In this document: one piece after another, positions 1 through 64,000 of the stretch
How the letters are laid out: each line of letters begins with the position of its first letter
Position numbering within the stretch: position 1 is the first letter of the stretch
From: an uncultured Gammaproteobacteria bacterium
Lineage (GTDB): Bacteria > Patescibacteriota > Microgenomatia > UBA8517 > JACQJR01
Reading direction: 5' to 3'
Length of the DNA stretch: 64,000 nucleotides
Assembly: GCA_964442455.1 (NCBI GenBank)
Contig: CAYTZB010000006.1
Span: 9,532 to 73,531, forward strand
Program-made: the position numbers and the translations under genes
Notes under the pieces: model-generated
The model's database searches: none
What the model saw: the letters and a program-made list of their open reading frames with translations, nothing else
Told to the model about the DNA's origin: nothing

Positions 1-422
1 ACTAACAAAAATCCTGCTAAAACATTTGGATGAGGGAAGGTAGCGTAAGGACGAAGCAAATCTTGCCCATTAATATTAATAAGAGCAATTCCAGGCGTAT
101 TAGCGTCGAATGTCCGCTCTCCTAAAAACCAAAATAGACCACCCAAGGTGTGCTGCAGCGCAAATTGCCCCCAGGCAATTAAAGAAGAGTAAATAAGTGC
201 AATGCTTAGGGGAATAAAAAAATTGTGATTAGTAATTAGTAATTTGTAATTAGCGAAGACATAAAATCCAAACAGGGTAAATTCGATAAGCTTAACTAAC
301 TTATAAAGCGCAGCACCGCTATTATGGGCAACAAAAAGAGAAGTAATTAGTAAATAGAAAATAGTAATGAAAAAGAAAATAGTTGCATGGTTAAATGGTT
401 GAATAGTTGAAATCTTAGCCAT
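1..422 (-). CDS. Polytopic membrane protein, 3' part truncated by the window edge; possibly O-antigen-ligase-like (Wzy_C)
   Basis: Reverse-strand ORF starting at ATG 422 (MAKISTIQPFNHATIFFFITIFYLL...) and running off the window. Several hydrophobic helices. RPYATFPHPNVLAG loop resembles the conserved periplasmic motif of the Wzy_C/O-antigen ligase family. Not in the ORF track because there is no stop inside the window. Confidence 0.4.
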   Translation of the reverse strand, partial: MAKISTIQPFNHATIFFFITIFYLLITSLFVAHNSGAALYKLVKLIEFTLFGFYVFANYKLLITNHNFFIPLSIALIYSSLIAWGQFALQHTLGGLFWFLGERTFDANTPGIALININGQDLLRPYATFPHPNVLAGFLL

Positions 423-652
423 GTAGCCATGTAGCAATTTAACAATTACTTTTCTTCCTTCCCACCACCAGGTAACGATTACCCCAACCACCAAGATATC
501 TGTCAAATACACTGTGGGTGCTAAATAATCGACTCTAATCCCAAATACTGTTGCAAAGCTAGGCCAAAAGTGGAAACCGAGCTGTGTGGGAAGGAGAAGT
601 ATAAGAAGCCAAAAAAGCTTACTATGGAGCGGGGGGATTATTTTTTGACTGT

Positions 653-1132
653 TCACTGTTCACTGTTCACTGTTTTCGGTTTTACTACTATAAATCTCTC
701 TCTTCCTTCTCCTTGTGACTCGGTAGTCACCTCCTTATTTTCGGAGAGCGCGAGATGAACCAGGCGACGCTCATATGGGGTGAGATTATAAATTGGCTGG
801 GGAGCGCCAGTCTCTTTTGCCAGAGCGGCCGCGTGCTGCGCCAATTGAGTCACCACTTCATTGCGACGCTCTCGCCATCCGTCAACATCTACCACCAGAC
901 GCACTTTTTCACCATACTTTTTGTACGCAATCACGGAAAGTACGGTTTGAAGCGCTGCAAGTGTTCTACCATGATACCCTATGAGGAGGGCCGGGATTTC
1001 AGTCGAAACGTTTAAATGCACAACCCCTTCCGTATCCTTTTCCCCTCGTACCGTCCCTTTTACATCCACGAGTCTTAAAATTTCCTCTAAAACCCCTTTC
1101 ATTTGTGTAATATTGTCAGATGAACTTTGCAT
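653..1132 (-). CDS. jag: Jag/SpoIIIJ-associated RNA-binding protein (KH + R3H domains)
   Basis: KH-like IGYHGRTLAALQ and R3H-like LTPYERRLVHLAL motifs. Immediately downstream of yidC, as in the conserved rnpA-yidC-jag operon. Confidence 0.8.
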   Translation of the reverse strand: MQSSSDNITQMKGVLEEILRLVDVKGTVRGEKDTEGVVHLNVSTEIPALLIGYHGRTLAALQTVLSVIAYKKYGEKVRLVVDVDGWRERRNEVVTQLAQHAAALAKETGAPQPIYNLTPYERRLVHLALSENKEVTTESQGEGRERFIVVKPKTVNSEQ

Positions 1133-1136
1133 ACGC

Positions 1137-1943
1137 TTATTTTATCAGACCAAACCGACGGGCAAGGGGTGTCAATCCTCCCCATCCCGACATTAAGTAT
1201 TGCTGCACCATTTGGAAGGCAGAAAAGACAACCCAATAGAGAACCAGTCCTGAGGGAAATTGAAATCCAATGACCAGCGTCATAAGAGGGAAAATCCACA
1301 ACATCGACTGTTGCATGGAGACGGCGAGGTCATCAGCAGCGCCGGGGGTCTTTTTGGCAACTTTTGCTTCCTTTGTTACCTCGGGCATCATCATTTTTGA
1401 AGAGAGAAGTTGAACAACAGCAGAGAGGAAAAGAAAAATACCAGGGAGGGGGAGAGGAAGGAAAGAAAGACGGAATACATCAGGACGCAGGAGGTCGAGA
1501 TACAAAAATCGGGTACTCACGACTGCATCCTCGGGCAAACGCAATAACGGCCACAAGAATTCATTTATCTTTGTACCTACTAGGGAATCAGCGGCTAAAG
1601 TCTTTAAAAATACTTGGAAAAGTGCAATAAGAATAACTACCTGGATAATCTGCGGAAGACATCCTGCTGCAGGATTGACATTGTGTTGCTTGTATAACTC
1701 CATTTGCGCCTGGGCAAGTTTGGTCTTGTCATCCTTGTGTCGCTGTTTAAGGCGTTCAAGATAGGGAGCAAGTTCTCTCATTTTTTGTGCTGTGCGAAGA
1801 CTTGGAAGGGTAAGGGGAATAAGCAGAAAACGGATAAAAATGGTAAACAAAACAATTGCAACACCCAAGTTCCCACTTATCTTATAGAAAAGGATAAGGC
1901 CATTGAGGAGTGGATGTAAGAAAAGTGTATCCCAGATGTTCAT
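1137..1943 (-). CDS. yidC: Membrane protein insertase YidC/Oxa1 family (short form)
   Basis: Multi-TM 268-aa protein with a conserved YidC core (LLIPLTLPSLRTAQKMRELAPYLERLKQ..., NPAAGCLPQIIQ). Position matches the rpmH-rnpA-yidD-yidC operon. Confidence 0.85.
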   Translation of the reverse strand: MNIWDTLFLHPLLNGLILFYKISGNLGVAIVLFTIFIRFLLIPLTLPSLRTAQKMRELAPYLERLKQRHKDDKTKLAQAQMELYKQHNVNPAAGCLPQIIQVVILIALFQVFLKTLAADSLVGTKINEFLWPLLRLPEDAVVSTRFLYLDLLRPDVFRLSFLPLPLPGIFLFLSAVVQLLSSKMMMPEVTKEAKVAKKTPGAADDLAVSMQQSMLWIFPLMTLVIGFQFPSGLVLYWVVFSAFQMVQQYLMSGWGGLTPLARRFGLIK

Positions 1944-1948
1944 AGATT

Positions 1949-2224
1949 TTAGTGAATTGTTGAATGGTTTAATGGTTCAATAGTTCGCTTTCTAGGAACA
2001 GGATCATACCCGCCTTTTGCAAGAGGATGGCAGCGCCCGAGCCGTTTTATACCCAACCACACACCCTTTAGCCCATACATTTTTACTGCCTCCTCAAAAT
2101 AAACGGAGCATGTGGGGTTATATCGACAAGCCCAAGCAGTTCCAGTTAGGTAATTAATAACAGGAGAAATTAAACTTCTATAAAATTTTACTAAATACGT
2201 AATACTTGATACTTTATACTTCAT
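1949..2224 (-). CDS. yidD: Membrane protein insertion efficiency factor YidD
   Basis: YRSLISP...[10 protein letters not shown]...[15 protein letters not shown] matches the YidD/haemolytic-domain signature. Lies between rnpA and yidC. Confidence 0.8.
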
Positions 2225-2228
2225 ACTT

Positions 2229-2576
2229 TTACTTCTCTTTCAGTACTCCTGCACGCTGTAATGCCGAGTTCAGTTGTGTGCCAACTTCTTCATATGATGC
2301 ATGAAGCAGTGCTCTCTTTGCAAGTAGCACGCACAGCGTCCCCTTTTCTATCTTCTCAATCACGTGCCGTGTCGTCTCACGTAATAACCGCTTTGCCCTA
2401 TTGCGCTCATGTGCTTTTTTCGAAATTTTATTGGAAACAATAAACCCAAACCGGGGTACATCATCACCTTGTTTAAGGTGTGCTAATCCGAAGAGGGGAG
2501 TCTGCACTATTGTCCCTCTCTCTAACACTTGGACAAATTCTTGCTTTGCTCTCAACCTGCTCGTAGGAGGCAACAT
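2229..2576 (-). CDS. rnpA: Ribonuclease P protein component
   Basis: 115-aa basic protein with RnpA-like motifs ([33 protein letters not shown]). Directly downstream of rpmH. Confidence 0.8.
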
Positions 2577-2591
2577 GTGCGTGGAGGGAGA

Positions 2592-2729
2592 CTATACCGT
2601 GAGTTGATATCTTCCCTTTATTCTTCTCCTTTTCAACACATTCCTGCCGGATTTCGTTTTCATCCGAACCCTAAAACCGTGCGTTCTCGCGCGACGCCTC
2701 TTATGTGGTTGATACGTTCGTTTTGGCAT
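2592..2729 (-). CDS. rpmH: 50S ribosomal protein L34
   Basis: Manual translation of the reverse strand gives [45 protein letters not shown], a classical L34 sequence. Below the 60-aa cutoff of the ORF track. Divergent from dnaA. Confidence 0.85.
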
Positions 2730-2890
2730 ACAATAAATTGTACATTGTAAATTGTTAATTGTAAATTGTTAATTGTTTCGCCTTTTTTTCTTCTTGACTA
2801 AGTGTGGATAACTTCGTTGATAATAGTCTACGTTTACCCCTTCAACTGCTCCTCGCACAAAAGAAGGGATACTGCCTCATTTACTAAACC
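2730..2890. promoter_or_regulatory. rpmH-dnaA divergent promoter / origin-associated region with a perfect DnaA box
   Basis: Perfect TGTGGATAA (reverse complement of TTATCCACA) at 2803-2811. Upstream AT-rich tandem units (taaattgttaattg x2). Classical rpmH<->dnaA arrangement. Confidence 0.6.
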
Positions 2891-4291
2891 ATGAAAGAGT
2901 ATGAGTTGCTATGGAAACAGGTATTAGATGTCGTGCGAGTCTCGGTTTCGACCGCGGCATTCTCTACGTGGTTTGCACACACGTTTATCGTACACAACAA
3001 GGAAGTAACACCTGAGCGTCAATCTATTGAAATTGGTTGCCCCTCTCCCTATGTGCGCGATACCCTAGAGCGACGCTATTTTGGTATTATCCAAGACTCA
3101 CTGCAGCAAATCAGTGGAAAGATAAATGATGTTGTGTTCATAGTAAAACCCAAACCGCACACTTCCTCCTCACCACCAGATTTTTCTCCTTTATTTCATC
3201 ATAAAGAATACGACGAGAAGGAACTTGCTTCCCGTTTCACAAAAACAGGCTTACTTCCGGGATTTACCTTCTCAAACTTTGCGGTATCTCCCTCTAATCA
3301 ACTTGCCTGGGCAGCAGCTCAAGCTGTCGCGAAAAATCCCGGAAGAGCCTATAATCCTCTTTTTGTTTGGGGTGGAGTAGGGGTGGGGAAAACCCATCTT
3401 GCCTCTGCCATTGGGCATGAAATACTCAAAACCTCACCTGATATAAAAGTTCTTTATGCAACCGGCGAGGAGTTTATGGTAGGAATTATTGACGCAATTC
3501 GCACCAAAACCACAAATGAATTTAAAAAACGATACAGAAATATTGATGTTTTAGTGATAGACGATATCCAATTTATTGCCGGCAAACCAACCGTCCAGGA
3601 TGAATTTTTCCACACTTTTAATGTAATTCAACGAGCTGGCGGTCAGATTATTGTCACAAGCGACAGACCCCCCCGAGAAATCCCGAAGCTTGCCGACAGA
3701 CTCAAAAACAGATTTGAAGCAGGACTTATCGTCGATATTGCGCCCCCTGACTTTGAATTACGGTGTGCGATTTTTATTATCAAAGCAAAGGAGCAGGGAA
3801 TTGCACTCAGTATGGATACTATTCAACTCGTCGCCATGCATATTCTCTCGCCAAGAGAATTAGAGGGATTTTTAACTCGTTTACAATCACGCACCGTCCT
3901 TACAAATACGCCAATTACTGATACATTAATTAAAGAATTACTTAATATAAGAGGAAAAGCAACACAAGGGTTAACCTTTTTACTAGAAGAGGATGGGGTA
4001 GTACGGATTACTCCTCAAAATGTGGTATCTACCGTATGTACGTACTTTTCTATTCCTAAAAAAACTCTTGTTTCTCCAACACGGACAAAAACAATCGCGT
4101 TTCCTCGTCAAATTCTCATGTATTTACTTCGCACAGAACTTAAATTACCATTGGAAGAAATAGGAAAAATCTTAGGAGGAAGAGACCATACAACCATTCT
4201 TTATGGTGTTGAAAAAATAAATTCACTTTTACCAAAATCGAGTGAAGTTGAACAACATATTTTGGGGATTAAAAAACAATTGTGGGGATAA
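2891..4291 (+). CDS. dnaA: Chromosomal replication initiator protein DnaA
   Basis: Walker A GVGVGKTHL, AAA+ motifs and a C-terminal DNA-binding domain. 466 aa. Standard position. Confidence 0.95.
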   Translation: MKEYELLWKQVLDVVRVSVSTAAFSTWFAHTFIVHNKEVTPERQSIEIGCPSPYVRDTLERRYFGIIQDSLQQISGKINDVVFIVKPKPHTSSSPPDFSPLFHHKEYDEKELASRFTKTGLLPGFTFSNFAVSPSNQLAWAAAQAVAKNPGRAYNPLFVWGGVGVGKTHLASAIGHEILKTSPDIKVLYATGEEFMVGIIDAIRTKTTNEFKKRYRNIDVLVIDDIQFIAGKPTVQDEFFHTFNVIQRAGGQIIVTSDRPPREIPKLADRLKNRFEAGLIVDIAPPDFELRCAIFIIKAKEQGIALSMDTIQLVAMHILSPRELEGFLTRLQSRTVLTNTPITDTLIKELLNIRGKATQGLTFLLEEDGVVRITPQNVVSTVCTYFSIPKKTLVSPTRTKTIAFPRQILMYLLRTELKLPLEEIGKILGGRDHTTILYGVEKINSLLPKSSEVEQHILGIKKQLWG

Positions 4292-4438
4292 TATATGTTT
4301 ATTCTCCACAGTTTATTTATTAATCAACAATAATTATTAACAAATAGTTAGGCGTCCTATCCACAACTAAAAATGTGCGTAGATTGCGCTCACTTATCCA
4401 AATATCAACAATACCAACAACAATAACAATTAATATTT
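4292..4438. promoter_or_regulatory. Candidate oriC (dnaA-dnaN spacer) with DnaA-box cluster and AT-rich unwinding region
   Basis: TTCTCCACA (4302-4310), CTATCCACA (4357-4365) and TTATCCAAA (4395-4403) are each one mismatch from TTATCCACA. TGTGGGGATAA spans the dnaA stop (4281-4291). The spacer is very AT-rich. Confidence 0.55.
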
Positions 4439-5536
4439 ATGAAATTTTCAATATTACAAGAAGAATTTGAAAAGGGGATAAATACAGTATATCGTTTTAT
4501 AAACCCTCGTCCTCAACTTCCAATTCTTTCTCATATTCTTATGACATTAGAAAAAGGAAGAATGCGGTTGTGTACTACTAATCTTGAAGGGGGAATAAAT
4601 TATTGGTTAGGAGTAAAAATAGAAAAAGAAGGAAGTATTACTATACCTGCGCGAACACTTCTTGAGGTAGTAGGAAGTTTACCAACAGGAAAAATTGATA
4701 TAGAAGAAAATAATGGAGTACTTACTATTGCCTGTGCTGGTTCTTTAATTACCATTCCTACTACTCCTGCGAATGAATTTCCTAGTGTACTTTATACACT
4801 TCCAAAACAACACAGTACCTTTGAGAACGAATTATTTACTAAAATAACTCAACAGGTGGTATGGGCCGCTGGAGGAGATGAGACAAAACCAGTATTCACA
4901 GGGTTGTTATTTCTTCCGAGAGAAGAGGGAATAATGTTAGTCGCAACAGACGGGGTGCGTCTCTCTCGAAAAACAATTAAAACCTCAACTTCTCTCTCTA
5001 CTAAAATACTTATCCCCGCACGAATTATTGCTGAAATTCCAAAAATTTTTACCAACACGAAAGTTATTTCTCTTGCGCTTCAAGAAGAGGAAAATCAGGT
5101 TTTATTTGGAAGTGATGATGTAGTGGTTGCAGTAAAGTTACTCGAAGGCGAATTCCCAGACTTTGAAAAAATAATCCCTTCTTCTTGGAGTACGACTGTC
5201 CTCCTTGAGAAAGAAGAGTTACAGCGAGCACTTCGCCTTTCTTCAATTTTTGCAAAAGATTTTATTGTTAAGTTTCAATTTAATGCTCGGGAATGTACGC
5301 TTACATCCGAAGACGCTCAAACAGGTACACAAACAACCGCGTTATCAGGGAAGGTCGAAGGAGAGGAAATAAGTATTTCGTTTAATTGGAGGTTTATCCA
5401 TGAATTTCTTACGGCAGTAGAAGGAGAGGAAGTGCAGTTTCGTTTTGTCAGTCCCACCTCGCCTGGTGTGTTTGTTGACCCTAAAGACGAAAGCTTTCTT
5501 CATCTCATCATGCCCATTAGGACCAATAGCGAGTGA
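4439..5536 (+). CDS. dnaN: DNA polymerase III beta sliding clamp
   Basis: 365-aa protein with a three-domain clamp-like sequence. Immediately downstream of dnaA. Confidence 0.9.
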   Translation: MKFSILQEEFEKGINTVYRFINPRPQLPILSHILMTLEKGRMRLCTTNLEGGINYWLGVKIEKEGSITIPARTLLEVVGSLPTGKIDIEENNGVLTIACAGSLITIPTTPANEFPSVLYTLPKQHSTFENELFTKITQQVVWAAGGDETKPVFTGLLFLPREEGIMLVATDGVRLSRKTIKTSTSLSTKILIPARIIAEIPKIFTNTKVISLALQEEENQVLFGSDDVVVAVKLLEGEFPDFEKIIPSSWSTTVLLEKEELQRALRLSSIFAKDFIVKFQFNARECTLTSEDAQTGTQTTALSGKVEGEEISISFNWRFIHEFLTAVEGEEVQFRFVSPTSPGVFVDPKDESFLHLIMPIRTNSE

Positions 5537-6112
5537 CTAGAATTTTTGGGGATATGAGGTTGAAAATTCTTGTCCTAGCGACGCCTGGAATTGTTCAAAA
5601 CCCATTGGAGTAAAATACCATACCTCAAGTACTGTTCCATCAGTGGGATTTGCAAGGGCGGCCACGCCGCGAGAAGAAAACACATGGAGCGTAAACCCTG
5701 CGGTGGCGTGTGGACCATACAGGAGGGCTTCAGGCGCACCGTACGTATCAAGGTATGATGAGAGTGTTACTTCACTGCTTGTTATCTGTTCTTTAATCAA
5801 TGAGGTTGTTGTTCCGGTAAAAAATACTTCGTTGTTGCGTACTTTGCTTCCTGATGGATATATAAACACGGTAGAGGAATTTTCCGTTCTTGTTTCCCTA
5901 GGTTGACCTAGTTTATGTGCCACCTCTTCTTGTGAAGTTTGACCGGGGGTAATTCCTCTCCATGAGGGAGATTGAGAGATAGGACTGGGGGATGGGGCGA
6001 CTTCTCCACCCTTTTCTTGCGTAAAAAGGAAAATGCCGAGAAGGGCGAATGCGAGGGCAGCAAGAACAATAAAAAGCCAGTGTTTCTTGAAAAAGGAGGT
6101 AATGACTCCCAT
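5537..6112 (-). CDS. Membrane-anchored (N-terminal TM) extracytoplasmic protein, unknown function; first gene of the T4SS-like locus
   Basis: N-terminal hydrophobic helix (WLFIVLAALAFALLGIFLF) followed by a Ser/Pro-rich linker. Its stop and the start of the 6114-8390 gene are 2 bp apart. Confidence 0.45.
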   Translation of the reverse strand: MGVITSFFKKHWLFIVLAALAFALLGIFLFTQEKGGEVAPSPSPISQSPSWRGITPGQTSQEEVAHKLGQPRETRTENSSTVFIYPSGSKVRNNEVFFTGTTTSLIKEQITSSEVTLSSYLDTYGAPEALLYGPHATAGFTLHVFSSRGVAALANPTDGTVLEVWYFTPMGFEQFQASLGQEFSTSYPQKF

Positions 6113-6113
6113 G

Positions 6114-8390
6114 TTAATATTCTACTCCACCAAAAATAGTAGTGCGTGCAAATTGGTAGTGGAGAGGATATTCACTGGGGTAGGTAATAAAACAACCACC
6201 GCATCCACGAAACGCGAGATTCCCCCACACAGGATATATCCCTATCATCTCAGCAAAATCTTCATCAGTAGATTTGCCAAGCGGATAGCTCTTAATAAAC
6301 CCTTCTTGGGCAGCTATTCCTGAATCAATAAACTGTATGTATGCTCTCCCAAATCTGTTTGCATACGCGTGCCCCCCCTCATGCGCGAGGGTATAGGTCG
6401 CGTTCGTAGACCATAAAAGTCCTCGGTTATAAATTTTAATTGTTGAAGAACGTGCTTCAAATTCCCCGCCCCAACTCACATCTTCTCTACTCCGTACTAA
6501 GTGAATTATCGGTCCATTATTTTCTCCACAGAGTGCTTTAATAAATGTAGGAGCGCGCGCAAGATTAAAGATGGCTTCGGTCTCCATTGCTCTCTCATCA
6601 TCTGTCCATGGTCCCTCAAACGTAAAGCAAAAAGTGGGCGGAGAGCCAATTGTGACTGATGCTGCTCCTCTACTCGTTTCCCCTGAAAGGTTTACATCGG
6701 GAACATCGGCGGTGACGGTAACAATGTCGGAGAGGATGCTATCGATAAAGTCGGCAGTTACTTGGATAGTATAGGCGAGTGTGAACGACTCGCCGGGCTG
6801 AAGCTCCTTCGGATAGGAAGGGAGTGTCACATCCAACCCTAGGGATCCTCCGCTTTTTAAATGGGTTGTTTGATTAGTTACCGTAATATTAGTGAGTTTT
6901 TGCTCGGTTGCGGTTACTTTCACTTCAAAGGAAACCTCCCTTGGGAGATCGGTATTGGAGAGGACCGTTGGTGTGGCAGTTTTCTCAACATTAATAAATT
7001 GTGAGTTTTGTTCGGCTAAACCTAGTCCACCTTGTTCAAGGTACGCACCCTGGTGACTTATAGAGGTATTGAAGAAGGTGAGGATTACTGTTAGAAGTAT
7101 TGCAGCAACTGCAACCAACGCCACAACGGTACCTCCTGAGATTCCCACTCCCGCTGCTACTCCTCCAACCGCAGTAGTTCCACCGCCAACCCCTCCTACT
7201 CCAGCGAGTCTTCCTAAAAAACCAAAAGTGCCACGCCCAACACCTCCTAAAGCTCCGAACCCTCCACGCAGTCCTCCGCTCAGCAGTTGTTGCCCTGGAC
7301 CAACTGCCAACTGCGCTGTGGCTCTCCCGACCTGGGGGAACAAGGTTCGTCCCACATAATAGGGGAATTTCCGTGCCCAAATACTTACTTGTGAGATAAT
7401 GTTTTTGCGTCCAGAGATAAGTGTTTGTGCAACTTCTTTGGTGGCGCCAGAGACTGTAGGTTCTTTAGTAGGAGGTGGAAAGAATCGCTCAAATTTAGTA
7501 ATTTGCTGTGTTGCCCTCGAAATAACTACACGGAAAGTTTGTATGCCTTGTTCTTTTACTTCTACCTCGGGTTTTTCTGGTCTTGTCGGTGGTTCTTTTG
7601 AGATAACAACATGACTTACTTGGGTAATGGGCCCCAATTGCGCAAGAAGCGGCAAGATGCGAGGATGGCGTTCAATTTGGCGCAATACGGTTACCTGGTT
7701 GAGTAGGGCAGACACTACTGCCCGCTCACTCAAAGGGGTTGTTTTTTGAAAGCTCTCGACGGCGGCTTCCAGCGTTCCAGACGTAACCCCTATTTGTTCA
7801 AACACCAGAGCATTCGCTGTTTGTGGGGTTTTACCAAATGCTTCTTCACCTAACGCTTGTATGCTGCGCGCTGCTTGAGCGGGAAACGCTGAGACAACGC
7901 CGGAAATTCCTTTTGTAATGGGTGTTGTAGCCTGGATATAAAGCTCTGTAATTCCCTCTTCTGTTGTGGATACTGGGGGTTTCTCGGGTAAGGATGGTGT
8001 TACTCTTGCTGGTCTTGGCATTTCTGGTTGCTGCGCAACTTCGTTTACATACTGTTCTTTGAGTCGCTCTTTGGTTAGCAGTACTCGAATTTTTCTAATG
8101 GTTTCTTCTGTTTGTTCTTTTGCACGAGCACGCGCTCCCGCTACTTCTTGTTTTCGTTCTTCTAATGCTTCAACCAGTTCTTTTAAGTTCGGAGGAATAG
8201 TAAATGCGAGTTCTCCATTTGCAACTTTTTCAAGTACTTTTAATGCTTCTGTGATGTCTTCTTGGTTGGTTACTTGTGTAACAATCCAAAGGAATTCCCC
8301 CCTGGGTATTCCTTGCCATTCAAAGAGGCTCGAGTTAACTTGAAGCGCTTGTGTTCCCGCAATTAAAAACTGGGCAAGTTCTGGATTCAT
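6114..8390 (-). CDS. Bitopic membrane protein: about 400-aa cytoplasmic N-domain, Gly-rich segment, one TM, extracytoplasmic domain with HEGGH zincin-like motif
   Basis: 758 aa. TM helix GGTVVALVAVAAILLTVILTFF preceded by a Gly-rich low-complexity stretch. C-terminal HEGGHAY (HExxH) with downstream acidic residues (DEDFAE). Start overlaps the virB4 stop by 4 bp (ATGA), implying co-translation. Confidence 0.5.
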   Translation of the reverse strand: MNPELAQFLIAGTQALQVNSSLFEWQGIPRGEFLWIVTQVTNQEDITEALKVLEKVANGELAFTIPPNLKELVEALEERKQEVAGARARAKEQTEETIRKIRVLLTKERLKEQYVNEVAQQPEMPRPARVTPSLPEKPPVSTTEEGITELYIQATTPITKGISGVVSAFPAQAARSIQALGEEAFGKTPQTANALVFEQIGVTSGTLEAAVESFQKTTPLSERAVVSALLNQVTVLRQIERHPRILPLLAQLGPITQVSHVVISKEPPTRPEKPEVEVKEQGIQTFRVVISRATQQITKFERFFPPPTKEPTVSGATKEVAQTLISGRKNIISQVSIWARKFPYYVGRTLFPQVGRATAQLAVGPGQQLLSGGLRGGFGALGGVGRGTFGFLGRLAGVGGVGGGTTAVGGVAAGVGISGGTVVALVAVAAILLTVILTFFNTSISHQGAYLEQGGLGLAEQNSQFINVEKTATPTVLSNTDLPREVSFEVKVTATEQKLTNITVTNQTTHLKSGGSLGLDVTLPSYPKELQPGESFTLAYTIQVTADFIDSILSDIVTVTADVPDVNLSGETSRGAASVTIGSPPTFCFTFEGPWTDDERAMETEAIFNLARAPTFIKALCGENNGPIIHLVRSREDVSWGGEFEARSSTIKIYNRGLLWSTNATYTLAHEGGHAYANRFGRAYIQFIDSGIAAQEGFIKSYPLGKSTDEDFAEMIGIYPVWGNLAFRGCGGCFITYPSEYPLHYQFARTTIFGGVEY

Positions 8391-10912
8391 GGTTCCTCGG
8401 GTCTAGGGTTTCCGGTTTCGGTTTTTAGTTGTCGGTTTTCTGGTAAAGTTTCTGAGGGGCTTACACCTGGTACCTGATACCCTACTTGCGCAGGCAGGCC
8501 GACGCCTGATACCTGGGTTTGTGCCTGTTCTCTTGCTAAAACCTCTTCAGGTTTGGTTGTTACAAGTCCGTGTTCTTTATCTGAAGCGACGACTCGCATT
8601 GCGACATGGTGTGGCCCGGCAAAGAAAATTCCCTCCCCAATGTCTGAAGCAAGTATCAGTTGTTTTTCTCCTTCTGATAGGTGGAATACTTCGCCTACTC
8701 GGTCAAGCGCGCTCGGTGACTGTTTCATGAGGATACGAAGTGCTGCATTATTGACAATTGCGCGACCGATATCTTGAGAGAGAAAGTCTTCAACATCTTG
8801 AGTGATGGTTGAGAGTCCCAACCAATACTTTCTCGCGCGCTTGGCAATTGACCACAAAAAGAGGGCTGAGTCGGGGAAGCGCATGAGATGCCATGCCTCA
8901 TCCACTATAAGCAGTCGCTTTTTAATATCGCTCCTTATCCTTGTCCAAATAAAGTCAAGAACGATAAACATTGCAATGGGTCGGAGCGCTTCCTCTAAAT
9001 CACGAACTGAGAAAACAGTGAAGGGGCTTGTGATATCAACCGTGGTTGGTTGGTCAAATATACCCATAAAACTTCCCTTCACAAACTTCTCAATTCGGGC
9101 AGCAAGATTTGCGGCTTCCGGCTCTTCCATGCCAATGAATGCTTTATAAAGATCTTCCATAAGAGGAGGTTCTTTCGTGTGAGTTTCTGGGTCTGGGGTA
9201 ATGCCCTTTGCTTTATAGGTAAGTATCAGCGCTCGGTCTAATAGTGCTTCCTCGGTAGGAGCGAGCGCGCCCATAATGACCTTAAAGAGAGAGTGGAGTG
9301 AAAGCAGTTTGAGTGCCAGTTGATTTTCTCCAGGAGTTTGTACTGTTTGTGCCCCGAGCGCACTCATATCAAAGGGATTAATTTTACTTGGTGAACCAAA
9401 AGAGAAAGAAATAAACTGTCCGCCAACTGCGCCGCAGAGTGCTTTGTATTCGCTTTCTGGGTCAATAATAATAATTTCCGCTCCCAACATTAAGTAGCGC
9501 AGTGCTTCCAATTTAATAAAGTAGGATTTCCCACTCCCTGAAGTGCCAAAAATTGTAGCGTTGGGGTTCTCAAGCTTGAACCTGTCGAAGATAATGAGCG
9601 AGCCGTTATCCTCGTTAATACCATACATCACTCCTTCTTCTTGGGAAAGTTCTGCGGAGGTGAAGGGAAAGGTGGTGGCAAGAGAGCTTGTATCCATATT
9701 GCGGGTAATAGTAAGGGGATCAAACCCCAAGGGTAAGGTTGCAACGAGTCCGTCTTCTTGAGAAAGGCTTGCGGTCCTGACAGTGATAAGAAGAGCCCCA
9801 AGTGTTGATTGGACTTGTTTGGTAACGTTTTCGAGTTCTTCCAACGACGAGGCGGGAATGGTGATATAGAAGGCGAACTGAAAAAAACGTTCGGCGCCTT
9901 TCACTAATTGCTCCTGAAGTGAAAGTGCGTCTTCAAGTTTTGCTTGCGTGGAAGGATTTACGACGCGACCTCGTTGAACATCGGTTGAGATTTCCGCTTC
10001 CATCTCCGCAATTTTGCGCCGCAGGTCATCTAACACCGATTTCCCCTCAACAGGATAGATAAAGAGGGAAAGTGTTAGGGTATGGTCGAAATTGATAATG
10101 GGGTCAAGCCACCCCGCTGAGACAAAGCGGGGGTAACCGGAAACAAACAGTGTCCGATATAAGGTTCCATCTACAGTGAGGTGAGAGAAGTCGACCTCCA
10201 TTTGCGCAGGTGCGATAATGTCAATGACGCGTTCTCCCGCCGGAACGAGTGTTTCTACCTCGGATAACGTGGTTACTTTATATCTCGAAAGGAGTTTGTC
10301 TCGCTCGGCAGGATTATAAAGTTCAAGAAAAAGATCAATGAGTTCGTTGGTCGTCAATTGCTTAAGCTTTAAACCCAACCGTCCTGCTTGTCGAAGTATG
10401 TGGTCCCGTTTAGGATAGAGTGTTGTTTTCGCTTTTTTTATGATGTACGAGCGTGAATAGGGAAGTTGCTTTGACTTGCGTATGATGCCGCTCACCGCCT
10501 GTTTTACTCCTAACTCAAGCGACGAGAAGGGAATGACAATAAAGAATCGTTTGGACAGCACTCCCTTTTTTTTCACTGTTGAGGTGACAAATGCCTCATA
10601 TTCTTGCATCATCGCCAATATTCGAGGGTTTGTTTGCCGCGTGCGCGCTTCTTCTAGAAATGCAAGATAGCGCCCTATATCCTTTTTCTCGGAGCGCACC
10701 AGAATTTGTGCAGAAAATGAGAGAGAGTTTAGGAAAGCCGCGTACGCAAAGAGAATTGCTTCCTGCTCGCGTTCTGAAAGTAGAGAGAAGTTAAGCGAGG
10801 AGGACGCGAGAACGAGTGCCGCACCGCCATTTTTGAGAAGCACAATATCCTCAACAATGTCAGCAATAGGGAGGTGGTCTTGGGTTGTGGCAGTAATAGG
10901 TTGTATTTGCAT
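8387..10912 (-). CDS. virB4: Type IV secretion ATPase VirB4/TrbE/TraC family
   Basis: 841 aa. Walker A GTSGSGKSYF, Walker B LLIVDEAW. Size and domain order are typical of VirB4. Confidence 0.85.
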   Translation of the reverse strand: MQIQPITATTQDHLPIADIVEDIVLLKNGGAALVLASSSLNFSLLSEREQEAILFAYAAFLNSLSFSAQILVRSEKKDIGRYLAFLEEARTRQTNPRILAMMQEYEAFVTSTVKKKGVLSKRFFIVIPFSSLELGVKQAVSGIIRKSKQLPYSRSYIIKKAKTTLYPKRDHILRQAGRLGLKLKQLTTNELIDLFLELYNPAERDKLLSRYKVTTLSEVETLVPAGERVIDIIAPAQMEVDFSHLTVDGTLYRTLFVSGYPRFVSAGWLDPIINFDHTLTLSLFIYPVEGKSVLDDLRRKIAEMEAEISTDVQRGRVVNPSTQAKLEDALSLQEQLVKGAERFFQFAFYITIPASSLEELENVTKQVQSTLGALLITVRTASLSQEDGLVATLPLGFDPLTITRNMDTSSLATTFPFTSAELSQEEGVMYGINEDNGSLIIFDRFKLENPNATIFGTSGSGKSYFIKLEALRYLMLGAEIIIIDPESEYKALCGAVGGQFISFSFGSPSKINPFDMSALGAQTVQTPGENQLALKLLSLHSLFKVIMGALAPTEEALLDRALILTYKAKGITPDPETHTKEPPLMEDLYKAFIGMEEPEAANLAARIEKFVKGSFMGIFDQPTTVDITSPFTVFSVRDLEEALRPIAMFIVLDFIWTRIRSDIKKRLLIVDEAWHLMRFPDSALFLWSIAKRARKYWLGLSTITQDVEDFLSQDIGRAIVNNAALRILMKQSPSALDRVGEVFHLSEGEKQLILASDIGEGIFFAGPHHVAMRVVASDKEHGLVTTKPEEVLAREQAQTQVSGVGLPAQVGYQVPGVSPSETLPENRQLKTETGNPRPEEP

Positions 10913-10925
10913 ACTATCTGCTGTG

Positions 10926-12002
10926 CTATTGACTGGTCTCTACTGTCGGCTGAGTTCCTACTATACCCTGTAAACTGCCGACCGTTGACCCAGCGGCGCC
11001 TTTTGCCCTAATTTCAATTGGTGGGACAATTTCATTTTTTGCCATAAATTGGATAGGCTCAAATATTAATCCCTCCTTATCGGTAATAATCTCATACGTG
11101 CCCATGGGTAGGGGAGTTGCGGTTAAGAAATGACCAACTTTATTAGTGCGCAGTGCCCGCACCGGTCTTCCTTCACTATCTTTAATCTCGAGAATTGCTG
11201 CCTCAACCGTATTTCCCTCTGTATCAAGTACTTGTCCTACTACTACATTGGGGATTCTTGGCGCAGCAGGCGGTGCTGCTGAAATCTCAAATCGTGGTGC
11301 GTTTAAACGAGGGCGACCAGGACCTCTTTTCTGAGCGAAGATGGGGGTAACAGGGGTGGCAGGAGCGGGTGTAACCCCGGTAGTTGGAGGAGGCGTGGGG
11401 TAAAACAGTTGTGTAGGTGTTACCTGAGGGATGAGTTGGGGAGGTATCTCTTGCTCCACAATAATGCGCGGCCGCGCATTTGGTTGGGGTGTGGTTGGTT
11501 GTGCGCTCGGTTGCCCAGCTGTCTTTGTTAAATGAAAGAGAGAAAGCATCTTTTGAAAAAACGAGCGCTCTTCTTGTTCAAAAATTATTACTGCTTGCTC
11601 TTCCCCCTGGGCGGCACGAGCAAGGTACGCTTCTGCTGCTCCCTCTCCCTGCGGGGTGGCAGCGACCTCCGCTGCTCCCATTGGCGTTCCTTCTGGTGCA
11701 AAGAATTCCCGTGTCTTCCCCTGCTGCCATACGTACTTTGTCGGCGAATAAATAGCATGCAGAAATGCGAGAAACCACATAGAGAGCGGTCGTTCTTCAA
11801 TGGGAAGAAAGGCAAGTGCGACGCCCGCAAGCCCTGAAAACAGAATAAATGGCCACTTGATAATTCCAGGAAGCGGTGAAGCATAGAACAACAGTCCCAC
11901 GAGTGCTCCACCTGCAACCTGAAAGAACTGCCGCAACGTCATATCCCCTACGAGGTGGAATTCGTAGCTGGCGATATTTTGTGGCACGGGATGCTGTTGC
12001 AT
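10926..12002 (-). CDS. VirB3/PrgI-like two-TM N-terminus fused to a Pro-rich linker and C-terminal prealbumin/carboxypeptidase-regulatory-like beta-sandwich
   Basis: N-terminal roughly 100 aa with two hydrophobic helices, directly upstream of virB4 (VirB3 position). Pro-rich PTTPQPNARP...PPTTGVTPAPATP linker. C-terminal TDKEG..PMGTYEI resembles CarboxypepD_reg folds. Confidence 0.4.
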   Translation of the reverse strand: MQQHPVPQNIASYEFHLVGDMTLRQFFQVAGGALVGLLFYASPLPGIIKWPFILFSGLAGVALAFLPIEERPLSMWFLAFLHAIYSPTKYVWQQGKTREFFAPEGTPMGAAEVAATPQGEGAAEAYLARAAQGEEQAVIIFEQEERSFFQKMLSLFHLTKTAGQPSAQPTTPQPNARPRIIVEQEIPPQLIPQVTPTQLFYPTPPPTTGVTPAPATPVTPIFAQKRGPGRPRLNAPRFEISAAPPAAPRIPNVVVGQVLDTEGNTVEAAILEIKDSEGRPVRALRTNKVGHFLTATPLPMGTYEIITDKEGLIFEPIQFMAKNEIVPPIEIRAKGAAGSTVGSLQGIVGTQPTVETSQ

Positions 12003-12161
12003 AAATTTAAAATTTCTAATTTCTAATTATTCTAATTTCTAAAGAAGTCCCAATTTGTTAATTTCTTAAAATCTTAAAAGGATCCCTAAGAGTTTAGTTG
12101 TATTATTTAGGTCAATTAGAGCAATTAGGTTAATTAGGTCAATTTATTTATAACTTATCAT

Positions 12162-12785
12162 ATGAAACACAAGTTGCAAACCTGTCCTGCCATAGCCTTG
12201 GTAAAGGTGGGTTTTATATGGTTTCACACTATGCGGGCTGCATTATACAATAAAAGGGTGGTAGAGTCATTCCTTATACTTGCTCTTATGCTCCTTGCCC
12301 TCTTTTTTCTCCTTCCTTACCTTCGGAGTGGAGCAAAGTTTGGCGCACCGTTTGTACCGATGGAGCGGGAGGTGGTTAGTCGAGTGATGAAGTTGGCAGA
12401 AGTTGGTCCGGGAAAGACATTTTATGATTTAGGGTCAGGAGACGGGAGGCTGGTCATTGCGGCAGCGTTGCGTGGTGCGCGCGCAATTGGTGTTGAAATA
12501 GACGGGATCCGAGTTTTATATTCTCGGTTTTGGTTGAAAATTTTAGGACTACACAGCGCCAAAATTGTCAAAGGGAATTTGTTTGAGCAAGATTTGCAAG
12601 ATGCCGATATTGTAAGTTTGTACTTACTTGAAGGGACAAATGAGAAGTTAAAACCAAAGTTAGAGAAAGAATTAAAGCCTGGGGCACTTGTTGTTGCGAC
12701 AGGATTTAAAATCCCTGGTTGGAAGCCAATTAAGGTGGATCCCCGCGGACCGGTATATGGACCTATCTATCTATATAGAAGATAA
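12162..12785 (+). CDS. Class I SAM-dependent methyltransferase with N-terminal membrane anchor
   Basis: Motif I DLGSGDGRL, motif post-I IGVEID, and a hydrophobic N-terminal helix. Confidence 0.6.
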   Translation: MKHKLQTCPAIALVKVGFIWFHTMRAALYNKRVVESFLILALMLLALFFLLPYLRSGAKFGAPFVPMEREVVSRVMKLAEVGPGKTFYDLGSGDGRLVIAAALRGARAIGVEIDGIRVLYSRFWLKILGLHSAKIVKGNLFEQDLQDADIVSLYLLEGTNEKLKPKLEKELKPGALVVATGFKIPGWKPIKVDPRGPVYGPIYLYRR

Positions 12786-12908
12786 TTTTCAATTCTTAAT
12801 TTACGATTTTCAATCAAATTACAATGAGCCGATTTCCAAACAGATACGATTTAGAAGAGCGTACAGTAATTTTTCAAAAGATATCATCTCCTGGCTCAGA
12901 ACCGGAAA

Positions 12909-13670
12909 TTAACCCCTGACTAAAAGCTGGTTCCAAAAACTGGGTCTTTGGGGCACAGATGGAGAAGGTGGCAAAACCGGAGTTTCTTCTCCGCGGGCAA
13001 TTCTATCCCTTACCGCCTCTGCCTCCGGAACCCATTCGCTAAAAGGCCACCCTTCATTAAAACAATGATAATGCGAATCTAGGTAGGATGAGCTAATTAC
13101 TCTTTTTAAAACATCTGGATTCGTATACTCACTTTCAAAGAGGATGACAGGGTTAACCCGGGATTCAAGAGGGTTAGGGACAATTATTAATTTTTCTTCA
13201 TTATTTCCAACTATCTCTATTTGGTTGAATTCATATCCAGCTGGGAAACTAGGCCAGTCAACAGCGACCCGGCTAGAACCTTCGACACCTGGGCTGTAAT
13301 GAATTTTCCAGACAAGCGCTACACTTGCAACAACCATTTCTTTCTTGCCTAGAAATTGTTGACTATAAATATGACTTATGTATTGTCTAACAATGGTCCT
13401 GGCACTATAGAAATTACTCTCGCTAAGACTGGTGGTATTCGGAAAGGCATATTTAACGGTTGGTTTTCTCCAAAGCACATGAGCCCCTTCTAGCTGTTGT
13501 TCATCTATTATACTTTGTAGATATTCAGGGATTTTTAGTTCCTCAAGTAAGTGTCTATTTTCTTGCGCTTCCCTAGCCATTTTTTCTTGCTCGAGACGTT
13601 GGGCTTCTTCTGCTTTCAATCTTGCTGCTTCAGCCTCCTGTTCTCGTCTTTCTTTTTCTCTTTGAATCAT
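12909..13670 (-). CDS. Hypothetical protein with highly charged coiled-coil N-terminus
   Basis: 253-aa ORF. N-terminal EKERREQEAEAARLKAEEAQRLEQEKMAREAQE. No recognisable catalytic motif. Confidence 0.45.
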   Translation of the reverse strand: MIQREKERREQEAEAARLKAEEAQRLEQEKMAREAQENRHLLEELKIPEYLQSIIDEQQLEGAHVLWRKPTVKYAFPNTTSLSESNFYSARTIVRQYISHIYSQQFLGKKEMVVASVALVWKIHYSPGVEGSSRVAVDWPSFPAGYEFNQIEIVGNNEEKLIIVPNPLESRVNPVILFESEYTNPDVLKRVISSSYLDSHYHCFNEGWPFSEWVPEAEAVRDRIARGEETPVLPPSPSVPQRPSFWNQLLVRG

Positions 13671-13745
13671 ACGACCCAGATTTTACTCGCTTATAATTTT
13701 TAAGTCAAATTTTTGTAAGAAAAATGGTATAATGAGACAAATTAT

Positions 13746-16151
13746 ATGTCCGAGCCTGCCCAACCAGAAAATCCTATGAGTAACCCAGAAAGACCATTGG
13801 AGGGTGTTACTCCTCATGAGCAAGCAGTAGTTAAGCGTGCTGAAGAGGAAGCGCGCTCTTCTTCTGTTGAGGCAGTACGCCAAGCGGGTTATGTTGCCCC
13901 ACAAGTTTCTTCGCAAGAACAAACGGTAAGTACTCTTACCGGTCAAATTCCCGAAACAGCAAAAGTGATAAAAGAGGTAAAAGCGCAACTCGTAGGCGAT
14001 TTGTTAGACAGAGAACCAATAGGTGTATATCAAGAATTAGGAATAAGAACCGAAGGTGCTGCTATTCAGGAAATGGTTCCTCCTCAAGAAAGATTGCGGA
14101 TGGAGAGAGAGCGACAGGTTAAATACACGGAAGGTTCTTGGATTGCAGAAATGGTTAGAACTTCTGAAGACCCAGACACTATTCGTGCATTTACTAGAAA
14201 GTTTATGGCAGAGGTTGAACAATCATTGACAACTTCAAATCCCGGAATACATCGTTTAGAACAAGTCCGTAATTATCTTATTGATCGTGCTGATATGTTT
14301 AGAGCGGCTTTGAATCCGCAGGAATCTTGGGCTAAAGATATTAATCGGGTTACTGGTTTACTTGAGAAGATGGTTGAGAGAAGAGTGACGGTGACTAAAG
14401 CTCAAGAAGTTGCGGGAGGATTGGTGGAAGTAGAGTTAAACGAAGAAGAAAGAGATAGATTGGAATTGATCGTTCAAAAATTATTGGGGATGCGAAAATT
14501 AGGAATAGTTCCTCCAAAGAGAGAAGGTAAAACAAAGTATATAGCAGTTTTAGATCAACAAGCAGTATTAAAGCTTAGAAGAGATGATGAGGGTAGGGGG
14601 TTATTAGTGAGAGAAGAAGTAATACCAGCGACACTTACAAGAGGAAAACTTGAACGGCTTGTAATGGTCTTTGAGGAGATGAGAACAGAGCTATTGACAA
14701 GAGAACGCATCTTTGTCGCACGTTATCTTCGTAGAGTTCGAGAGGGTTTGTTGGATCAACTCACGAAGTTATTTGAAAGGCCAGAGTATGCTTGGCTTAA
14801 AACTGAAGACTTTAGGGCTATTTTTGAAGCAGGCCCACTTAAAGAAGGAGAAAGACCGTTCGGAGAAAAAATTGATATGGCAATGAGATTGTATACTCTT
14901 ATCGGAATTGGTGGAGGTCCAGAAAGAGATGAAGCTCAAAGAAAAACTGCTGCCGAGCAGAGAATTCAAATAGAGGCTACGAAACCATGGCTAAGAAAGT
15001 GGCTTGAACAAAATATTGGAGATACACAAAAACAGGCCCAGTTTTTAGGCAAATTAGCTGAATATGCCGCAAGAAATATTTTCTGCGATTCCCCTCCATA
15101 TGAGGAAGATACAGGTCGGGAGGAATGGATAAAGGAAGTAAGGGAATGGGTTGTTAGTGTAATTAATGGAGATAAAGGTGATAGAGAAGACACAAAGGCA
15201 GCAGAGGATTTAGGATGGGGTATTTTCTATATGTTTGGTTTTGCATCATATTTTGATAATAGAAGAGAAGGAGAAACGCCAAATGGATGGCCATCTTCGG
15301 ATGATACCATGAAGTTAATGCATCCAGAGGCTTATCGTGAACGGGAAAAAGGGGAAGGGCAATCACATAATTATGGACCACACGCAACTTTTGGTAAGTA
15401 TGATGAAATGGCAAGAGAGCATGGTGCCTTGAATGGTAAATTTATGATTATGGTTCCATTTCTTCATTGGGCATTGCCAACAAGAGATACTAGACTTGTT
15501 AGTCCAGATAACCCAAAGGGGGATATTAAAGTTAAGGACATGAAGACGTTTTGGGAGAGATGGTGGAATGATGGTACGGAAATGAAAGATTTACCATGGA
15601 GAACTATTCGAGAATATTCATGGTTTTATTACAATCTTGCTCTTTACTTTGCAGGAGGATACGGGAGAGAAGAAGAAGACAGGAGCCTTTGGGGATTGAT
15701 TAATAGAGACTTTTGGGAAAGAAGTAAGTTAATCAATATTCATACTTTGCAGGATATTAACAGAACTGTTGAGTATGCAGTTGGCGGTTGGTCATTGCAT
15801 CAGGGAGAGATTCAAAAATGGCTTCAATCACTTCCAGGTAATAAGAGGCGAGGAGTTGAAAATTTATCAGCACGTCAATTTACAGAACAATTTGTTGAAC
15901 CAGTTCGAAAAAGAATCCGCGAGCTCATATTAGTCGGAGCACTGACAAGTGCGTATCATGGTGGAGGAAGATGGGCGTGGACTGAGTGGGGAGAGTGGCC
16001 AATGGGAGGGGCGAGTTTAGAGGCGGGTGTGAAGGCAAGCGACGTTCGTAAGGAAATTCGAAGGATTCTTGAAGAAGCTGGTTTTAGTAAAGAGTGGGAT
16101 ACGGTGAAGAAGGAAACTGAGGCGTTTCTAAAATCCCGAAGGGTATTATAA
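13746..16151 (+). CDS. Large orphan soluble protein (801 aa), Trp-rich C-terminal half, no TM or signal peptide
   Basis: Long intact ORF inside the T4SS-like locus. No motif I could assign. Divergent from the 12909-13670 gene. Confidence 0.5.
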   Translation: MSEPAQPENPMSNPERPLEGVTPHEQAVVKRAEEEARSSSVEAVRQAGYVAPQVSSQEQTVSTLTGQIPETAKVIKEVKAQLVGDLLDREPIGVYQELGIRTEGAAIQEMVPPQERLRMERERQVKYTEGSWIAEMVRTSEDPDTIRAFTRKFMAEVEQSLTTSNPGIHRLEQVRNYLIDRADMFRAALNPQESWAKDINRVTGLLEKMVERRVTVTKAQEVAGGLVEVELNEEERDRLELIVQKLLGMRKLGIVPPKREGKTKYIAVLDQQAVLKLRRDDEGRGLLVREEVIPATLTRGKLERLVMVFEEMRTELLTRERIFVARYLRRVREGLLDQLTKLFERPEYAWLKTEDFRAIFEAGPLKEGERPFGEKIDMAMRLYTLIGIGGGPERDEAQRKTAAEQRIQIEATKPWLRKWLEQNIGDTQKQAQFLGKLAEYAARNIFCDSPPYEEDTGREEWIKEVREWVVSVINGDKGDREDTKAAEDLGWGIFYMFGFASYFDNRREGETPNGWPSSDDTMKLMHPEAYREREKGEGQSHNYGPHATFGKYDEMAREHGALNGKFMIMVPFLHWALPTRDTRLVSPDNPKGDIKVKDMKTFWERWWNDGTEMKDLPWRTIREYSWFYYNLALYFAGGYGREEEDRSLWGLINRDFWERSKLINIHTLQDINRTVEYAVGGWSLHQGEIQKWLQSLPGNKRRGVENLSARQFTEQFVEPVRKRIRELILVGALTSAYHGGGRWAWTEWGEWPMGGASLEAGVKASDVRKEIRRILEEAGFSKEWDTVKKETEAFLKSRRVL

Positions 16152-16168
16152 CTTACTCCCTTAATAGC

Positions 16169-17590
16169 TTATCCTCCTGCACCTGCCTGTCGAGCTCTCT
16201 GTACCAATTGCGCGAGATTGCCTAATGCTTGCTGTAACTGTGCTTGAACTTGGGGCAGTTGCAAAGGTACTCCCGCTCTTACTCCTAAGATTTGGTTTAT
16301 GAAATCTGGAATAGAAGGTAAAAGCATGACTGCACCTAATGCGATCATCCCTTTTATAATGTCGGCACCGCCCCCAATGTAAGGAGGTGCCCAAAGTGTT
16401 CCGCTTGCTTGGTCCACAAGCGTTATTAGTAAGTAAGTCAACCAAATAACAGTTCCTACAACAGGAAAAACCAAAAGATTCGCTGTTAACCCCCTTAACC
16501 ATCCACTCCAAATTCCCCCTCCACCAACGATGCCCCAAAGGATAAAAAGCGGTGCTAAAATTAAATGGAGTAAAAGGAGAAGATATGCTCTCGCGAGAGC
16601 AAAAAGCACACGAAAGAAGAAAAATATAATTGCGAGAATAAGACCAAGTAGGATTGGAAGTAAGCCAACTGCAACGCCTCCCAACGCTGCTCCTGGAACG
16701 ATGGCTATTAAAAGAGCTATGGCCCCCCCAATTATTCCACCTGTTGCAGCTGACAACACGGGTGCTGCTCCTGCTGCACCTTTAAGCAAATCCCATCCAC
16801 CAGTAAGCCCTTTACTAAATATAAATCCCGCTGTTTGACCAAATCCTGCTGTTGAGTATTCCTGATACCGAGCAACCGGGTCGTAGATACCTTGCAGGCC
16901 AAGTGAAGTAAGTCCAAACACTAATATTCCAAACCCCACATAGATGATGTCAATAAGAAAGCCAACGATTGCATAGGAAAAGGTTATTAGTATCAATGCT
17001 ATAATAATTCGTGGAAGTGCCGATTGAACCGTAATGACTGCTTGGGGCGAGATTCTGGTACGAAGCATGATAGCGAATCCAAATCCAATTGCTGCAAGGA
17101 CGAAGAGTAGGTAGGCTAAGTTTCTTACTGCCCGCCATGCCCGCAAGAATGGTTCAATCGCCCCAAATCCAAACCCTGCCTGTTGCGCATAGGCAGGTTT
17201 CACAATGTGAAGTCGCCCCCCAATATCAGCAAGATAGTTAAATCCTGAAGCCGGCGGATTGGTAATCATCCCCGCAATTGCAACACCCATTGTCGGAAGG
17301 GCACCTGTTGAAAAACTCGGGGGGCACGCTTCATAGTCAATTTTTCCATCACCATTGGTATCAATAACACAACCAAGTAACATTGTAGTTGCTCCTCCCA
17401 TTACTCCTGTCAAACTTTGAAAATCAAAACTTTCTTTATTATATTTATCTCCCGTGATGGCTTTTTGAAGGTCGCCTAAGGTTGGCGTAGGAGGCGTAGC
17501 ATAAGAGGGGGAAGTGGAAAAGAGAAAGAGAATTAAAAAAATGAGGGTTATAGAAAGTAAAACTTTCCAAATTTTGGGCAGGTTATACAT
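16169..17590 (-). CDS. VirB6/TrbL-like polytopic inner-membrane channel protein
   Basis: 473 aa. N-terminal signal/TM then an extracytoplasmic segment. At least 6 further TM helices rich in Gly/Ala/Ile. Sits between the lytic transglycosylase and the pilin genes. Confidence 0.55.
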   Translation of the reverse strand: MYNLPKIWKVLLSITLIFLILFLFSTSPSYATPPTPTLGDLQKAITGDKYNKESFDFQSLTGVMGGATTMLLGCVIDTNGDGKIDYEACPPSFSTGALPTMGVAIAGMITNPPASGFNYLADIGGRLHIVKPAYAQQAGFGFGAIEPFLRAWRAVRNLAYLLFVLAAIGFGFAIMLRTRISPQAVITVQSALPRIIIALILITFSYAIVGFLIDIIYVGFGILVFGLTSLGLQGIYDPVARYQEYSTAGFGQTAGFIFSKGLTGGWDLLKGAAGAAPVLSAATGGIIGGAIALLIAIVPGAALGGVAVGLLPILLGLILAIIFFFFRVLFALARAYLLLLLHLILAPLFILWGIVGGGGIWSGWLRGLTANLLVFPVVGTVIWLTYLLITLVDQASGTLWAPPYIGGGADIIKGMIALGAVMLLPSIPDFINQILGVRAGVPLQLPQVQAQLQQALGNLAQLVQRARQAGAGG

Positions 17591-17625
17591 AGATACTTAA
17601 GCTATAACTTATTTTATGAAATTTT

Positions 17626-19200
17626 TCAAGGGCTATTGTAATTTTCCCAAACGAATTCGCAATAAGTTCTATTACCTAATCTTGGGAAGCTGGTTTGGCA
17701 TTCTCCATAATAAGATTCAGCAGCTCTGGATACTTCCTCTTGAGTCCACTCTGCACCTATTGCTCCTGAGCTTGCCCCTAGCTTTTTACTTGCAGCATAT
17801 ACAGAGTCCTTTACATTACAAACATTTGATGTTCTATTTTCTCCTGCTGCCTCATTTACTGCATTGGCATAAGAAGACCAGACATCAGGCATGGGTTGGC
17901 CAGTATAATTTCCACAGCTTGCTGCAATACCATCATTGAGGAACTGCATTGGCCCTCGTGCTCCACAGCCGTTGGATTCACAATTGATTGGATCTTGACC
18001 TCCAGGTACAGAGTAGGTGGATATTTGGCCGTCAGAAAAACTCCACATGTGTCCTCCCTCAATCCACGCAACTGCTGCCAAAACACCCGCAGGAACATTA
18101 AAGGCGACAGAAGCTTGTCTTAATTGGGCTTCAAGTTGGGGAGATAGAGGATTACCGGTTAATTTAAAAATGCCTGTTCCTCCACTGGGGGGTAGAGGGG
18201 GTGTTTCGGGGATTGGGCGGAGAGGTTGTAATTCGGCAGGGTAAAGAGATTGTTGGAGGAGGACATAGCCCTTTCTCGCTCCAGCTACACCCAAGAAATT
18301 GAGTTCTTTTGTGGTTGAGGAACCATCGACAGCATAGGGAGTTTCTTCTTGTTCCCCTTCGCCCTTAGGGCAAATTTCTTCCGGACAAAAACTACGCAAA
18401 AATCCGGTTTCTTCTTTTGAGGCCTGCGAAAGAAATGCCCGCTCTCCCGGTAGAAATTTTTGTGGTTTAACCGTTACCGCAATTGTCGCTGATGCATTGA
18501 GAAGTTTACTCCACAGTCCGGTAAAAAAATCGACAATATTTCCTATAACTCCTGCCAGCGAGATGGTTGTGGTGTTTTGGGAAGGCGCGGGAACTATTTG
18601 TTTGCCCACTTGGCCCGTCAATTCCGGACAGTCAGGTAGTTGTTTATTCCCCTCCTCGTCCAGAGGAAGCGTTGGTTGAGGTGCGCTAAAATTGGTGCGC
18701 GAGGAGAAACCCGGAACTGCACTGGCTTGATTAAGCTTTGTCGCTCCCAAAAGTTTTGTCCAATAAGAGGGTGTCCTGACATCACTTGCGCCTTTCCCCT
18801 CTATTCTACCTGTCACTGAAGCACCTCCTGCATCAATATCGCAGACAGGATGAAATACTTTTCCGGAGAGTGTTGCTTCTGGGAGAGATAGGTTTTTAAG
18901 AAGTCCTTCGGGAAGGAGGTTGGGGAGGGCGTTCGTACTTACTTGCATTTCGCGAGTGAGGTTGGGAAATTTAAATTCATTTTGCACGACTCCTACATCA
19001 ATACCCTGCCCGCTTACATCTACTGCCCCACCAGTTTTGGTGACTTCCCGCGTCACATCAATGTCTTCTCCATAAGAGGGGTGTACACTGGTGTCGAGTG
19101 GTTCGGGAGTCGGAGTGGGCTCTTGGGCAAAGGCAGGAGCGGGATAAACAATAAACAATAAACAATAAACAAAAAATAGCGATAAGGGCAGGCGTAGCAT
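17626..19200 (-). CDS. Secreted protein with C-terminal lytic transglycosylase (SLT/VirB1-like) domain
   Basis: Signal peptide MLRLPLSLFFVYCLLFIVYPAPAFA. C-terminal AWIEGGHMW (catalytic Glu region), GARGPMQF (GxxGxMQ) and SYANAVNEAAG (AYNxG-like) motifs. Confidence 0.55.
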   Translation of the reverse strand: MLRLPLSLFFVYCLLFIVYPAPAFAQEPTPTPEPLDTSVHPSYGEDIDVTREVTKTGGAVDVSGQGIDVGVVQNEFKFPNLTREMQVSTNALPNLLPEGLLKNLSLPEATLSGKVFHPVCDIDAGGASVTGRIEGKGASDVRTPSYWTKLLGATKLNQASAVPGFSSRTNFSAPQPTLPLDEEGNKQLPDCPELTGQVGKQIVPAPSQNTTTISLAGVIGNIVDFFTGLWSKLLNASATIAVTVKPQKFLPGERAFLSQASKEETGFLRSFCPEEICPKGEGEQEETPYAVDGSSTTKELNFLGVAGARKGYVLLQQSLYPAELQPLRPIPETPPLPPSGGTGIFKLTGNPLSPQLEAQLRQASVAFNVPAGVLAAVAWIEGGHMWSFSDGQISTYSVPGGQDPINCESNGCGARGPMQFLNDGIAASCGNYTGQPMPDVWSSYANAVNEAAGENRTSNVCNVKDSVYAASKKLGASSGAIGAEWTQEEVSRAAESYYGECQTSFPRLGNRTYCEFVWENYNSP

Positions 19201-19203
19201 AAG

Positions 19204-19608
19204 CTATTGAGTTACTCGAAATATTGTTACATCAACGCCGGTAAAGACGCTCACAAAACGCAGAATTAAAAACGCGGCGACAACAACGACAAAACCAATG
19301 AGCGCATAAGTTAAGGTTTGACGGGCTCCCTGGACTGCCTGTTGGTCGCCGCCGGCAGTCAAGTATTTAAATCCTCCAATAACAAGTATGACAAACAGTG
19401 CAATTCCCGCGGCCGCAAGGGAAACTGCAACAATATTAAAGAAAATAACTTCTAACCCTTTTAGCGTAGCAACGCCATCAGAAACAGCACCCGGAACATC
19501 TTCAAATTTTTTGGTTTGCGCAAGAACCGGCGAAGCCCCCAATAGACCAATAGCCAAATAACCCAATAGCCAAATAATTCTCATAGCTTCAGTGTAGCAC
19601 GAGTTCAT
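19204..19608 (-). CDS. VirB2/TrbC-like pilin paralog 1
   Basis: Signal/TM plus a second TM hairpin. Conserved GGFKYLTAGGDQQAVQGAR motif shared with six neighbours. Confidence 0.65.
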   Translation of the reverse strand: MNSCYTEAMRIIWLLGYLAIGLLGASPVLAQTKKFEDVPGAVSDGVATLKGLEVIFFNIVAVSLAAAGIALFVILVIGGFKYLTAGGDQQAVQGARQTLTYALIGFVVVVAAFLILRFVSVFTGVDVTIFRVTQ

Positions 19609-19643
19609 TTATTGAAGCAAGGGATGTTCAGCCAGTCGGAGAG

Positions 19644-20036
19644 TTAGGGTTGGAATTTTGGAATAGTGAGCTGGAGGATGTCAATACCAAAGAGTACGTT
19701 AACAAGCTGAATAATTGCCCAAGCCGCAAAGACAATTACAAGTCCGACAAGTGCTGCAGTAATTTGGCTTCTTGCTCCTTCAGTTGCTGTTTTATCGCCA
19801 CCGGACAAAATCCAGCGGATACCACCAATAACCAAGATAAAAAAGAATATCAGTGCCGCAATGACTAGGACTAAACGAATGAGGCCTGAAACAATGCTTG
19901 GGACAGTTAAGTTACCCAATGCTTGGAACTGTCCGCCTGGTTTGATGTTAATCACGTCTCCCTGTGCCAAAACCGGGAGTGCGGTTAATAAAAGAGCCCC
20001 ACCGCTTGCTGCAATTCCCTGGATAATTCGCTTCAT
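19644..20036 (-). CDS. VirB2/TrbC-like pilin paralog 2
   Basis: IGGIRWILSGGDKTATEGARSQIT motif. Two hydrophobic segments. Confidence 0.65.
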   Translation of the reverse strand: MKRIIQGIAASGGALLLTALPVLAQGDVINIKPGGQFQALGNLTVPSIVSGLIRLVLVIAALIFFFILVIGGIRWILSGGDKTATEGARSQITAALVGLVIVFAAWAIIQLVNVLFGIDILQLTIPKFQP

Positions 20037-20044
20037 TTGTATAA

Positions 20045-20380
20045 TTATCTCAATATTAATTTCCCAATGTCAAGAGTGAGAATGTTTACGCCAAAAAGTC
20101 CCTCAACAAGGGTTGCAAGTGCAAAAGCTGCAAAGACTATAAAAAGACCAATCAGGGCATTGGTTATGCGGGAACGAGCCGCTTCTACTTGTGTTTTGTC
20201 CCCTCCGGCTGTCATCCAGGAGATTCCACCAAGAAGTAAAACAAATAAAAACACTACGCCTGCAACTACAAGCACAAGAGTAATAAGCATTGGCAAAAAT
20301 TGTGCAGCAAATGCTTGGCCTGTTAAGTCTTTTATTCTCGGAGAAAGTATTGGATTTTCTATTACTTGTGCTAACTTCAT
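20045..20380 (-). CDS. VirB2/TrbC-like pilin paralog 3
   Basis: LLGGISWMTAGGDKTQVEAARSRIT. Start overlaps the next paralog's stop (ATGA). Confidence 0.65.
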   Translation of the reverse strand: MKLAQVIENPILSPRIKDLTGQAFAAQFLPMLITLVLVVAGVVFLFVLLLGGISWMTAGGDKTQVEAARSRITNALIGLFIVFAAFALATLVEGLFGVNILTLDIGKLILR

Positions 20381-20739
20381 GGCGAAATTAAAGGTAGAAC
20401 CTTTTCGATATTGAATATTGTTTCTATTCCAAGAAGCGCAGTTATAAGTCGGATGAAAAAGATTGCCAGTGCCACAATTGCAAGTCCAACAACAGCACTG
20501 GTTAATTTTCCTCTCGCTCCCTCTAACTTTGTTTTATCTCCTCCCGCAGCAAGCCACTGAAAACCAGCAAGTAGAACTTGGAAGGTAAACCATATACCTG
20601 CAACAATAGTCATAAAACCGATAATATTAGAAATTAACCGTGCAAATGTTGCAGGAGCATTTGTCGGGTCTCCAAGTGGACCAATTCCCCTAAATTCTTT
20701 ACCCAGAGGAATTTCTCTAAGTTGTGCTAAAAAAATCAT
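20377..20739 (-). CDS. VirB2/TrbC-like pilin paralog 4
   Basis: LAGFQWLAAGGDKTKLEGARGKLT. Confidence 0.65.
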   Translation of the reverse strand: MIFLAQLREIPLGKEFRGIGPLGDPTNAPATFARLISNIIGFMTIVAGIWFTFQVLLAGFQWLAAGGDKTKLEGARGKLTSAVVGLAIVALAIFFIRLITALLGIETIFNIEKVLPLISP

Positions 20740-20749
20740 AATAATATAT

Positions 20750-21088
20750 TCATTGTGGGCCGAAAATTCTTGGTTTTATAAGTATGGTTGGATCTTTAAA
20801 TATAATTTGGCCAAAGATAGCAGCTAGTACAAAAGCCCCTGCGATAAACAAAAGCCCAATCAGAGATTGCCAAATTCGTGCCCACGCTTTTTGCATGTTT
20901 TCTGGATTTCCGCCGGCAGAAATAAATTGAAAACCGGCAATAACAATATTAAAAAGCGCATACACCCCACCCACAACAATCAAAAGAAGGAGTATTGCGT
21001 TTAAGAATGTTACTAGCCCACCGCCAGTTAGTGGGCCGTAACGTTCAACTCCTGGTGGTGGTGCAACTTTACCAAAAATTTGCAGCAT
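20750..21088 (-). CDS. VirB2/TrbC-like pilin paralog 5 (divergent motif)
   Basis: IAGFQFISAGGNPENMQKAWARIW. Stop shares a base with the start of the next gene. Confidence 0.6.
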   Translation of the reverse strand: MLQIFGKVAPPPGVERYGPLTGGGLVTFLNAILLLLIVVGGVYALFNIVIAGFQFISAGGNPENMQKAWARIWQSLIGLLFIAGAFVLAAIFGQIIFKDPTILIKPRIFGPQ

Positions 21089-21405
21089 TATAATCCTCTT
21101 CCTCCTCCGAGAATATTTATTCCCGTTATTGCTTCAACTGCTTGAATTATCCAGTAACTGGCGAAAATAATCAAGAAACCTATAATTCCCGCAGTAATTG
21201 CCTGCCTTCCCTGGCCTGTTTTTTGCTGATCTCCACTACCTGCACCAATAATTATTCCCAATCCTCCAAAGACAATTAAAAAGAGAACTACAACTCCAGC
21301 AATAATATAGGCATTTGAAAGAATGACAGAAACGAGAGAACCAAAGTCCGCAAAAGGAGTTTTAAATACTTCTTCGCCAATTTTTACTTGGGCTATTTCT
21401 CTCAT
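21088..21405 (-). CDS. VirB2/TrbC-like pilin paralog 6 (start placed at the internal Met MREIAQ...)
   Basis: The ORF-track version (to 21498) overlaps the upstream paralog by 97 bp. The Met at 21405 gives an ATGA overlap with 21402-21761. Motif GIIIGAGSGDQQKTGQGRQAIT. Confidence 0.55.
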   Translation of the reverse strand: MREIAQVKIGEEVFKTPFADFGSLVSVILSNAYIIAGVVVLFLIVFGGLGIIIGAGSGDQQKTGQGRQAITAGIIGFLIIFASYWIIQAVEAITGINILGGGRGL

Positions 21406-21761
21406 TCTTCTCCCACGGAGGATGGTGGTCCTCCAAATTGAAATATATCTTGGATTTCCTTTATGCCGAATGCTACCCCTACCAGTTGTACGAGCCAATA
21501 TGCAACGAAGATAATTACAAATCCGACAATTGCGTTGGTAATTTTAGCTCGTGCCTCTTTCAGTACTCCCGGATCGCCTCCTGAAGTCATGAGTTGAAAT
21601 CCACCATAGAGGAGATAGAGGAGGAGCGCAAGACCCGCGATGACGAAAATATATTGGGTGGCAAGGAAAAGTACATCTCCTACTCCACCAGTAAGAGGGA
21701 AGCGAAATCCCGGTAGGGCATCTTGCAATTGGTTGAAATCAATAGCTTGTGCAAGCTGCAT
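21402..21761 (-). CDS. VirB2/TrbC-like pilin paralog 7
   Basis: LYGGFQLMTSGGDPGVLKEARAKIT. Confidence 0.65.
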   Translation of the reverse strand: MQLAQAIDFNQLQDALPGFRFPLTGGVGDVLFLATQYIFVIAGLALLLYLLYGGFQLMTSGGDPGVLKEARAKITNAIVGFVIIFVAYWLVQLVGVAFGIKEIQDIFQFGGPPSSVGEE

Positions 21762-21764
21762 ACG

Positions 21765-22820
21765 TTAGCCCCCAAATCCTGGTAGTTGTAAAATATCTAC
21801 CCCTATTAATCTTAACAAAAAGACAGAGAAAATGAGAAACAATAGACCACCAATTGCAGCGGTTAGCTGTTCCCGTCCCGCTTTTAGGCGTTCAGGATTG
21901 CCCGCTGAGGTCATAATTTGAAACCCGGACCACAGGATTAAAAGAAATGCAATTCCTCCCCCAATCCCTATTGCCCATCCCAAAAACCATTTTACGAATT
22001 CGGTGGTGTTCTCTACCGGGATACATCCGAACGCAGTGTAAATTCCCCTAGTCCCATTTGGACAGGCGGTAATTTGTGGTCCCCTTCCTGGCTCTCCTAT
22101 TGGACCTGACCCCGGTTGAATTCTTGGAGTGCCGGGTGGTCCTACCTTAAGTGGTATAATGCCGCATTCTTGGTATCTTTCAACATCTCTTATATCGTAT
22201 CCAGGGAGCGGAGCTCTTACATTTAATCCTACCCATATTTGGTAATTATCACTTGCAGGGGTAATTTTCCCAATAGTCACACTGAAGTTTCCACTATTAT
22301 CCGGTCTTGCGGCAAATATTCTCGTTTGCGGTCCTTCAAGTACCACCACATTGTTTGCGTTCACCGGTACACCTGTTCCGCTCACTGCGATATCAGTAGA
22401 AGTGTCTATTTCGTTTGGACTTATACTCAAGGTACACACACTCGTTCTACTCACAGTATAGGTATTTTGACACTCGAGACCACGCGGACCATGCAAGCTT
22501 ATCTTATGGGTACCCGTGGCAAATACTTCCCTATTTTTGAATGTGTATTCAATAGGTCCCCCGTTTGAGGTAATCTTGGGAGACCAGATATTGGTAGGAT
22601 GGAGAGGATTGTTTGGGATATCAACCTCAATTTGGTATCGTTCACCTGTATTGGTTGGCCCCATTCTGAACGTTACTTCGTCGTGTGTAGTTAAGAGTGG
22701 CTTTGGCTCGTACTCGAAAGTGGGACAGAGGGAAATTTGAGCATTAGCTAAATTTATTTTTGGGAGAACCAATGCAAAAATTCCTAACAAAAAAAGAGCA
22801 GAGAGGAAAGGTCTTTTCAT
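21765..22820 (-). CDS. Secreted 351-aa protein: N-terminal beta-rich domain fused to a C-terminal VirB2-like pilin module (candidate tip/minor pilin)
   Basis: Signal peptide. C-terminal FLLILWSGFQIMTSAGNPERLKAGREQLTAAIGGLLFLIF matches the motif of the seven pilins. First gene of the pilin operon. Confidence 0.55.
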   Translation of the reverse strand: MKRPFLSALFLLGIFALVLPKINLANAQISLCPTFEYEPKPLLTTHDEVTFRMGPTNTGERYQIEVDIPNNPLHPTNIWSPKITSNGGPIEYTFKNREVFATGTHKISLHGPRGLECQNTYTVSRTSVCTLSISPNEIDTSTDIAVSGTGVPVNANNVVVLEGPQTRIFAARPDNSGNFSVTIGKITPASDNYQIWVGLNVRAPLPGYDIRDVERYQECGIIPLKVGPPGTPRIQPGSGPIGEPGRGPQITACPNGTRGIYTAFGCIPVENTTEFVKWFLGWAIGIGGGIAFLLILWSGFQIMTSAGNPERLKAGREQLTAAIGGLLFLIFSVFLLRLIGVDILQLPGFGG

Positions 22821-22930
22821 TTAGTTAAGTGTAGCATGGGGAAGCTGCAAGAGGCAACTTTATGAATTTTGATTAGAAATCAGATATTAGGAATTAGGTT
22901 AATTTTCCAAGGTTGTTATAATAGAGGAGC

Positions 22931-24607
22931 ATGAGTTTGCGCCACTTAATTTTTTTGTTTTTTATTCCGCTTACAATAGTTTTTGCTAGTAGCGCAGTCG
23001 CTTCGCATTGTGGCAGTGATTTGCAGTGCCAGATTGATGAGATTCAAAAAGAAATTGATACACTAAAACCTGCTCATGAACGGAATGAACAAGAGTTAGT
23101 AGATTTACGAAAACAGATAGCGAGTATAAAGGCGCGCATTAACGGGATTAATAGCGAACTTTTACAACTTGAGAAAAGTATTGCACAACGGGAAGAGGAT
23201 TTGGGAGTACAGCAGGAATTACTAGAAGTCCGGGTACGCGCGCTCTACATCAGAAGTCGGCTCTATTCGCCTCTCATGGTATTCCTTGCCTCAACTTCTG
23301 CTTCTCAATTTACAAGAGAGCTGGCGCTTAGGCAACAGGTAACCAATGAGGATAGACGTATTATCGATGAACTCTCAGCAGAACTTACAAAACTCAATGA
23401 GGACAAAAAGACACTCCAAACCTCGCGGGCAGGTTTGGCAAGGCTCCAGCAGCAACTTGATGAGCGGGCGGGATTTTTGGCAAAAGAAGTAGAAAAGGTA
23501 GAGAGTTATCTTTCAAGTTTAACGGCAAAACAGCAAGAACTCGAAGCCTTAAAAGCCGGAGGATTTCAAACTTCAGTCGGTGATACCCCTCCCACACTTG
23601 AACCATGCTCCGGTCCACCCGGCACATCTGCCTTCTGTGATCCAGGTTTTAAACCAGCTTTTGGCGCGTTTTCATTTGGCGCTCCCCACAGAACAGGCAT
23701 GAGCCAATTTGGTGCTTACGGAAGGAGCAAACAAGGGCAGTCGGCAGAGCAAATACTTGCTGCGTACTATCAGGGAGCAAGCTTGCAAAAAGACTATCCG
23801 TCTCCCGACACGATTGGTGTTAATGGATACGGAAGGATTCCTTTTGAAGAGAACTACCTTTTGGGAATTTATGAGGTTCCTGAAAAGTGGGGAGATAATG
23901 GGGGTTTTGAGGCGCTTAAAGCTCAGGCAATTGCAGCGCGAAGTTTTGCGCTTGCAGTTACGAGTGGCGGTGCTGGCTCAATTTGTACGACTGAAGCTTG
24001 TCAAGTCTACAAACCCCAGCTCAAGAGTGGGAAGTGGGCAGAAGCAGTTCGGGCAACGCGAGGATGGGTATTGATCCGCGACGGTGCGCCAGCCAAGGCA
24101 TACTATGCCTCAACATCAGGTGGCTATACAATTTCACAGTGGGGATGGGGTGGTATTAAAGATACCGCAGGTGAGTGGCCAGACACTGCCTATGAGAAGA
24201 GTTCTGGCTCACCTTGGTTTTACAAAGGATGGTACAGAACACGGAGTGGTGCCACATGCGGAAGGAGCAATCCATGGCTTACGTCAGAAGAAATGGCTGA
24301 TATTCTGAACGCGTGGCACGTACTTTACAAAGGAGGTGGTGATGTCTCTCGGATTAGTCCTGTGACGACAAGTTGTTTCTCGGGAAATCCCTACTCTGTT
24401 TCTGAACTTGCCGGAATTGGCGGATACACGAGTGCGTCTTCGGCAGCGGTTATCTACAGCAATAGTGGTTCAACGCAATCCGTGAGTTTTTCAACCAATA
24501 AAGGAACATTAACTTTGTCTGGGGAAGAGTTTAAAAAAGCATTTAACCTGCGCGCCCCGGGTTATATAGGTCTTAAAAGTAGCTTGTTTAATATAGTTAA
24601 GCTATAA
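22931..24607 (+). CDS. Coiled-coil plus SpoIID/LytB-domain protein (peptidoglycan lytic transglycosylase/amidase enhancer)
   Basis: N-terminal TM and long coiled coil. SpoIID signature motifs LKAQAIAARSFA, TTEACQVY and YYASTSGGYT. Confidence 0.65.
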   Translation: MSLRHLIFLFFIPLTIVFASSAVASHCGSDLQCQIDEIQKEIDTLKPAHERNEQELVDLRKQIASIKARINGINSELLQLEKSIAQREEDLGVQQELLEVRVRALYIRSRLYSPLMVFLASTSASQFTRELALRQQVTNEDRRIIDELSAELTKLNEDKKTLQTSRAGLARLQQQLDERAGFLAKEVEKVESYLSSLTAKQQELEALKAGGFQTSVGDTPPTLEPCSGPPGTSAFCDPGFKPAFGAFSFGAPHRTGMSQFGAYGRSKQGQSAEQILAAYYQGASLQKDYPSPDTIGVNGYGRIPFEENYLLGIYEVPEKWGDNGGFEALKAQAIAARSFALAVTSGGAGSICTTEACQVYKPQLKSGKWAEAVRATRGWVLIRDGAPAKAYYASTSGGYTISQWGWGGIKDTAGEWPDTAYEKSSGSPWFYKGWYRTRSGATCGRSNPWLTSEEMADILNAWHVLYKGGGDVSRISPVTTSCFSGNPYSVSELAGIGGYTSASSAAVIYSNSGSTQSVSFSTNKGTLTLSGEEFKKAFNLRAPGYIGLKSSLFNIVKL

Positions 24608-24614
24608 TTGGGGC

Positions 24615-25274
24615 ATGCCTGATATTTATGTTAATAAACAGTCATCAGTGAACAGTGATCAGTCAAAATCTGATAAACCACAAACCGCCGGTAACAAATT
24701 ACTTGACCACATACATAATCCTTTTACATCCTATTGCTACCAACCTGACAGTGTGCGTTTTGAGACGCAAGATGAGGGAGAAAAGATTATTCTCTTTTTG
24801 CGAAAACATCCCGTTACCAACATCCCATGGATTGTTATTGCCATGATTTTGCTTTTTGTCCCACCTTTTATCTTGCCCGTTTTCCCCATTCTTTCACTCT
24901 TGCCCGCTCAGTTTCAAACAGTGGGAATTGTGGCGTGGTATTTGGTGACCACTGCATTTATCTTAGAGAATTTCTTCTCCTGGTTTTTCAATGTACAAAT
25001 AGTAACTGACGAGCGTATTGTGGATATTGACTTTCATAATCTTATTTACCGAGAGGTATCGGAGACAAAAGTTGATAAAATTCAAGACGTGACGTACAAA
25101 GTGGGGGGAGTGGTACGGGCCTTGTTTAATTACGGTGACGTTTATATTCAGACCGCAGGAACTGTTCCTAACTTTGACTTTTTATCAGTGCCGCGGCCTG
25201 AACAGATAACGCGCGTCTTGCAAGAGTTGCGTACCCAAGAAGAGCAAGAAGCACTTGAAGGAAGGGTAAGATGA
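24615..25274 (+). CDS. Membrane protein with bacterial PH-like (YdbS/YdbT-type) domain
   Basis: Two adjacent TM helices followed by a roughly 100-aa domain. Architecture typical of bPH_2 proteins. Assignment by pattern only. Confidence 0.4.
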   Translation: MPDIYVNKQSSVNSDQSKSDKPQTAGNKLLDHIHNPFTSYCYQPDSVRFETQDEGEKIILFLRKHPVTNIPWIVIAMILLFVPPFILPVFPILSLLPAQFQTVGIVAWYLVTTAFILENFFSWFFNVQIVTDERIVDIDFHNLIYREVSETKVDKIQDVTYKVGGVVRALFNYGDVYIQTAGTVPNFDFLSVPRPEQITRVLQELRTQEEQEALEGRVR

Positions 25275-25474
25275 TTTCTTTGTGGTTCGTTGGAAAATTG
25301 TTTGCGCTTTTAGCATTTGCAATTTATGTGGCGTTTGCCGCGGTGGTCGTGCGCCAAGTGTATCTTATGACCAGGACTCTTGTGGTGGGAGCTGAAGTAC
25401 CCATTCAACTACTTGCGTGGGCTCATCTCGCGGGTGCTATTCTTGCGTTGTTGTTTGTGCTAGTGTATTTGTAA
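25271..25474 (+). CDS. Small two-TM membrane protein (67 aa)
   Basis: ATGA overlap with the upstream gene. Strongly hydrophobic. Confidence 0.35.
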   Translation: MISLWFVGKLFALLAFAIYVAFAAVVVRQVYLMTRTLVVGAEVPIQLLAWAHLAGAILALLFVLVYL

Positions 25475-27121
25475 ATGCTTGAAATACAGCGGTTACCTTC
25501 TTCGTCCACCACACCACGCTGGACTGCTATTCGTACGTTTGGACCGCCCGACATGGTGGTGGTCGCTGCTGCTCCCACAGAAGAGACGGGCAGTGCCGCT
25601 CTTTCGCAGCTTGGTAGCTCCTTCTCCGGGGAGCGGATTAAGAATGTTGCTCAGGAGTTTAAGGATACTCTCTCTCTTGTGGTGTTCTCGCGTGCTCGTG
25701 AGCATGCGTATATTGCTGTTATAGGAGAAGGGGAAGTTGAAATTGAGAGGGCTCAAACGCGAGGTGTTTTAGTTTCGGGAGAACGCGCAAGTATGCGGGT
25801 GATAACAGGGGTAATACGCCCCGGGGATGTATTTGTGTTGCGTACTCCTTCTGTAGCTCTATCTGTTCGCATTCCCGCTGTTTCTGACAAAGTAGTGAGA
25901 GAGAGATTAGGGGAGAAGTTTAAAAGAGTAGTTCGACGAGTGTTGTCTGAGGCAGGCATTATACGTACAGGGGTGAGTATATTCTTAAAGAAACTACGCC
26001 AGCGCGATATTTATCTTCACGAGACAAAACCACGTAAGGGAACACTCATAGTCGGCATTTTATTCCTTCTTATTCTTGTGACGGGGATCGTGTGGGGATT
26101 TGCTAAAAATGCGCAAAAGATACGCATTAAAGCATATGAGGAGCGGGTAGCGGAGGTACAGCATAATCTTGAAGAGAGCCGCGAGCTTGCCGATCTTAAT
26201 CCTCCCCGCGCACGTGAGCTCGCCCGTAAGGCAGCGGCCCAGCTTTCGCAGTTGATAAGTGAGGGAGTGAAAGATGAACGGGTGACACTGCTCGCCGAAG
26301 AAGTAGAGCGTGTTGTACCCGACATTCTGGGGGAGTATCACGTCGAGCCAAGACTTCTTGTTGATCTTGGTCTTGTTAGAGAGGGATTCACAACCCATGA
26401 TGTATACGCGAGTGAGGACCAGGTAGTCGTTTTAGATAAAGAGCACAGAATTCTTCTTTCATTTACTATAGAAGGCGGTGATATGCGTGTTCTGGCAGGG
26501 CCAGACACAATTCCCCAAGGGCGGCTTGTTGCGTTGTGGGACGGCCGACCGTATACCCTTGACGGCCAACGAGTTGCACTTGTTGAGAAGGAAGGTGAAG
26601 CGCGCACTGTCATACTTCCCGAGGGTACATGGGGGAGGGTTTCCCACATGGCGGCCTTTGGTGGGAATATATACCTTCTTGATGCGGGCAGAAACGAGAT
26701 TTGGCGCTACTCAGGGTTAGTGAGCAGATTCGGACAAGGTGAAGCATATTTCCGTGAGGGAGTGGATGCGGCGCTTGGGGATGTTGTAAGAATGGCTATT
26801 GATGGGTCGGTGTGGCTGTTGCGGGAAGACGGGAGGATTGCAAAGTATACACGAGGAAGACTTGACGGGTTTCGTATAGAGGGAGTCGAGAACGCGTTTA
26901 ACCACCCGCAGAGCATAACCACGGACTCTCGCTTTTCCAACGTGTATGTCTTAGATAATGGTAATAGCAGAGTTGTGGTGCTTGACAAGTCGGGTGTATT
27001 TAAGGCCCAATACGTGTGGGAGACTATAAAGGATGCTACAGGGATTGCGGTTTCCGAAGAAAAAAAGAAACTACTTATTTTTGTGGGGGGGAAGGTATAC
27101 GAGGTTGAGTTAAAAAATTAA
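25475..27121 (+). CDS. Membrane protein with C-terminal NHL/beta-propeller-like repeats
   Basis: Single TM (LIVGILFLLILVTGIVWGF). C-terminal NHPQSITTDS..NVYVLDNGNSRVVVLD repeats. The start codon may be downstream of 25475. Confidence 0.4.
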   Translation: MLEIQRLPSSSTTPRWTAIRTFGPPDMVVVAAAPTEETGSAALSQLGSSFSGERIKNVAQEFKDTLSLVVFSRAREHAYIAVIGEGEVEIERAQTRGVLVSGERASMRVITGVIRPGDVFVLRTPSVALSVRIPAVSDKVVRERLGEKFKRVVRRVLSEAGIIRTGVSIFLKKLRQRDIYLHETKPRKGTLIVGILFLLILVTGIVWGFAKNAQKIRIKAYEERVAEVQHNLEESRELADLNPPRARELARKAAAQLSQLISEGVKDERVTLLAEEVERVVPDILGEYHVEPRLLVDLGLVREGFTTHDVYASEDQVVVLDKEHRILLSFTIEGGDMRVLAGPDTIPQGRLVALWDGRPYTLDGQRVALVEKEGEARTVILPEGTWGRVSHMAAFGGNIYLLDAGRNEIWRYSGLVSRFGQGEAYFREGVDAALGDVVRMAIDGSVWLLREDGRIAKYTRGRLDGFRIEGVENAFNHPQSITTDSRFSNVYVLDNGNSRVVVLDKSGVFKAQYVWETIKDATGIAVSEEKKKLLIFVGGKVYEVELKN

Positions 27122-27123
27122 AT

Positions 27124-27564
27124 ATGAAGATTATAAATCGTCGAGCGCCTTATGAGTATCAACTACAAGACCGTATTGAGGCGGGTATTTCGCTCTTAGG
27201 TAGCGAAGTAAAATCAATTAAAACAGGAAGAGCAGACCTTTCAGCAAGTATTGTTCGTATGAAAGATGGACAGGCATATTTGTTAAATGCAAATATTCCA
27301 CCTTATCAAGGTGGAGTGCCACAAGATTATAATCCCACCAGAACCCGCAAACTTCTCTTGAATAAAAATGAATTAATCTTTTTAGAAACCAAGGTAAAGC
27401 AGCAGAAATTGACAATTGTGCCTACAAAAGTGTATAGTAAAGGGCAACTAATTAAGGTCGAGATAGCTTTAGCAAAGCCAAAGCGTAAGTTCGAAAAACG
27501 CGAAGCAAAGAGAAGAAAAGATGTTGAAAGAGAAATAGAGCGAGAGTTAAAACCAAGGGGATGA
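27124..27564 (+). CDS. smpB: SsrA-binding protein SmpB
   Basis: Conserved SmpB core (GSEVKSI, TRTRKLLLNKNEL) and a basic C-terminal tail. Followed by tmRNA. Confidence 0.9.
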   Translation: MKIINRRAPYEYQLQDRIEAGISLLGSEVKSIKTGRADLSASIVRMKDGQAYLLNANIPPYQGGVPQDYNPTRTRKLLLNKNELIFLETKVKQQKLTIVPTKVYSKGQLIKVEIALAKPKRKFEKREAKRRKDVEREIERELKPRG

Positions 27565-27914
27565 TAGGTTTCGACGGGAAGCACCTTAACACCCAGGCAA
27601 GCTGAGTTTGGCTCACACTCACTAAACATAAGCCAAAACAAAAACGTCAACTATCCAAGTGGACGTCTAGCGTACGCAACAGCGTAAGCGCTAGCATCTG
27701 TATTGCGTTCTCCTGCGGTGCATTATGGGTGTAAAATAGCAGGATGCTCTTTAACTCTGGTTGATCAGCAGAGGTAAAGAAAAGACCTTCTGGTCTTACC
27801 CTAAAGATTAGTGTCAGCTCTCAAACTTTTGGGGGACACAAACTAACTGACTAAGCTTGTAATACTTGGGTGCTTAGGACTTTTCGGATCCGGGTTCAAC
27901 TCCCGGCATCTCCA
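27557..27914 (+). ncRNA. ssrA: tmRNA (SsrA), CCA not encoded
   Basis: 5' GGGGATGATAGGTTTCGACGGG matches the tmRNA 5' consensus. 3' GGATCCGGGTTCAACTCCCGGCATCTCCA is the T-arm plus acceptor, complementary to the 5' GGGGATG. Candidate tag ORF ...NYPSGRLAYATA ends at TAA 27685-27687. Begins 8 nt before the smpB stop. Confidence 0.8.
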
Positions 27915-27924
27915 CTTAAAATTA

Positions 27925-27953
27925 AAAGCCGGCTTACACGTCGGCTTTTTTCG
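27925..27953 (+). terminator. Rho-independent terminator after ssrA
   Basis: AGCCGGC-TTACACGT-CGGCT hairpin followed by TTTTTT. Confidence 0.6.
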
Positions 27954-27964
27954 TATACTAAAGC

Positions 27965-28642
27965 GTGAACTTTCTTGACCTTCTTTTTCCCAAAAGATGT
28001 GCTGGGTGCGGGAAATTTGGAGCTTACTTGTGCGAGGGGTGCCGCCAGTCTCAACCTCTTCATTTTCCTCAAATCTGCCCCGTGTGCGAGCGGCCGGCGG
28101 TTGATGGCAAAACCCATCCTGGATGCAAAACTCCCTTTAGCTTTGATGGCGCAACTTTTGTTCTCGTTTACCAACCACCAGTTTCTTTACTTATCAGGAG
28201 GCTTAAATACAATTTTGTCCGTGATCTGGCAGAAGCAGTTGTTTCCTGGACTACTGATGAATTAAAAAAACTTCGTTTTCCACAAGATTCTGTTCTTATT
28301 CCTATTCCTCTCCATCGTCTGCGTCGCAATTGGCGCGGATTCAATCAGGCGGAGATTTTAGGCAGGAAAATTGCCAAGGAAATGGGTTGGAACTTTAGAG
28401 ATGATATCTTGGTACGTTCTCAATTCCGCAAACCTCAAACAGAAGTCAAAGAGGCCAAGAAACGTCGCGAAAATGTTCGAGGAATTTTTTCAATTTCACC
28501 TAATAACCCAGTTACCCAATTACCCAGTAACCTAATTTTATTCGATGATGTCTGGACCACCGGTGCCACACTGAAAGAAGCGACAAAGGTGCTTAAAAGG
28601 AATGGAGCAAAATTCGTACACGCGCTGGCAATTGCAAGATGA
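27965..28642 (+). CDS. comFC: ComF family protein (ComFC-type phosphoribosyltransferase with N-terminal zinc ribbon)
   Basis: N-terminal C-x2-C...C-x2-C. PRTase motif LILFDDVWTTGATL. 225 aa. Confidence 0.8.
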   Translation: MNFLDLLFPKRCAGCGKFGAYLCEGCRQSQPLHFPQICPVCERPAVDGKTHPGCKTPFSFDGATFVLVYQPPVSLLIRRLKYNFVRDLAEAVVSWTTDELKKLRFPQDSVLIPIPLHRLRRNWRGFNQAEILGRKIAKEMGWNFRDDILVRSQFRKPQTEVKEAKKRRENVRGIFSISPNNPVTQLPSNLILFDDVWTTGATLKEATKVLKRNGAKFVHALAIAR

Positions 28643-28672
28643 TAAGAAATTTGATACCATAGTCCTAGTTTA

Positions 28673-28758
28673 GGTGGGTTGGCTGAGTGGTCTAAAGCGA
28701 CGGTTTGCTAAACCGTTCTCTCGAAAGGGAGGCACAGGTTCGAATCCTGTACCCACCG
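28673..28758 (+). tRNA. tRNA-Ser(GCT)
   Basis: Cloverleaf with long variable arm. Anticodon loop TTGCTAA. T-loop GGTTCGAATCC. Acceptor GGTGGGT/ACCCACC with discriminator G. Confidence 0.8.
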
Positions 28759-28885
28759 CAGAAAACGAAGTTTTTGAGGATGGGGCAGGATGAGAATTTA
28801 TTCGACATCAAACCTTTAGGGCTTGATGATGAGCGAAGCGAATAATCCTGTACCCACCGCCTTCGGCAAGCGGAGTAGTAAACTT

Positions 28886-28969
28886 GGAGGGTTGGCCGAG
28901 TGGTTTAAGGCGCGAGTTTCGAAAACCCGTGGGAGCAATCCCTCACAGGTTCGAATCCTGTACCCTCCG
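28886..28969 (+). tRNA. tRNA-Ser(CGA)
   Basis: Near-duplicate of the 29739 gene. Anticodon loop TTCGAAA, with one A-C mismatch in the anticodon stem. Long variable arm. Confidence 0.7.
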
Positions 28970-28970
28970 C

Positions 28971-29516
28971 ATGGAGCAACAATCTGCCCAACAGCAAGAG
29001 GGGTTTGTTTCGAGTGAAGAAAGAAGCACTTTAATAAAAGAAGAGACTTTGTTTTCTTGGAAGGCACCGGTCAGGCCTTTTAAAGCAAGAGGTCGCCAAT
29101 TTTTCTCAACGGTTGCCTTAGTGGCGGCACTTCTTTCCATTATTGGGTTTGTGCTTGAGGGATTAATGGTGGTGTTTCTGGTCTGGGCTGTGGTATTTCT
29201 AGTATTTGTCTTGTTCTCTGTACCACCGGAAGAGATAGAGTACGCGATTACGAATAAAAACATTGTAATAGCAGGTAAGAGATATCCCCTGCAGGAAGTG
29301 AGCCGATTTTGGATAAGTGAGCGGTGGGGTCATACACTCTTGGTATTTGAAACGCCGCTTCGTTTTCCCGGCAGACTTGAGCTGGTGTTGGTTGGAATTG
29401 ACAAGGAGCAAGTGAAACAAAAGTTAGAAGAGAGAGTGCAGTATGAGGAAGAAGCACCAGGGTTTGCCGACAAGGCAGCCGGGTGGTTATCAAAACGGTT
29501 GTCATTAAACGAGTAA
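28971..29516 (+). CDS. Membrane protein (two TM plus PH-like C-domain), start immediately after the tRNA
   Basis: The ORF-track start (28884) lies inside the tRNA. The first Met after the tRNA (MEQQSAQQ) is at 28971. Central hydrophobic hairpin. Confidence 0.45.
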   Translation: MEQQSAQQQEGFVSSEERSTLIKEETLFSWKAPVRPFKARGRQFFSTVALVAALLSIIGFVLEGLMVVFLVWAVVFLVFVLFSVPPEEIEYAITNKNIVIAGKRYPLQEVSRFWISERWGHTLLVFETPLRFPGRLELVLVGIDKEQVKQKLEERVQYEEEAPGFADKAAGWLSKRLSLNE

Positions 29517-29528
29517 ATTTGCGCCCAT

Positions 29529-29625
29529 AAGAACCTGCTTCGCAGAACCTTGGCCTTTCAGGCTAAGAACCTGCTTCGCAGAACCTTGGCCTTTCAGGCT
29601 AAGAACCTGCTTCGCAGAACCTTGT
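29529..29625. repeat. 36-bp direct tandem repeat, about 2.7 copies
   Basis: aagaacctgcttcgcagaaccttggcctttcaggct repeated head-to-tail. Flanked on both sides by GCGCCCATA (29521 and the tRNA-Arg start at 29645). Confidence 0.85.
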
Positions 29626-29644
29626 GGACGCTTCGCTATCACTT

Positions 29645-29717
29645 GCGCCCATAGCTTAATTGGATAGAGTAGCGGCTTGCGGAGCCGCTGATCCCAGTTC
29701 GATTCTGGGTGGGCGCG
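29645..29717 (+). tRNA. tRNA-Arg(GCG)
   Basis: Acceptor GCGCCCA/TGGGCGC. Anticodon stem GCGGC/GCCGC with loop TTGCGGA. T-loop TTCGATT. Confidence 0.65.
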
Positions 29718-29738
29718 CAAAGGAGGAAGTATAAGTAG

Positions 29739-29822
29739 GGAGGGTTGGCCGAGTGGTTTATGGCGCGGGTCTTGAAAACCCGTGGGAGCAATCCCTCACA
29801 GGTTCGAATCCTGTACCCTCCG
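29739..29822 (+). tRNA. tRNA-Ser(TGA)
   Basis: Anticodon stem CGGGT/ACCCG, loop CTTGAAA. Long variable arm. T-loop GGTTCGAATCC. Confidence 0.8.
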
Positions 29823-29828
29823 CAGTTT

Positions 29829-29900
29829 GTCTCCGTAGTTCAATGGACAGAACAGGGGCTTCCGGAGCCTCCAATGTGGGTTCAATTCCCGCCGGGGACG
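29829..29900 (+). tRNA. tRNA-Arg(CCG)
   Basis: Acceptor GTCTCCG/CGGGGAC. Anticodon loop TTCCGGA. T-loop TTCAATT. Confidence 0.7.
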
Positions 29901-29909
29901 CAGGTATAT

Positions 29910-30347
29910 ATGGAAGATGAAGTACTTGTGGGCGGTGCAGTTGTCTTTAAGCAGAGAGACGGAAAAGTGTTGTGGCTTATTGCCAAGCCAGGGCAGGAAG
30001 ATGCATGGCAACTACCGAAAGGGGTCGTGCGTCGTGGTGAATCCTCGGTGCGAGGGACGCTGCGCATGGCAGAGGAATTGGCAGGATTAAGAGGTGCTGT
30101 TCTTGAGGAAGTAGGGAGAGTAAGTAACACTACTACTCATAAAGGTATGCCGCTCGTGCGTCGCATAATTTATTACTTAATGCAACAAAAAGGAAGGAAT
30201 GCTGCCCCTTCCTATGCAAAGACACAGTGGGCGGAATTTGCAACTGCGAGGTCACGACTTGCAACCGCTTCTGAGAAGAAGGTTCTTTCCCAAGCACGTA
30301 CACTGCTTACTACATGGCAAAAGCAGCGCACAAGCTTACCCCATTAA
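29910..30347 (+). CDS. NUDIX hydrolase paralog 1
   Basis: NUDIX box region GESSVRGTLRMAEELAG. Start placed at the first Met after tRNA-Arg (MEDEVLVGG), because the ORF-track start (29745) overlaps the tRNAs. Confidence 0.6.
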   Translation: MEDEVLVGGAVVFKQRDGKVLWLIAKPGQEDAWQLPKGVVRRGESSVRGTLRMAEELAGLRGAVLEEVGRVSNTTTHKGMPLVRRIIYYLMQQKGRNAAPSYAKTQWAEFATARSRLATASEKKVLSQARTLLTTWQKQRTSLPH

Positions 30348-30763
30348 TACGACAATTTTCAGCAGGCGGTGCTGTGTATAGAGAAGAGGGAAAAGCGCAC
30401 GAATGGTTGATTATTAGGCCTGCCGGCAGAGATTCTTGGAGACTTCCTAAAGGAATTATTGATAAGGGAGAAACTTCTCTTGAGGCGGCCCAGCGTGAAG
30501 TGCAGGAAGAAGCAGGAGTGGAGACAGAAGTGCTAGGCAAGATTGGACAGGATAAATATTTCTATCGCTTAGGGAAGGACCGTTTCTACAAAACAGTGAC
30601 CTATTTCCTCATGCGTTATCTTCAAGAAGCCAAAGGGCCAATAAGCTTTGAAACAGAAGAAGTAGCTTGGCTTCCGTTTGAGGAAGCTCAAACCAAACTT
30701 ACTTTTCCAGGAGAGAAGGGAATTTTACAAAAGGCTCACAAAATGGTAGAATTAGCCACATAA
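30314..30763 (+). CDS. NUDIX hydrolase paralog 2
   Basis: Canonical NUDIX box GETSLEAAQREVQEEAGV. Confidence 0.75.
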   Translation: MAKAAHKLTPLIRQFSAGGAVYREEGKAHEWLIIRPAGRDSWRLPKGIIDKGETSLEAAQREVQEEAGVETEVLGKIGQDKYFYRLGKDRFYKTVTYFLMRYLQEAKGPISFETEEVAWLPFEEAQTKLTFPGEKGILQKAHKMVELAT

Positions 30764-30765
30764 TT

Positions 30766-30849
30766 GGAGAGGTGGCCGAGTGGTTCAAGGCGTACGCTTG
30801 GAGAGCGTATGGGCGAAAGCCCTCGCAGGTTCGAATCCTGTCCTCTCCG
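30766..30849 (+). tRNA. tRNA-Ser(GGA)
   Basis: Acceptor GGAGAGG/CCTCTCC. Anticodon loop TTGGAGA. Long variable arm. Confidence 0.75.
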
Positions 30850-30855
30850 CTTGTA

Positions 30856-31368
30856 ATGGCACGACAAAAATACCCCATAATAAAAAATAGAGAACTTCAC
30901 AGAATTGTTGCTACAGCTATCATTTACAAAAACCATAAATTCTTAGTCACGCGACGTTCCCTCGATAAGAAACTATGGCCAGGACGCTGGACAGTCCCAG
31001 GGGGAGGAGTTGAAATTGACGATTATGTCACTACACCTCCTACTACCAAAAATGATATTTGGTATTTTGCGCTCGAGAATACGCTGCGGCGCGAGGTAAA
31101 AGAAGAGGTAGGACTTGAAATCGGTAACGTGAGTTACCTTCTTGATTTAGCCTTTATTCGTCCTGATAATACCCCGGTTATTACCTTAAGCTTCTATGCA
31201 CCCTGGAAAAAGGGGAGCGTCAAGCTTGACTCTGAGAGTATTGATTCTGCATGGATAACTGTCAAGGAGGCAGAAAAGTACGATCTTATCGAAGGGATTT
31301 TACAGGAAATACAAATGGTGGACAGGATTCTCCGTGGCAAAAATCCTCGCACCGTGCGTTTTACATAA
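30856..31368 (+). CDS. NUDIX hydrolase paralog 3
   Basis: GGGVEIDD...LRREVKEEVGLE NUDIX box. Start placed at the first Met after the tRNA (MARQKYP). Confidence 0.7.
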   Translation: MARQKYPIIKNRELHRIVATAIIYKNHKFLVTRRSLDKKLWPGRWTVPGGGVEIDDYVTTPPTTKNDIWYFALENTLRREVKEEVGLEIGNVSYLLDLAFIRPDNTPVITLSFYAPWKKGSVKLDSESIDSAWITVKEAEKYDLIEGILQEIQMVDRILRGKNPRTVRFT

Positions 31369-31520
31369 TCCTCTTCTTGTAAGTGTTACAATAGAACCAA
31401 AGTAAAATTAACCTAATTGATCTAATTATTCTAATTTCTAAACAAACCCCAATTTTTAAATTTTATACTTTGAGCATTCTTTAGGTTAATTAGAAATTAG
31501 TAATTAGAAATTTTCAAGAT

Positions 31521-33290
31521 ATGGATTCTCTTGAAGAAATTAAGCAAAAAGTTGATATTGTGTCCTTGATTTCTGAATACGTACAACTTAAACGTGCGGG
31601 GAGAAATTTCAAGGCCCTGTGTCCTTTCCATCAGGAGCGGACTCCCTCGTTTATCGTCTCGCCTGAGCTTCAGATTTGGCACTGTTTTGGAACATGCGGT
31701 GAAGGCGGAGATGTGTTTAAGTTTTTAATGAAAACTGAAGGGATGGAGTTTGGGGAAGCGGTGCGGACACTTTCCCAGCGCGCAGGAGTCAAGCTTACCC
31801 CTCGTTTCGGTCCGCCGCAAGGTGAAAAAGAGCTGCTCTACAAAGTGAATGCTGCTGCCGCTTCCTTCTATCACTACCTTTTAACCCGCCATTCGGTAGG
31901 GAACGTTGCTCTCTCATATTTAAAAAAAGAGCGAGGGTTACGCGATGACACACTTACACGGTTTGAGCTTGGGTTTTCTCCCGACAAACCAGATGCGATT
32001 GCGCAATTTCTTGTGGAAAAAAAAGGATATAAGAGAGAGGATGTGCAACGTGTGGGTCTTGTGGTCCAGAGAGAGAAAGGTTTGATAGATAGATTTCGCG
32101 GGCGGATTGTATTCCCACTGAAGAGTGAGCGAGGAAATGTGGTAGGCTTCTCGGGAAGAGTTTTACCCAAAGATGAAGGGAAAAACCTTGCAAAATATGT
32201 CAATAGTCCTGAAACCCCTGTCTATCAAAAACGTCGCCACTTATTTGGACTTGACGTGACACGCGAAGCGATTAAAAAAGAGGGGTCTGCACTTCTTGTT
32301 GAGGGTGAGTTTGATTTCTTAAGTTGCTGGCAAGCGGGGATACGCAATGTGGTTGCAATTAAGGGCACTGCTTTTACTGAAGAGCAAGCGCGATTGCTCA
32401 CACGATTCACTCCTGAGGCAGTGCTTGCGTTGGATAGCGACAGTGCGGGTTTGGAGGCAACCATACAGGGGATTGAAAGGGCGCTCGAGACCGGACTTAC
32501 TGTTCGTGTTACAACGTTAGGTGCATTCAAAGATCCTGACGAGGCAGTACGTGCGGACTCCGCCCGCTTCACGCAAAAAGTAAAGAGTGCAGTTGGCGCG
32601 TATGAATTTTTTATTGAGCGCGCATTTGCGCATTTTAATCCGCGAGAAGGAAGCGGAGTTGCGGCAATAAGTCGTGAGCTTGTTCCGCTCCTTGCACGCA
32701 TTCCGGATACGATTGTGCAAGCACACTATATACGGCTAGTTGCCGATAAACTGCGCCTTTCTGAGGATGCGGTTGCCAGTCAAGTAGAAAGGGTTCGGAC
32801 GAAGGAGTCTTCTCGTGCTGCGCAACCAAAATCCACAGAAACCTTGCCTGCCAAACCACGCCGAGAGTTGCTGGAGGAACAGTTAGTGAGCTTAGCACTC
32901 CAAACCAATGTTGAATTTCTCACAAGGAGTGAGGAGATGGAAGGGTTACTGCGCACGCCGATTATCTTGCGAATTCGGGAAGAATTAAAAAAGTTTTTTA
33001 CAGAAGGAGAAAAATTTACTCCCCGCCTTTTTATAGAGTCTCTGCCCCACGAATTGACAGAGAGTGCTGCGTCTTTCCTTCTCGCGCAGTTGCCTCCTCA
33101 AGAGGTGCGCAGTGCTCCGCGAGAGCTTGAGAGATTGCGTTTGGAGTTGGCAACTTTGGACCTCTCAACCCAGATTGAGGAACTCACCCAAAAAATTAAA
33201 GCACACGAGGAGAAAGGTACGGATGTAAGGCTTGAACAGGAGGAACTCGCACGACTGATTGCTCATCTTGGTGCGCTTAAAAAAGCGTGA
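31521..33290 (+). CDS. dnaG: DNA primase DnaG
   Basis: Zinc-binding CPFHQERTPSF...CFGCG, TOPRIM EGEFD, 589 aa. Followed by rpoD. Confidence 0.9.
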   Translation: MDSLEEIKQKVDIVSLISEYVQLKRAGRNFKALCPFHQERTPSFIVSPELQIWHCFGTCGEGGDVFKFLMKTEGMEFGEAVRTLSQRAGVKLTPRFGPPQGEKELLYKVNAAAASFYHYLLTRHSVGNVALSYLKKERGLRDDTLTRFELGFSPDKPDAIAQFLVEKKGYKREDVQRVGLVVQREKGLIDRFRGRIVFPLKSERGNVVGFSGRVLPKDEGKNLAKYVNSPETPVYQKRRHLFGLDVTREAIKKEGSALLVEGEFDFLSCWQAGIRNVVAIKGTAFTEEQARLLTRFTPEAVLALDSDSAGLEATIQGIERALETGLTVRVTTLGAFKDPDEAVRADSARFTQKVKSAVGAYEFFIERAFAHFNPREGSGVAAISRELVPLLARIPDTIVQAHYIRLVADKLRLSEDAVASQVERVRTKESSRAAQPKSTETLPAKPRRELLEEQLVSLALQTNVEFLTRSEEMEGLLRTPIILRIREELKKFFTEGEKFTPRLFIESLPHELTESAASFLLAQLPPQEVRSAPRELERLRLELATLDLSTQIEELTQKIKAHEEKGTDVRLEQEELARLIAHLGALKKA

Positions 33291-33341
33291 GTTTGCTAAA
33301 TTGAGGTATAATTAGAATCCGAGAGGATTGCCCAGAGTTTC

Positions 33342-34424
33342 ATGATGAAATTGCGCAAAGTAACACAAGAGCTGGTGAATAAAGGAAAGGACCAAGGGTT
33401 TTTGACAATTGAGGAAATCCTTGAAGTCTTTCCTGATGCCGAGGAACGCGTTGAAGAGATTGACGAGATGTTTCGGCGACTGGTAACTGAAGGCGTGGAC
33501 GTGTTTGAGTCGATGGCAGAAGAGGAATTTAGTGAGACTACATCCCAGGAAGAATTTGAGCGAGAAATCGAGGCTTTAGCAAAACTTGAGCAGGGAGAAG
33601 CAACCGACCCAGTACGCCAGTATTTACGTGAGATTGGTCGATACCGCCTTTTAATTCCAGAAGAAGAGGTAGAGTTGGCAAAACGCGTGGAGAAGCATGA
33701 CAAACGGGCAAAAGCCAAGCTTACCCAGTCAAATTTGCGTCTTGTAGTCTCTATTGCCAAAAAGTATGTTGGGCGAGGATTGTCGCTGCTTGATCTTATC
33801 CAAGAGGGAAATCAAGGGCTTATTCGTGCAGTCGAAAAGTATGATTGGAGAAGAGGATTTAAATTCTCAACCTATGCGACCTGGTGGATTAGGCAGGCAA
33901 TTACCCGCGCGATTGCTGATCAAGCCCGCACCATTCGTATTCCCGTCCACATGGTTGAGACGATTAATCGGCTCTTCAGAACCAGTAGGCGACTCATGCA
34001 AGAGCTGGGTCGAGAACCCACACCCGAGGAGCTTGGCGAAGAGTTGGAATTGCCTGCAGATAGGGTACGCGAAATCTTCAAAATCGCCCAAGAGGTGACC
34101 TCACTTGAAACGCCGGTTGGCGAGGACGAGGATTCACTCCTTGGTGATTTTGTCCATGATGTGACGACCCCCGGGCCTGAAGATGTTGCATCGCGAGAGT
34201 TACTCAAACAACAACTCGAGGAAGTGCTTGGTACCCTTACTCCTCGTGAGGCAGCGGTCGTGCGCATGCGCTTTGGGCTCAGTGGTGATAAGGCCCGCAC
34301 GCTTGAAGAAGTCGGTCGGGAATTCGGCGTTACGCGCGAGCGAATCCGTCAAATCGAGGCAAAGGCACTAAAGAAGTTAAAGCATCCAAGTCGTAGAAAG
34401 AAATTACAGGATTATTTGGATTAG
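33342..34424 (+). CDS. rpoD: RNA polymerase sigma-70 factor RpoD
   Basis: Region 2 ([29 protein letters not shown]), region 3 and region 4. 360 aa. Confidence 0.9.
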
Positions 34425-35302
34425 ACCTCTTTACGCTTATCTAGCCAATTTTGAAGAGCGTCCTGAGTTGAACTAGCTAGCTCTTTATAGTAGCCTCTAT
34501 CTTTTCCAGGTTCTGGCCTAAAAGGTGGAAGTATTCCTAATTCGTAACCAGATTCCGCACGGAAGTACTTTCCAACAGGAAGTATAGGTACTCCAAGGTT
34601 ACCTGCAATCACGAAAGCACCCGCATGGAATTCCTCTAAGTTGTAAGGGCCACCGCCATTTCTTTTTCCTGATGTTCCCCCTTCAGGAAAAACTACTAGG
34701 GCTGCGCGAGGATTATTTTCGAACAATGCTCTTGTGTCATTTTCCAAGCGAGCAAGTCCTCCACTTTGTACTGCGACGATTGTTATTAAGCCACATGCTT
34801 TTTGAATAGAGTAGAGTGGCTCTGGAAGCTCTACATGCGCATCAAAAAGTTCTACAGCAAGTCTTCTGGCAATAGGAGAATAAGGAGCGAAGTATATTGG
34901 AAATGGATGGATCTGATCGATGGGTAGTTCTAAACCTAATTCTTGAGGCTGAATTGGAGAAAGTTTATAGTCTCCTAAGTGATTAGATGCAATCATAATA
35001 GGTTTTCCAGGTTCTAAAGCAGCAAGGTGTTCTTCTCCTGAAACCATTCTTGCTTTTCCTAACTCTGAGATATATTTAAGTAATTCCTGATTTCTTTTAT
35101 GGACTGCTCCTTGGTTTTGTAAATGGGAGAGTGCAAACTTTAAAAATTCAATTTGAGCTTGTCGTGCTTGAGTGAAGAATTCTTGAGACCAGGGTGTAAC
35201 CAACAGTTCTTCTTGAAGCAGATTAACGATTTTTACTTCGTCAGGATCGGTAGCTTTGGGCAAACGAGCAAGAATATCTTCTAAATGACCCATTTGTTCC
35301 AT
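34421..35302 (-). CDS. Lysophospholipid acyltransferase (PlsC/AGPAT family)-like protein
   Basis: NHxxxxD motif (SNHLGD) and FPEGGTS motif. Confidence 0.6.
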
Positions 35303-35412
35303 TTTATTGCATTATTGTATCAAAGTTCATGTGATTGTAGAAGATAGTCAGGAAAATAATAAGCTGGATTTCTGCGTTATTTGATGGTAGAATTGAATCT
35401 GTACGTTGATAT

Positions 35413-35449
35413 TCCCCTGTAGTCCGCCAGCTGGCGGACGGCTCGCTGT
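35413..35449 (+). other. Degenerate copy of the tRNA-Asn 5' half (acceptor strand through anticodon stem) with remodelled D-arm hairpin
   Basis: TCCCCTGTAG and GGCTCGCTGT are identical to tRNA-Asn at 35707. The intervening D-arm is replaced by the perfect hairpin GTCCGCCAGCTGGCGGAC. Confidence 0.6.
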
Positions 35450-35460
35450 AAAATGGAAAT

Positions 35461-35706
35461 ATGAGTTGGTTTGTGTACGCTCTATATAATCAAGAGAGTA
35501 AAAAGATTTATATAGGACAGACCAATAATATTGGAAGAAGATTATTGGAACATAATCAAAAGAAAGGAAATCATTTTACGGCTAAAGTCCTAGGAGAATG
35601 GAAACTAGTATATAAAGAAGAATTTGAAATTAGAGAGGAAGCAATTAGGAGAGAAAAACAATTAAAAAGTTTTAGGGGTAGGGAGTTCCTTAAAAATTTA
35701 ATATAA
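35461..35706 (+). CDS. Small stand-alone GIY-YIG nuclease-domain protein (YhbQ/UPF0213-like)
   Basis: YALYNQESKKIYIGQTNNIGRRLLEHN carries the GIY-YIG core (Y..Y...YIG.T.N..RR..EH). 81 aa. The ORF ends exactly at the tRNA-Asn start. Confidence 0.7.
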   Translation: MSWFVYALYNQESKKIYIGQTNNIGRRLLEHNQKKGNHFTAKVLGEWKLVYKEEFEIREEAIRREKQLKSFRGREFLKNLI

Positions 35707-35779
35707 TCCCCTGTAGCTCAACTGGCAGAGCGGCTCGCTGTTAACGAGAAGGTTGTAGGTTCGAGTCCTACCGGGGGAG
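35707..35779 (+). tRNA. tRNA-Asn(GTT)
   Basis: U1-A72 acceptor (TCCCCTG/CGGGGGA) as in E. coli tRNA-Asn. Anticodon loop CTGTTAA. T-loop GGTTCGAGTCC. Confidence 0.8.
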
Positions 35780-35830
35780 CTGAATTGTTCTTAATCGACC
35801 CAAATTAAACTTACCATTAGTTACGTTTTT

Positions 35831-36613
35831 ATGAAATCGAAAAATAATATGTCGCAAGACAATTTACAAAAACTAAATAACTATTTTGAAAAATACATCG
35901 ACGGGATGATTATCAAGGATATCCAGCTATTAGAAGCGAGGAATGGTGAGCTAAAATTTTCCTACCCGTATATTTTATTAGTTTGTAGCTGTATTGATCT
36001 GTTCGGCGGTATCGAAAAGGGTTTTACTAAACCTAATGGACGGAGAAATTCGGAAAAGAGATTTAAATGGTTTATTACTGAATGGATGGGTTTAGTAAAT
36101 CCTCTATATAAGGAAAGTAGTCTTGCTTATTTAATTTATGATAGTTGGAGGTGTGGCATAGTTCATCAGGCTACCCTGAAAAAAGGATTTGAAACCTCAT
36201 CTTATATGTATCCCAGAGATAAACATTTGCATTATATTGAAGATAATGAAAGAATTTTTGTACACTCCTTGCAATTTGCAGACGATTTAATTGAAGCTCA
36301 AAAGTTGTATAGAAAACATATAAATGAGAACGCAACAGATACTGTTTACATAGACTCGTTGTATAACCACCTATTGAATATGATTGGTGAAAATAATGTT
36401 AAGACAAATCGAATTTATAACCAATTTATCCAATTTCTACAAAGAAACAATTTAGTATTTAAATCATTGAGTAGCACTTCTATGAAATCTTCTACCAAAT
36501 CAACATCGTCAACATCGTCAAGTTCTTATTCTCAAGAGAATATTACGCGCTTGCCGGATGAATTATTGCCTGCTGTCCCCTCTGCTGCGCCAGAGGAAGA
36601 TGATTTAGAATAA
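35831..36613 (+). CDS. Hypothetical protein (260 aa), AT-rich, first gene of island
   Basis: Intact ORF with island-like composition and a Ser/Thr-rich C-terminal tail. No motif assignable. Confidence 0.45.
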   Translation: MKSKNNMSQDNLQKLNNYFEKYIDGMIIKDIQLLEARNGELKFSYPYILLVCSCIDLFGGIEKGFTKPNGRRNSEKRFKWFITEWMGLVNPLYKESSLAYLIYDSWRCGIVHQATLKKGFETSSYMYPRDKHLHYIEDNERIFVHSLQFADDLIEAQKLYRKHINENATDTVYIDSLYNHLLNMIGENNVKTNRIYNQFIQFLQRNNLVFKSLSSTSMKSSTKSTSSTSSSSYSQENITRLPDELLPAVPSAAPEEDDLE

Positions 36614-36773
36614 CTGAAGAATTTACCATTTTAAATAATTTTATTTGCTTCAATCTTTCTCTTGCTTGTTCAGCTCATGCAGGATTTTGAAAAGCTTTGA
36701 TAATTGTGGTTAAACAGTCCTGTTTGATTATTTTTTCTTTATATCGTAAAGTTTGGGAGTATAATTCTAGTCT

Positions 36774-36944
36774 ATGCTCTTCGGCAAAAAGAAATGTTTA
36801 AAATGTGACAGTACAAACCTAAAGACTATTAGAACAAGTCTTTTGGGTAAATTATTTTGGCCATTAGGTCATCCATTCTGGACTAGGGCACCGCGACCTC
36901 TTAATGTTTGCAGAGATTGTGGATTTAGTTGGGAAGATAGATAG
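36774..36944 (+). CDS. Small double zinc-ribbon protein (56 aa)
   Basis: Manual translation MLFGKKKCLKCDSTNL...CRDCGFSWEDR with CxxC...CxxC. TATAAT at about 36751. Below the ORF-track cutoff. Confidence 0.35.
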   Translation: MLFGKKKCLKCDSTNLKTIRTSLLGKLFWPLGHPFWTRAPRPLNVCRDCGFSWEDR

Positions 36945-36953
36945 CACTAATAA

Positions 36954-38009
36954 ATGAAAAAACCTTGGTATAAAAAATGGTGGGGAATTTTAGCAATTAT
37001 TCTTTTTCTTTGGCCATTCTTCTTAACTTATTGGATTTGGAAGAAAAAATGGGATATCAAGCTAAGAGTTGGTTTAATCGCAGTTTTCTGGTTATTTGGT
37101 TTAATTATTCTAGCTTCCTCTGGTAGTAAGAGTGGTCAACAATCTCTTCAGGAAGGATATAAGGCAGGTAAAGGTACAGTTTCAAACTCCACATCCATTC
37201 CGACTCCTACCCCAACACCAACTGGAAAAGGAGCCGCAAAGCAAATAGCAGTTTGTCCTACCAAGACAACAGCTACATATAAAGTCATTAAATGTGTTGT
37301 TTTACTTGATGATACGAATAAACAATATAATGATTTAGAAGTAGTTATTAATCCCTCACTACGATCTCAGGAAGACAAAGTACGAGCCTTAGCAAATACA
37401 GTAAGAACGAACGAATGTCCAAAAGATTGCCTTTTAAATATTTGGGATGATGTAGATAGTGCGAATTTAGCATTCACCTATGATTTATTAAGCGAAGCAG
37501 ACCAAAACAAATGGAAACAAGATCATGCTTCTTTTTTTGCACCTGGTGGAGGATTAGAGATGCATTTTATTGCTACATTTGATACTGATGGAAATAAATT
37601 TGATTATATGGTGGAACCGCCAACTCCAGCTCCTAGAAAATTTGTTTACGAGCTGGAAAAACCATATTTTGTTGATGATGAGAAATGGCAAACAATAATT
37701 GTGCCAGATGATAGCACCATTGAAGAATTAACTAATTTAGCAAAAGATATGCACAAAAATAATCCTGAAGTTTATTATAATATTTTTGACAACAAGGATG
37801 AGTTTATAGCTTATCAAAAGTGGGCCATTTCCAAAAACGATCAGAGTGTTTACTTTCCCGATAAATGGGTAAAAGAACATTCTATAGGCATGATTAACAA
37901 AATGTTAACAACTAACAGAGGAATAAATAATAGGCTATTATGGCAATTCTATCCTACTCCAAGTGATTTCTGGGGTAATTCCGTGCCTGAAGCAGTGGAT
38001 TTGGAGTAA
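36954..38009 (+). CDS. Membrane-anchored extracytoplasmic protein (351 aa)
   Basis: Two N-terminal TM helices (WWGILAIILFLWPFFLTYWIW, VGLIAVFWLFGLIILA), then a Thr/Pro linker and a globular domain. Confidence 0.45.
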   Translation: MKKPWYKKWWGILAIILFLWPFFLTYWIWKKKWDIKLRVGLIAVFWLFGLIILASSGSKSGQQSLQEGYKAGKGTVSNSTSIPTPTPTPTGKGAAKQIAVCPTKTTATYKVIKCVVLLDDTNKQYNDLEVVINPSLRSQEDKVRALANTVRTNECPKDCLLNIWDDVDSANLAFTYDLLSEADQNKWKQDHASFFAPGGGLEMHFIATFDTDGNKFDYMVEPPTPAPRKFVYELEKPYFVDDEKWQTIIVPDDSTIEELTNLAKDMHKNNPEVYYNIFDNKDEFIAYQKWAISKNDQSVYFPDKWVKEHSIGMINKMLTTNRGINNRLLWQFYPTPSDFWGNSVPEAVDLE

Positions 38010-38089
38010 AATTTTTTGATCAAGTAGTTAGATTAATCCTAGGAATACGGAGCCAGTTGGCACTTAATATACCTAAATAAACATAAATT

Positions 38090-38485
38090 ATGACAGGTCA
38101 AACTGATCTTTCTGGGGTCCTAAAATCATTGCAGGTATCCTGCGACAATATTGAATATGGATTTGCTTCAGTCAAAGATAAACAAATAAATTTTGATGAT
38201 CAGGTTTTGGGAACATTCAAAGAAAATGAAGGTTTAACGATTATTGCGCCCAGAGAATACTTTGAAACAAACGATATTCAATACGAAGGGCCATACGCCA
38301 AGCTAACTATCGAAGTACACACATCCTTGGAACTCGTTGGCCTGACTGCTATTCTTGCTAGAAAACTGGCTGAGAATCAAATATCTGCAAATGTCGTGGC
38401 TGGATATTTTCATGACCATATTTTTGTCCAATATGCGGTTCGTCAAAAAGCAATAGAAGCCATCAATAACTTGAAGGAGAAGTAA
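38090..38485 (+). CDS. ACT-domain protein (ACT_7/DUF2241-like)
   Basis: N-terminal TDLSGVLKSLQ...YGFASV pattern and size typical of ACT_7. Pattern-based call. Confidence 0.4.
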   Translation: MTGQTDLSGVLKSLQVSCDNIEYGFASVKDKQINFDDQVLGTFKENEGLTIIAPREYFETNDIQYEGPYAKLTIEVHTSLELVGLTAILARKLAENQISANVVAGYFHDHIFVQYAVRQKAIEAINNLKEK

Positions 38486-38647
38486 TATTTACTTTTCCAA
38501 TTTCCTCTCTTATTTGGGCTACAAGCCTAAAGTCAGAGAAAGCCTTAATAATACTGGATAATTGAGTGGTTATATTACAGTTACGATTCTCGAGCACTTC
38601 GGCAAGCTCACATTTTAGCTTCAGGTTTCCTCTGGTATAATCATTCT

Positions 38648-39154
38648 ATGAAAGTAGTTCTTTACATGGCAGTAACAGGAAATGGATATATTGCTAAAGA
38701 AAATGATGATACAAGTTGGATTTCCAAAGAAGAATGGAATAGCTATAGTGCAATTGTCAGGAGGACGGGAAATCTAGTCATTGGCCATAGAACCTATGAT
38801 ATTATAACCAAACAGCCTGAGTTCAGTGAATTTGAAAAAGTTAAAATTATTATAGTTTCTCACAACGATTTCGACACTCTAAGCTTAAATCATGTAGCCG
38901 TAAAAACACCCGAAGAAGCGTTGAGTTTATTAAAAGATTTCAAGGAAGTGATAGTAGCAGGAGGAAGTAATCTAAATTCTTCATTTGTGGAAAAAGGGTT
39001 GATTGATGAAATTTATTTAGATATTGAGCCAATCATTTTTGGGAAAGGTATTAAACTTTTTACTGGCGACAATTTTGAAGCCAAACTTAAGTTGCTGGAA
39101 ACCAGAAAACTAACTGAAGATATTATTCAACTACACTATAAAGTATTAAAATAG
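38648..39154 (+). CDS. Dihydrofolate reductase-like (RibD C-terminal domain family) protein
   Basis: MKVVLYMAVTGNGYIA...LVIGHRTY...VAGGSNL pattern of YwjB/RibD_C family. Confidence 0.55.
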   Translation: MKVVLYMAVTGNGYIAKENDDTSWISKEEWNSYSAIVRRTGNLVIGHRTYDIITKQPEFSEFEKVKIIIVSHNDFDTLSLNHVAVKTPEEALSLLKDFKEVIVAGGSNLNSSFVEKGLIDEIYLDIEPIIFGKGIKLFTGDNFEAKLKLLETRKLTEDIIQLHYKVLK

Positions 39155-39243
39155 GTTCTGACCTCATCCATCTGGGGGAGCAAGGCATAAGTCTGCGTCT
39201 GGCTTCGCAAGAAGCCAAAGCAGAACTTGACTGAGGCAGGTTT

Positions 39244-39507
39244 TTAGGCTTGTAGGTTATCGCGTCGTAATATTGTTATGTCTTTTGGGATATTTTTAAG
39301 CAAAAAGTATGTAATACCCGCTGAGACAACGAAGATCACCAATCCAATGCTTGTTGTTTCAAGCTTATACCCACCCGCGGTCAACGTAAATACAGTAACG
39401 CCACTAAAACCAAATCCTGCTAATATCGCTCCCAAAAGAGATAAAATACCAAAAAGTGCGATAGCCAGTGAATAAATTATAGAAACGCGTTTTCTCTGTT
39501 TTACCAT
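39244..39507 (-). CDS. Small membrane protein (87 aa)
   Basis: Two hydrophobic helices. Convergent with the DHFR-like gene. Confidence 0.35.
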   Translation of the reverse strand: MVKQRKRVSIIYSLAIALFGILSLLGAILAGFGFSGVTVFTLTAGGYKLETTSIGLVIFVVSAGITYFLLKNIPKDITILRRDNLQA

Positions 39508-39566
39508 GTTTTATTAAATTGGGACATATTTAATACAAAATGTCAAGTTGAAAATATCCAGAATGC

Positions 39567-40991
39567 TTAATATGCAGAAGTACGGAATTTTGCCGGGTTC
39601 AGTCCCAAGAAAGTCCTAAAGTCCCGAACAGATGGATGATCGATCGGCGTATCGGAAGATCCAGAATCAGATCTCGGACCAATTTCTTCAAATGTTTCTT
39701 TATACATCGTATCCCCTTTACTCAAGAATACTTCGTAATTAACCCCTGGAAATGCTTTCTTAAACGCCGCCTCGAATATTTTTTCGTCATTGGCAAAATA
39801 CGCAGTCATAATTTCTTGTTCCGGTATCTTTTCCAATATGGCCATAAGAGCTTGGACCTCCTTAAAATATCCGGTAATATCGGCTATTTCGTAGTCGCTT
39901 AACTTAAAGCTTTTGAGCGCGGTATATTCAGTAATTCCTTCATTGATAAATACCGGTAGCGCTGATCCCTTTCTTGAGTAATGGTGAAGTGATTCGTGAA
40001 GCAAGTTGCTTAAATAGTTAAGCGCGACTTTGCCAGGAATTATCTTCATGTATATGGTTTGGGTATCATGAAGATACACACCGCCACCCAACTTCCCCTT
40101 TCCCGCTTCTAATAAATCATTTGATGTAAATTGTACGAACGCCTGGTCGTCAAGAAACTTAATGGTAGGTTTTTTAGATCTTTCAAAAGCGGAAACTACA
40201 GCCTGGTTTGAATGATGCCTAAGACGGTTAAAGGCCAATTCAATGATGAGCTTCTCTGTTCTATCTTTGCTGAAATTCCTAATGACAATGCTATTGGTGC
40301 TGGGGATAAAAAACGATCTACCCTCAGCGTCATTGCCCACAATTTCAACCAGTGATGGAAGCACGGCGCCCTCATAGACGGTCAGGGTGTCTTTCTTTTT
40401 AAGACCTCTCTTTGCTACTACTGTGCCGAATTCTCCTGCGGAATCATAGACTTCGACTATCGAGGGCGAACTCTGGATCAGTTGTATTATTTTTTCGTCG
40501 TTTGTAATGCTTCCGTTTATTGCTTTTTCGAGGCTAAATTTTAAATCGGCGTATCCGTATAAAAACGAGACCGCCAAAGAAACGGCGAATATAAAAAGAA
40601 AACTGAATACGAATACTCCCACCGCATTTACTTGTGCGACAAGAAAACGAAACAGCATTTTTAGAATTCCGCTCGCTTCTTTTTTGCGCAACTTAAATAA
40701 TCTGATGATGGAAAAAACTTCTACGATCAAGGAGTGGGCCAAGGAACACAAAAGAATGATTATGACCAAACCCTCGGAAGCCGCAGTCGCTTTTAAAAAT
40801 ACAAAGAGGATTCTTTCCCAAGGCCCTCCTTCGACTCGTGAAAATGCTGAGTTTAAGTACGTTATGTTCTTAACACCAAATATGTAAATTATTGAAACGG
40901 ATATTGAAACAATGGAGGCTATCGGCAACCAATGGGTAAATAATTTTTTTAGCGAATATCTAAAATTGTCGTCTAACGTGTTTTGTCCCAT
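39567..40991 (-). CDS. Polytopic membrane protein with C-terminal HExxH (HESLHH) zincin-like domain
   Basis: Four or more N-terminal TM helices. LLHESLHHYS motif in the soluble C-terminal domain. Confidence 0.45.
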   Translation of the reverse strand: MGQNTLDDNFRYSLKKLFTHWLPIASIVSISVSIIYIFGVKNITYLNSAFSRVEGGPWERILFVFLKATAASEGLVIIILLCSLAHSLIVEVFSIIRLFKLRKKEASGILKMLFRFLVAQVNAVGVFVFSFLFIFAVSLAVSFLYGYADLKFSLEKAINGSITNDEKIIQLIQSSPSIVEVYDSAGEFGTVVAKRGLKKKDTLTVYEGAVLPSLVEIVGNDAEGRSFFIPSTNSIVIRNFSKDRTEKLIIELAFNRLRHHSNQAVVSAFERSKKPTIKFLDDQAFVQFTSNDLLEAGKGKLGGGVYLHDTQTIYMKIIPGKVALNYLSNLLHESLHHYSRKGSALPVFINEGITEYTALKSFKLSDYEIADITGYFKEVQALMAILEKIPEQEIMTAYFANDEKIFEAAFKKAFPGVNYEVFLSKGDTMYKETFEEIGPRSDSGSSDTPIDHPSVRDFRTFLGLNPAKFRTSAY

Positions 40992-41125
40992 ACGATTGGT
41001 TTAATAATACATCACCATTTTACTGGTCACAAGATCGCCTCGGAAGCTCGTACTACCCGTTCCTTAAGTACAATATAATTTTGAAAAACTTGACAACTTG
41101 TTCTGAGACATCTTAACTGTAAGTA

Positions 41126-42217
41126 GTGGCTAAAAGAAAAATTCCTTTTATTCTCACAATAATCCTAGGAATCCTTCCTCTCCTGTTTTTTGCTTTTGCT
41201 TTTGATGCTCACGCTGAGTCTACAAGTGAAACTCCAAGGCAACTTTGCGATGATGCCCGAAGAGACGGCAGCTACACTATTCTCGAGGATACACAAGACA
41301 GGTGTGTTTATGTTCTCCCCGGCGTAATAAAACACGAGCATTTTTATCAAGGAAATCAGTTGTGTTATCGGGGAACTGGTTTTAAAGATGCTTTGACCTT
41401 TAGTTTGGATGCCGATGGAGAGGTAACGACGGAATGTTTTGACCGTGTGTATTTACCTGCACCTACTCAAGAAGTAGTCAAACAGCCATCTTCTAAACCA
41501 ACAACTGCACCTGAGAAGAGCGAAGTGCAAGAGACGGAAGCAAAAGTTTTGATTTTTGGCACAGATGTTAAAGCTGGCGATACTATCACTGCAGAAGGTA
41601 AATCCAAAATCGTTATCTTTATGCCGGACGGAGGAAAAATTGACCTAAAAGAAGGTGCGAAGATGAGGTTTTACTCGGAGGATGAGATAGAAGCCCAAAG
41701 TGGTATCTTTAGGTTTTTGATTAATCAGCTAACAGGGGGAAAGGTAAAGAAAGTAAGAACTGGAGATATGGCAGTTAGCATAAGAGGGACGGAATTTTTG
41801 GTAGAAGTTGGCAAAAATAGTACAGCGGTAAAGGTTATTGATGGTACGGTTGAGGCTTCCAGTGTTGACGGTAAAGGAACTGTCCAAGTAGCAGAAGGCC
41901 AAGAAACAAAAACTGTAAAAGGTGGACTTCCAGCAAAACCCAAGGTTTTTGACCTTAAAACTCTTGACCGGTGGTGGGAAGGATTACCCAATGAGGCGCC
42001 TTCAGATGATAGTGATCTTTGGGTAGGTCTGATTATTTTGGGGGTGTTGGGTGGAGGAATATATTGGATACTTAAAAAAATAATAAATGCACTGCGAGGG
42101 AAAGAAAAATCCAAAAAAATTGAGGCGCCCGTCAAGAACAAAAGAAGATTTTCTCCAATTTTTCTTTTAATTGTTGCCGCTCTCGCCATAATGGTAGTTT
42201 TTTTCCTCTTCTCATAG
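41126..42217 (+). CDS. Secreted/membrane-anchored protein with FecR-like beta domain and two C-terminal TM helices
   Basis: Signal peptide. FLVEVGKNSTAVKVIDGTVEA pattern resembles FecR/anti-sigma sensor folds. Weak. Confidence 0.4.
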   Translation: MAKRKIPFILTIILGILPLLFFAFAFDAHAESTSETPRQLCDDARRDGSYTILEDTQDRCVYVLPGVIKHEHFYQGNQLCYRGTGFKDALTFSLDADGEVTTECFDRVYLPAPTQEVVKQPSSKPTTAPEKSEVQETEAKVLIFGTDVKAGDTITAEGKSKIVIFMPDGGKIDLKEGAKMRFYSEDEIEAQSGIFRFLINQLTGGKVKKVRTGDMAVSIRGTEFLVEVGKNSTAVKVIDGTVEASSVDGKGTVQVAEGQETKTVKGGLPAKPKVFDLKTLDRWWEGLPNEAPSDDSDLWVGLIILGVLGGGIYWILKKIINALRGKEKSKKIEAPVKNKRRFSPIFLLIVAALAIMVVFFLFS

Positions 42218-42595
42218 CACAAAGTATAGTGTCGGGAATTGATTCGGACAACCGCTAGTAAAAAGTCGTTTCTCCGATAATCCTCCCATCGTTCGAGCCG
42301 GTGCTCTATAATATTGATTATTTTTATGGTATGTGCTATACTAGCAGCGTATCCGCAGATTGAAGCAATAGAACTGCTCGATTTTGTTTGAACCTACCCT
42401 TGAGTTTGTAAGATAAAGGTACTCCAATTTTTTACTACTAATTATCGTATCTTTTCTCCAATTTGAGAGTGATTCTTCATAATTTAGCAGTTTTATTGTT
42501 TTAATTTCCTCGTTGGATTGCTTCTAAAACTTCTAAACCTCAAAAATAGTTCCTCTTTATTACTTCTGCTATACTTTCCTCGTAACTGAAATTTC

Positions 42596-43165
42596 ATGAA
42601 CAAAAGAGTATTTCTAATACATGGTTGGGAAGGTCGGCCTGAAAATGAGTGGAGGCATTGATTAAAAAATGAACTGGAGGAACGGGGATTTCAAGTTTTT
42701 GTACCGGCAATGCCGGATACGATGAATCCTATACTGGATAAGTGGATGCCACATCTTGCACAAACAGTAGGAACTCCAGATGAAAATACTTACTTTATCG
42801 GTCATAGCGTGGGCTGTATCACTATTCTTAGATACTTAGAAGCATTGAAAAAAGGCGAGAAAGTCGGCGGGGTAGTATTAGTAGCAGGATTTGGTCATGA
42901 TCTGGAATACGAAGGGTATAAAGGTGAATTATCCAGTTTCTTTAAGACACCTGTTGATTGGGAAGAGATTAAGAAGCATTGTAATAAATTCATAGCTATT
43001 CACTCAGATGATGATCCCTGGGTACCTCTGGAACACAACAGTCTCTTTCGAGATAGGTTAGGTGCCAAAACAATCGTTGAACATAATATGAAGCACTTTA
43101 GCGAAGATGATGGGATTAATGAATTGCCCATAGCACTTGAATCTGTGCTAAAACTCGCCAAATGA
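42596..43165 (+). pseudogene. YdeN/RBBP9-family alpha/beta hydrolase interrupted by an in-frame TGA at a conserved Trp position
   Basis: MNKRVFLIHGWEGRPENEWRH-TGA-LKNELEERGFQVFVPAMPDT continues in frame into the 42710-43165 ORF. The TGA is at 42659-42661. Homolog N-termini read ...HW..WL..L. Confidence 0.6.
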
Positions 43166-43525
43166 TATTAAAATAACAAAGAGGGTGGGAATAAGCTCTA
43201 TTCATGAAGGATACGACTTGCCTTTACGCTATTTAGTAAACCCCAACTTGATAAACATACTTGATTTTTCCGATAAGAAATAGATTCTAAAGTTATCTAC
43301 CAAGCGGAGCAGATTAACTAAAAAACTTCCAGACAATAATAATTCCGGCTATTCCTCCAAGGCCGCTAAAAATAACCGAGGAAAACGAAAAGATGCCCGC
43401 CCCCCAAAGTGCCGGAATGTAGGCTCCGATAATCGAACCGATTATGGCGACTATATAAAAAAGAGTTTTTGAAGACACATTAAATTATTCTACACCCTTT
43501 GTTTTGATATACTTAAATTGCCCCG

Positions 43526-44038
43526 ATGAAAAAGATAATTTTAATTTTGTTGATAATTTTCGGAGCACTAATTGCGATTGGGGGAAAGGCAATCCAGTCA
43601 GGAGAATTAGGCAGATATTGTAAAACAAACCCTTCGTTTTTCCGACTTGGCTTTCTAAATAATCTTTGTACGAGCATAAACCTTAATTCTACCCTTAAAT
43701 GTAGTTATATTACTCATACTTGTGAGAACGTGATTTCCCAAAAAGATTCTGGTGATTATAAAATTACCATTACGGTTAATGGAAAACCTGGGAAAGGAAT
43801 CGAAGTTGACTTGGGAGTTAACTCAGGCCCCACAGGTGATTCATATGTAAAAACCACGGACTATAACGGCATCGCCGTTTTTAAAGGAATTCCCCCTGGT
43901 GTTTACTATCAAAGTGCGAACCTTTCGAATTTTCCCAAGGAATATGGGGATGCGTATAAAACCTGGAGTTGGGAAAATGTAGAAATTGTCGAAGGGAAAA
44001 CGACAGAGATGAAAATCGATTTGCATACAACTCCTTAA
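43526..44038 (+). CDS. Secreted protein with prealbumin/carboxypeptidase-regulatory-like domain
   Basis: Signal peptide. TDYNGIAVFKGIPPGVYY motif. Followed by hairpin terminator. Confidence 0.5.
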   Translation: MKKIILILLIIFGALIAIGGKAIQSGELGRYCKTNPSFFRLGFLNNLCTSINLNSTLKCSYITHTCENVISQKDSGDYKITITVNGKPGKGIEVDLGVNSGPTGDSYVKTTDYNGIAVFKGIPPGVYYQSANLSNFPKEYGDAYKTWSWENVEIVEGKTTEMKIDLHTTP

Positions 44039-44042
44039 TATT

Positions 44043-44066
44043 AGACTTGGATACTAAGTCTTTTAA
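44043..44066 (+). terminator. Rho-independent terminator
   Basis: AGACTT-GGATACT-AAGTCT followed by TTTTAAT. Confidence 0.5.
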
Positions 44067-44301
44067 TCTCCTCCCACCTCACTCTTATCAATTCCATTTG
44101 AATAACATTCTCAAAAGCTCTTAGAGTGAGGGTCATATTGACAAACTGTAGTACTTGCTGTTCACTGAAATAAGACCCTCTTTCGCGTAAAGCTTCAGAG
44201 GGCAGGGAGGAGGTGAATTGCCCTATGCCAAAGTTCTCTGAATGTACAAAGCCTCATGCACTCATTCATCTTGTTTCTGGTGCAGGAATTGGAATTTTGC
44301 T

Positions 44302-45117
44302 CTATAGTTTGATTCCCGGTCTTGCTGCCATGGGAGCAACGCTCGGAGTTATTTTAGTGGTAGCTGCGATTGCGGGAGAATTTGTCTGGAATAAGTAAAG
44401 GGAGTTTCTTGCCGTTCTGTCAACACGATATCCGAAGATGTCACGCAATTGCTGGAATCGTTGGACTCGCACTTGGCCTTCATAGTTATCCGGCCCCACC
44501 CCTAAATATGAGCGGATTGCATCCTCAAGAGTCCAGTAGGACTGTTGTGCTTCTTTCTCCGGATTTTTTCCATACGCGTCCAAGGCATCGCGGTCAAGCT
44601 TCCACGCACCCCAGAGGATTTCTCTCCAGTCGTCGGAGTTATCATACTGCGCAAGCCATTCGTGTCCTCTGACTGCTTTCTCAACTTCAGAATCAGGGTG
44701 GTCGGGGATATATCGTTGCATCGTGCCGTATTGTCCATTGCGGATTACATAGGTTCTGGGATCAAGGGAACATGTACTCTCTGCATCCTGAAGCATCCAG
44801 GGTAAATACCAAGGAACATAATAAGCGTCCTGTGCAACCCTATGAAACACATAATATGTGCGAAGAATATCGAGGTTTCCTAATACTCCACTGGGTCGTA
44901 ATTTTGCGATTGTACCATAATGCTCAAGGAAGAGTGGCACGACTACTTCCTCGAATTCTCTGCGATAATAAGCAAGTTTTTCCTCGTTTTCAAGAAACAA
45001 ACCAATGAGTTTACCTAATTCATGCGGAGCGAAGGCAGCCATAAGTGCACTTTTTTGCGCACTTTCAAACAACTGGCGGCGAGAGAGTCGCTGAGAAAGC
45101 AAAATTTCTATTCTCAT
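44302..45117 (-). CDS. Hypothetical protein (271 aa)
   Basis: Long ORF with host-like GC content. Its 3' end is ambiguous because it overlaps a plausible small plus-strand membrane ORF at 44213-44398. Confidence 0.45.
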   Translation of the reverse strand: MRIEILLSQRLSRRQLFESAQKSALMAAFAPHELGKLIGLFLENEEKLAYYRREFEEVVVPLFLEHYGTIAKLRPSGVLGNLDILRTYYVFHRVAQDAYYVPWYLPWMLQDAESTCSLDPRTYVIRNGQYGTMQRYIPDHPDSEVEKAVRGHEWLAQYDNSDDWREILWGAWKLDRDALDAYGKNPEKEAQQSYWTLEDAIRSYLGVGPDNYEGQVRVQRFQQLRDIFGYRVDRTARNSLYLFQTNSPAIAATTKITPSVAPMAARPGIKL

Positions 45118-45613
45118 AATAGTTTTTTAAAAGTTACCCGCAGGGTGCGAAAAAGCCGCGCCTGCCTGCCTCGCCTGCGCGAGCAGGGCAGACAGGCAAA
45201 AAAGCGCGAGATTGGAAAAGGGAAAAATACAAAATCTCTCAGGGTTTTGAGAGTGAAGAAAGATTTCCCCCTTCCTTGGCACCCAGTCCCTCGCCAAAAG
45301 CGTTAAGCATTTAGGCGGGCGGGTTGTCGGATGCTTGTTGTCTTGCGGCGGAAGTACCGCGCTTGCCCTTCTCCTTCGACTAGCTCAGGATCAGGACAGT
45401 CCTAGCATCTCTTGGCATTGTCAATTAGGGAGAGTATAATGTTATAAGCTTGTAGATGTCAAGTTTCTTGCAAAAACATATTTTTTGGTGTATGCTAAAG
45501 TAGTTCTGGTTTGTGAACTTTTCGTAAAGCCTCTTTTGCTTGCTACTTGGCTGGCTAGGGCCCCGTTAGTTTACTTTCACCAGAAAAATAAAAAAAGAAG
45601 GAGGTGAATGAGT

Positions 45614-45916
45614 ATGGCAAAAAACCTTTATGTAGGCAATCTCTCTTTTGATGTCGATACGACAAAATTAGGAGAAATCTTTGGTGCTGCGGGAACAGTT
45701 GTTTCTACACAAGTTATAACTGACCGATACTCTGGTCGTTCTCGAGGGTTTGGATTTGTTGAGATGTCGACCGATGAGGAGGCACAAAAGGCAATTGAAA
45801 TGTTCAATGGAAAAGATGTGGATGGAAGAGCGCTCGTTGTGAATGAAGCAAGACCTAGGGAAGAGCGACCAAGAGAAGATAGGCCACGTCGTTCATTTCA
45901 AGATAGGCGAAGATAA
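45614..45916 (+). CDS. RRM-type RNA-binding protein
   Basis: RNP-2 LYVGNL and RNP-1 RGFGFVEM. Strong SD AAGGAGGTG 7 nt upstream of ATG 45614. Arg/Glu-rich tail. Confidence 0.8.
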   Translation: MAKNLYVGNLSFDVDTTKLGEIFGAAGTVVSTQVITDRYSGRSRGFGFVEMSTDEEAQKAIEMFNGKDVDGRALVVNEARPREERPREDRPRRSFQDRRR

Positions 45917-45938
45917 TCAAATACGTTAAAATTAAGGC

Positions 45939-46928
45939 GTGAAGAAATTCTTTGTTGGCCTTTTTCTTGTGGCGGCTTTGCTGCTTGTTCTTTTACCTCA
46001 GCCGAAACTTTCCTATCAAAAACCTGTTTGGGGATTTTCCTATTCTCCAAAATATGCGAGTAGCTTGGGTTTGGACTGGAGACAAAGTTATATTTTTTTA
46101 TTGGATGAGTTAAAACCTGCAAGCGTTCGGGTACCTCTTTATTGGGATGAGACAGAAACCACGCCGAGAGTGTTTTCGTTTGAACCGCTAGAATTCTTGC
46201 TTGCGGAAGCGCACAAGAGAAATATTCCGGTGGTGCTCAATGTGGGGTATAGAGTGTTTCGGTATCCCGAGTGTCATGTACCCGAATGGGCAAAGACACT
46301 TTCTCAACACGAACTTGAGGACGCAGAACGTTCTTATTTGTCTCGTGTGGTACGATATCTTTCTGAAACTTCTCTTGCTGCCTCTCTTGAGGCAATTCAG
46401 ATAGAAAATGAGGCACGAAACCAGCTCCAAAAAAATTGTCCCCCAACCCCCTATACGCAGCTTGAGAGTGAAGGGGCGCTTTTTAGGGAGGCATTTCCGC
46501 ATATTCCGCTTGTGCTGACGTGGGCAGGAGATCTTCCGCCCTCTGACTACAGGGAATACATTCGATATGGGGATATCATCGCAGTGAGTTTCTTTCCGCG
46601 ACGCTGGAATCATGTACTCCATATCTATGACGAAGTCTTCAGCTGGGGGATTTTCTCAATTCGTCATATTGGTCGGGAGCGGGCAACGGCTGAGGCAGCA
46701 GGAAAACGGTTTTGGATTTCTGAATTCGAAGCCGAGCCCTGGGGAGAAGAAAAAGAAACAGCAACCCCCGAACGGCTCCTTGACTACAAAAAATTGCTTG
46801 ACTCATATGGAGGTGCAGAGCGTGTGTACTTGTGGGGAGCTGAATGGTGGGTATGGAAGGTACAACAGGGAGACTCAACAATCTTTGAATTCATTAAGGA
46901 GTTGACAAAAGGGAACGGGGTACAATAG
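45939..46928 (+). CDS. Secreted TIM-barrel glycoside hydrolase-like protein (GH5-like clan)
   Basis: Signal peptide. QIENEA (acid/base-like NEP region) and ISEFEAEPWG (nucleophile-like). Family not determinable by eye. Confidence 0.4.
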   Translation: MKKFFVGLFLVAALLLVLLPQPKLSYQKPVWGFSYSPKYASSLGLDWRQSYIFLLDELKPASVRVPLYWDETETTPRVFSFEPLEFLLAEAHKRNIPVVLNVGYRVFRYPECHVPEWAKTLSQHELEDAERSYLSRVVRYLSETSLAASLEAIQIENEARNQLQKNCPPTPYTQLESEGALFREAFPHIPLVLTWAGDLPPSDYREYIRYGDIIAVSFFPRRWNHVLHIYDEVFSWGIFSIRHIGRERATAEAAGKRFWISEFEAEPWGEEKETATPERLLDYKKLLDSYGGAERVYLWGAEWWVWKVQQGDSTIFEFIKELTKGNGVQ

Positions 46929-46940
46929 AGTTAAAGAGGG

Positions 46941-47147
46941 GTGAGAATGGTGGCAAAGAAAAGAGCGACAAGTGCCCGTTCTAGGTGGGAAATGTATTCC
47001 CAAGTGCTTATTTCAGGTGCAATTCTTGCTGTTTTTTTGGCGGCAGTAGGATATCTTGGTGCTGATATTTGGCTTGCTTCAACGCAGTGGCTACTGGTTG
47101 CGGCAGTTTTGGCAGCATTAGGAGTGTACGCAAAGCTTGAGAAATAA
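46941..47147 (+). CDS. Small two-TM membrane protein (68 aa)
   Basis: Hydrophobic hairpin. SD-like AGAGGGGTGAG upstream. Confidence 0.35.
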   Translation: MRMVAKKRATSARSRWEMYSQVLISGAILAVFLAAVGYLGADIWLASTQWLLVAAVLAALGVYAKLEK

Positions 47148-47244
47148 GCGAAGCTTGTTTCTCACAAGTTCGAAATAATAGTTTGCCAGGCACCATAAGG
47201 TACCTGATGCGGCCATTGTGCGGTAAAAATGCGGTGTTTTAATC

Positions 47245-47391
47245 ATGAATCCCTATCCCCAGAGTACAAGTCCATCTCAGAGTGAAGGTGTACAACAATG
47301 TCCCAACTGTGGATTTCCCATTGGCGCAGTTGCGGGGAGTAAAGAGGCCCTCTGTCCGAATTGTGGTTTTAAAGATCCGTGCTGTGAATAA
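47245..47391 (+). CDS. Small zinc-ribbon protein (48 aa)
   Basis: Manual translation MNPYPQSTSPSQSEGVQQCPNCGFPIGAVAGSKEALCPNCGFKDPCCE with duplicated CPNCGF. Confidence 0.35.
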   Translation: MNPYPQSTSPSQSEGVQQCPNCGFPIGAVAGSKEALCPNCGFKDPCCE

Positions 47392-47429
47392 AATAGTGGT
47401 GAGTAGAACAGTGACAACTGATTAGTCAA

Positions 47430-48374
47430 ATGAAGAAGATTCTAATTGCCAGCATTTTATTATTCCTTACTCTTATTGCATTTGCAAAAATTTCCCATGC
47501 TGCATTTCTAATAATTGATGAGCAGGGGAATCTCGTGTGGCAAGTGTTAAGCGAAGGAAGCGATGATGGTGATAGAGATAGAAGTGGTGAGTCGTCAAGT
47601 GGGTCAAGTAGTTCATCTTCTTCAGGTTCCGGATCTTCTGGAAGTTCAGACTCAAGTTCAAGCGTTTCTTCGACTCCCAAACCAGAAGAGGAAAATGAAG
47701 CAGAGGGAGGGGAGACGCGGATTGAGGTGCGCACGACCAACCGTGGCACAGGAACAGAAACGGGGACTGAAGTACGCATTCGCACAGAAGAAGGGAGGGT
47801 GAGACTTGAAGTTTCAACCCCCTCAGGCCAAACAGAGATGGATGTGACTGAAATGGAAGGAGATATCGTGCGAATTCGAGAGCGAGAAGAGGAGCAAGAA
47901 ATACGTATCAGAGCACGAAATGGACGAATTGAGATTAGACAACGTGGAGTTGGTGCACTCACCAATTTCCCGGTGAGTGTTAATCCCGAAACAAACGAGC
48001 TCACTGTAACTACTCCCTCTGGAACACGGGTAGTTACAATTCTTCCCAGTGTTGCCGTTGCCAACATACTTCAAAGTAACATCATGGACAGAATTCTTAC
48101 GACCTTGACGCCTACTCCCTCTCCGGCCACTTCGCCAGAACCAACAAGTGCAAGTGAAGCAGGAGAGCTGGAAGAAGCCGAGCAAGAAATTGAATTAGAG
48201 GAAGAAGGTGGAGTAGTTGTATTCAAAATTAGAGGTATAAAAGACGCACGTTTCCTAAACATCTTTCCTACTCAAACACCGGTTACTGCATTGGTTTCTG
48301 TGCAGACAGGAGAGGTATTATCTGTTGAGCGCCCTTGGTTTTTAAACCTCTTCGGCTTCCTTTTTGCGCAGTAG
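47430..48374 (+). CDS. Secreted low-complexity (poly-Ser then Glu/Arg-rich) protein
   Basis: Signal peptide. SSGSSSSSSSGSGSSGSS run followed by E/R/T-rich beta-like repeats. Confidence 0.5.
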   Translation: MKKILIASILLFLTLIAFAKISHAAFLIIDEQGNLVWQVLSEGSDDGDRDRSGESSSGSSSSSSSGSGSSGSSDSSSSVSSTPKPEEENEAEGGETRIEVRTTNRGTGTETGTEVRIRTEEGRVRLEVSTPSGQTEMDVTEMEGDIVRIREREEEQEIRIRARNGRIEIRQRGVGALTNFPVSVNPETNELTVTTPSGTRVVTILPSVAVANILQSNIMDRILTTLTPTPSPATSPEPTSASEAGELEEAEQEIELEEEGGVVVFKIRGIKDARFLNIFPTQTPVTALVSVQTGEVLSVERPWFLNLFGFLFAQ

Positions 48375-48398
48375 GGTATCACATGCTACACTAACTTC

Positions 48399-49142
48399 AT
48401 GAGCATTATTTTTCCTGTTTTTGGGCTGGCGTTTTTGGGTAGCATTGCAGGACTTCTTGGTGGAGTAATTCTTCTTACTAGCAGAAGGGCAGGAAAATTT
48501 CTTTCGGTTCACGCAGTCGCTTTTGCGGCGGGAGTACTCCTTACTGTAGCGCTCCTCGACTTGATTCCGGAAGCGTTTGAGATGGCAGGTGAAAATGCCC
48601 CTCTTATTATTCTTCTTGTTATGGTTGCCGCATTTTTGCTTGAACAATTTGTGGTCCATTTTCACCACCACGAAGAGCACAAACACAACGATTTGGAAAC
48701 AGCAATTCCTATAGTCCTTGTTGGTGATGCAGCGCACAACTTACTTGACGGCGTGGCAATTGCTGCTGCGTTTTTAACCGAACCACGATTGGGAGTATTT
48801 GTGGCGCTCGCAACGTTTTTGCATGAAGTTCCTCAAGAGATTGGTGATTTTGGAATTCTTCTTTCTGCTGGATGGGGAAAAATCCGTATTATTTTGTTTA
48901 ATCTTTTAACTGCCTTGACCACATTTTTAGGCGCTGGAATAACACTTCTTTTTGCGGAGTTAGTGAGTGGTATAACACAATATTTTTTGGCAATTGCTGC
49001 CGGACTTTTCTTATACATTGCTGCAACCGATTTATTACCAAAGATTGGAGGTCGTGCTCGTGATATCAGATGGCATCAATCCTTTTTGTTTTTAGCAGGA
49101 GTTTTAGTTATGTTTGCAGTTACCAGTATTTTCCCGGATTAA
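48399..49142 (+). CDS. zupT: ZIP-family zinc/metal transporter
   Basis: HEVPQEIGDFGIL signature, His-rich loop HFHHHEEHKH, 8 TM. Confidence 0.8.
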   Translation: MSIIFPVFGLAFLGSIAGLLGGVILLTSRRAGKFLSVHAVAFAAGVLLTVALLDLIPEAFEMAGENAPLIILLVMVAAFLLEQFVVHFHHHEEHKHNDLETAIPIVLVGDAAHNLLDGVAIAAAFLTEPRLGVFVALATFLHEVPQEIGDFGILLSAGWGKIRIILFNLLTALTTFLGAGITLLFAELVSGITQYFLAIAAGLFLYIAATDLLPKIGGRARDIRWHQSFLFLAGVLVMFAVTSIFPD

Positions 49143-49163
49143 GCATGTTCGAAAGAAACAAGT

Positions 49164-49913
49164 TTGTTTCTCGCTATGTTCGAAATTAGTTTTCCAATTG
49201 CGTTTGTTGCGGGCATCGTTTCATTCTTCGCACCCTGCGTAGTACCGCTTCTTCCTACCTATGTTGCCTATGTTTCAGGTGTTTCGCTTGGGCAGTTACG
49301 TGGAGGGATAACAGCATATCAAAGTAAACTTTTGGTTTCTTCCCTGTTTTACATTATTGGTTTCTCTCTCATTTTTGTATTGTTTGGAACAGCTGCAGGC
49401 AGTATTGGGAGTCTTTTGCGTCAATATCAGTTATGGATTCAAATAATCGGGGGATTGTTCGTTATAGTATTTGGGCTTGAATTTGCCGGATTTTTGCATA
49501 TACCGCTTTTAGCGCGTGGGGGTTCGGTTTCTCTCCCCGCCTGGACAGCAAAGCTTGGATATGCGCGTTCCCTCCTTATTGGAATCCTTTTTGCAATTGT
49601 ATGGACACCGTGTATTGGAGTAGTGCTGGGTTCAATTCTTACAATTGCAGCCGTCCAGGCAACAGCACTACAGGGCGCGCTACTCCTTTTTGTGTATTCT
49701 CTTGGCATTTCCATACCATTTTTAATTGTTGCGGCAACCCTTGCGCAGGCACCAAAATATCTTCAAACAATAGCACGGCATACCGGTCTTATTTCTCGCG
49801 TTGCAGGCCTTCTCTTAGTTGCTATTGGTCTCTTACTTGTCACCGACACGTACAAGTATGTGAACGGGTGGATTTTTGAGATAGCATTCAAATGGGGATA
49901 CCAAATCAGATAG
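49164..49913 (+). CDS. ccdA: Cytochrome c-type biogenesis/thiol-disulfide transporter CcdA (DsbD TM-domain family)
   Basis: SFFAPCVVPLLP and second Cys in WTPCIG. Six TM. Confidence 0.75.
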   Translation: MFLAMFEISFPIAFVAGIVSFFAPCVVPLLPTYVAYVSGVSLGQLRGGITAYQSKLLVSSLFYIIGFSLIFVLFGTAAGSIGSLLRQYQLWIQIIGGLFVIVFGLEFAGFLHIPLLARGGSVSLPAWTAKLGYARSLLIGILFAIVWTPCIGVVLGSILTIAAVQATALQGALLLFVYSLGISIPFLIVAATLAQAPKYLQTIARHTGLISRVAGLLLVAIGLLLVTDTYKYVNGWIFEIAFKWGYQIR

Positions 49914-50146
49914 TCGGGCGTCGGCCTGCCTGCGCAGGCAGGGTTTCAGTTGTCAGGTATGCAAAAGTCAAAGTTAAAAGAATTGTTATTTAGAATTACT
50001 GTTGTTATTTTGATTGGTGGAGCGACCCTTTTCATCTTTTGGTGGGGAGGACGGTTGGCAGGACAATAGTGGTAGACAGGAAAGAAGAGAAATAATACAA
50101 TTAAAAATAAACATGACTTTTTCTGGATTTAAGGAGGTGAGAACTA

Positions 50147-50614
50147 GTGGGTAACAAAGGACCGCTTATTGGACTTGGTATCTTGGTTGCGGTTGTGGTG
50201 GTAGGTGGAGGTTTTCTCCTCTTTGGAGGCAACAAGGGAACATCGACTTATACACAAACTACCAGAAGTCCATCGCCCGCCACCACCGTACAGTCTTCTC
50301 CCCAGGGTTCACCTACCAGTGGGAGTAGTGGACAAGAAGTTCGCGAGATAACTATTTCTGCAAGTGAATATAAGTTCACACCAGCAACCTTAAATATAAA
50401 AACAGGAGAGCGAGTGCGGATAACATTTCGCAACACGGGTCGTCTTCCTCACAACTTAACTATAGATGAACTTGATGTCGAAACCGATAATATTCCTGCG
50501 GGTAAAGAAACTACTGTTGAGTTTACAGCAAGCAAGGGAGGAACGTTTACCGCTTATTGTAGCGTGGGTAACCACCAAGCGCTGGGAATGGAAGTAAAAG
50601 TAGAGGTTAAATAA
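50147..50614 (+). CDS. Membrane-anchored cupredoxin-like copper protein
   Basis: GTG start after SD AAGGAGGTG. N-terminal TM. Copper-site residues H (LPHNL) and C-x4-H-x4-M (YCSVGNHQALGM). Confidence 0.65.
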   Translation: MGNKGPLIGLGILVAVVVVGGGFLLFGGNKGTSTYTQTTRSPSPATTVQSSPQGSPTSGSSGQEVREITISASEYKFTPATLNIKTGERVRITFRNTGRLPHNLTIDELDVETDNIPAGKETTVEFTASKGGTFTAYCSVGNHQALGMEVKVEVK

Positions 50615-50615
50615 A

Positions 50616-50856
50616 ATTAACCTAATTGACCTAATTTCTAATTTCGAGCAAAGCGAGAAACAAGCTCTGCTTATAACAGCATTCAAGAAAACTCCCGACT
50701 TTTATTCGGGTGATGAATTGAACGCTGATATGTCATTCTCCTTTAGAGGAGAAACCCCGCTCTTTAGAGCGGGGAGAATGTCATTGCTCTAAAAATTTTG
50801 GGCATTGGGACATTGAGATTTGATTAGGAATTAGAATAATTAGGAATTAGAAATTT
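50616..50856. repeat. Intergenic inverted-repeat element (CTAATTTCTAATT arm ... AATTAGAATAATTAGGAATTAGAAATT arm) with internal nested hairpins
   Basis: 44-bp core ctaatttctaatttcgagcaaagcgagaaacaagctctgcttat identical to 51889-51932. Right arm identical to 51988-52016. Related copies at 12008-12150, 31407-31514, 56785-56823 and 22881-22905. Confidence 0.7.
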
Positions 50857-50876
50857 CAACAAGGGGGTGATAGAGC

Positions 50877-51128
50877 GTGCAAGTAAAAATCTATTCGACC
50901 GTGACCTGTCCCTATTGCAAAATGCTCAAAGACTATTTAACCGAGCATGGCATTCCATTTGAGAACGTGTTTGTGGATCAAGATGAGAAGGGAAGAGAGG
51001 ATATGATGCAGGCATCAGGCGGATTTTTAGGAGTACCGTTTACCGTAATAACAAAAGATGATGGGACAAAGGAGACTGTACTTGGGTTTGACAAAAATAA
51101 GATAAATAGTGTACTCGGTCTTCAGTAG
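50877..51128 (+). CDS. Glutaredoxin-like protein (NrdH/Grx family)
   Basis: CPYC active site, 83 aa. Confidence 0.75.
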   Translation: MQVKIYSTVTCPYCKMLKDYLTEHGIPFENVFVDQDEKGREDMMQASGGFLGVPFTVITKDDGTKETVLGFDKNKINSVLGLQ

Positions 51129-51215
51129 GATGCTTGGTAAAATTTGTTTGCCAGATAACTCGCCTCCTGCCAATGATACTTGTGATACCTTTGATACTTG
51201 TGATACCTTTTAAAT

Positions 51216-51878
51216 GTGATTTTCGTTAACTTTAAAACCTACAAGGAAGCAACGGGAGCTCGGGCAGTTGATCTCGTCCGCACACTGCTTGAATGTGAGA
51301 CAGAAGCATCTATTCCTATAGTACCAGTTGTACAGGTTGTGGATGCACGAGAGTGTGTAAAAGTTTCAAAGAGCACGGTGTGGGTACAACATATTGATGG
51401 CGTGAAATACGGACAATTTACAGGATGGACGTTGCCTGAAGCAGTTGCTGAGACAGGAATAAAAGGCACTTTTTTAAATCATTCAGAAAACAAAAAGGAT
51501 ATGGCGGATCTTACTGCGATTGTTTCGCGATGCAGCGAAGTTGGCTTAAAAACGCTCATTTTCGCAGGTGATACCGATGAGCTCACACAAGTTGTCTCGC
51601 TTGCACCTAGCTATGTATCATATGAGCCGCCGGAACTTATTGCCTCAAAAGACACTTCAGTTGCTCGAGCAAAGCCAGAAATTATTGCTGATGCTGCAAA
51701 GATTGCAAAAACCGCTGGTGTTCCTTTAATCGTTGGGGCGGGAGTAAAGGATAGTGGTGATGTCAGACGAAGTTTAGAATTGGGTGCAGTCGGTGTGGCA
51801 GTTTCATCAGCGGTTGTTTTAGCAGCAAATCCAAAAGATGTGGTTTTGGGGTTAGCGAAAGGATTTAGTAAGAATTGA
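51216..51878 (+). CDS. tpiA: Triosephosphate isomerase, archaeal-type short form
   Basis: FLNHSE (GHSERR-like), YEPPELIA, IVGAGV motifs. About 220 aa as in archaeal TIMs. Confidence 0.75.
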   Translation: MIFVNFKTYKEATGARAVDLVRTLLECETEASIPIVPVVQVVDARECVKVSKSTVWVQHIDGVKYGQFTGWTLPEAVAETGIKGTFLNHSENKKDMADLTAIVSRCSEVGLKTLIFAGDTDELTQVVSLAPSYVSYEPPELIASKDTSVARAKPEIIADAAKIAKTAGVPLIVGAGVKDSGDVRRSLELGAVGVAVSSAVVLAANPKDVVLGLAKGFSKN

Positions 51879-52016
51879 CCTAATTAATCTAATTTCTAAT
51901 TTCGAGCAAAGCGAGAAACAAGCTCTGCTTATTGCTCTAAAGAATGTCCAAAATTTAGAAATTTCCCAAATTGGGATTTATTTAGGTTAATTAGAATAAT
52001 TAGGAATTAGAAATTT
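51874..52016. repeat. Second copy of the intergenic AATTAG/CTAATT inverted-repeat element
   Basis: See 50616-50856. Same left core and same right arm, shorter centre. Confidence 0.7.
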
Positions 52017-52484
52017 ATGAAGGTATTTATCGGGTCAGACCATGGTGGTTTTCAGCTTAAGGAGGAACTTAAGAGATACCTTGGAGACTTGGGGCATGAA
52101 GTAGAGGATATGGGAGGTCATGAATTAAATCCAGAGGATGATTACCCGGATTTTATATTTCCTGTTGCCCTTCGCGTTGCTCAGGATAAACTTCACGGCG
52201 AGAATGTCGTAGGTATTGTAATAGGAAGGTCAGGGAATGGAGAAGTAATTGCTGCCAACAAAGTTAAAGGGATACGGGCTGCGCTGTGCACAGATCAGGA
52301 GATGGCGCGGCATGCGCGTGAGCATAACGATGCAAACATTTTGTCCTTGGGGGCAGATGTTATAGACATAGAAAGTGCAAAAGAGATAGTAAAAGTATTC
52401 CTGGAGACTCCTTTCTCAAGTGAAGAGCGGCATAAAAGGCGTCTTGCCAAAATAGCTGATTATGAAACTGCCCACACTAAATGA
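52017..52484 (+). CDS. rpiB: Ribose-5-phosphate isomerase B
   Basis: GSDHGG, GNGEVIAANKVKGIRAA motifs. Confidence 0.85.
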   Translation: MKVFIGSDHGGFQLKEELKRYLGDLGHEVEDMGGHELNPEDDYPDFIFPVALRVAQDKLHGENVVGIVIGRSGNGEVIAANKVKGIRAALCTDQEMARHAREHNDANILSLGADVIDIESAKEIVKVFLETPFSSEERHKRRLAKIADYETAHTK

Positions 52485-53463
52485 GATACCCCTTAGAGAT
52501 AAAAGAGTACTTCTGCGTCTTGATACAGACCTTCCCGTTGAAGATGGGAAGATAATTGATGAGTACCGACTCAAAGCCAGTATTCCTACACTAGAGTTTT
52601 TACAAGAGCAAAAGGCAGAAATTATCATCTTAGGTCATAGAGGCCACCCAAAAGAGGAGAAAAAAGAGGATTTATCATTAAGACCTGTAGCAAATGCATT
52701 ATCAGAACTCGTAAATTATGAAATTCCTGTCATAAACGAGTGGCTCGATGGAGGATTTGAGGATAGAAAAATTGTAATGCTTGAGAACTTGCGATTCGAT
52801 ATTCATGAGGAAGAAAATGACCCAGAATTTGCTAAAAAGTTAGCACAATTGGGAGAAGTATATATCAATGAATCCTTTGCTGATAGCCATCGGGAGCATG
52901 CATCTATCATCGGACTCCCTCTCCTGTTGCCTCATGCCGCAGGGCTTCATTTAATAGAAGAGGTGGTACATTTAAGTCGAGTTTTTGATAATCCAAGAAG
53001 GCCTGTAGTAATTATCGTGGGCGGTGCGAAAGAAGAAAAAACGCAGTATATCCCGGCATTTGAGAATAGTGCTGACTGGATTTTAGTAGGCGGGCTGCTT
53101 CCTCGTTTTATCTCTCCATCGTTAAAAGTGAAAGTAGCCCAATTGATTCCTTCGGGAAGGGATATCACTTCGGCTGCTGCTCGCGAATTTGCTGCAGTTG
53201 TAGAAAAAGCAGGCACTATTGTATGGAACGGACCCCTGGGAATGTATGAGAAGGAAGAATATAGAGCGGGTACAGAAATAGTTGCACGAGCGCTCGTAGA
53301 AAGCGATGCGTATAAAGTTGTTGGGGGAGGCGATACGGTTGCTGCTTTGACAACTCTTAAAATTTTATCCACAATTGAATGGGTGTCAACAGGAGGAGGA
53401 GCAATGCTGGAATTTTTGGCAAATGGTGATCTGCCGGGACTCAAGGCATTAAGAAATGGTTAA
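52462..53463 (+). CDS. pgk: Phosphoglycerate kinase (short form)
   Basis: RVLLRLDTDLPV N-terminal motif. VVGGGDTVAA and STGGGAMLEFL C-terminal motifs. Confidence 0.8.
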   Translation: MKLPTLNEIPLRDKRVLLRLDTDLPVEDGKIIDEYRLKASIPTLEFLQEQKAEIIILGHRGHPKEEKKEDLSLRPVANALSELVNYEIPVINEWLDGGFEDRKIVMLENLRFDIHEEENDPEFAKKLAQLGEVYINESFADSHREHASIIGLPLLLPHAAGLHLIEEVVHLSRVFDNPRRPVVIIVGGAKEEKTQYIPAFENSADWILVGGLLPRFISPSLKVKVAQLIPSGRDITSAAAREFAAVVEKAGTIVWNGPLGMYEKEEYRAGTEIVARALVESDAYKVVGGGDTVAALTTLKILSTIEWVSTGGGAMLEFLANGDLPGLKALRNG

Positions 53464-53511
53464 ATGGTTGATTGTTAATTGTTAATTGTGTAGCCATTTA
53501 GCCATGTAACT

Positions 53512-54612
53512 ATGATCAATGTAGCTATTAACGGTTTTGGAAGAATTGGACGAATTGCCTTTCGGGTGGGGTTGCTGCGGCATACTAATGAGCTCGAGTT
53601 TGTGGCAATCAATACGTCTGGTTCAATGGATGTAGTAGGTTGGGCACACCTCACCAACTACGATACTATGTACCGGAAGTTTGAAAAAGAGGTAAAATGG
53701 GAAGAACTAAAGAAGGCAGCAGAGGCAAGTGATGAAGACCCGTTAATTGGCTATTTTCTCGTTGACGGCAAAAAAATTCCAATTCTTGCTCAACGTGACC
53801 CCTCAAAGATTCCATGGGGAAAGTTTCAGGTTGATGTGGTGATTGAATCAACTGGTAAATTTACTACCGAGGAGGATGCAAAAAAGCACGCAGCAGGCGG
53901 TGCCAAACGAGTGGTCATTTCGGCTCCCACCAAAGGCGGAAATGTCCCGACATACATCTTGGGTGTGAATGAGTACAGCGGAGAAACACAGGTACTTTCC
54001 AACTCTTCTTGTACGACCAACTGTGTTGCACCGGTTGTGGCAGTACTCCATGCAAAATTTGGGATTGAGAAAGCGGCGCTTACCACTGCACACGCCTACA
54101 CTGACGATCAAAATATTCAAGATAGTTCTCACAAAGACTTGCGCCGCGGCCGGGCGGCAGCAATGAATATTGTGCCCACTACGACTGGTGCAGCAGTTTC
54201 AACAACCGAGACTATTCCAGAACTCAAAGGTTTGTTTGATGGGATGGCACTTCGTGTGCCGGTCGTTACTGGTTCAATTTCTGATATCACGGCAGTACTG
54301 AAAAAGGAAGTGACCGCGGGAGAAGTGAACGAGGCATTCAAAAAAGCGTCACAAAATTCCCTCTATAAAGGAATTCTGGCTGTAACTGACGAGCCGCTCG
54401 TATCCTCGGATATTATTGGGAGAAGCGAGTCGGCGATTGTGGATCTGTCTTTAACGCAGGTGGTTGGAGGAAATTTAGTTAAGGTATTTGCGTGGTATGA
54501 CAATGAATGGGGATATGCGAATCGGCTGGTGGAACAAGTTATTCGAGTGGGCAAAACAGTGGGGTCTGACAAGGCGCCAACAGATCCACTTACCTTGACA
54601 TGGTCCAAATAA
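53512..54612 (+). CDS. gap: Glyceraldehyde-3-phosphate dehydrogenase
   Basis: INGFGRIGR and SNSSCTTNCVAPV (catalytic Cys). Confidence 0.9.
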   Translation: MINVAINGFGRIGRIAFRVGLLRHTNELEFVAINTSGSMDVVGWAHLTNYDTMYRKFEKEVKWEELKKAAEASDEDPLIGYFLVDGKKIPILAQRDPSKIPWGKFQVDVVIESTGKFTTEEDAKKHAAGGAKRVVISAPTKGGNVPTYILGVNEYSGETQVLSNSSCTTNCVAPVVAVLHAKFGIEKAALTTAHAYTDDQNIQDSSHKDLRRGRAAAMNIVPTTTGAAVSTTETIPELKGLFDGMALRVPVVTGSISDITAVLKKEVTAGEVNEAFKKASQNSLYKGILAVTDEPLVSSDIIGRSESAIVDLSLTQVVGGNLVKVFAWYDNEWGYANRLVEQVIRVGKTVGSDKAPTDPLTLTWSK

Positions 54613-55268
54613 TTCCAGCCATTTTGACCAATGACACCAAAGAATTAGAAGAAAAAATCAAAATTCTTGAGGAATTGAGGGTCAAAGACCCTGAGCTTTG
54701 TCGAAGGGTTCAAATTGATATTGTTGATGGAGTGTTTGCCAATAATAAAACGATTTTACCTGATGTTTTAGAGGGGATAGAGACAAATTTACTTATTGAT
54801 TTTCAACTGATGACTAAAGAACCGAAAGAGTGGGTTGAAAGGTGTGTTAGAGGTTTGGCTGACAGGATTTTTGGGCATGTTGAGCGGATGAGCTCGCAGC
54901 TTGATTTTATTGGTAAGGTACAAGAGGTAGGAGTAAAAGTTGGGTTAGCGCTTGATTTGGAAACTCCTGTTTCTGCCATTGAACGAGTGTTATTTAATAA
55001 TTTGGACGCAGTGCTTGTTATGTCAGTTAAGGCAGGATTTGGAGGAAATGAGTTTGACTCTCGCGTTTTGGAGAAAATTAGGCAGTTGGATGAGATTCGC
55101 GCGCGCGATGATACACCTTTTCGAATTTGCGTTGATGGAGGAATAAATGAGGAAAATATTGCGCGTATAGTCCAGGCAGGAGCGGATGAGGTTGCTGTGG
55201 GTGCACATTTATTCACTGAAGAGTTGGAGTCGCATATACGCAAATTACAGGAGATAGCCTATGGATGA
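54600..55268 (+). CDS. rpe: Ribulose-phosphate 3-epimerase
   Basis: DIVDGVF, MSVKAGFGGN and VDGGI motifs. Confidence 0.75.
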   Translation: MVQIIPAILTNDTKELEEKIKILEELRVKDPELCRRVQIDIVDGVFANNKTILPDVLEGIETNLLIDFQLMTKEPKEWVERCVRGLADRIFGHVERMSSQLDFIGKVQEVGVKVGLALDLETPVSAIERVLFNNLDAVLVMSVKAGFGGNEFDSRVLEKIRQLDEIRARDDTPFRICVDGGINEENIARIVQAGADEVAVGAHLFTEELESHIRKLQEIAYG

Positions 55269-55914
55269 TACGAATCCAAAAAAGGGGGAGTTGGAGGGGG
55301 CGAAGCCCTCTCCAATCATTAAACAAATTTCAATCTTTGGGTTTGCGGACGCAAAAAGAGAAGACCCTTTGTATAAAGAAGCATATGAGGCAGCTCAGGT
55401 GTTGGCTCAGCACGGGTACGTCGTTATTAACGGAGGGGGTCCCGGCGTGATGCGGGCGGCATCAGAGGGTGCAAAAGCAGTTGGAGGTCGAACCATTGGC
55501 GTAACCTTTTATCCCAAAGACATTGCACTCTTTGAAGGACGTGACCCTGAAAATCCACTGGATCAGGAGGTGGTGACACAAAATTATCTTGAAAGAACTT
55601 TAAAACTCTTGGAATTGGGCGATGCGTATCTTATCTTTAAAGGAGGAACAGGGACTATTTCTGAGTTTGGAATGGCATGGGGATTGGCACGACTCTACTT
55701 TGGACATCATAAACCTCTTATTCTCTATGGAAAGTTTTGGGAAGAAGTTATTGCAGCGTTTATTCGCAGTATGCGCATGCGACCAGAGGAGTTGAAGGTC
55801 TACCGAATTGCCACTAAACCCACTGAGGTGCTTGAGGCAATTGAGCTATTTGAGGATTTGCTTTCACACGAGGATCATCCGTTTAATCCGCCAGAACGGC
55901 CATTTGAGCTCTGA
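55261..55914 (+). CDS. LOG-family protein (cytokinin riboside 5'-monophosphate phosphoribohydrolase-like, TIGR00730)
   Basis: GGGPGVM and KGGTGTISE (PGGxGTxxE) motifs. Confidence 0.75.
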   Translation: MDDTNPKKGELEGAKPSPIIKQISIFGFADAKREDPLYKEAYEAAQVLAQHGYVVINGGGPGVMRAASEGAKAVGGRTIGVTFYPKDIALFEGRDPENPLDQEVVTQNYLERTLKLLELGDAYLIFKGGTGTISEFGMAWGLARLYFGHHKPLILYGKFWEEVIAAFIRSMRMRPEELKVYRIATKPTEVLEAIELFEDLLSHEDHPFNPPERPFEL

Positions 55915-55932
55915 AAGAGTCCTTTCAGGATT

Positions 55933-56784
55933 ATGAGACAGTTGACCATTAAACAGTTAGAAAAAAAAGCTAATGAGATTCGCCGAGACATTATTAAAAT
56001 GTTAGTTCGGGCAGGCAGTGGACACTCGGCAGGACCTCTGGGAATGGCCGATGTTTTTACTGCATTTTATTTCCATATTTTGAGTCACAAACCGAAAGAT
56101 CCCAACTGGGAAGAGCGCGACAGGTTGTTTTTATCAAATGGTCATATCGTACCTGTGCGCTACGTTGCGATGGCGCACGCGGGGTATTTTCCCAGAGAGG
56201 AGCTGTGGACGTTGCGCAAATTAGGAAGTCGCTTGCAAGGTCATCCAGAACGAAAAAGACTTCCGGGAGTAGAGACAACCTCGGGTCCTTTGGGAAGTGG
56301 ACTTGCACAAGCGGCAGGATATGCTTATGCTGCGCGAATGGATTCCCGGAAATTTCGAGTGTACTGCATTTGCTCTGATGGAGAGCACGATGCAGGAAAT
56401 CATTGGGAAGCGGTACTTTTTGCAGGAAAATATAAGCTTTCAAATCTTACCGCAATTGTTGACCGAAACAACATTCAAATTGATGGGCATACCGAGGATG
56501 TGATGCCCCTTGAACCACTCGAGGATAAGTACAAAGCATTTAACTGGCACGTACTCCATGTTGACGGCCATAATATTGAAGAATTTATTGACGCAGTTCA
56601 TCATGCCCAGTCAGTCTATGAACGTCCTACGGTAATCATTGCTCACACAATTCCTGGTAAAGGCGTAGATTTTATGGAGTGGGACCCTGCGTGGCATGGT
56701 AAGCCACCGAAGTCTGAGGAAGCACGGAAGGCATTGCATGAGCTACGGACTTTGGGTGGGAAGATACGAGGAGAACATGAGTAA
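55933..56784 (+). CDS. tkt: Transketolase, N-terminal (TPP-binding) subunit
   Basis: GSGHSAGPLGMADV and GDGEHDAGNHWEA motifs. Split-gene form. Confidence 0.85.
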   Translation: MRQLTIKQLEKKANEIRRDIIKMLVRAGSGHSAGPLGMADVFTAFYFHILSHKPKDPNWEERDRLFLSNGHIVPVRYVAMAHAGYFPREELWTLRKLGSRLQGHPERKRLPGVETTSGPLGSGLAQAAGYAYAARMDSRKFRVYCICSDGEHDAGNHWEAVLFAGKYKLSNLTAIVDRNNIQIDGHTEDVMPLEPLEDKYKAFNWHVLHVDGHNIEEFIDAVHHAQSVYERPTVIIAHTIPGKGVDFMEWDPAWHGKPPKSEEARKALHELRTLGGKIRGEHE

Positions 56785-56842
56785 AATTGACCTAATTTCT
56801 AATTAACCTAATTGACCTAAACAACTGTGAAATTTTAAAATT

Positions 56843-57844
56843 ATGCTAAATCCCAAAACCCATTTGTCTAAAAAACTTTTCTCAAAAGATATCGATATGG
56901 TCCCCACTCGCCAGGGGTACGGTGAGGGTTTGGTATTGGCTGGAGAAGCGGAAGAACGCGTTGTGGTATTGTGTGCTGACCTGACAGAGAGCACAAGAAG
57001 CATTCTTTTTCAAGAGAAATTTCCGGACCGATTCGTTGAGATTGGGGTGGCTGAGCAACTGCTGGCAACGGTAGCCGCTGGAATGGCAAATTACGGGAAG
57101 ATTCCCTTTATTTCTTCTTACTCTGCCTTTTCTCCAGGACGTAATTGGGAGCAAATAAGGACAACTATTGCATTGAATGACGTGCCGGTCAAAATTGGCG
57201 GAGCGCATTCTGGAATTTCTGTGGGGCCCGATGGCGCAACCCATCAGCAGCTTGAGGACATTGCGTTAATGCGCGCAATGCCTAACATGATTGTGGTGGT
57301 GCCAGCAGATAGTATTGAAGCAAAGAAAACAGCGGTAGCATTTGTAAAGAATGGAAAGCCGTCATATCTTCGGTTTGCGCGAGAGAAAACGCCTGTTTTT
57401 ACCACAGAGGATTCGCCATTTGAGGTTGGGAAAGCTGAAATCTTATGGGAGTCAAAAGATCCTCAAGTTGCAATAATTGCGTGTGGTCCACTTGTCCGTG
57501 AAGCACTTCTTGCCGCGCGAGAGCTTGAGAAAGGTGGAATAGAAACGATTGTGGTTAATAACCATACAGTTAAACCAATGGATGAGGTGACAATTACACG
57601 CGTGGCAAAACTAACAGGTGCAGTGGTAACGGTTGAAGAACATCAGATACATGGAGGAATGGGTTCGGCAGTTGCCGAAGTATTATCACGTAATTTTCCA
57701 GTCCCGCAAGAGTATGTCGGTATGCCAAATTCCTTTGGCGAATCAGGCGAGCCCGATGAGCTGTTAGAGAAATATGGGATGAAAGCTCACCATATAGTTG
57801 ATAAAGCCAAAATGGTCATTAAAAGAAAAACACAAAATGAGTGA
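56843..57844 (+). CDS. tkt: Transketolase, C-terminal (pyrimidine-binding) subunit
   Basis: Pyr-binding and C-terminal domains. Adjacent to the N-terminal subunit. Confidence 0.85.
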   Translation: MLNPKTHLSKKLFSKDIDMVPTRQGYGEGLVLAGEAEERVVVLCADLTESTRSILFQEKFPDRFVEIGVAEQLLATVAAGMANYGKIPFISSYSAFSPGRNWEQIRTTIALNDVPVKIGGAHSGISVGPDGATHQQLEDIALMRAMPNMIVVVPADSIEAKKTAVAFVKNGKPSYLRFAREKTPVFTTEDSPFEVGKAEILWESKDPQVAIIACGPLVREALLAARELEKGGIETIVVNNHTVKPMDEVTITRVAKLTGAVVTVEEHQIHGGMGSAVAEVLSRNFPVPQEYVGMPNSFGESGEPDELLEKYGMKAHHIVDKAKMVIKRKTQNE

Positions 57845-58871
57845 CATCGAGCAAACTGCCAAAATGCTTGTCTCCCTTGGTAAAGGGTTACTCGCCGCTG
57901 ATGAAAGTTTTCCGACAATTGAGAAGCGATTCGATGCAGTAGGAGTTGAATCGACGCCGCAGACAAGAGTGGCTTATCGCGAACTGTTGTTTACTACAGA
58001 GGGAGTGGAGAAATTCTTAAGCGGCGTAATTTTGTTTGATGAAACCCTTCGCCAAAAAACAACTCAGGGCAAGCTATTCGTGGAGGTTTTAAAGGAGCGG
58101 GGAATTTTTCCTGGAATAAAAGTTGATGAAGGCTTAGAAGATTTACCTGGCTCACCAAATGAAAAGATAACAAAGGGACTTAGCGGACTTGAAGCGCGTT
58201 TAAAAGAGTATAAGAATTTAGGTGCTCGTTTTACAAAATTGAGATGTGTATTTGTAATTGGGGATGGTTTGCCGACTCAAAACGCAATTAATAAAAATGC
58301 TGAAGTTCTAACCAATTATTGTCTTCTTTCTCAGAGGGTAGGATTAACACCAATTCCTGAACCAGAAGTTTTAATGGATGGAGACCATTCAATTGAAAAA
58401 TGTAAGGATGTTTCAACTTTGGTTCTTAAAACCGTTTTTTTATCTTTTAAAAAAGAAAATGTGAGTTTAGAAGGTATGCTTTTAAAAACAAATATGGTCT
58501 TGCCAGGGAGAGATAATCCAAAGAGAGCAACACCCAATGAGATTGCGGCAGCAACAATTGAAACGCTCAAAAATTGCGTCCCACCTCAAGTAACTGGTAT
58601 TGTTTTCCTATCAGGAGGGCAAGCGCCCGAAGAAGCAACTGCAAACTTAAATGCTATAAATGTACAAAAAGGATCCCTGCCTGCCGGCAGGCAGGCCTGG
58701 GAACTTAGTTTTTCTTTTTCAAGAGCACTCCAAGAACCAGTCCTTGAAGCGTGGCAAGGGAAAGAGGAAAATATAGCAAAGGCACAGAGTATTTTTTACA
58801 AAAGAGCACGACTTAATAGCCTGGCAAGAGACGGACACTATACACCGGAGATGGAAAATGAAAACTATTGA
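57837..58871 (+). CDS. fbaB: Fructose-bisphosphate aldolase class I
   Basis: LLAADES and IVFLSGGQ motifs. Start moved to MSDIEQ (57837) to avoid a long overlap with tkt. Confidence 0.75.
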   Translation: MSDIEQTAKMLVSLGKGLLAADESFPTIEKRFDAVGVESTPQTRVAYRELLFTTEGVEKFLSGVILFDETLRQKTTQGKLFVEVLKERGIFPGIKVDEGLEDLPGSPNEKITKGLSGLEARLKEYKNLGARFTKLRCVFVIGDGLPTQNAINKNAEVLTNYCLLSQRVGLTPIPEPEVLMDGDHSIEKCKDVSTLVLKTVFLSFKKENVSLEGMLLKTNMVLPGRDNPKRATPNEIAAATIETLKNCVPPQVTGIVFLSGGQAPEEATANLNAINVQKGSLPAGRQAWELSFSFSRALQEPVLEAWQGKEENIAKAQSIFYKRARLNSLARDGHYTPEMENENY

Positions 58872-59844
58872 CCTTGTCTCAATTGGCGATGCCTCATTTG
58901 ATGTTTTTATTGCTCCTACAGAGCACGAAGCTTTTTGTACCTTGGACCGCGAAAAGTGTTTAATTTGTTTTAACTATGCCGATAAAATTCCGGTTGAGGA
59001 GATTTATTTTACTCTAGGAGGAAATGCGGCTAATAATGCTGTGGGTTGTACACGGTTGGGTGTTCGAGCGGTAATTTTTGTAACAGTTGGTCAAGATAAA
59101 ACCGGAGAAAGAATTATCGAGTCTCTAAAACAAGAGGGAGTTGATACGAGTTTTATAAGGCAACAACAAGATTGCATTACTAACTACAACACTGCAGTTA
59201 TGTATAGTGGCGAGCGTACAATTTTTACTTACCATGCTCCTTACGATTATGAATTTCCCGAAAATCCACCTGTTGCCCCCTGGGCGTATCTTACCTCCAT
59301 GGGGAGGGGGTTTGAAGTATATTATGAACGAATGATTGAATGGACGCGGGCACATGCTGTCAAGATTGCATTCAATCCTGGGAGTTACCAGATGCGTGCA
59401 GGGATTGATGCTTTACGTAACCTGTTTCCTTTACTTGAAATAATTTTTGTGAATAAAGAAGAAGCAGCAAAGTTTTTGGGTGATAAGGTCAGCCAAGATG
59501 AAAAACAAATGTTGCTTGGCCTTGTTCAATTGGGGGTTAAGAAGGCAGTGATAACGGATGGCGCAAATGGCGCATTTGGATTTGATGGGCAAAGATATTA
59601 TCGCTCAACCGTTTTCCCGGTTGATGCTTACGAAAGAACAGGAGCAGGGGATTCGTTTGCCTCAGGTTGTTTGGCAGCGATGATTCAAGGAAAAGGCATG
59701 GACGAGGCACTTTTATGGGGTACAATTAATTCAGCATCAGTCATTGGGCGTATTGGACCACAAGCAGGACTTCTCAAGAAAGAGCAATTGCCCGAGTGGC
59801 TTGAGAGAGCAAAAAGCAGCGGGGTGAAGGTAAAGGAATTTTAA
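58858..59844 (+). CDS. PfkB-family carbohydrate/nucleoside kinase
   Basis: GGNAANNA and TGAGDSF motifs. Confidence 0.75.
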   Translation: MKTIDLVSIGDASFDVFIAPTEHEAFCTLDREKCLICFNYADKIPVEEIYFTLGGNAANNAVGCTRLGVRAVIFVTVGQDKTGERIIESLKQEGVDTSFIRQQQDCITNYNTAVMYSGERTIFTYHAPYDYEFPENPPVAPWAYLTSMGRGFEVYYERMIEWTRAHAVKIAFNPGSYQMRAGIDALRNLFPLLEIIFVNKEEAAKFLGDKVSQDEKQMLLGLVQLGVKKAVITDGANGAFGFDGQRYYRSTVFPVDAYERTGAGDSFASGCLAAMIQGKGMDEALLWGTINSASVIGRIGPQAGLLKKEQLPEWLERAKSSGVKVKEF

Positions 59845-59845
59845 G

Positions 59846-60826
59846 ATGAAGATTTTTGTTACTCGCCGTATTCCAGGTTCTGCCTTCGAGAAACTAAAAG
59901 AGGCAGGGGAGGTCGTAGTTTCGCCCAATGACCGACCGATTACTCTTGAAGAGTTGATTGTTGGGGTTCGCGATGCTGATGCACTTCTTTGTATACTAAC
60001 CGATCATATTGATGCGAAGGTGATGGACCAAGCGCCGAATTTAAAGGTTATTTCAAATTATGCAGTCGGGTTTGACAATGTTGATGTCACGGCGGCAACA
60101 GAGCATGGTATTGTGATTGTCAATACTCCGTCAGACGAAGTGTCAGAGGCAGTTGCCGAGTTTGCCTGGACACTTATGTTAACGCTTTCTCGGCGGGTCA
60201 TAGAAGGAGATGAATTTGGGAGAAAAGGTGCGTATAGGGGTTGGGAGCCGGATTTGTTTTTAGGACGAAATGTGTATGGTAAGACGTTGGGAATTGTGGG
60301 ACTTGGGAGAATCGGGACGATGGTGGCGCGGCGGGCAAAAGGTTTTAATATGAAAGTGCTTTACAATAAGCGTGAACGGGATGAGCGGGCAGAGCAAGAA
60401 CTGGGAATTCAGTTTGCAGATTTAGATACACTTCTGGCAGAGTCTGATTTCGTGACACTCCATGTGCCATTGACCGACGAGACTCGCCACATGATAAGTG
60501 AGCCACAACTTTCAAAGATGAAGCAGAGTGCATATCTTGTCAATACTGCTCGTGGCGGTATTGTTGATGAGCATGCGTTGGTGGCAGCGCTCAAGTCCGG
60601 GAAAATTGCTGGAGCAGCTCTCGATGTTCATGAAAATGAGCCGGAGATGAATCCTGAGCTTTTACTCATGGAGAATGTTATCCTAACCCCTCATGTTGCG
60701 TCAGCAACAGTTGAAGTTCGGGAGAAAATGACAGAGCAAGCAGTTGATGCAATTATCAAAAGCCTTAAAGGGGAAAAACCAGAAAATTTAGTCAACCTTG
60801 AAGTTTGGGAAAAGAGAAGGAAGTAA
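59846..60826 (+). CDS. D-isomer-specific 2-hydroxyacid dehydrogenase (glycerate/phosphoglycerate dehydrogenase-like)
   Basis: NAD-binding GIVGLGRIGTMVARRA. Catalytic His/Glu region. Confidence 0.8.
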   Translation: MKIFVTRRIPGSAFEKLKEAGEVVVSPNDRPITLEELIVGVRDADALLCILTDHIDAKVMDQAPNLKVISNYAVGFDNVDVTAATEHGIVIVNTPSDEVSEAVAEFAWTLMLTLSRRVIEGDEFGRKGAYRGWEPDLFLGRNVYGKTLGIVGLGRIGTMVARRAKGFNMKVLYNKRERDERAEQELGIQFADLDTLLAESDFVTLHVPLTDETRHMISEPQLSKMKQSAYLVNTARGGIVDEHALVAALKSGKIAGAALDVHENEPEMNPELLLMENVILTPHVASATVEVREKMTEQAVDAIIKSLKGEKPENLVNLEVWEKRRK

Positions 60827-60827
60827 A

Positions 60828-61073
60828 ATGTGGTTCTTTAGAAGAAATGAACCTCGACCACAGGAGACTTCGAGTATAAGAAGAGGAGAAAATCCTCCCC
60901 CCAGGCCTAAAAAAGAGGTTAAGCCGTGGGGTAAAAAGGAAAGACTTCTTGTGGCTGCTATTCTTTTAATAACCGTCTTGGCTGGTTTTATCTCTTGGCT
61001 TGGAGGTCGCGGAGTTTCGCTTCCCGATGTTTCACTAGAGGTTCCTTCAACTACCATTGAACTGGAAAAATAA
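60828..61073 (+). CDS. Small basic membrane-anchored protein
   Basis: MWFFRRNEPRPQ... then TM LLVAAILLITVLAGFISWL. Start set after the upstream stop. Confidence 0.35.
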   Translation: MWFFRRNEPRPQETSSIRRGENPPPRPKKEVKPWGKKERLLVAAILLITVLAGFISWLGGRGVSLPDVSLEVPSTTIELEK

Positions 61074-61174
61074 ACCGGGCTCAATGAGTTTGTTTCTTCT
61101 TTGCTTCATCCCCCGACTCGAGTCGGGGGATTCGCGAAGTGCAAAATAGCCTTCAACTTGCTACACTATAGCCC

Positions 61175-62074
61175 ATGAACTGTGAATTGAGTAATGTGGT
61201 AACAAAAGATGGGGTAAATCTTCAAGGATTGCTTTTTACTCCCACTCTTTCCACCGATACAGTTGGCATTTTGATTCATGGGCTGGGAAGTAATTTCTAT
61301 GGTGGATACACACGTCTTACTACTCTTGCTCGTTATTTTATGAGAAATAAATTAGCACTTGCGACATTTAATACAAGAGGGCACGATGTTGTTACCTTTG
61401 CCACAAAACAAGACAAAAGAAAGCAAAAGGGATACAGAGGGATTCGAGTGGGGGCAGCGTTTGAGAAGTTTACCGACAGCGTATTAGACCTTGAGGCAAT
61501 AGTTGAGGTGTTAGGGAAACGATACTCTAACGTAGTTCTTATTGGCCACAGTACAGGTGCAAATAAAGTAGTCTACTATCTTTCTAGAAGAAACGTGCAG
61601 AAAAAGATAGCTGGAGCAATTCTTATTTCTCCAGTGAGTGATGTACCTATGGTGCAAGAGAGATTAGGAGGGGATCTAGAAGAGGCGCTTAACGTTGCTC
61701 GGAAGATGGTGAAGAGTGGGAAGAGTAGTGAGTTAGTCAAGCAGATTTTACCCCAGTCAATTTACAGCGCCCAACGATTGGTTTCGCTAGGAGACCAGAG
61801 GAGTATTGAGCAGATGTTTCCGACAAAAGAATTTCAGGGACCGCTTCGCCTCGTCAAGAAGATTAAAATCCCCATCCTTGTTTTGTTTGGAGACAAAGAC
61901 GATTATCTTAGAGTTGATGGGGTATCTGTCAACGTACTTCTTGATGCGTTTAGAAGCAATACCGAAAGTCGCTCTTTCTCGACTCATGTTATGCCCCAAG
62001 CGGATCATAGTTTCAGTGGGAAAGAAGAAGAACTTGCACAAAACCTTGTTGAGTGGATTAAAAAGAACAACTAA
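61175..62074 (+). CDS. Alpha/beta hydrolase
   Basis: Nucleophile elbow GHSTG. Catalytic Asp/His region (DKDD, ADHSF). Confidence 0.7.
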   Translation: MNCELSNVVTKDGVNLQGLLFTPTLSTDTVGILIHGLGSNFYGGYTRLTTLARYFMRNKLALATFNTRGHDVVTFATKQDKRKQKGYRGIRVGAAFEKFTDSVLDLEAIVEVLGKRYSNVVLIGHSTGANKVVYYLSRRNVQKKIAGAILISPVSDVPMVQERLGGDLEEALNVARKMVKSGKSSELVKQILPQSIYSAQRLVSLGDQRSIEQMFPTKEFQGPLRLVKKIKIPILVLFGDKDDYLRVDGVSVNVLLDAFRSNTESRSFSTHVMPQADHSFSGKEEELAQNLVEWIKKNN

Positions 62075-63198
62075 GTTTTAATCATCATATAGCCAACCTT
62101 CTTGTGATTTTCGATGACATATCCCTGTTGTGCAAACGTTGGGTTTTTTCTCAACCGATAAATAAGAGCATTGAGTGCCCATTCTGATGCTTCAACAGGA
62201 TCTTCTGGCCACACCGTTTCAAATAGTTCATCTTTCGGTACCACTTTTCCGAGATTTTTCTTAAGAAGCCTAAAAAGCCATGCTTCTTTAACCGGGAGTC
62301 GTAGAGGAATATTTGACTGTACAAACTCGGTGAGAAGTGGTGTAAAGAGGTGATACGAATGTGAGTACTTGACGACTAACCCCACGTCTACAAGATACTC
62401 ATCTATAGTGGTTACCTTTTTCCGCAGCGCAATTTTTTGAACGATTTTTCTTTGATCATAGGTAAGATAATCATAGAAAAGTTTTAGTTGGGTTTTTACG
62501 AAATGATCAAAGAGTGGATTTTCAAGTCTTTCAGATTTAAGGAGCAACTGGAGCAGTTGATAATGGCCTCCACAAAGCTTTAGTGCTTTTTCCAGAGATA
62601 CTTTGTCTTTGGTTAGCTCTGGCGCATTTATAACGAGGAGCTTTCTGAGATCATGAGTGGAGTAGGGGATTAAGTACAATGTTTTTGAGTACATATTTAA
62701 GTTACCTTTATCAATAGCCTGGGGAGCAAGCATGTAGAGAGGTTTGTTTGCTGCAAAGATCATCACAATTTTTTCTCTGTCTACATCACGAAGTGTTCGT
62801 AAGTTATTAAAAAAACTAATATCAAACTCTTTGTGCATCTGATCAAAACGGTTGAAAATAATAACGACTCTTGTATGTGTTTTGGTCAAGTCCTCTAAAC
62901 GTTTTTGACATGCTTTGAGCAATTGTTCGTAATTTTTTGAACTTGAATGCGTACCCAGTTCTTTTAAAAGGAGCTTTACTAGTTCGATTCGAGTAAGCGC
63001 TGAGAGTTCATAAACATCTACATGTACAAAATGAGCAAAAGGTTGGGTTGCCACATATCGTAAAAAGATGGAGATTCCTAGTCCTGGCATCCCAACAGTG
63101 GTGAATGATATTGAAGTGTTAATTAATTTTTTAATTGCCACAACCCTTTTTTTACAAAATTCAGACCCCAAATGTCTCTCTTTAAAGTTGTATTTCAT
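62071..63198 (-). CDS. Protein with N-terminal NTPase-like domain and C-terminal OmpR/PhoB-type winged-helix DNA-binding domain
   Basis: C-terminal ELFETVWPEDPVEASEWALNALIYRLRKN matches the trans_reg_C pattern. N-terminal TTVGMPGLGIS is P-loop-like but lacks Lys. Confidence 0.5.
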   Translation of the reverse strand: MKYNFKERHLGSEFCKKRVVAIKKLINTSISFTTVGMPGLGISIFLRYVATQPFAHFVHVDVYELSALTRIELVKLLLKELGTHSSSKNYEQLLKACQKRLEDLTKTHTRVVIIFNRFDQMHKEFDISFFNNLRTLRDVDREKIVMIFAANKPLYMLAPQAIDKGNLNMYSKTLYLIPYSTHDLRKLLVINAPELTKDKVSLEKALKLCGGHYQLLQLLLKSERLENPLFDHFVKTQLKLFYDYLTYDQRKIVQKIALRKKVTTIDEYLVDVGLVVKYSHSYHLFTPLLTEFVQSNIPLRLPVKEAWLFRLLKKNLGKVVPKDELFETVWPEDPVEASEWALNALIYRLRKNPTFAQQGYVIENHKKVGYMMIKT

Positions 63199-63275
63199 TT
63201 TGAATTTATATTCGTCATGATTATATCATTTTTTAATCAAGCAAAAGATAACAAATCAATTATTATTATCTAAGT

Positions 63276-63869
63276 ATGCATCGAGAATTATATAGACATC
63301 CAGACGTGCGTAGAGGCATAGAGGATAGAAAATCAGAACTCACGTTTCAAAAAGGACAAGCGGAATCTGCTCATCAGATGTTAAGTCACACAGAGGAAAG
63401 GTACAACAGAGACCTGAGGGTGTATCTTGGCACACAAACGGATGATCCTTTAGCACGACGTACAGAATGGTTAGAAAATATTCTAGAGAGTGCTGAAAGG
63501 GAAGAAGTCGATTCGGAATGGCTTTATGCTGTGGTTAACAACGCAGCAATGCGTGTAGAAAAAGTGAGCGCAAGTCTTTATCCACGAGAATTGGGAGTAG
63601 ACAATGAGCATGAGAGTTTAAATGACGAGTATATTTCTTATGTGTATGCGTTACATTTAATAACCTTAGCAGAACAAAGTATCTATCCATATTACAGTCC
63701 CGTACAGGAAGTTTTGAAAGAAGTTGAACAGTTGGCTCAAGCTCGCGAAGCTTCGCAAGAAGTTCGTCGAGACAGAAGAATGAGTGTTGCTTATCGCTGG
63801 ATGCACCAAAATTTGGACGTTTTATTTAAAATTCATCATGATTATTGGTCTGCTCATTCTCCAAAATAA
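63276..63869 (+). CDS. Hypothetical protein (197 aa)
   Basis: Intact ORF. No motif. Confidence 0.4.
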   Translation: MHRELYRHPDVRRGIEDRKSELTFQKGQAESAHQMLSHTEERYNRDLRVYLGTQTDDPLARRTEWLENILESAEREEVDSEWLYAVVNNAAMRVEKVSASLYPRELGVDNEHESLNDEYISYVYALHLITLAEQSIYPYYSPVQEVLKEVEQLAQAREASQEVRRDRRMSVAYRWMHQNLDVLFKIHHDYWSAHSPK

Positions 63870-63885
63870 AAATCTATGGCTCTAG

Positions 63886-64000
63886 AAAGAAATGAAGAAT
63901 CAGAGGAACCTAAGGTTCCCGAAACAGAGGATGGAGGAATTGATTTAGATGATCCTTTTGTGAAGCTTTTTAGAAGATTTATGCTTGAGAGCATCGCGCG
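63886..64000 (+). CDS. Hypothetical acidic protein, 5' part only (runs off window)
   Basis: MALERNEESEEPKVPETEDGG... open to the window end. Confidence 0.3.

Follow-up and report, generated by a model that had tools for sequence, protein, structure and literature searches.

A chromosomal type IV secretion system (T4SS) beside the origin has already been described in the ultra-small Patescibacteria (2023–2025). Wang et al. (2023) reported that genes SEML1_0004-0019 of Southlakia epibionticum are essential by Tn-seq (PMC10633639); according to the same source, this segment comprises dnaA, dnaN and the genes of an exported protein, a lysozyme and a metallopeptidase located directly downstream of virB4, as well as a TrsD-like gene, PrgI, VirB6 and six pilins. 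This T4SS is reported to be essential independently of ComEC-dependent transformation, ComEC being dispensable for growth. Quinonero-Coronel et al. (2025) catalogued the system across 2,417 Patescibacteria genomes; as stated in their survey, a relaxase is missing from these T4SSs, which are located near dnaA/dnaN, also in Microgenomatia, the pilin arrays consist of 2–11 genes, especially in Microgenomatia, VirB6 is scarce in this class, many genomes carry VirD4 homologues distant from virB4, and the Patescibacteria VirB4 clade is monophyletic and class-congruent (PMC12102498). Adhesion and motility are already attributed in the literature to the type IV pili of Patescibacteria. What is known so far about the role of the Patescibacteria T4SS amounts to its essentiality in one cultured Saccharibacterium, with no known substrate.

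The locus analysed here lies in a 64-kb window (the whole stretch of DNA that was analysed) of a Microgenomates MAG, from a lineage of episymbionts with small genomes. A block of approximately 19 kb in this window is very likely a vertically inherited, non-mobile chromosomal T4SS of a Microgenomatia (Patescibacteria/CPR) bacterium, derived from monoderm conjugation systems (MPF-FATA) and having a role in host interaction. The locus is one more copy of the T4SS already described and adds nothing new at the whole-system level; an earlier, sequence-only reading, which saw here no characterised system, has been overtaken by these two papers (PMC10633639, PMC12102498). Similar to the T4SSs reported in S. 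epibionticum and in the survey, it is chromosomal, adjoins dnaA-dnaN, contains an MPF-FATA VirB4 and PrgI, and is collinear with the S. epibionticum locus. As reported for that system, the VirB6 position is taken by a polytopic protein, the gene that follows virB4 directly encodes a metallopeptidase, the dnaN end carries the gene of a small exported protein, and the PF18895 pilins form an array of divergent sequences; as in the surveyed Patescibacteria T4SS, there is no relaxase or coupling protein nearby. It is set apart by a p801-family gene and a hypervariable island; this family, with its N-terminal motif, and the island appear to be new relative to the known system, and neither was found in the portions of PMC10633639 and PMC12102498 that were consulted.

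The T4SS block adjoins a putative origin and is flanked by core genes

The position beside dnaA-dnaN, claimed in the sequence-only reading, was supported by Pfam matches of both genes, a DnaA-box cluster and the GC skew.

2891..4291, + strand: dnaA (Pfam Bac_DnaA 5.7e-63, DnaA C- and N-terminal domains)
4283..4402, no strand: putative oriC, cluster of four DnaA-box-like sites (AT-rich spacer between dnaA and dnaN)
4439..5536, + strand: dnaN (three DNA_pol3_beta domains)

Sites matching TTATCCACA with at most one mismatch were regarded as DnaA-box-like; four of them lie within 120 bp at 4283-4402, the putative origin. A perfect DnaA box is present at 2803, the cumulative GC-skew minimum falls near 5 kb, and the GC content is 0.34 over 4001-5000. 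The dnaN stop abuts the convergent stop of a 191-aa ORF at 5537, and the end of dnaN at 5536 is 2.85 kb from virB4. Synteny across relatives, proposed earlier as a check, was confirmed: among the best 80 species-level relatives, dnaA and dnaN lie at most 10 kb from virB4 in 60 loci, and the gene order is common.

On one side the block borders rnpA-dnaA-dnaN, and on the other smpB, the tmRNA gene and dnaG-rpoD; the remaining parts of the window likewise consist of housekeeping genes. No relaxase, VirD4, VirB9/10/11 or integrase was detected among the ORFs of at least 140 aa across the 64-kb window and the shorter ORFs of the locus, and no flanking tRNA or repeat was found at the block. The earlier claims that these components are absent and that the locus is not a conjugative element were borne out by the ORF scan and the housekeeping flanks. 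A coupling protein may be encoded elsewhere in the genome, beyond the window. No VirB8-like (NTF2) protein was recognised in the locus, unlike in the Patescibacteria T4SS as described, and the scan for promoters and terminators gave no signal above background. The region between 12 and 16 kb has lower GC content and is mosaic between strains. A ComF-like gene, called from a double zinc ribbon match only, is located at 27965-28642.

The VirB4 operon and its relatives

5537..6112, − strand: ORF closing the virB4 operon, 191-aa product bitopic or exported (one N-terminal hydrophobic segment, residues 13-31)
8387..10912, − strand: full-length VirB4 ATPase with fused TrsD-like N-domain (NF045971, PF19044)
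10926..12002, − strand: PrgI/VirB3-like membrane protein with Pro-rich linker and CarboxypepD_reg (prealbumin-like) domain (PF12666, PF13620)

The ATPase proved to be a VirB4, as proposed, by its matches to NCBIfam NF045971 ("VirB4-like conjugal transfer ATPase, CD1110 family"; 414.5 bits, cut-off 325) and PF19044 (3.7e-29), on which its identification as FtsK or a terminase was rejected. Its residues 8-64 match TrsD (NF041427, 1.3e-5). This TrsD-like domain is fused to VirB4 here, in contrast to the separate gene reported in S. epibionticum; it is also separate in most of the best 80 relatives, and the fused N-terminus is homologous to the separate gene (~210-270 aa) of relatives and Pontibacillus. 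The VirB4 proteins of the best 80 genomic relatives are 48-94% identical to that of the window and belong largely to CPR MAGs (Microgenomates, Woesebacteria, and others), some of whose record titles, for example, "uncultured Gammaproteobacteria," are evident mislabels. The predicted VirB3-like protein was likewise recovered, by a match to PF12666 at 1.2e-5 (26.1 bits, marginally under the gathering score of 27), and its match to PF13620 (CarboxypepD_reg) had an E-value of 6.6e-5; its gene lies directly upstream of virB4 in 72 of the 80 related loci. The 191-aa protein, which had no Pfam or NCBIfam family match, is kept beside dnaN in nine of the 80 loci and occupies the position of the exported SEML1_0005 in S. 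epibionticum.

With the Gram-positive MPF-FATA conjugative T4SSs (CTn2 CD1110 type; pCF10 Prg; ICEBs1 Con) the locus has in common the VirB4 family, the adjacent PrgI/VirB3 gene, wall hydrolases in the operon and the absence of outer-membrane core components. It differs from them by the lack of a relaxase, a T4CP and an oriT context, by the presence of VirB2-like pilins and by its chromosomal fixation at oriC. VirB4 shows 26-37% identity to plasmid homologues, and the best of these, from Pontibacillus sp. ALD_SL1 (NZ_CP062975, a replicon of 898 kb; cluster at 350-361 kb), reaches only 34-37% (34% when the database search covers its two pieces, 37% for the ATPase part alone). The gene order of the Pontibacillus cluster is as here: a pair of pilin homologues (profile E-values of 5e-17 and 5e-14) and a 779-aa hypothetical protein in the VirB6 position, with a signal-peptide-like start, the sole part inspected, are followed by a small protein of PrgI size, a gene of the TrsD type, VirB4 and an M23 DD-metalloendopeptidase, with no relaxase or T4CP annotated within 12 kb. 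Unlike the present locus, this cluster belongs to a Bacillota host, is situated away from dnaA and has no p801-family gene (no match with the A4 profile).

Candidate wall hydrolases

6114..8390, − strand: p758, 758-aa bitopic protein (HExxH zincin domain, one transmembrane segment)
17626..19200, − strand: p524, 524-aa secreted protein (signal peptide read from sequence)
22931..24607, + strand: 558-aa secreted coiled-coil and SpoIID protein (PF08486 5e-13, weak CC_PcsB match)

The start of p758 overlaps the virB4 stop (ATGA, read directly). The protein has a cytoplasmic N-domain of ~420 aa and one transmembrane segment (422-440); an Ig-like domain is also present, and the HExxH zincin domain, with the motif HEGGH, is extracellular. 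The membrane zincin of the sequence-only reading found support in the alignment of 14 homologues, 11 of which keep HExxH and, further on, E[DA]FAE for the third zinc ligand. Curated peptidase families matched below threshold only (Peptidase_Mx1, 0.043; TIGR04549, 0.016), and a weak DUF7507 match was obtained. Word-indexed homologue searches returned only two matches and one more with the C-terminal part, and a PDB search with the family profile yielded nothing beyond coiled-coil noise (ClpC M-domain) and a match at E ~1 to a zinc metallohydrolase lipoprotein. In three relatives an M23 domain occupies the p758 position (L021 and L045 by motif; L084, which is outside the 14-homologue alignment, by Pfam). 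Since zincin and M23 domains are swapped in the slot downstream of virB4, this slot is argued to act on peptidoglycan. p758 is likely to be a cell-wall metallopeptidase of the T4SS. The peptidase of the S. epibionticum system is reported to have a DD-peptidase/LAS fold, in contrast to the HExxH zincin found here.

The proposed VirB1/SLT homology of p524 was not confirmed, its only model match being SLT_2 at E 0.032. "AWIEGG ... GPMQF" can be read as SLT-type motifs, and the C-terminal 190 aa may be SLT-like (E...GPMQ motifs); the search against PDB gave no match. p524 is 87% identical in L081, the closely related strain, its C-domain was not found in relatives other than L081, and BLASTP detected no similarity to the positional equivalents in L016 and L023. 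The SpoIID assignment stood, with the match at 5e-13. The gene is divergent from the pilin operon and occurs near the T4SS in one other locus only (L029), and the membership of its product in the T4SS is uncertain.

Eight proteins share a pilin module

19204..21761, − strand: array of seven VirB2-like pilin genes (PF18895 matches 2e-9 to 1e-4)
19204-19608, 19644-20036, 20045-20380, 20377-20739, − strand: four of the array genes (PF18895)
20750-21088, 21088-21405, 21402-21761, − strand: the other three array genes (PF18895)
21765..22820, − strand: 351-aa secreted pilin fusion (PF18895 at residues 279-337)

The eight pilin-module proteins recognised in the sequence-only reading were confirmed as seven small ORFs and the 351-aa fusion, all with the PF18895 T4SS_pilin module; five exceed the gathering score, and the three that fall short of it can be aligned with the rest. 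The array proteins have a common TM1-(A/S)GGD-TM2 layout and are 19-37% identical to the first pilin; the listed 136-aa pilin ORF probably starts at an internal ATG at 21405. The fusion consists of a signal peptide, beta-rich N-domains, a Pro/Gly linker and the C-terminal pilin module, with weak matches to NF045849 (Mbov_0395 pilin-like) and Big_6, and is a candidate minor or tip pilin. A 240-aa pilin-module protein in L082 is 58% identical to it over the C-terminal part, a 333-aa one in L086 was matched by position and pilin domain, and L029 contains a short similar stretch.

A hypervariable island lies between the PrgI and pilin genes

12162..12785, + strand: 207-aa membrane-anchored class I SAM methyltransferase (weak DOT1, PrmA and Methyltransf_31 matches)
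12909..13670, − strand: p253, 253-aa soluble protein with coiled-coil start (no transmembrane segment)
13746..16151, + strand: p801, 801-aa soluble protein, divergently transcribed (small family, seen only in T4SS loci)
16169..17590, − strand: p473, 473-aa polytopic membrane protein (signal peptide, at least six transmembrane segments by hydropathy scan)

In the comparison with L081, a single close strain pair, identities are high outside the island (VirB4 93%, PrgI 89%, p524 87%, pilins 82-91%), in contrast to the island genes p473 (36%), p801 (25%) and p253 (20%, global identity to the positional counterpart). p253 had no Pfam or NCBIfam family match and has counterparts of 278-340 aa in L084-L086. 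The methyltransferase is found at its position only in the nearest relatives (L001, L081, L068 and L082; in L082 the call is a precomputed annotation with a weak PrmA match).

p801 is not the strict orphan it had been taken for: its family has 27 representatives at E<=1e-3 among 1.84e9 proteins. All six members with readable neighbours (the window, L081, L082, L084, L085 and L086) occupy the identical slot, from the PrgI side to the VirB6-like gene. Each of the 23 loci with both slot landmarks carries a soluble ORF of at least 379 aa there (at least 528 aa in 22), in conserved orientation. Profile searches join at least eight of these 23 slot proteins into one family, iteration linking only some, and BLASTP showed no similarity of p801 to its positional equivalents in L016 and L023. 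The family has a conserved N-terminal linear motif followed by a divergent body; residues 187-274 of p801 gave a weak winged-helix-like match (ArsR, E 0.23), in a segment absent from ~40% of the family. Structure prediction, suggested earlier as a check, gave for p801 an AlphaFold2 model with 25 sequences from an exhaustive HMMER search (pLDDT 81.4, pTM 0.75, vs. pLDDT 39 with a two-sequence alignment), and the search for a structural relative of the model found none. The predicted fold of the p801 family is novel.

The VirB6/TrbL homology suggested for p473 was not substantiated. The protein had no Pfam, NCBIfam or PDB-profile match and no match in plasmid tblastn, and neither the family profile against PDB nor a Pfam scan of all 21 family members revealed anything VirB6-like. 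A protein of this type lies between the pilin side and PrgI in 23 of the 80 related loci, and by topology and position p473 is a candidate VirB6 analogue; it is undetectable by sequence and has 473 aa, vs. 1088 aa reported for VirB6 of S. epibionticum. Of the architecture singled out earlier, a VirB4-coupled metallopeptidase, a pilin fusion and a large divergent protein all recur in relatives.

Possible functions of the locus

By analogy, the T4SS of the block would serve host interaction, through macromolecule transfer or attachment, and not conjugation. That the block is an integrative conjugative element, intact or decayed, lying beside oriC by chance might be suggested by its VirB4 family, otherwise typical of Firmicutes conjugative elements, and by the lower GC and strain mosaicism at 12-16 kb. 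However, the ORFs scanned across the window include no relaxase, T4CP or integrase, the block has core genes on either side with no tRNA or repeat found beside it, the dnaA/dnaN-adjacent order recurs in 60 of 80 species-level relatives, and the VirB4 clade is reported to be monophyletic and class-congruent (PMC12102498). On the core flanks, the absent mobility genes and the conserved site this origin was rejected as extremely improbable. Another possible function is that of a ComB-like import machine, whose pilus and channel would supply nucleotides by bringing in DNA or RNA of the host; DNA uptake was, along with host attachment, the function favoured in the sequence-only reading. ComB of Helicobacter pylori is similar in concept only: it also lacks a relaxase and a coupling protein and has a non-conjugative use, but it is a diderm VirB2-4/6-10 system with other components and no pilin array. 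Import would be in line with the absence of relaxase and coupling protein in the window, the ComF-like gene (double zinc ribbon match only), the weak winged-helix-like match in p801, the nucleotide acquisition via T4SS proposed in reviews, and a 2026 preprint in which a cultivated relative is reported to feed on host RNA and to have T4SS-like tubes. Nevertheless, we consider it unlikely, as the S. epibionticum T4SS is reported to be essential but ComEC dispensable for growth, ~40% of the p801 family lack the winged-helix-like segment, and none of the components identified in the locus is a nuclease or binds DNA.

A purely adhesive pilus, for which VirB4 would only assemble pilins for attachment without substrate translocation, could account for eight diversified pilins, one with a large extracellular domain, a diversity comparable to antigenic or host-range variation (as discussed in PMC12102498). 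Conserved soluble cytoplasmic proteins such as p801 and p253 inside the cluster are hard to explain in this way, and type IV pili are reported to provide adhesion and motility already, making this function quite improbable. It also seems rather improbable that p801 is unrelated to the T4SS, that is, a fast-evolving housekeeping or selfish gene in a permissive intergenic site. The opposite strand, the lack of a recognisable domain and the strong variability of p801 would fit such a gene, and selfish-looking PDDEXK_3, HEPN/NTase and 23S_rRNA_IVP genes do insert into the loci of relatives. But a soluble ORF fills the slot in the same orientation in 23 of 23 landmark loci, profile searches unite at least eight slot proteins, and all six members with readable context have the PrgI side as one neighbour and the VirB6-like gene as the other.

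For the preferred reading, a host-interaction T4SS, Gram-positive T4SSs and S. epibionticum provide the analogies from which a mechanism can be outlined. The VirB4 hexamer would dock at the membrane via the PrgI/VirB3-like protein and a VirB6-like channel protein of polytopic topology. The peptidoglycan would be opened by wall hydrolases that are secreted or anchored in the membrane (HExxH p758, p524, perhaps SpoIID), and a pilus or conduit to the host cell would be formed by the VirB2-like pilins, of which there are eight, including the one whose extracellular domain is large. The recombining island with p253, p801 and the VirB6-like protein would sit inside the locus of this machine. Our best guess is that the island is a strain-specific substrate/effector or specificity module. 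More specifically, p253, p801 and the VirB6-like protein, and perhaps part of the cytoplasmic domain of p758, may constitute a Microgenomatia-specific recombining "specificity cassette," in which p801 is a translocated substrate/effector or an adaptor deciding the host, and its N-terminal motif may be a docking motif; we propose this only tentatively and with some doubt. Its location, solubility and variability are what suggests an effector or specificity role for p801, which could equally be a cytoplasmic structural part.

For the Microgenomatia, p473 is a candidate for the "missing" VirB6 of the class. The p801 family, seen only in T4SS loci, having an N-terminal motif and undergoing allele replacement between near-identical strains, gives the largest uncultured class a definite candidate that can be tested. 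If the specificity cassette is real, it would provide the first candidate substrate for any Patescibacteria T4SS.

Organization of the T4SS block

The gene content proposed by the sequence-only reading proved to be real, and dnaA, dnaN, VirB4, the VirB3-like protein, the pilins and the SpoIID protein were matched to families. The block comprises two minus-strand operons, the first located directly after dnaN and convergent with it:

2891-4291, dnaA (unambiguous)
4439-5536, dnaN (unambiguous)
operon 1, minus strand, 191-aa membrane-anchored protein (p191)
operon 1, 6114-8390, minus strand, 758-aa protein (p758), its ATG overlapping the virB4 stop (ATGA, read in the sequence)
operon 1, 8387-10912, minus strand, VirB4 ATPase (PF19044, 3.7e-29; NCBIfam NF045971, 414.5 bits, cut-off 325)
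operon 1, 10926-12002, minus strand, PrgI/VirB3-like protein fused to a CarboxypepD_reg domain (PF12666, 1.2e-5)
operon 2, minus strand, 351-aa pilin-fusion protein (PF18895)
operon 2, minus strand, seven small pilins (all with PF18895)
operon 2, minus strand, 524-aa secreted protein (p524)
operon 2, minus strand, 473-aa polytopic protein (p473; signal peptide, at least six hydrophobic segments)
divergent from the pilin operon, coiled-coil and SpoIID protein

These matches upheld the VirB4 and VirB3 calls, NF045971 ("VirB4-like conjugal transfer ATPase, CD1110 family") scoring above its cut-off. The pilins share a TM1-(A/S)GGD-TM2 layout, with 19-37% identity to the first pilin. The interval separating the operons encodes a small methyltransferase, a soluble protein of 253 aa (p253) and, on the plus strand, an 801-aa protein (p801, 13746-16151). 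The C-terminal 190 aa of p524, the VirB1 candidate, can be read as E...GPMQ motifs; its sole model match was SLT_2 at a weak E of 0.032, and this domain was found only in the nearest strain.

Chromosomal setting and conservation

Four DnaA-box-like sites lie inside 120 bp of the AT-rich dnaA/dnaN spacer, one perfect box lies upstream of dnaA, and the cumulative GC skew has its minimum at about 5 kb, which places the block at a putative origin. Both operons (5537-12002 and 16169-22820) lie to its right on the minus strand, so their transcription would run head-on to replication; in the other 40 kb, most large ORFs use the plus strand. The dnaN stop directly abuts that of p191 with zero spacer, and virB4 and dnaN are convergent in 39 of the 59 relatives with both genes in view.

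Housekeeping genes occupy both flanks: jag/khpB, yidC, yidD and rnpA upstream, and genes for a bPH and an NHL protein, smpB, tmRNA, tRNAs, a ComF-like gene, dnaG and rpoD downstream, followed by glycolysis and pentose-phosphate genes. The tmRNA (27557-27917) was recognised by Rfam (133.9 bits) as well as ARAGORN; for a degradation tag, the peptide given by the latter, ASICIAFSCGALWV, is unusually rich in Cys and hydrophobic residues, and its reading frame may be wrong. After tRNA-Asn (35707-35780), GC falls to 0.34-0.41 across about 8 kb, and six ORFs in or past this stretch are without a Pfam match (35831-36613, 36954-38009, 39567-40991, 44302-45117, 45939-46928 and 47430-48374); the 35707-48400 stretch may be a genomic island.

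The 80 best related loci in a scan with each species represented by a single genome have VirB4 at 48-94% identity, and their informative labels were Woesebacteria, Microgenomates, Gottesmanbacteria, Shapirobacteria and similar MAGs; the exact p801 sequence is found in NCBI as a hypothetical protein of "Candidatus Microgenomates bacterium". Both dnaA and dnaN lay within 10 kb of virB4 in 60 of the 80, and the PrgI fusion was immediately upstream of virB4 in 72. Loci with enough flanking sequence begin with the pilin array, followed by a large secreted protein, a polytopic protein, a large ORF on the opposite strand, PrgI and VirB4; a peptidase and a 191-aa homologue sometimes come next, and dnaN, dnaA and rnpA close the series. 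This is a conserved chromosomal locus. As the sequence-only reading had held, no relaxase, VirD4, VirB9/10/11 or integrase was found among the ORFs scanned in the 64 kb window. The absence of relaxase, VirD4 and integrase there and the order conserved across relatives make an integrative conjugative element very improbable.

Small genes are inserted in or beside the cluster of some relatives (L082, 5707-6126, 9559-9951, 15204-15647 and 19133-19832; L083, 4511-4735; L086, 12447-12818), encoding 23S_rRNA_IVP four-helix-bundle proteins, PDDEXK_3 nucleases and a HEPN/nucleotidyltransferase pair. In one relative, PrgI and the p801 homologue are separated by genes resembling those for citrate lyase or succinyl-CoA ligase.

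Relation to known systems

According to Wang et al. (2023, PMC10633639), the Southlakia epibionticum T4SS cluster (SEML1_0006-0019) is essential by Tn-seq and has pilins, with coupling protein and relaxase absent. Their tables give a layout collinear with the window locus: dnaA, dnaN and recF are followed by genes for an exported protein, a lysozyme/CHAP protein and a 1113-aa protein of DD-peptidase fold, the last immediately downstream of virB4; further along are encoded a protein of 293 aa, PrgI, a protein of 998 aa, one that is NTF2-like, one resembling TrbL/VirB6, and six pilins. The survey of 3,035 genomes by Quinonero-Coronel et al. (2025, PMC12102498) describes a monophyletic Patescibacteria VirB4 clade nested in MPF-FATA, with TrsD, PrgI, VirB6 and VirB2 homologues near virB4, dnaA and dnaN enriched there in Paceibacteria and Microgenomatia, arrays of 2-11 pilin genes (mean identity about 25%) particularly in Microgenomatia and Saccharimonadia, and relaxases almost absent. 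A 2025 review lists the Patescibacteria systems as a new T4SS type, and effector export, nucleic-acid or nutrient import and adhesion have been proposed as functions. Thus, the anatomy put forward from the sequence was correct, its novelty has been overtaken by work published in 2023-2025, and the window locus adds a well-supported member to a system already known.

The same survey reports VirB6 as scarce in Microgenomatia, which makes the p473 family, with conserved motifs over 21 sequences, a reasonable candidate for the Microgenomatia VirB6. Topology and position agree with the earlier VirB6/TrbL call, which was not confirmed by homology: Pfam and NCBIfam, a profile comparison with the PDB and tblastn against plasmids gave no match. 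VirB4 is one 841-aa ORF in the window and in about 9 of 80 relatives, while its TrsD-like N-terminal domain (about 220 aa) is a separate gene in 59-70 of the 80, overlapping the beginning of the gene for a roughly 640-aa ATPase; hence the survey's "TrsD" looks like a split VirB4 N-domain.

A look-alike cluster is present on an 898-kb Bacillota replicon of Pontibacillus sp. ALD_SL1 (NZ_CP062975, 350336-361354), whose VirB4 was the best plasmid-database match to that of the window (34-37% identity). Two of its products are homologous to the window pilins (profile E 5e-17 and 5e-14), one of them bearing the annotation "Mbov_0395 family pilin-like". The VirB6 position is taken by a hypothetical protein of 779 aa, and a protein the size of PrgI, a TrsD-like gene, VirB4 and an M23 DD-metalloendopeptidase complete the cluster; the annotation shows neither relaxase nor T4CP within 12 kb. 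Monoderm T4SSs accompanied by VirB2-like pilins thus also occur outside Patescibacteria.

The peptidase slot

p758 matched no curated family at threshold, and its homologues are only 19-31% identical, except two close relatives at 63-67%. The zincin call is supported by its motifs: 11 of 14 homologues keep HExxH and, further downstream, E[DA]FAE. The protein has a cytoplasmic N-domain, one transmembrane segment, an Ig-like domain and a zincin domain outside the membrane. Three relatives (L021, L045 and L084) have an M23 (LytM) domain in this slot, as does Pontibacillus, and S. epibionticum has a DD-peptidase fold (PMC10633639). Because wall-directed metallopeptidase domains swap at one position, we infer that the zincin acts on peptidoglycan.

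The p801 family

The p801 family is very small: a word-indexed search found just four relatives, and HMMER, run exhaustively over 1.84 billion cluster representatives, yielded 27 at E<=1e-3. All members with readable surroundings (L081, L082, L084, L085 and L086) share one place and orientation: they are encoded on the opposite strand and flanked by the PrgI side and the VirB6-like gene. In all 23 genome loci with both landmarks, this slot is filled by a soluble ORF, 379-1365 aa long (at least 528 aa in 22). The 29 larger slot proteins (at least 500 aa, including p801 and P0002-P0004) have about 30% charged residues and neither a transmembrane segment nor a signal peptide. BLAST detected almost no similarity among slot proteins. 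A 25-sequence p801 profile recovered those of L013 (2.5e-30), L012, L003, L024 and L018 and spanned the full length of P0003 and P0004, so at least some of the slot proteins form one extremely fast-evolving family.

The AlphaFold2 model (25-sequence alignment) was confident (pLDDT 81.4, pTM 0.75), with residues 1-105 disordered, a mostly helical body and a small beta subdomain (212-293). An N-terminal motif, approximately M[ST]xERPx-EGvxPxEQxQVxxA, precedes the divergent body in about 19 of 25 members, and further conserved patches lie at 373-381, 514-553 and 604-618. Residues 187-274 matched ArsR-family regulators weakly, in a winged-helix-like manner (E 0.23), and Foldseek related them at low confidence to the GyrA/ParC N-domain (TM about 0.1); the winged-helix-like segment is missing in about 40% of the family.

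The hypervariable island

L081, a metagenomic contig of a closely related strain, is 87-92% identical to the window in core-gene DNA (methyltransferase 83%), and this identity is lost at 7415-8356, 12791-13722 and 13979-17549. VirB4 (93%), PrgI (89%), p524 (87%), p191 (87%) and the four pilins available for comparison (82-91%) are conserved, as against 36% for the VirB6-like protein, 25% for p801, 20% for p253 and 24-50% for the cytoplasmic third of p758. The first 50 residues of p801 are 96% identical, and a conserved 258-bp piece between the island's two divergent stretches spans the gap between p253 and p801 together with roughly the first 78 p801 codons. The more distant L082 (VirB4 77%) has a p801-type allele with 38% identity over its full length, which argues that the L081 allele set was imported and deeply divergent rather than a product of local decay. 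From this one close strain pair, we read the island as a probable recombinational replacement of a module under diversifying selection.

The stretch at 14001-16000, within the p801 gene, has a GC content of 0.40 versus 0.45-0.50 in the T4SS core and a strong coding-strand purine bias (GC skew +0.32 to +0.34, AT skew +0.12 to +0.17). The lower GC is consistent with a separate evolutionary history of the island.

Proposed mechanism

In Gram-positive T4SSs, the VirB4, VirB3 and VirB6 equivalents are PrgJ, PrgI and PrgH, and wall hydrolases include PrgK and CwlT. What the analysis observed directly is the set of parts, with their topology and conservation, and the absence of mobility genes. By analogy with these systems and from S. 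epibionticum genetics, VirB4 would drive the building of a membrane channel to which PrgI and the polytopic protein contribute, openings in the wall would be made by the anchored zincin and secreted hydrolase(s), and the pilins would polymerise into a pilus or conduit, of which the 351-aa fusion may be a minor or tip subunit displaying a binding domain. It is possible, if rather doubtful, that p801, docked via its N-terminal motif, is a substrate/effector or adaptor and, with p253 and the VirB6-like protein, sets strain-specific host compatibility. The features that merit pursuit are the family of p801, the island, the slot occupied by zincin or M23 domains, the VirB4 in fused form and the Bacillota look-alike cluster.

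Follow-up and report, generated by a model that had tools for sequence, protein, structure and literature searches.

We propose that the 758-aa membrane protein encoded immediately downstream of virB4 in the window (the whole 64,000-nt stretch of DNA that was analysed) is a dedicated envelope-cutting accessory subunit of the Microgenomates-type, Gram-positive-like T4SS of Patescibacteria, and we put the probability of this reading at about 0.55. The protein, hereafter the HExGH protein, would take the slot that other systems give to an envelope-remodelling hydrolase, namely PrgK, TraG or CwlT in Gram-positives and an M15-like peptidase protein in Saccharibacteria. Beside the machine, its zincin domain would hydrolyse peptide bonds of the envelope, and this would let the channel or pilus assemble or reach the host. 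The substrate may be the peptide stems of peptidoglycan, a surface protein or a pilin.

Gene and domain layout

An open reading frame for a 758-aa product was found at 6114-8390, where the first-pass annotation had placed one without giving a strand; it is on the minus strand (Table 1), and the plus-strand frame of the same interval is full of stops. The overlap of its start with the virB4 stop, described at the same time, was located precisely: the ATG (8390-8388) lies over the TGA of virB4 in the context ccATGAat, and a Shine-Dalgarno sequence, GAGGA, is found 5 nt upstream of the ATG. The previously noted HEGGHAY motif with acidic residues downstream is present in the translation at residues 670-676, and the acidic motif, EDFAE, at residues 710-714 (6249-6263).

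A word-index homologue search with the full protein detected only two close orthologues (P0001 and P0002), which are 62-66% identical and have the same synteny. Neither the isolated C-terminal domain nor the alignment of 60 homologues yielded a match in the index; we take this as a limit of the index and not as an absence of relatives, because an exhaustive HMMER search (E<=1e-3) placed at least 224 representative clusters (50% identity) in the family of the C-terminal domain. A phmmer search of PDB with the whole protein gave only noise, from a coiled-coil region.

Table 1. Features of the HExGH locus and of the surrounding T4SS gene cluster in the window
Feature	Coordinates	Strand	Basis
HExGH membrane protein, 758 aa, whole gene including stop	6114..8390	minus	ORF list and translation
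N-terminal region, residues 1-360; predicted cytoplasmic, E/Q/P/T-rich, fast-diverging	7311..8390	minus	
Gly-rich (41% G), highly conserved juxtamembrane segment, residues 361-421	7128..7310	minus	composition
Transmembrane helix, residues 422-440, VVALVAVAAILLTVILTFF	7071..7127	minus	Kyte-Doolittle maximum 2.98
Ig-like beta-sandwich spacer, residues ~460-584	6639..7013	minus	sub-threshold Pfam DUF7507
Predicted C-terminal gluzincin-type metallopeptidase domain, residues 585-758	6117..6638	minus	family search, AF2, Foldseek, profile vs PDB
HEGGH (H670, E671, H674); predicted two zinc ligands and catalytic base	6369..6383	minus	conservation, model helix 84-102
Y702-x7-E710-D-F-A-E714; Y702 as putative catalytic Tyr, E710 as putative third zinc ligand and E714 as putative His-orienting acid	6249..6287	minus	
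191-aa partner; N-terminal TM anchor, Pro-rich linker, outside domain of ~140 aa	5537..6112	minus	
VirB4 ATPase, 841 aa, with fused TrsD-like N-terminal part	8387..10912	minus	NCBIfam, Pfam
PrgI/VirB3-like protein, 358 aa	10926..12002	minus	Pfam PrgI E 1.2e-5, 26.1 bits vs cut-off 27; syntenic
Remaining T4SS cluster	16169..22820	minus	ORF list, Pfam, synteny
VirB6-like polytopic protein, 473 aa	16169-17590	minus	syntenic homologues beside T4SS genes in related loci
Exported protein, 524 aa	17626-19200	minus	ORF list
Seven tandem VirB2-like pilin ORFs and a 351-aa pilin-domain protein	19204-22820	minus	

The C-terminal domain as a predicted zinc protease

With the alignment of 60 homologues, AlphaFold gave for residues 578-758 a model with a pLDDT of 94.8, a pTM of 0.91 and a zincin topology; a single-sequence model of residues 441-758 reached a pLDDT of 37, and the reading of the fold rests on the alignment-built model. 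In the numbering of that model, strands 12-15, 52-56, 65-68 and 73-76 come before the catalytic helices, HExxH is on helix 84-102, and E710 and E714 are both on helix 131-141. The top Foldseek matches were anthrax lethal factor (LF) and PPEP-2, with probabilities of 0.99-1.0 and TMq of 0.44-0.54, the similarity to solved zincins being weak (best E 0.013, TM about 0.5). Among the 50 PDB neighbours listed, nearly all have the zincin fold, including M1 peptidases, thermolysin and IrrE, and viral zincins were also matched by the model of the C-terminal domain. The zincin domain proposed in the first-pass annotation is thus borne out by the layout of the model around HEGGH and by the nature of its structural neighbours.

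In the profile search of PDB, the E-values were 8.6e-4 for 9urd_A, 0.06 for PPEP-1 and 0.15 for LF. The alignments pair the HExxH and ExxxE motifs with those of all three proteins, and the Tyr with the acidic motif corresponds to Y..EFFAE in PPEP-1 and to Y..REDFVE in 9urd. From residue frequencies, we estimate that about 2% of proteins as long as this one would contain an HExxH by chance; however, the motif cannot be attributed to chance here because it is kept in 139 of 140 homologues. Conservation of the motif and of a third ligand, on which the earlier assignment depended, was found at every position (H670, H674 and E710 in 139/140; E671 and E714 in 140/140). Y702, also kept in 139 of the 140, is placed where LF and PPEP have their catalytic Tyr. 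From these alignments we infer that E710 is probably the third zinc ligand and Y702 the putative transition-state stabiliser, as in lethal factor and PPEP; E710 was chosen over E714 as the ligand because of the alignment to PPEP-1 and LF.

Taken with the model, these results support the identification of the C-terminal domain as a gluzincin-type zincin metallopeptidase, a predicted zinc protease, and the invariance of the catalytic residues suggests that this predicted hydrolase is catalytically active. Nearly all of the family matches listed have the zincin domain at their C-terminus or close to it. No Pfam or NCBIfam model covers the domain family; it is a previously undescribed one, and the catalytic head is what is new in the T4SS slot.

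Topology and the variable N-terminal region

A Kyte-Doolittle scan identified one strong hydrophobic helix (residues 422-440, score 2.98), in agreement with the single transmembrane helix noted earlier, and no N-terminal signal peptide. Residues 1-360 contain no hydrophobic segment and have no Pfam match. The helix lies directly upstream of the Ig-like domain in nearly all family members, and in short homologues only the outside module is present, preceded by an N-terminal anchor. Since these short members carry the helix as an N-terminal signal anchor, a C-out topology is supported, and an N-in/C-out orientation is the probable one for the HExGH protein as judged from sequence. Residues 1-360 would then be in the cytoplasm, touching VirB4, and may tether the protein to the VirB4 platform. 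However, the N-terminal region varies more than any other part of the protein; this would be unexpected of a docking domain and counts against such a tether.

The juxtamembrane segment had been described as Gly-rich and flexible. It is indeed rich in Gly, but it does not behave as a loosely constrained linker: in the orthologues, the block of residues 361-445 is 85-87% identical with a dS of 0.14, whereas the N-terminal regions are only 46% identical. In relatives, several Gly-zipper-like hydrophobic segments are found at the place of the Gly-rich stretch, and one relative has a weak Gly-zipper match. The dS of the N-terminal region in the orthologue comparison (1.6-1.8) is far above the background (0.17-0.36), which suggests that this region is a recombinant or mosaic allele; it is detectably common to only 6 of 151 family proteins. 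The Ig-like spacer, matched by Pfam DUF7507 below the threshold (E 4.7e-5, 23.8 bits vs cut-off 27), is kept in 101 of the 151. The outside domains are under purifying selection (dN/dS about 0.1-0.2), and two of their Cys residues are conserved, C621 in 136/140 and C588 in 113/140 homologues.

Linkage to the T4SS cluster and to a partner gene

The VirB4 assignment is based on NCBIfam conju_CD1110 (414.5 bits vs cut-off 325) and Pfam P-loop_TraG (E 3.7e-29). The 473-aa VirB6-like protein did not match any VirB6 family model in the Pfam and NCBIfam scans. Pfam T4SS_pilin matched the 351-aa protein only (30 bits vs 26.6); the small pilin ORFs were named from their two-helix sequence, and two of them (134 and 130 aa) have matches in L025, a related locus, among pilin genes annotated by Pfam. 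In the 524-aa ORF, the motifs AWIEGG and GARGPMQF were seen by eye as possibly those of a lytic transglycosylase; searches of Pfam, NCBIfam and PDB were empty, and this identity is not claimed.

The genes dnaA and dnaN are located 0-3 kb from the T4SS cluster in the window, and the cluster adjoins dnaA/dnaN in most related genomes. With a monoderm-type VirB4, a PrgI/VirB3 protein, a pilin array and dnaA nearby, the window cluster fits the Patescibacteria MPF-FATA-like T4SS as set out in the available text of PMC12102498, in which proximity to dnaA is given as a general feature of such clusters.

Co-occurrence with virB4, which had been suggested as a check, was found in 17 of 18 assessable related loci, where the HExGH gene is at most two genes from virB3/virB4; all of the named loci belong to the Microgenomates group. 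This linkage holds in two different gene orders, and in several loci (L004, L005, L009, L012, L015 and L016) the gene again overlaps virB4 at its start or abuts it. In the remaining locus, which is not near dnaA, the HExGH gene is flanked by an array of nine pilin genes on one side and virB6 on the other. One copy of the gene was present per locus among the loci examined.

The 191-aa partner gene starts 1 nt past the stop of the HExGH gene, and its homologue adjoins the HExGH gene in all 22 loci in which downstream DNA is present. The first-pass annotation made no mention of this gene. Profile searches of PDB and Pfam revealed no significant relative of its product. Similarity to BamE was considered but not borne out: the hint was weak (4 of 15 members, E>=0.034), and hhalign against an E. 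coli BamE sequence gave a probability of 0.7%. We suppose that the 191-aa partner may regulate or hold the HExGH protein.

Alternative explanations

One alternative, which we consider somewhat improbable, is that the HExGH protein is a maturation protease for pilins or surface proteins, trimming the N- or C-terminal tails of VirB2-like pilins or releasing or activating a pilus-associated adhesin. The nearest folds, LF and PPEP, act on protein substrates, and the PPEP enzymes cut surface adhesins. Furthermore, the T4SS cluster of the window has eight pilin-domain genes, and in L025 and L026 the HExGH gene pair directly follows an array of nine pilin genes, and no virB4 is found within 10 kb. 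However, most loci couple the HExGH gene to virB4 rather than to pilins, no conserved pilin cleavage motif has been established, and known T4SS pilin processing is carried out by signal-peptidase-type enzymes.

It is less probable still that the protein is a host-directed weapon, i.e. a zincin that attacks the host surface at the contact zone, perhaps once released, with the 191-aa neighbour as its immunity protein or inhibitor. The arrangement of a C-terminal catalytic domain followed by a small anchored exported protein, seen without exception where the downstream DNA is available, resembles toxin-immunity pairs; phage and polymorphic-toxin proteins include zincin domains with a comparable fold, and the HExGH gene is an apparent recombination mosaic. 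On the other hand, polymorphic toxins vary at the C-terminus, whereas the HExGH family, across its clusters, conserves the C-terminus and varies the N-terminus. The membrane anchor and the single copy per locus also speak against a weapon, and profile and hhalign comparisons detected no similarity of the partner to known inhibitors. Of the three roles that had been offered for this protein at first, those of a processing protease and of a cell-wall peptidase are both still candidates; that of a delivered effector is the least likely, since the protein has a membrane anchor and its conservation runs the other way round, with a conserved C-terminal domain and a variable N-terminus.

That the protein is a structural T4SS subunit with a non-catalytic zincin, or merely an origin-proximal gene linked to virB4 by accident, is very improbable: the position of the cluster beside dnaA/dnaN in most genomes, general according to the available text of PMC12102498, would allow an accidental linkage, but all of the catalytic residues are kept in 139-140 of 140 homologues and the T4SS linkage survives both a changed order relative to dnaA and a locus away from dnaA.

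Implications

A bolder reading, of fairly low probability, is the following. LF-like surface zinc proteases, together with an obligate exported partner of 190 aa, might form a core module specific to the T4SS of the Microgenomates lineage, one that replaces the usual peptidoglycan hydrolase and acts on proteins, either the S-layer or pilins of the cell itself or the host surface, with the recombining, highly variable N-terminus coupling it to the VirB4 motor. If this were true, surface proteolysis would be an integral, and possibly ATPase-coupled, step in the engagement of epibiont and host. As far as the available text of PMC10633639 and PMC12102498 goes, the Patescibacteria T4SS is essential for epibiotic growth in the sole lineage with genetics, and it is without a relaxase and a coupling protein. 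The available text of a published survey of Patescibacteria T4SS names no homologue for the virB4-adjacent gene of Microgenomatia. With the present findings, the Patescibacteria T4SS gains two biochemically tractable components, a zincin with intact catalytic residues and its fixed partner, whose soluble ectodomains are obtainable without culturing the organism. The zincin domain also belongs to a new family, not represented in Pfam or NCBIfam, that comprises at least 224 clusters when grouped at 50% identity.

Comparison with known systems

By sequence profile, the best match of the HExGH domain is the family TIGR04549/Pfam Peptidase_Mx1 of Bacteroidota (PDB 9urd), named 'substrate import-associated zinc metallohydrolase lipoprotein', and the match covers the HExxH, the Tyr and the EDFxE helix. 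The family cut-offs were missed by a wide margin (17.1 bits vs 75 for TIGR04549 and 14 vs 25.6 for Peptidase_Mx1), and the matches found in 19 of 60 members were all sub-threshold. These proteins are surface-exposed, as the HExGH domain is predicted to be; however, they are lipoproteins of SusC/D-type loci, without T4SS context, unlike the HExGH protein. Literature searches found nothing relevant on this family, nor on a T4SS-linked metalloprotease in Microgenomates.

LF and the PPEP enzymes are proteases that cut proteins. With LF and PPEP-1/2 (MEROPS M34), the HExGH domain has in common the signature HExxH ... Y-x6/7-E-x-F-A-E, a stretch that the profile search aligned with the lethal factor fragment 2l0r and, over the HExxH as well, with PPEP-1. 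LF and PPEP are also extracytoplasmic, as the HExGH domain appears to be. However, the identity to M34 is 11-15% at a TM of about 0.45-0.54, and the spacing is off by one, the Tyr being 7 residues before the Glu ligand in M34 and Y702 8 residues before E710. Pfam ATLF was not matched among the 25 most-hit families listed for 60 members. Furthermore, the M34 enzymes are soluble and secreted and have no T4SS link, whereas the HExGH protein is membrane-anchored and T4SS-linked. To our knowledge, no characterised relative of the gluzincin fold type cuts peptidoglycan.

In the arrangement of genes, the closest parallels are the envelope hydrolases of the virB4 cluster in Gram-positive systems, namely PrgK (pCF10), TraG (pIP501) and CwlT (ICEBs1), which are membrane-anchored and encoded next to or near virB4. 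The order prgI-prgJ(virB4)-prgK-prgL of pCF10 parallels the order PrgI-like, VirB4, HExGH and 191-aa protein in the window. With VirB1, PrgK and CwlT, the HExGH protein shares the position beside virB4 in a T4SS cluster and, by prediction, export or membrane anchoring. According to the available text of PMC12102498, PrgK, TraG and CwlT are two-domain peptidoglycan-degrading enzymes. Their domains are lytic transglycosylase, CHAP/NlpC-P60 or M23, whereas the head of the HExGH protein is an HExxH gluzincin; no peptidoglycan hydrolase domain (SLT/lysozyme, CHAP/NlpC-P60, M23 or M15) was detected with Pfam and NCBIfam in the HExGH protein and 10 full-length relatives, and its long N-terminal region is unrelated to them by sequence. 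The first-pass annotation had held that a zincin at this position is not a canonical T4SS component. This is correct as to the zincin head, which is new, but a cell-wall hydrolase is usual in the slot of monoderm-type systems.

The analogy of the slot rests on two sources. In Saccharibacteria, the available text of PMC12102498 reports that the peptidase and lysozyme homologues just downstream of virB4 in S. epibionticum are essential, and SEML1_0007, encoded next to VirB4 in Ca. Southlakia epibionticum, has a C-terminal Hedgehog/DD-peptidase domain (PMC10633639, Table S2). SEML1_0007 is large, is encoded directly downstream of VirB4 and ends in a zinc-peptidase-type domain, as does the HExGH protein, and it is located in a T4SS cluster with genes essential for epibiotic growth. 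However, the fold of its catalytic domain is that of Hedgehog/DD-peptidases (M15B/M23-like), whereas a zincin fold is predicted for the HExGH protein. Thus, if the analogy is right, the hydrolase slot of monoderm T4SS can hold a quite different class of enzyme.

Gene structure and coupling to virB4

The first-pass annotation had proposed an open reading frame for a 758-aa product (the HExGH gene, see table) whose start overlaps the virB4 stop. We recovered this reading frame on the minus strand; on the plus strand, frame translation of the same interval meets stops throughout. Around 8390 the minus strand reads ccATGAat; thus the ATG and the TGA that ends the preceding 841-aa ORF share a 4-nt overlap, as had been suggested, and a GAGGA lies 5 nt before the ATG. 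The 841-aa ORF encodes a Gram-positive-type VirB4 ATPase (NCBIfam conju_CD1110, 414.5 bits with a cut-off of 325; Pfam P-loop_TraG, E = 3.7e-29). A gene for a small membrane-anchored protein of 191 aa follows after a 1-nt spacer. The convergent dnaN (plus strand) ends at 5536, directly at the end of the 191-aa gene; the intergenic distance is 0, leaving no space for a terminator between the two transcription units.

[quoted passage not shown]
Feature	Position	Strand	Basis or remarks
191-aa gene	5537-6112	minus	N-terminal TM anchor, Pro-rich linker, outside domain of about 140 aa
HExGH gene, 758 aa	6114-8390	minus	ORF list, translation
virB4, 841 aa	8387-10912	minus	NCBIfam and Pfam matches
PrgI/VirB3-like protein, 358 aa	10926-12002	minus
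801-aa ORF	13746-16151	plus	counterpart in close relative L001 at 2015-4138
VirB6-like polytopic protein	16169-17590	minus
524-aa exported protein	17626-19200	minus
Seven tandem VirB2-like pilin ORFs and 351-aa protein with C-terminal pilin domain	19204-22820	minus
558-aa exported protein	22931-24607	plus	PcsB-like coiled coil, SpoIID (lytic transglycosylase) domain, E = 5e-13
tmRNA gene	27557-27917	plus	Rfam scan, 133.9 bits
Seven tRNA genes	28673-35779		Rfam scan

A gluzincin family outside the curated libraries

The zincin domain of the 758-aa protein (residues 585-758) goes unrecognised by Pfam and NCBIfam. Over the C-terminal half, all Pfam matches stayed below threshold: DUF7507 (Ig-like) at 466-551 and, weakly, Peptidase_Mx1 over the region of EDFAE, where NCBIfam gave a weak match to TIGR04549. 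By score, the domain does not belong to M34, Mx1 or TIGR04549. With residues 585-758 as query, an exhaustive HMMER search retrieved 224 representative clusters at E <= 1e-3, 113 of them at E <= 1e-10; nearly all of the matches listed (150 of the 224) carry the domain at the C-terminal end or close to it, mostly in proteins of about 500-1300 aa.

The motif HEGGHAY and the downstream acidic residues noticed in the first pass are located at 670-676 and, as EDFAE, at 710-714. The predicted catalytic residues are virtually invariant in an alignment of 140 homologues: the motif is conserved (H670 and H674 in 139, E671 in 140), and so are the putative third zinc ligand E710 (139), the acidic residue E714 (140) and Y702 (139). 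G673, W595, C621, H744 and F712 each exceed 90%. A 60-sequence version of this alignment (A2) served as input both for AlphaFold2 and for a profile search against the PDB. The model of residues 578-758 is confident (pLDDT 94.8, pTM 0.91) and consists of a four-stranded sheet and helices, then the long HExxH helix, then a helix with E710 and E714; this predicted layout is the gluzincin arrangement. In a Foldseek search of the PDB, in which no match had E below 0.01, the top matches were anthrax lethal factor (LF; probability 0.99-1.0, TMq 0.44-0.50) and the Pro-Pro endopeptidase PPEP-2 (TMq 0.52-0.54), followed by M1 aminopeptidases, thermolysin, IrrE/PprI, Wss1 and selecase. Thus, in the predicted structure the HEGGH motif does belong to a zincin fold. 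A search of BFVD with the model also matched phage zincins.

In the profile search, HExxH, the Tyr and the ExxxE helix aligned with 9urd, entitled 'substrate import-associated zinc metallohydrolase lipoprotein' (E = 8.6e-4), and with PPEP-1/Zmp1 (E about 0.06); the LF fragment 2l0r was matched at E = 0.15. The Y-x7-E-D-F-A-E of the 758-aa protein matches the signature Y-x6-E-F-F-A-E of LF and PPEP, whose Tyr is catalytic and whose first Glu binds the zinc. On the modelled structure, the domain represents a separate uncurated gluzincin family, with nearest relatives of the LF/PPEP kind.

Domain architecture and divergence

A hydropathy scan found one strong hydrophobic helix (residues 422-440), in agreement with the single TM helix of the first-pass annotation, and no N-terminal signal peptide, the absence of which suggests that residues 1-360 are cytoplasmic. 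The architecture of homologues supports an outward-facing catalytic head. A module of TM helix, Ig-like region and zincin domain is common to about two thirds of the family (Ig-like region matched in 101 of 151 proteins), and the best evidence is provided by several short members in which an N-terminal signal anchor precedes the outside module, such as P0035 (TM 16-34), encoded on a 52-kb contig. The conserved cysteines C588 and C621 also fit an extracytoplasmic location. The N-terminal region of the 758-aa protein was detectable in only six of the 151 proteins. Residues 361-421, 41% of which are glycine, had been described as flexible; however, they are not a loose linker, as the 361-445 block is 85-87% identical to orthologues, compared with 46% for the N-terminal regions. 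Relatives carry several Gly-zipper-like hydrophobic segments at this position, and the Gly-rich stretch is probably membrane-associated.

In comparisons with the two close relatives (L001 and L002), dS is 1.6-1.8 and dN 0.48 over the N-terminal 360 codons (7311-8390, minus strand), whereas dS is 0.17-0.36 in the flanking virB4, dnaA, dnaN, prgI and 191-aa gene. For the Ig-like part, divergence is seen against L001 (dS 1.17), but not against L002 (0.32). This elevated dS points to recombination rather than merely fast protein evolution, and the gene looks like a mosaic with divergent alleles.

Linkage to the T4SS

When a single genome was scanned for each species, 18 loci with the zincin domain emerged, and additional loci were taken from metagenome contigs. 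All informatively named loci belong to the Microgenomates group (Curtiss-, Blackburn-, Beckwith-, Gottesman- and Woesebacteria, Microgenomatus); the remaining titles say little about lineage (MAG labels of the type 'uncultured Gammaproteobacteria/Pseudomonadales', or simply 'Patescibacteria group'). The HExGH gene is flanked by T4SS genes in all 18 assessable loci, and the co-occurrence check with virB4 proposed in the first pass came out positive, virB3/virB4 being at most two genes away in 17 of the 18. The start-stop overlap with virB4 recurs in six loci (L004, L005, L009, L012, L015 and L016). Twelve loci have the order PrgI, (TrsD-like piece), VirB4, HExGH, 191-aa homologue, dnaN/dnaA, and five have HExGH, 191-aa homologue, PrgI, TrsD-like piece, VirB4, dnaA. 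Because the pair retains its T4SS neighbours despite the changed order relative to dnaA, it is linked to the T4SS rather than to the origin. In one non-origin locus (L025/L026), nine pilin genes and a 367-aa gene precede HExGH and the 191-aa homologue, with VirB6 further on; this arrangement lends some support to a role of the 758-aa protein in pilin maturation.

VirB4 is a single 841-aa protein in the window, L001 and L002, whereas nearly all more distant relatives examined (L004-L016, L018, L028) have a TrsD-like piece (215-390 aa; 572 aa in L028) and a separate ATPase (530-670 aa), which by sequence comparison indicates fusion or fission within the group. The published survey gives TrsD homologues as the most abundant accessory component (PMC12102498).

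The surrounding cluster

The window resembles an origin region as found in Patescibacteria (CPR), with jag, yidC, rnpA, dnaA and dnaN on one flank of the cluster. The cluster itself, on the minus strand, runs from the 191-aa gene through the 758-aa gene and virB4 to the PrgI/VirB3-like gene and continues, after three unrelated genes, with the VirB6-like gene, the 524-aa gene and the pilin array, in agreement with the published description of this T4SS (PMC12102498). In the PrgI/VirB3-like protein the middle part is Pro-rich and the C-terminal part matches a CarboxypepD_reg-like beta-sandwich (E = 6.6e-5, under the cut-off); with its great length, these features make it an extended VirB3. The divergently placed 801-aa ORF, without a match in Pfam or NCBIfam, shares with L001 its first 82 residues alone (91% identity), the remainder being unrelated. 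Polymorphic effectors show a similar combination of constant N-terminus and variable body, so that the ORF is a candidate for a substrate of the T4SS. The VirB6-like protein is another hypervariable T4SS part, with 46% identity to L001 over the matched first 223 residues, compared with about 90-97% for adjacent core genes. The 524-aa protein had no match in Pfam, NCBIfam or PDB searches; by eye, its C-terminal part has lytic-transglycosylase-like motifs (AWIEGG, GARGPMQF), and the L028 cluster includes a Pfam SLT_3 protein. In two pilin ORFs a classic signal peptide is present, with VLAQ at its end. Several more begin directly with M-x-LAQ and overlap the preceding gene, and thus appear to have no signal peptide. 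The 558-aa SpoIID-domain gene is adjacent to the array and divergent from it.

Possible function

The 191-aa homologue adjoins the HExGH gene in all 22 loci with downstream DNA (L001-L011, L013-L019, L024, L025, L027 and L028); in two of these, L015 and L016, it is encoded on the other strand. Its domain of about 140 aa has invariant G69, G149, W165, F167 and F175 and no relative in Pfam or the PDB. In position the gene corresponds to that of the VirB8-like PrgL in pCF10; the protein could equally be an inhibitor. This obligate small exported neighbour gives some support to the zincin being a weapon accompanied by its inhibitor, but the conserved C-terminus and variable N-terminus are the opposite of polymorphic toxins.

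The comparisons show the zincin fold, the invariant catalytic residues and the linkage to the T4SS; the substrate of the 758-aa protein and the role of its 191-aa partner are inferred. To our knowledge, the characterised relatives of the zincin fold (LF/PPEP kind) cut proteins, not peptidoglycan, and therefore a proteinaceous target (the host surface, pilins, or the S-layer or other surface proteins of the cell itself) is at least as likely as a peptidoglycan stem.

The T4SS-linked exported hydrolase as a general idea is already known. Searches of Pfam, NCBIfam and the literature found no description of a gluzincin as T4SS hydrolase, of the zincin family or of the fixed 191-aa partner, and the available part of the 2025 survey of Patescibacteria T4SS reports no homologue of the HExGH gene (PMC12102498). 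As a positional counterpart of T4SS hydrolases, the 758-aa protein is most likely an envelope-remodelling T4SS accessory subunit with a different catalytic head. The zincin head would remodel the envelope for the T4SS outside the membrane, and the N-terminal region may be a tether to VirB4. PrgK, TraG and CwlT are exported and encoded in the virB4 neighbourhood of monoderm conjugation systems. They are cell-wall hydrolases with two domains, glycosidase and peptidase, according to the survey (PMC12102498). In Ca. Southlakia epibionticum (Saccharibacteria), the large protein SEML1_0007, with a C-terminal Hedgehog/DD-peptidase (M15B/M23-like) domain, is encoded directly after virB4 and followed by a lysozyme/Cys-peptidase protein (PMC10633639); both genes are reportedly essential for epibiotic growth (PMC12102498). 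The 758-aa protein occupies the corresponding slot; it is a large protein, translated with VirB4, and has a predicted zinc peptidase at its outside C-terminus.

What the first reader, a model, noticed from the sequence alone, without database searches (positions are those of the whole stretch)
19204..22820. Seven tandem VirB2/TrbC-like pilin paralogs plus a 351-aa protein ending in the same pilin module
All eight proteins share a C-terminal hairpin motif G-[FIL]-[QKRS]-[WYFL]-[LIM]-[TSA]-[AS]-GG-[DN]...[AG]R...[IL]..A.[IV]G followed by a second TM helix. Several are linked by ATGA or 1-bp overlaps. Eight pilin-module genes in one operon is unusual. The larger first gene, with an N-terminal beta-rich domain plus pilin module, looks like a tip or minor pilin that could mediate adhesion.
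Basis: seen in the sequence. Interest (0 to 1): 0.65.

Follow-up and report, generated by a model that had tools for sequence, protein, structure and literature searches.

The report
Eight-gene T4SS pilin set of Microgenomates
This is the set of eight pilin-like membrane-protein genes in the type IV secretion locus of an ultrasmall (CPR/Patescibacteria) bacterium; such arrays are already published, but here the eight genes prove to be a fixed, ancient set whose first member carries a fast-changing surface domain.

Summary
Eight minus-strand genes (19204-22820) each end in a two-helix hydrophobic hairpin. All eight hit Pfam PF18895 (T4SS_pilin), six of them above the gathering score.

The window comes from a Candidatus Microgenomates MAG. 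The array lies in a chromosomal, monoderm-type T4SS locus (VirB4, a PrgI/VirB3-like gene, a candidate VirB6) next to dnaA and dnaN.

Tandem arrays of 2-11 VirB2-like pilin genes in Patescibacteria, Microgenomatia included, are already published (PMC12102498). They are essential in Southlakia epibionticum (PMC10633639). Eight copies is therefore not unusual; it is the norm in this class.

I found three things that the papers I could search do not report:
- 49 loci carry exactly eight pilin genes. The best match in another locus sits at the same position in 85-100% of cases, so these are eight ancient, distinct subunits rather than a recent amplification.
- The 351-aa first gene encodes a signal peptide, two Ig-like domains, a Cys-bounded hairpin and the best-conserved pilin module. 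Its ectodomain is replaced outright in a relative that is about 90% identical at the DNA level.
- Conserved internal promoters precede genes 7 and 8, which suggests these are the abundant subunits.

No filament has been shown. The tip-adhesin and major-pilin roles are inferences.

The parts
21765..22820 (-). Position 1: large pilin, 351 aa. It has a signal peptide, two Ig-like beta-sandwich domains (about residues 30-226), a Pro/Gly linker, a Cys253...Cys266 beta-hairpin (GIxTAxGCIP) and a helical hairpin (residues 272-338).
   Evidence: PF18895 at 30.0 bits. AlphaFold model with pLDDT 83. Foldseek hits to tandem Ig/FN3 domains. The TM module is 60-80% identical across genomes while the N-terminal part varies.
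21402..21761 (-). Position 2: small pilin, 119 aa, no signal peptide, starts MQLAQ.
   Evidence: PF18895 at 37.8 bits. 90% same-position best hits across all 49 loci. The model is a helical hairpin, H27-59 and H64-97.
21088..21405 (-). Position 3: small pilin, 105 aa counted from ATG 21405, which overlaps the position-2 stop as ATGA.
   Evidence: PF18895 at 23.1 bits, just below the gathering score of 26.6. 95% same-position best hits. Junction sequence.
20750..21088 (-). Position 4: small pilin, 112 aa. The loop reads GGN...AW rather than GGD...AR.
   Evidence: PF18895 at 27.5 bits. 100% same-position best hits with 57.6% mean identity.
20377..20739 (-). Position 5: small pilin, 120 aa.
   Evidence: PF18895 at 25.3 bits, just below the gathering score. 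92% same-position best hits.
20045..20380 (-). Position 6: small pilin, 111 aa. Its last codons carry the promoter of position 7.
   Evidence: PF18895 at 32.3 bits. 85% same-position best hits. Promoter overlap shown.
20044..20073 (-). Sigma-70-type promoter for position 7: TTGACA, 18 nt, (TG)GATAAT. The -10 element contains the position-6 stop codon, and only 7 nt remain before the ATG, so the mRNA is leaderless or nearly so.
   Evidence: 11 of 12 consensus match with an extended -10. A match of at least 10/12 lies within 70 nt upstream of position 7 in 88% of the 49 loci, against 0-8% for the other positions. The motif persists in non-coding DNA where position 6 ends earlier.
19644..20036 (-). 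Position 7: small pilin, 130 aa, here with a lineage-specific signal peptide (MKRIIQGIAASGGALLLTALPVLAQ). Candidate major subunit.
   Evidence: PF18895 at 30.7 bits. 99.9% same-position best hits with 62.5% identity, the best-conserved small paralog. It has its own promoter. The signal-peptide extension occurs only in some lineages.
19591..19620 (-). Promoter-like element for position 8: TTGCTT, 18 nt, TACACT, then 6 nt before ATG 19584.
   Evidence: A relaxed promoter pattern is found upstream of position 8 in 34 of 49 loci, against 3-8 of 49 at other positions. The CTTGCT[CT] motif is in 22 of 49, against 0-2.
19204..19608 (-). Position 8: small pilin. It is 134 aa as the longest ORF, and probably 126 aa from ATG 19584 (MRIIWLLGYLAIGLLGASPVLAQ...).
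   Evidence: PF18895 at 34.3 bits. 99.4% same-position best hits. Start inferred from the promoter position.
17626..19200 (-). 524-aa secreted protein 3 nt downstream of the array. It may be a cell-wall hydrolase (VirB1-like role), but this is unproven.
   Evidence: Signal-peptide-like N-terminus. No Pfam or PDB sequence hit. Homologs in the same place in only 3 other fetched loci, two of which are the same sequence.
16169..17590 (-). 473-aa polytopic membrane protein, a candidate VirB6/PrgH-like platform.
   Evidence: Many hydrophobic segments. No Pfam hit. Conserved downstream of the pilin array in 35 loci.
10926..12002 (-). PrgI (VirB3-like) family protein with an extra C-terminal domain.
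   Evidence: PF12666 PrgI at 26.1 bits against a gathering score of 27, E 1.2e-5.
8387..10912 (-). VirB4-type T4SS ATPase.
   Evidence: PF19044 P-loop_TraG at 102 bits, plus AAA_10 and DUF87.
22931..24607 (+). SpoIID-domain protein with an N-terminal coiled coil, transcribed divergently from position 1. It is an invariant neighbour of the array.
   Evidence: PF08486 SpoIID at 49.9 bits. Found directly upstream of the array in 71 loci.

Best explanation
The eight genes encode the pilin-like subunits of the chromosomal, monoderm-type (MPF_FATA-like) type IV secretion system of a Candidatus Microgenomates bacterium.

Shown:
- Each protein ends in a VirB2/TrbC-style hairpin of two membrane helices joined by a short basic loop.
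- The eight are ancient paralogs, each with a same-position ortholog across the class.
- Gene 1 adds a signal peptide and an exported ectodomain of two Ig-like domains. That ectodomain changes far faster than anything else in the locus.
- Genes 7 and 8 have their own conserved promoters.

Inferred mechanism:
- The subunits are inserted into the cytoplasmic membrane with both ends outside and the loop inside. Gene 1 would use Sec; the leaderless small ones would use YidC/Sec.
- The VirB4 ATPase and the VirB6-like platform then extract them and polymerise them into a heteromeric pilus or stalk that crosses the wall, helped by the neighbouring SpoIID-type and secreted wall-acting proteins.
- Genes 1-6, which are translationally coupled and presumably low in copy, would form the tip or initiation complex, with the variable ectodomain of gene 1 contacting the host cell.
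- Gene 7, perhaps together with gene 8, would supply the bulk shaft subunit.
- The structure would serve the host-dependent lifestyle through attachment and exchange or uptake of material, rather than plasmid conjugation.
For: Family and context:
- All 8 hit PF18895.
- 18 of 62 sequences in alignment A4 (window gene 2, its database relatives and the other window paralogs) also hit PF04956 TrbC/VirB2, best E 6e-6.
- VirB4 and a PrgI-like gene lie on the same strand 7-11 kb downstream. dnaA, dnaN and yidC are adjacent, as reported for Patescibacteria T4SS loci (PMC12102498).
- The homologous six-gene array of S. epibionticum is essential (PMC10633639).

Fixed heteromeric set:
- 49 loci have exactly 8 pilin-module ORFs with the large one first.
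- The best hit in another locus is at the same position in 85-100% of 2352 comparisons per position. Identity is 48-65% within a position, against 21-39% between the paralogs of this window.
- No nucleotide repeats link the paralogs.

Topology:
- Two hydrophobic helices are present in all 8.
- K/R density is 2.1-3.7 per 12-residue loop, against 1.3-2.1 per 30-residue N-tail and 0.4-0.9 in the C-tail.

Exposed, variable gene 1:
- The model has pLDDT 83 and shows a signal peptide, two beta-sandwiches, a Cys hairpin and a helical hairpin, with Ig/FN3-type fold matches.
- Contig L082 is 89-92% identical in DNA across about 8 kb, but the ectodomain-coding stretch (window 21978-22797) is replaced by unrelated sequence. 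The last ~70 residues of the protein are identical.
- In other close pairs the ectodomain is 21-38% identical while the small pilins are 82-90% identical.

Expression asymmetry:
- A conserved promoter precedes gene 7 in 88% of loci, against 0-8% for the other positions. It is retained as DNA even where it is non-coding.
- A promoter pattern precedes gene 8 in 34 of 49 loci.
Against: - No filament has been seen in any Microgenomates, and no expression or proteome data were available.
- Sequence searches of solved structures found no conjugative pilin.
- Foldseek with the small-pilin model gave only non-significant generic helical hairpins. That model is of modest quality (pLDDT 68).
- hhalign of the family profile against Agrobacterium VirB2 was not significant (probability 0.3%, E 0.19).
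- None of the eight window proteins hits PF04956 at E <= 0.1.
- Five of the eight lack a signal peptide, unlike classical VirB2/TrbC/TraA propilins.
- The promoters are consensus matches supported by conservation, not mapped transcription starts.
- The assignments of tip, minor and major roles rest on analogy with type IV pili and VirB2/VirB5.
Confidence: 0.6

Rival explanations
1. The paralogs are interchangeable major pilins. The cell switches or mixes them for antigenic variation or to adapt to different host strains, as proposed for Bartonella and Anaplasma VirB2 paralogs and suggested for Patescibacteria.
For: PMC12102498 proposes this. It notes about 25% identity within arrays. Paralogs within the window are indeed only 21-39% identical.
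Against: - Each position has a 1:1 same-position ortholog across 49 loci (85-100% of best hits, 48-65% identity).
- Number and order are fixed at eight.
- There are no DNA repeats that could drive recombination among the paralogs.
- The small pilins are 82-92% conserved between close relatives, whereas only the gene 1 ectodomain varies.
- So the variation sits in one ectodomain, not in the choice of paralog.
Confidence: 0.1
2. The hairpin proteins never leave the membrane. They form a hetero-oligomeric ring or channel component of the T4SS inner-membrane complex, in the manner of VirB3/PrgI-type or c-ring-like small subunits. Gene 1 would then be a membrane-anchored surface adhesin rather than a pilus tip.
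For: - Monoderm T4SSs are generally pilus-less (PMC12102498, PMC12857230).
- There are no significant structural or sequence matches to solved pilins.
- Five of the eight have no cleavable leader.
- A fixed stoichiometric set of eight fits a defined complex at least as well as a filament.
Against: - The family is assigned to T4SS pilins by Pfam, and a subset hits TrbC/VirB2.
- The separate strong promoter for gene 7 suggests one subunit is needed in large excess, as for a polymer.
- A roughly 250-residue variable ectodomain on a flexible Pro/Gly linker is a typical distal adhesin.
Confidence: 0.22
3. They are unrelated small membrane proteins (holin-like, or generic DUF hairpins) that resemble pilins only through hydrophobic composition.
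For: Weak Pfam co-hits to unrelated membrane families such as TctB, Cyt_bd_oxida_II and Bac_rhodopsin show that composition contributes to the scores. PDB profile hits are spurious GPCR and rhodopsin helices.
Against: - PF18895 is the top hit for all 8 and for all 62 sequences in alignment A4.
- The non-hydrophobic loop motif GGD...AR is conserved.
- Linkage to a VirB6-like gene is conserved in 35 loci, and to PrgI and VirB4 where the flanks reach that far.
- The homologous array lies inside the essential T4SS cluster of S. epibionticum.
Confidence: 0.03

Closest known systems
VirB2-like pilin arrays of Patescibacteria T4SS (Quinonero-Coronel et al. 2025, PMC12102498; the S. epibionticum SEML1_0014-0019 array, Wang et al. 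2023, PMC10633639)
   Same: - Same Pfam family (PF18895).
- Tandem arrangement with low identity between paralogs.
- Location in a chromosomal MPF_FATA-like T4SS locus without an obvious relaxase, close to dnaA.
- Microgenomatia are named as a class rich in such arrays.
   Different: - The S. epibionticum array has six genes; here there are eight.
- The papers I could search describe the paralogs as variable, possibly for host adaptation.
- They do not report what I found in Microgenomatia: a fixed eight-member set with positional orthology, a large first member with a swappable Ig-like ectodomain, or internal promoters for members 7 and 8.
VirB2/TrbC/TraA conjugative pilins of diderm T4SS (for example Agrobacterium VirB2, Pfam PF04956)
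   Same: - Small proteins with two hydrophobic helices and a short basic connecting loop.
- Predicted topology with both ends out.
- Encoded with VirB3, VirB4 and VirB6-type genes.
- 18 of 62 sequences in alignment A4 hit PF04956.
   Different: - There is no significant direct similarity to A. fabrum VirB2 or to any solved pilin.
- Most members lack the long cleaved leader.
- There are eight distinct subunits instead of one major pilin.
- The host is a monoderm.
- No VirB5 is present.
Major plus minor pilin sets of type IV pili and T2SS pseudopili (PilA with FimU/PilVWXE and PilY1; GspG with GspHIJK)
   Same: The logic is similar: several divergent paralogs with one shared membrane-anchoring module, a low-copy initiation or tip complex carrying an adhesin, and one abundant shaft subunit that may have its own expression signals.
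   Different: - The fold and machinery are unrelated.
- No class III signal peptide (G|F-x-x-x-E) is present in any of the eight (sequences).
- Assembly would depend on VirB4 rather than a PilB-type ATPase.
- This is an analogy only, not membership.
NCBIfam NF045849, Mbov_0395 family pilin-like conjugal transfer protein of Mycoplasma ICEs
   Same: It is another pilin-like two-helix protein in a wall-less or monoderm MPF_FATA-type system. Seven of the eight window proteins give sub-threshold hits (best 36.8 bits).
   Different: All scores are below the curated cut-off of 40 bits. The Mycoplasma ICE protein is described as one family rather than an array; that it is single-copy is from my own knowledge and was not tested here.

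Membership tests
Pfam PF18895 T4SS_pilin | HMM score at or above the gathering score of 26.6 bits | tested here: met
   Six of the eight are above it (27.5-37.8 bits). Two are just below (25.3 and 23.1 bits), but PF18895 is still their best hit. All 62 sequences in alignment A4 (gene 2, its relatives and the other window paralogs) match at E <= 0.01.
Patescibacteria T4SS VirB2-like pilin array (PMC12102498) | Two or more pilin genes in tandem, or separated by one non-pilin gene, in a genome that carries VirB4 | tested here: met
   Eight contiguous pilin genes at 19204-22820. VirB4 lies at 8387-10912 on the same strand. The organism is Candidatus Microgenomates.
TrbC/VirB2 pilins (Pfam PF04956) | Detectable sequence homology to the TrbC/VirB2 family | tested here: inconclusive
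   No window protein hits PF04956 at E <= 0.1. 18 of 62 sequences in alignment A4 do, with best E 6e-6. hhalign against A. fabrum VirB2 gives probability 0.3% and E 0.19, although the helices align in register.
TrbC/VirB2 pilins (Pfam PF04956) | Cleaved N-terminal signal peptide on the propilin | tested here: not met
   Only genes 1, 7 and 8 have an N-terminal hydrophobic leader. The class-wide consensus of positions 2-8 has none. Assessed from hydropathy only; no SignalP was available.
TrbC/VirB2 pilins (Pfam PF04956) | Two hydrophobic helices joined by a short basic loop, with both termini outside | tested here: met
   Hydropathy. Helices 27-59 and 64-97 in the gene 2 model and 272-304 and 309-338 in the gene 1 model. 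K/R residues are enriched in the loop.
TrbC/VirB2 pilins (Pfam PF04956) | Polymerises into an extracellular, lipid-bound pilus | not testable with these tools
   This needs microscopy or biochemistry. Foldseek against solved pilus structures gave no significant match.
NCBIfam NF045849 Mbov_0395 pilin-like conjugal transfer protein | Score at or above the curated cut-off of 40 bits | tested here: not met
   Best score 36.8 bits (gene 2). The others score 15.6-26.3 bits or give no hit.
Type IV pilins (T4P/T2SS) | Class III signal peptide with G|F/M-x-x-x-E and a single N-terminal hydrophobic helix | tested here: not met
   No such motif at any N-terminus. The hydrophobic helices are C-terminal and paired (sequences).
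MPF_FATA-like monoderm T4SS locus | VirB4 ATPase plus PrgI/VirB3-like and VirB6/PrgH-like membrane proteins, without diderm outer-membrane core genes | tested here: inconclusive
   VirB4 is clear at 102 bits. PrgI scores 26.1 bits against a gathering score of 27. The VirB6 candidate (473 aa, polytopic) has no HMM hit. The CONJScan profiles that define MPF classes were not available.
Diversity-generating retroelement target | A variable repeat in the target gene paired with a nearby template repeat and reverse transcriptase | tested here: not met
   No repeat involving 21765-22820 anywhere in the 64-kb window. The ectodomain differs from L082 by wholesale replacement, not by point changes at adenines.

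The most novel reading that the evidence does not exclude
The eight proteins build an obligately heteropolymeric, ordered T4SS filament in a monoderm. Gene 1 would be a tip adhesin with an exchangeable Ig-like ectodomain that sets host range. Genes 2-6 would be five minor adaptor pilins, and genes 7 and 8 one or two separately transcribed shaft pilins. That would be the first conjugative-type pilus with a minor-pilin architecture like that of type IV pili. It would also give a concrete handle on how CPR epibionts recognise and tap their hosts.
Probability: 0.3. Interest if true: 0.75.

Novelty: new member of a known kind. Interest (0 to 1): 0.45.

Why it matters
The role of the T4SS in Patescibacteria is described as 'completely unknown' (PMC11665869), even though the system and its pilin array are essential in the one species tested (PMC10633639). 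This window adds no new kind of element. The comparison it prompted does turn a vague 'variable pilin array' into a specific, testable model: eight non-redundant subunits in fixed order, one with a host-facing cassette-like ectodomain, and one or two with their own promoters. That tells experimenters which paralog to tag as the likely shaft (position 7). It also tells them which domain to swap to test host specificity (the position 1 ectodomain), and that single deletions should not be compensated by other paralogs.

Tried and rejected
1. Sequence search of all PDB chains with the eight-module profile and with a 62-sequence profile returned only spurious membrane-helix hits and no pilin.
2. 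Foldseek of the small-pilin model against the PDB gave nothing below E 0.6, only generic helical hairpins such as T3SS needle proteins. This fold is too simple for the test to be informative.
3. hhalign of the family profile against Agrobacterium VirB2, fetched from pTiC58, was not significant.
4. I considered a DGR or other repeat-driven mechanism for the gene 1 variability. No variable-repeat/template-repeat pair or other repeat touches the array.
5. The generic promoter and terminator scan of 15.9-23.1 kb was not enriched over shuffles (15 against 11.7±3.1; 11 against 7.9±3.3). Only the cross-genome conservation made the gene 7 and gene 8 promoters credible.
6. No conserved terminator hairpin was seen between genes 7 and 8. 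The folds are weak in most loci, and a few lineages have strong hairpins.
7. A PDB sequence search with the C-terminal 224 residues of the 524-aa downstream protein found nothing. Its lytic-transglycosylase look is unconfirmed.

Full report
**Observation.** The region 19204-22820 holds eight consecutive minus-strand ORFs of 351, 119, 105 (136 from an upstream TTG), 112, 120, 111, 130 and 134 aa.
- Genes 2/3 and 5/6 overlap by ATGA, and genes 3/4 overlap by 1 bp. The other junctions among genes 1-6 are gaps of 3-10 nt.
- The eight C-terminal modules align over about 95 residues at 21-39% identity with three invariant glycines. The consensus is GGFQxxTAGGDxxxxxxARxxITxALIGLxIVFAA.
A loosened form fits all eight.
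- Hydropathy shows two helices of about 20-25 residues in each protein. Only genes 1, 7 and 8 have an N-terminal signal-peptide-like segment. The other five begin M-x-x-[LI]-A-Q.

**Identity.** All eight have Pfam PF18895 (T4SS_pilin) as their best hit.
- Six exceed the gathering score of 26.6 bits, and two fall just short at 25.3 and 23.1 bits.
- NCBIfam gives only sub-threshold hits to the Mycoplasma ICE pilin-like family NF045849.
- The 351-aa protein is 100% identical to HYV21_00995 of a Candidatus Microgenomates MAG.

**Genomic context.**
- Downstream on the same strand lie a 524-aa secreted protein, a 473-aa polytopic membrane protein, a PrgI/VirB3-like protein (26.1 bits against a gathering score of 27) and a VirB4 ATPase (P-loop_TraG, 102 bits).
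- dnaN, dnaA and yidC follow directly.
- A SpoIID-domain gene is transcribed divergently from gene 1.
- This is the origin-proximal, monoderm-type T4SS locus described for Patescibacteria (PMC12102498).

**What is already known.**
- PMC12102498 reports 441 VirB2 arrays of 2-11 pilin genes in 383 assemblies. They are especially common in Microgenomatia and Saccharimonadia, with about 25% identity within arrays. The authors suggest the variety may aid adaptation to different host strains.
- Wang et al. 2023 found the pilin series inside the essential T4SS cluster of S. epibionticum. Their tables list SEML1_0014-0019 as six PF18895 proteins, all essential.
- A 2025 review calls these systems unique among monoderms for their potential to make conjugative pili.
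- The headline of the finding is therefore a known kind, and 'eight is unusual' is not correct for this class.

**Eight is a fixed set.** I used an alignment of the large protein's homologs to fetch 80 loci from species-representative genomes (Woese-, Blackburn-, Gottesman-, Shapirobacteria and others). I then scanned all their ORFs with an HMM built from the eight window modules.
- 49 loci, counting the window, have exactly eight hits on one strand with the largest first. Most of the rest are truncated contigs, or arrays split 2+6 by a 4-9 kb insert.
- Using only the last 110 residues, the best BLASTP hit of each protein in every other locus lies at the same ordinal position. The rates are 100, 90, 95, 100, 92, 85, 99.9 and 99.4% for positions 1-8.
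- Same-position identity is 48-65%, well above the 21-39% between this window's own paralogs.
- No nucleotide repeats link the paralogs.
- The flanks are equally conserved: SmpB, an NHL-repeat protein, a bPH protein and SpoIID upstream in 57-71 loci, and the 473-aa membrane protein downstream in 35.
- The duplications are therefore ancient, and each paralog is kept as a distinct gene. This argues against interchangeable antigenic variants.

**The large first gene.** A 59-sequence alignment gave an AlphaFold model with mean pLDDT 83.
- It shows a signal-peptide helix, two beta-sandwich domains (about residues 30-125 and 127-226), a low-confidence Pro/Gly linker, a small beta-hairpin bounded by the conserved Cys253 and Cys266 (GIxTAxGCIP), and a helical hairpin at 272-304 and 309-338.
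- Foldseek matches are generic tandem Ig/FN3 domains from adhesion receptors, transglutaminase C-terminal domains and the SiiE adhesin.
- Across 483 database homologs of 190-530 aa, the last ~100 residues are 60-80% identical while the N-terminal part is unalignable.
- The sharpest case is contig L082 (Logan SRR22388223). It is collinear with the window at 89-92% DNA identity over about 8 kb, except that window 21978-22797 is replaced by about 540 bp of unrelated sequence. The two proteins share an identical final ~70 residues and unrelated ectodomains.
- Other close pairs repeat the pattern. For L011/L012, L053/L077 and L008/L016 the small pilins are 90, 86 and 82% identical and the position-1 TM module is 96, 92 and 81% identical, but the ectodomain is only 33, 38 and 21% identical.
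- An exported domain that turns over rapidly on a highly conserved anchor is what one expects of a host-contacting adhesin. No DGR-type repeats explain the turnover.

**Expression signals.** A generic promoter scan was not enriched overall. Its best hit was TTGACA-18-(TG)GATAAT at 20073-20044, ending 7 nt before the gene 7 ATG.
- Across the 49 loci, a match of at least 10/12 lies within 70 nt upstream of position 7 in 88%. The figure is 0-8% for every other position.
- In most genomes the -35 element overlaps the Leu-Asp-Ile codons of position 6, and the -10 element contains its stop codon.
- Where position 6 ends earlier, the same DNA motif (CTTGACA...ATTCAATAATAT) sits in the non-coding gap. 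It is therefore conserved as DNA rather than through coding constraint.
- Lineages without the motif have strong Shine-Dalgarno sequences instead.
- Position 8 has a second conserved element (CTTGCTC...TAnAAT) in 34 of 49 loci, against 3-8 of 49 elsewhere. In the window it is TTGCTT-18-TACACT at 19620-19591. This implies that the real start is ATG 19584, which gives a clean signal peptide MRIIWLLGYLAIGLLGASPVLAQ.
- Genes 1-6 are thus translationally coupled behind the divergent SpoIID/gene 1 region, while genes 7 and 8 have their own near-leaderless promoters.
- Position 7 is also the best-conserved small paralog. It is my candidate for the abundant subunit.

**Topology and kinship to classical pilins.**
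- K/R density is highest in the inter-helix loop: 2.1-3.7 per 12 residues, against 1.3-2.1 per 30-residue N-tail and under 1 in the C-tail. This predicts that both ends are outside and the loop is inside, as for VirB2 and TraA, and it fits the exported gene 1 ectodomain.
- Direct homology to classical pilins is weak. No window protein hits PF04956, though 18 of 62 sequences in alignment A4 do, with best E 6e-6.
- hhalign against A. fabrum VirB2 aligns the helices in register but is not significant.
- PDB sequence searches and Foldseek with the small-pilin model (pLDDT 68) find no pilin.
- I therefore file these genes in PF18895 and the Patescibacteria pilin arrays. The relation to VirB2 is a superfamily-level likeness, and pilus formation is untested.

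**Mechanism.** The points marked 'shown' in the best explanation are the family, context, orthology, ectodomain variability and promoter conservation. The rest is inferred, as follows.
- Membrane insertion is by Sec/YidC.
- The VirB4/VirB6-like machinery extracts the subunits and polymerises them into a heteromeric wall-spanning pilus or stalk.
- Genes 1-6 form a low-copy tip or initiation complex that carries the variable adhesin.
- Gene 7, perhaps with gene 8, forms the shaft.
- The main rival, at about 0.2, is that the hairpins stay in the membrane as a fixed hetero-oligomeric part of the channel, with gene 1 as an anchored adhesin.
- The published idea of interchangeable variants gets about 0.1, given the positional orthology.

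**Verdict.**
- The element is a new member of a known kind.
- Interest is moderate. The array itself is ordinary for this class. The fixed eight-subunit architecture, the cassette-like ectodomain and the internal promoters were not in the papers I could search, and they give a testable model for a system whose function is an open question.

Noticed in passing
window 20044-20073 (-) and 19591-19620 (-): Conserved sigma-70-type promoters lie immediately upstream of pilin genes 7 and 8, with only 6-7 nt before the ATG, so the mRNAs are near-leaderless. The gene 7 promoter is embedded in the last codons and stop codon of gene 6. It is present in 88% of 49 related loci, against 0-8% for the other positions.
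   Followed up: yes
window 19582-19608 (-): The longest-ORF start of pilin gene 8 (ATG 19608) lies inside the spacer of its own predicted promoter. ATG 19584 is the more likely start. Likewise gene 3 should start at ATG 21405, not TTG 21498.
   Followed up: partly
L082:6413-6954 versus window 21978-22797: A Logan contig (SRR22388223) about 90% identical to the window over 8 kb carries a completely different ectodomain-coding segment in the first pilin gene. The flanks, including the two TM helices, are near-identical. This looks like cassette replacement.
   Followed up: yes
window 1137-5536: yidC (1137-1943, -), dnaA (2891-4291, +) and dnaN (4439-5536, +) lie directly beside the T4SS genes, so the locus is next to the replication origin. 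An AT-rich repeat at 2734-2786 may belong to oriC.
   Followed up: partly
window 16169-17590 (-): A 473-aa polytopic membrane protein with no Pfam hit is conserved downstream of the pilin array in 35 loci. It is a candidate for the divergent VirB6 that PMC12102498 reports as scarce in Microgenomatia.
   Followed up: partly
window 13746-16151 (+): An 801-aa, highly charged (E/R/K-rich) cytoplasmic protein with no Pfam hit lies on the opposite strand inside the T4SS locus. This stretch has the strongest GC skew in the window (0.33). A homolog occupies the same place in L001.
   Followed up: no
window 12022-12064, 31385-31463, 50594-50674, 51852-51932, 56780-56822: An AT-rich intergenic motif (AATTAACCTAATTGACCTAATT / TCTAATTTCTAA) recurs at five or more intergenic sites, including the region upstream of the PrgI-like gene. 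It may be a shared regulatory or promoter element.
   Followed up: no
window 27557-30850: A tmRNA gene lies next to smpB, followed by a cluster of four tRNA-Ser and two tRNA-Arg genes. Three 36-nt tandem repeats sit at 29528-29635. Several 'ORFs' listed in this stretch merely overlap these RNA genes.
   Followed up: partly
L001:11804-12954 (also L002, L011, L012, L016): In some relatives one or two unrelated genes are inserted between pilin genes 2 and 3. In L001 these are an Avd-like / 23S rRNA IVP four-helix protein and a prenyltransferase. In Gottesmanbacteria-type loci the array is split 2+6 by 4-9 kb.
   Followed up: partly
window genes 7 and 8: Signal peptides on positions 7 and 8 occur only in some lineages. 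Where they are absent, the protein starts M-x-N-L-L-A, which aligns with the C-terminal end (..PVLAQ) of the signal peptide in the lineages that have one. This suggests repeated loss or gain of the leader.
   Followed up: partly
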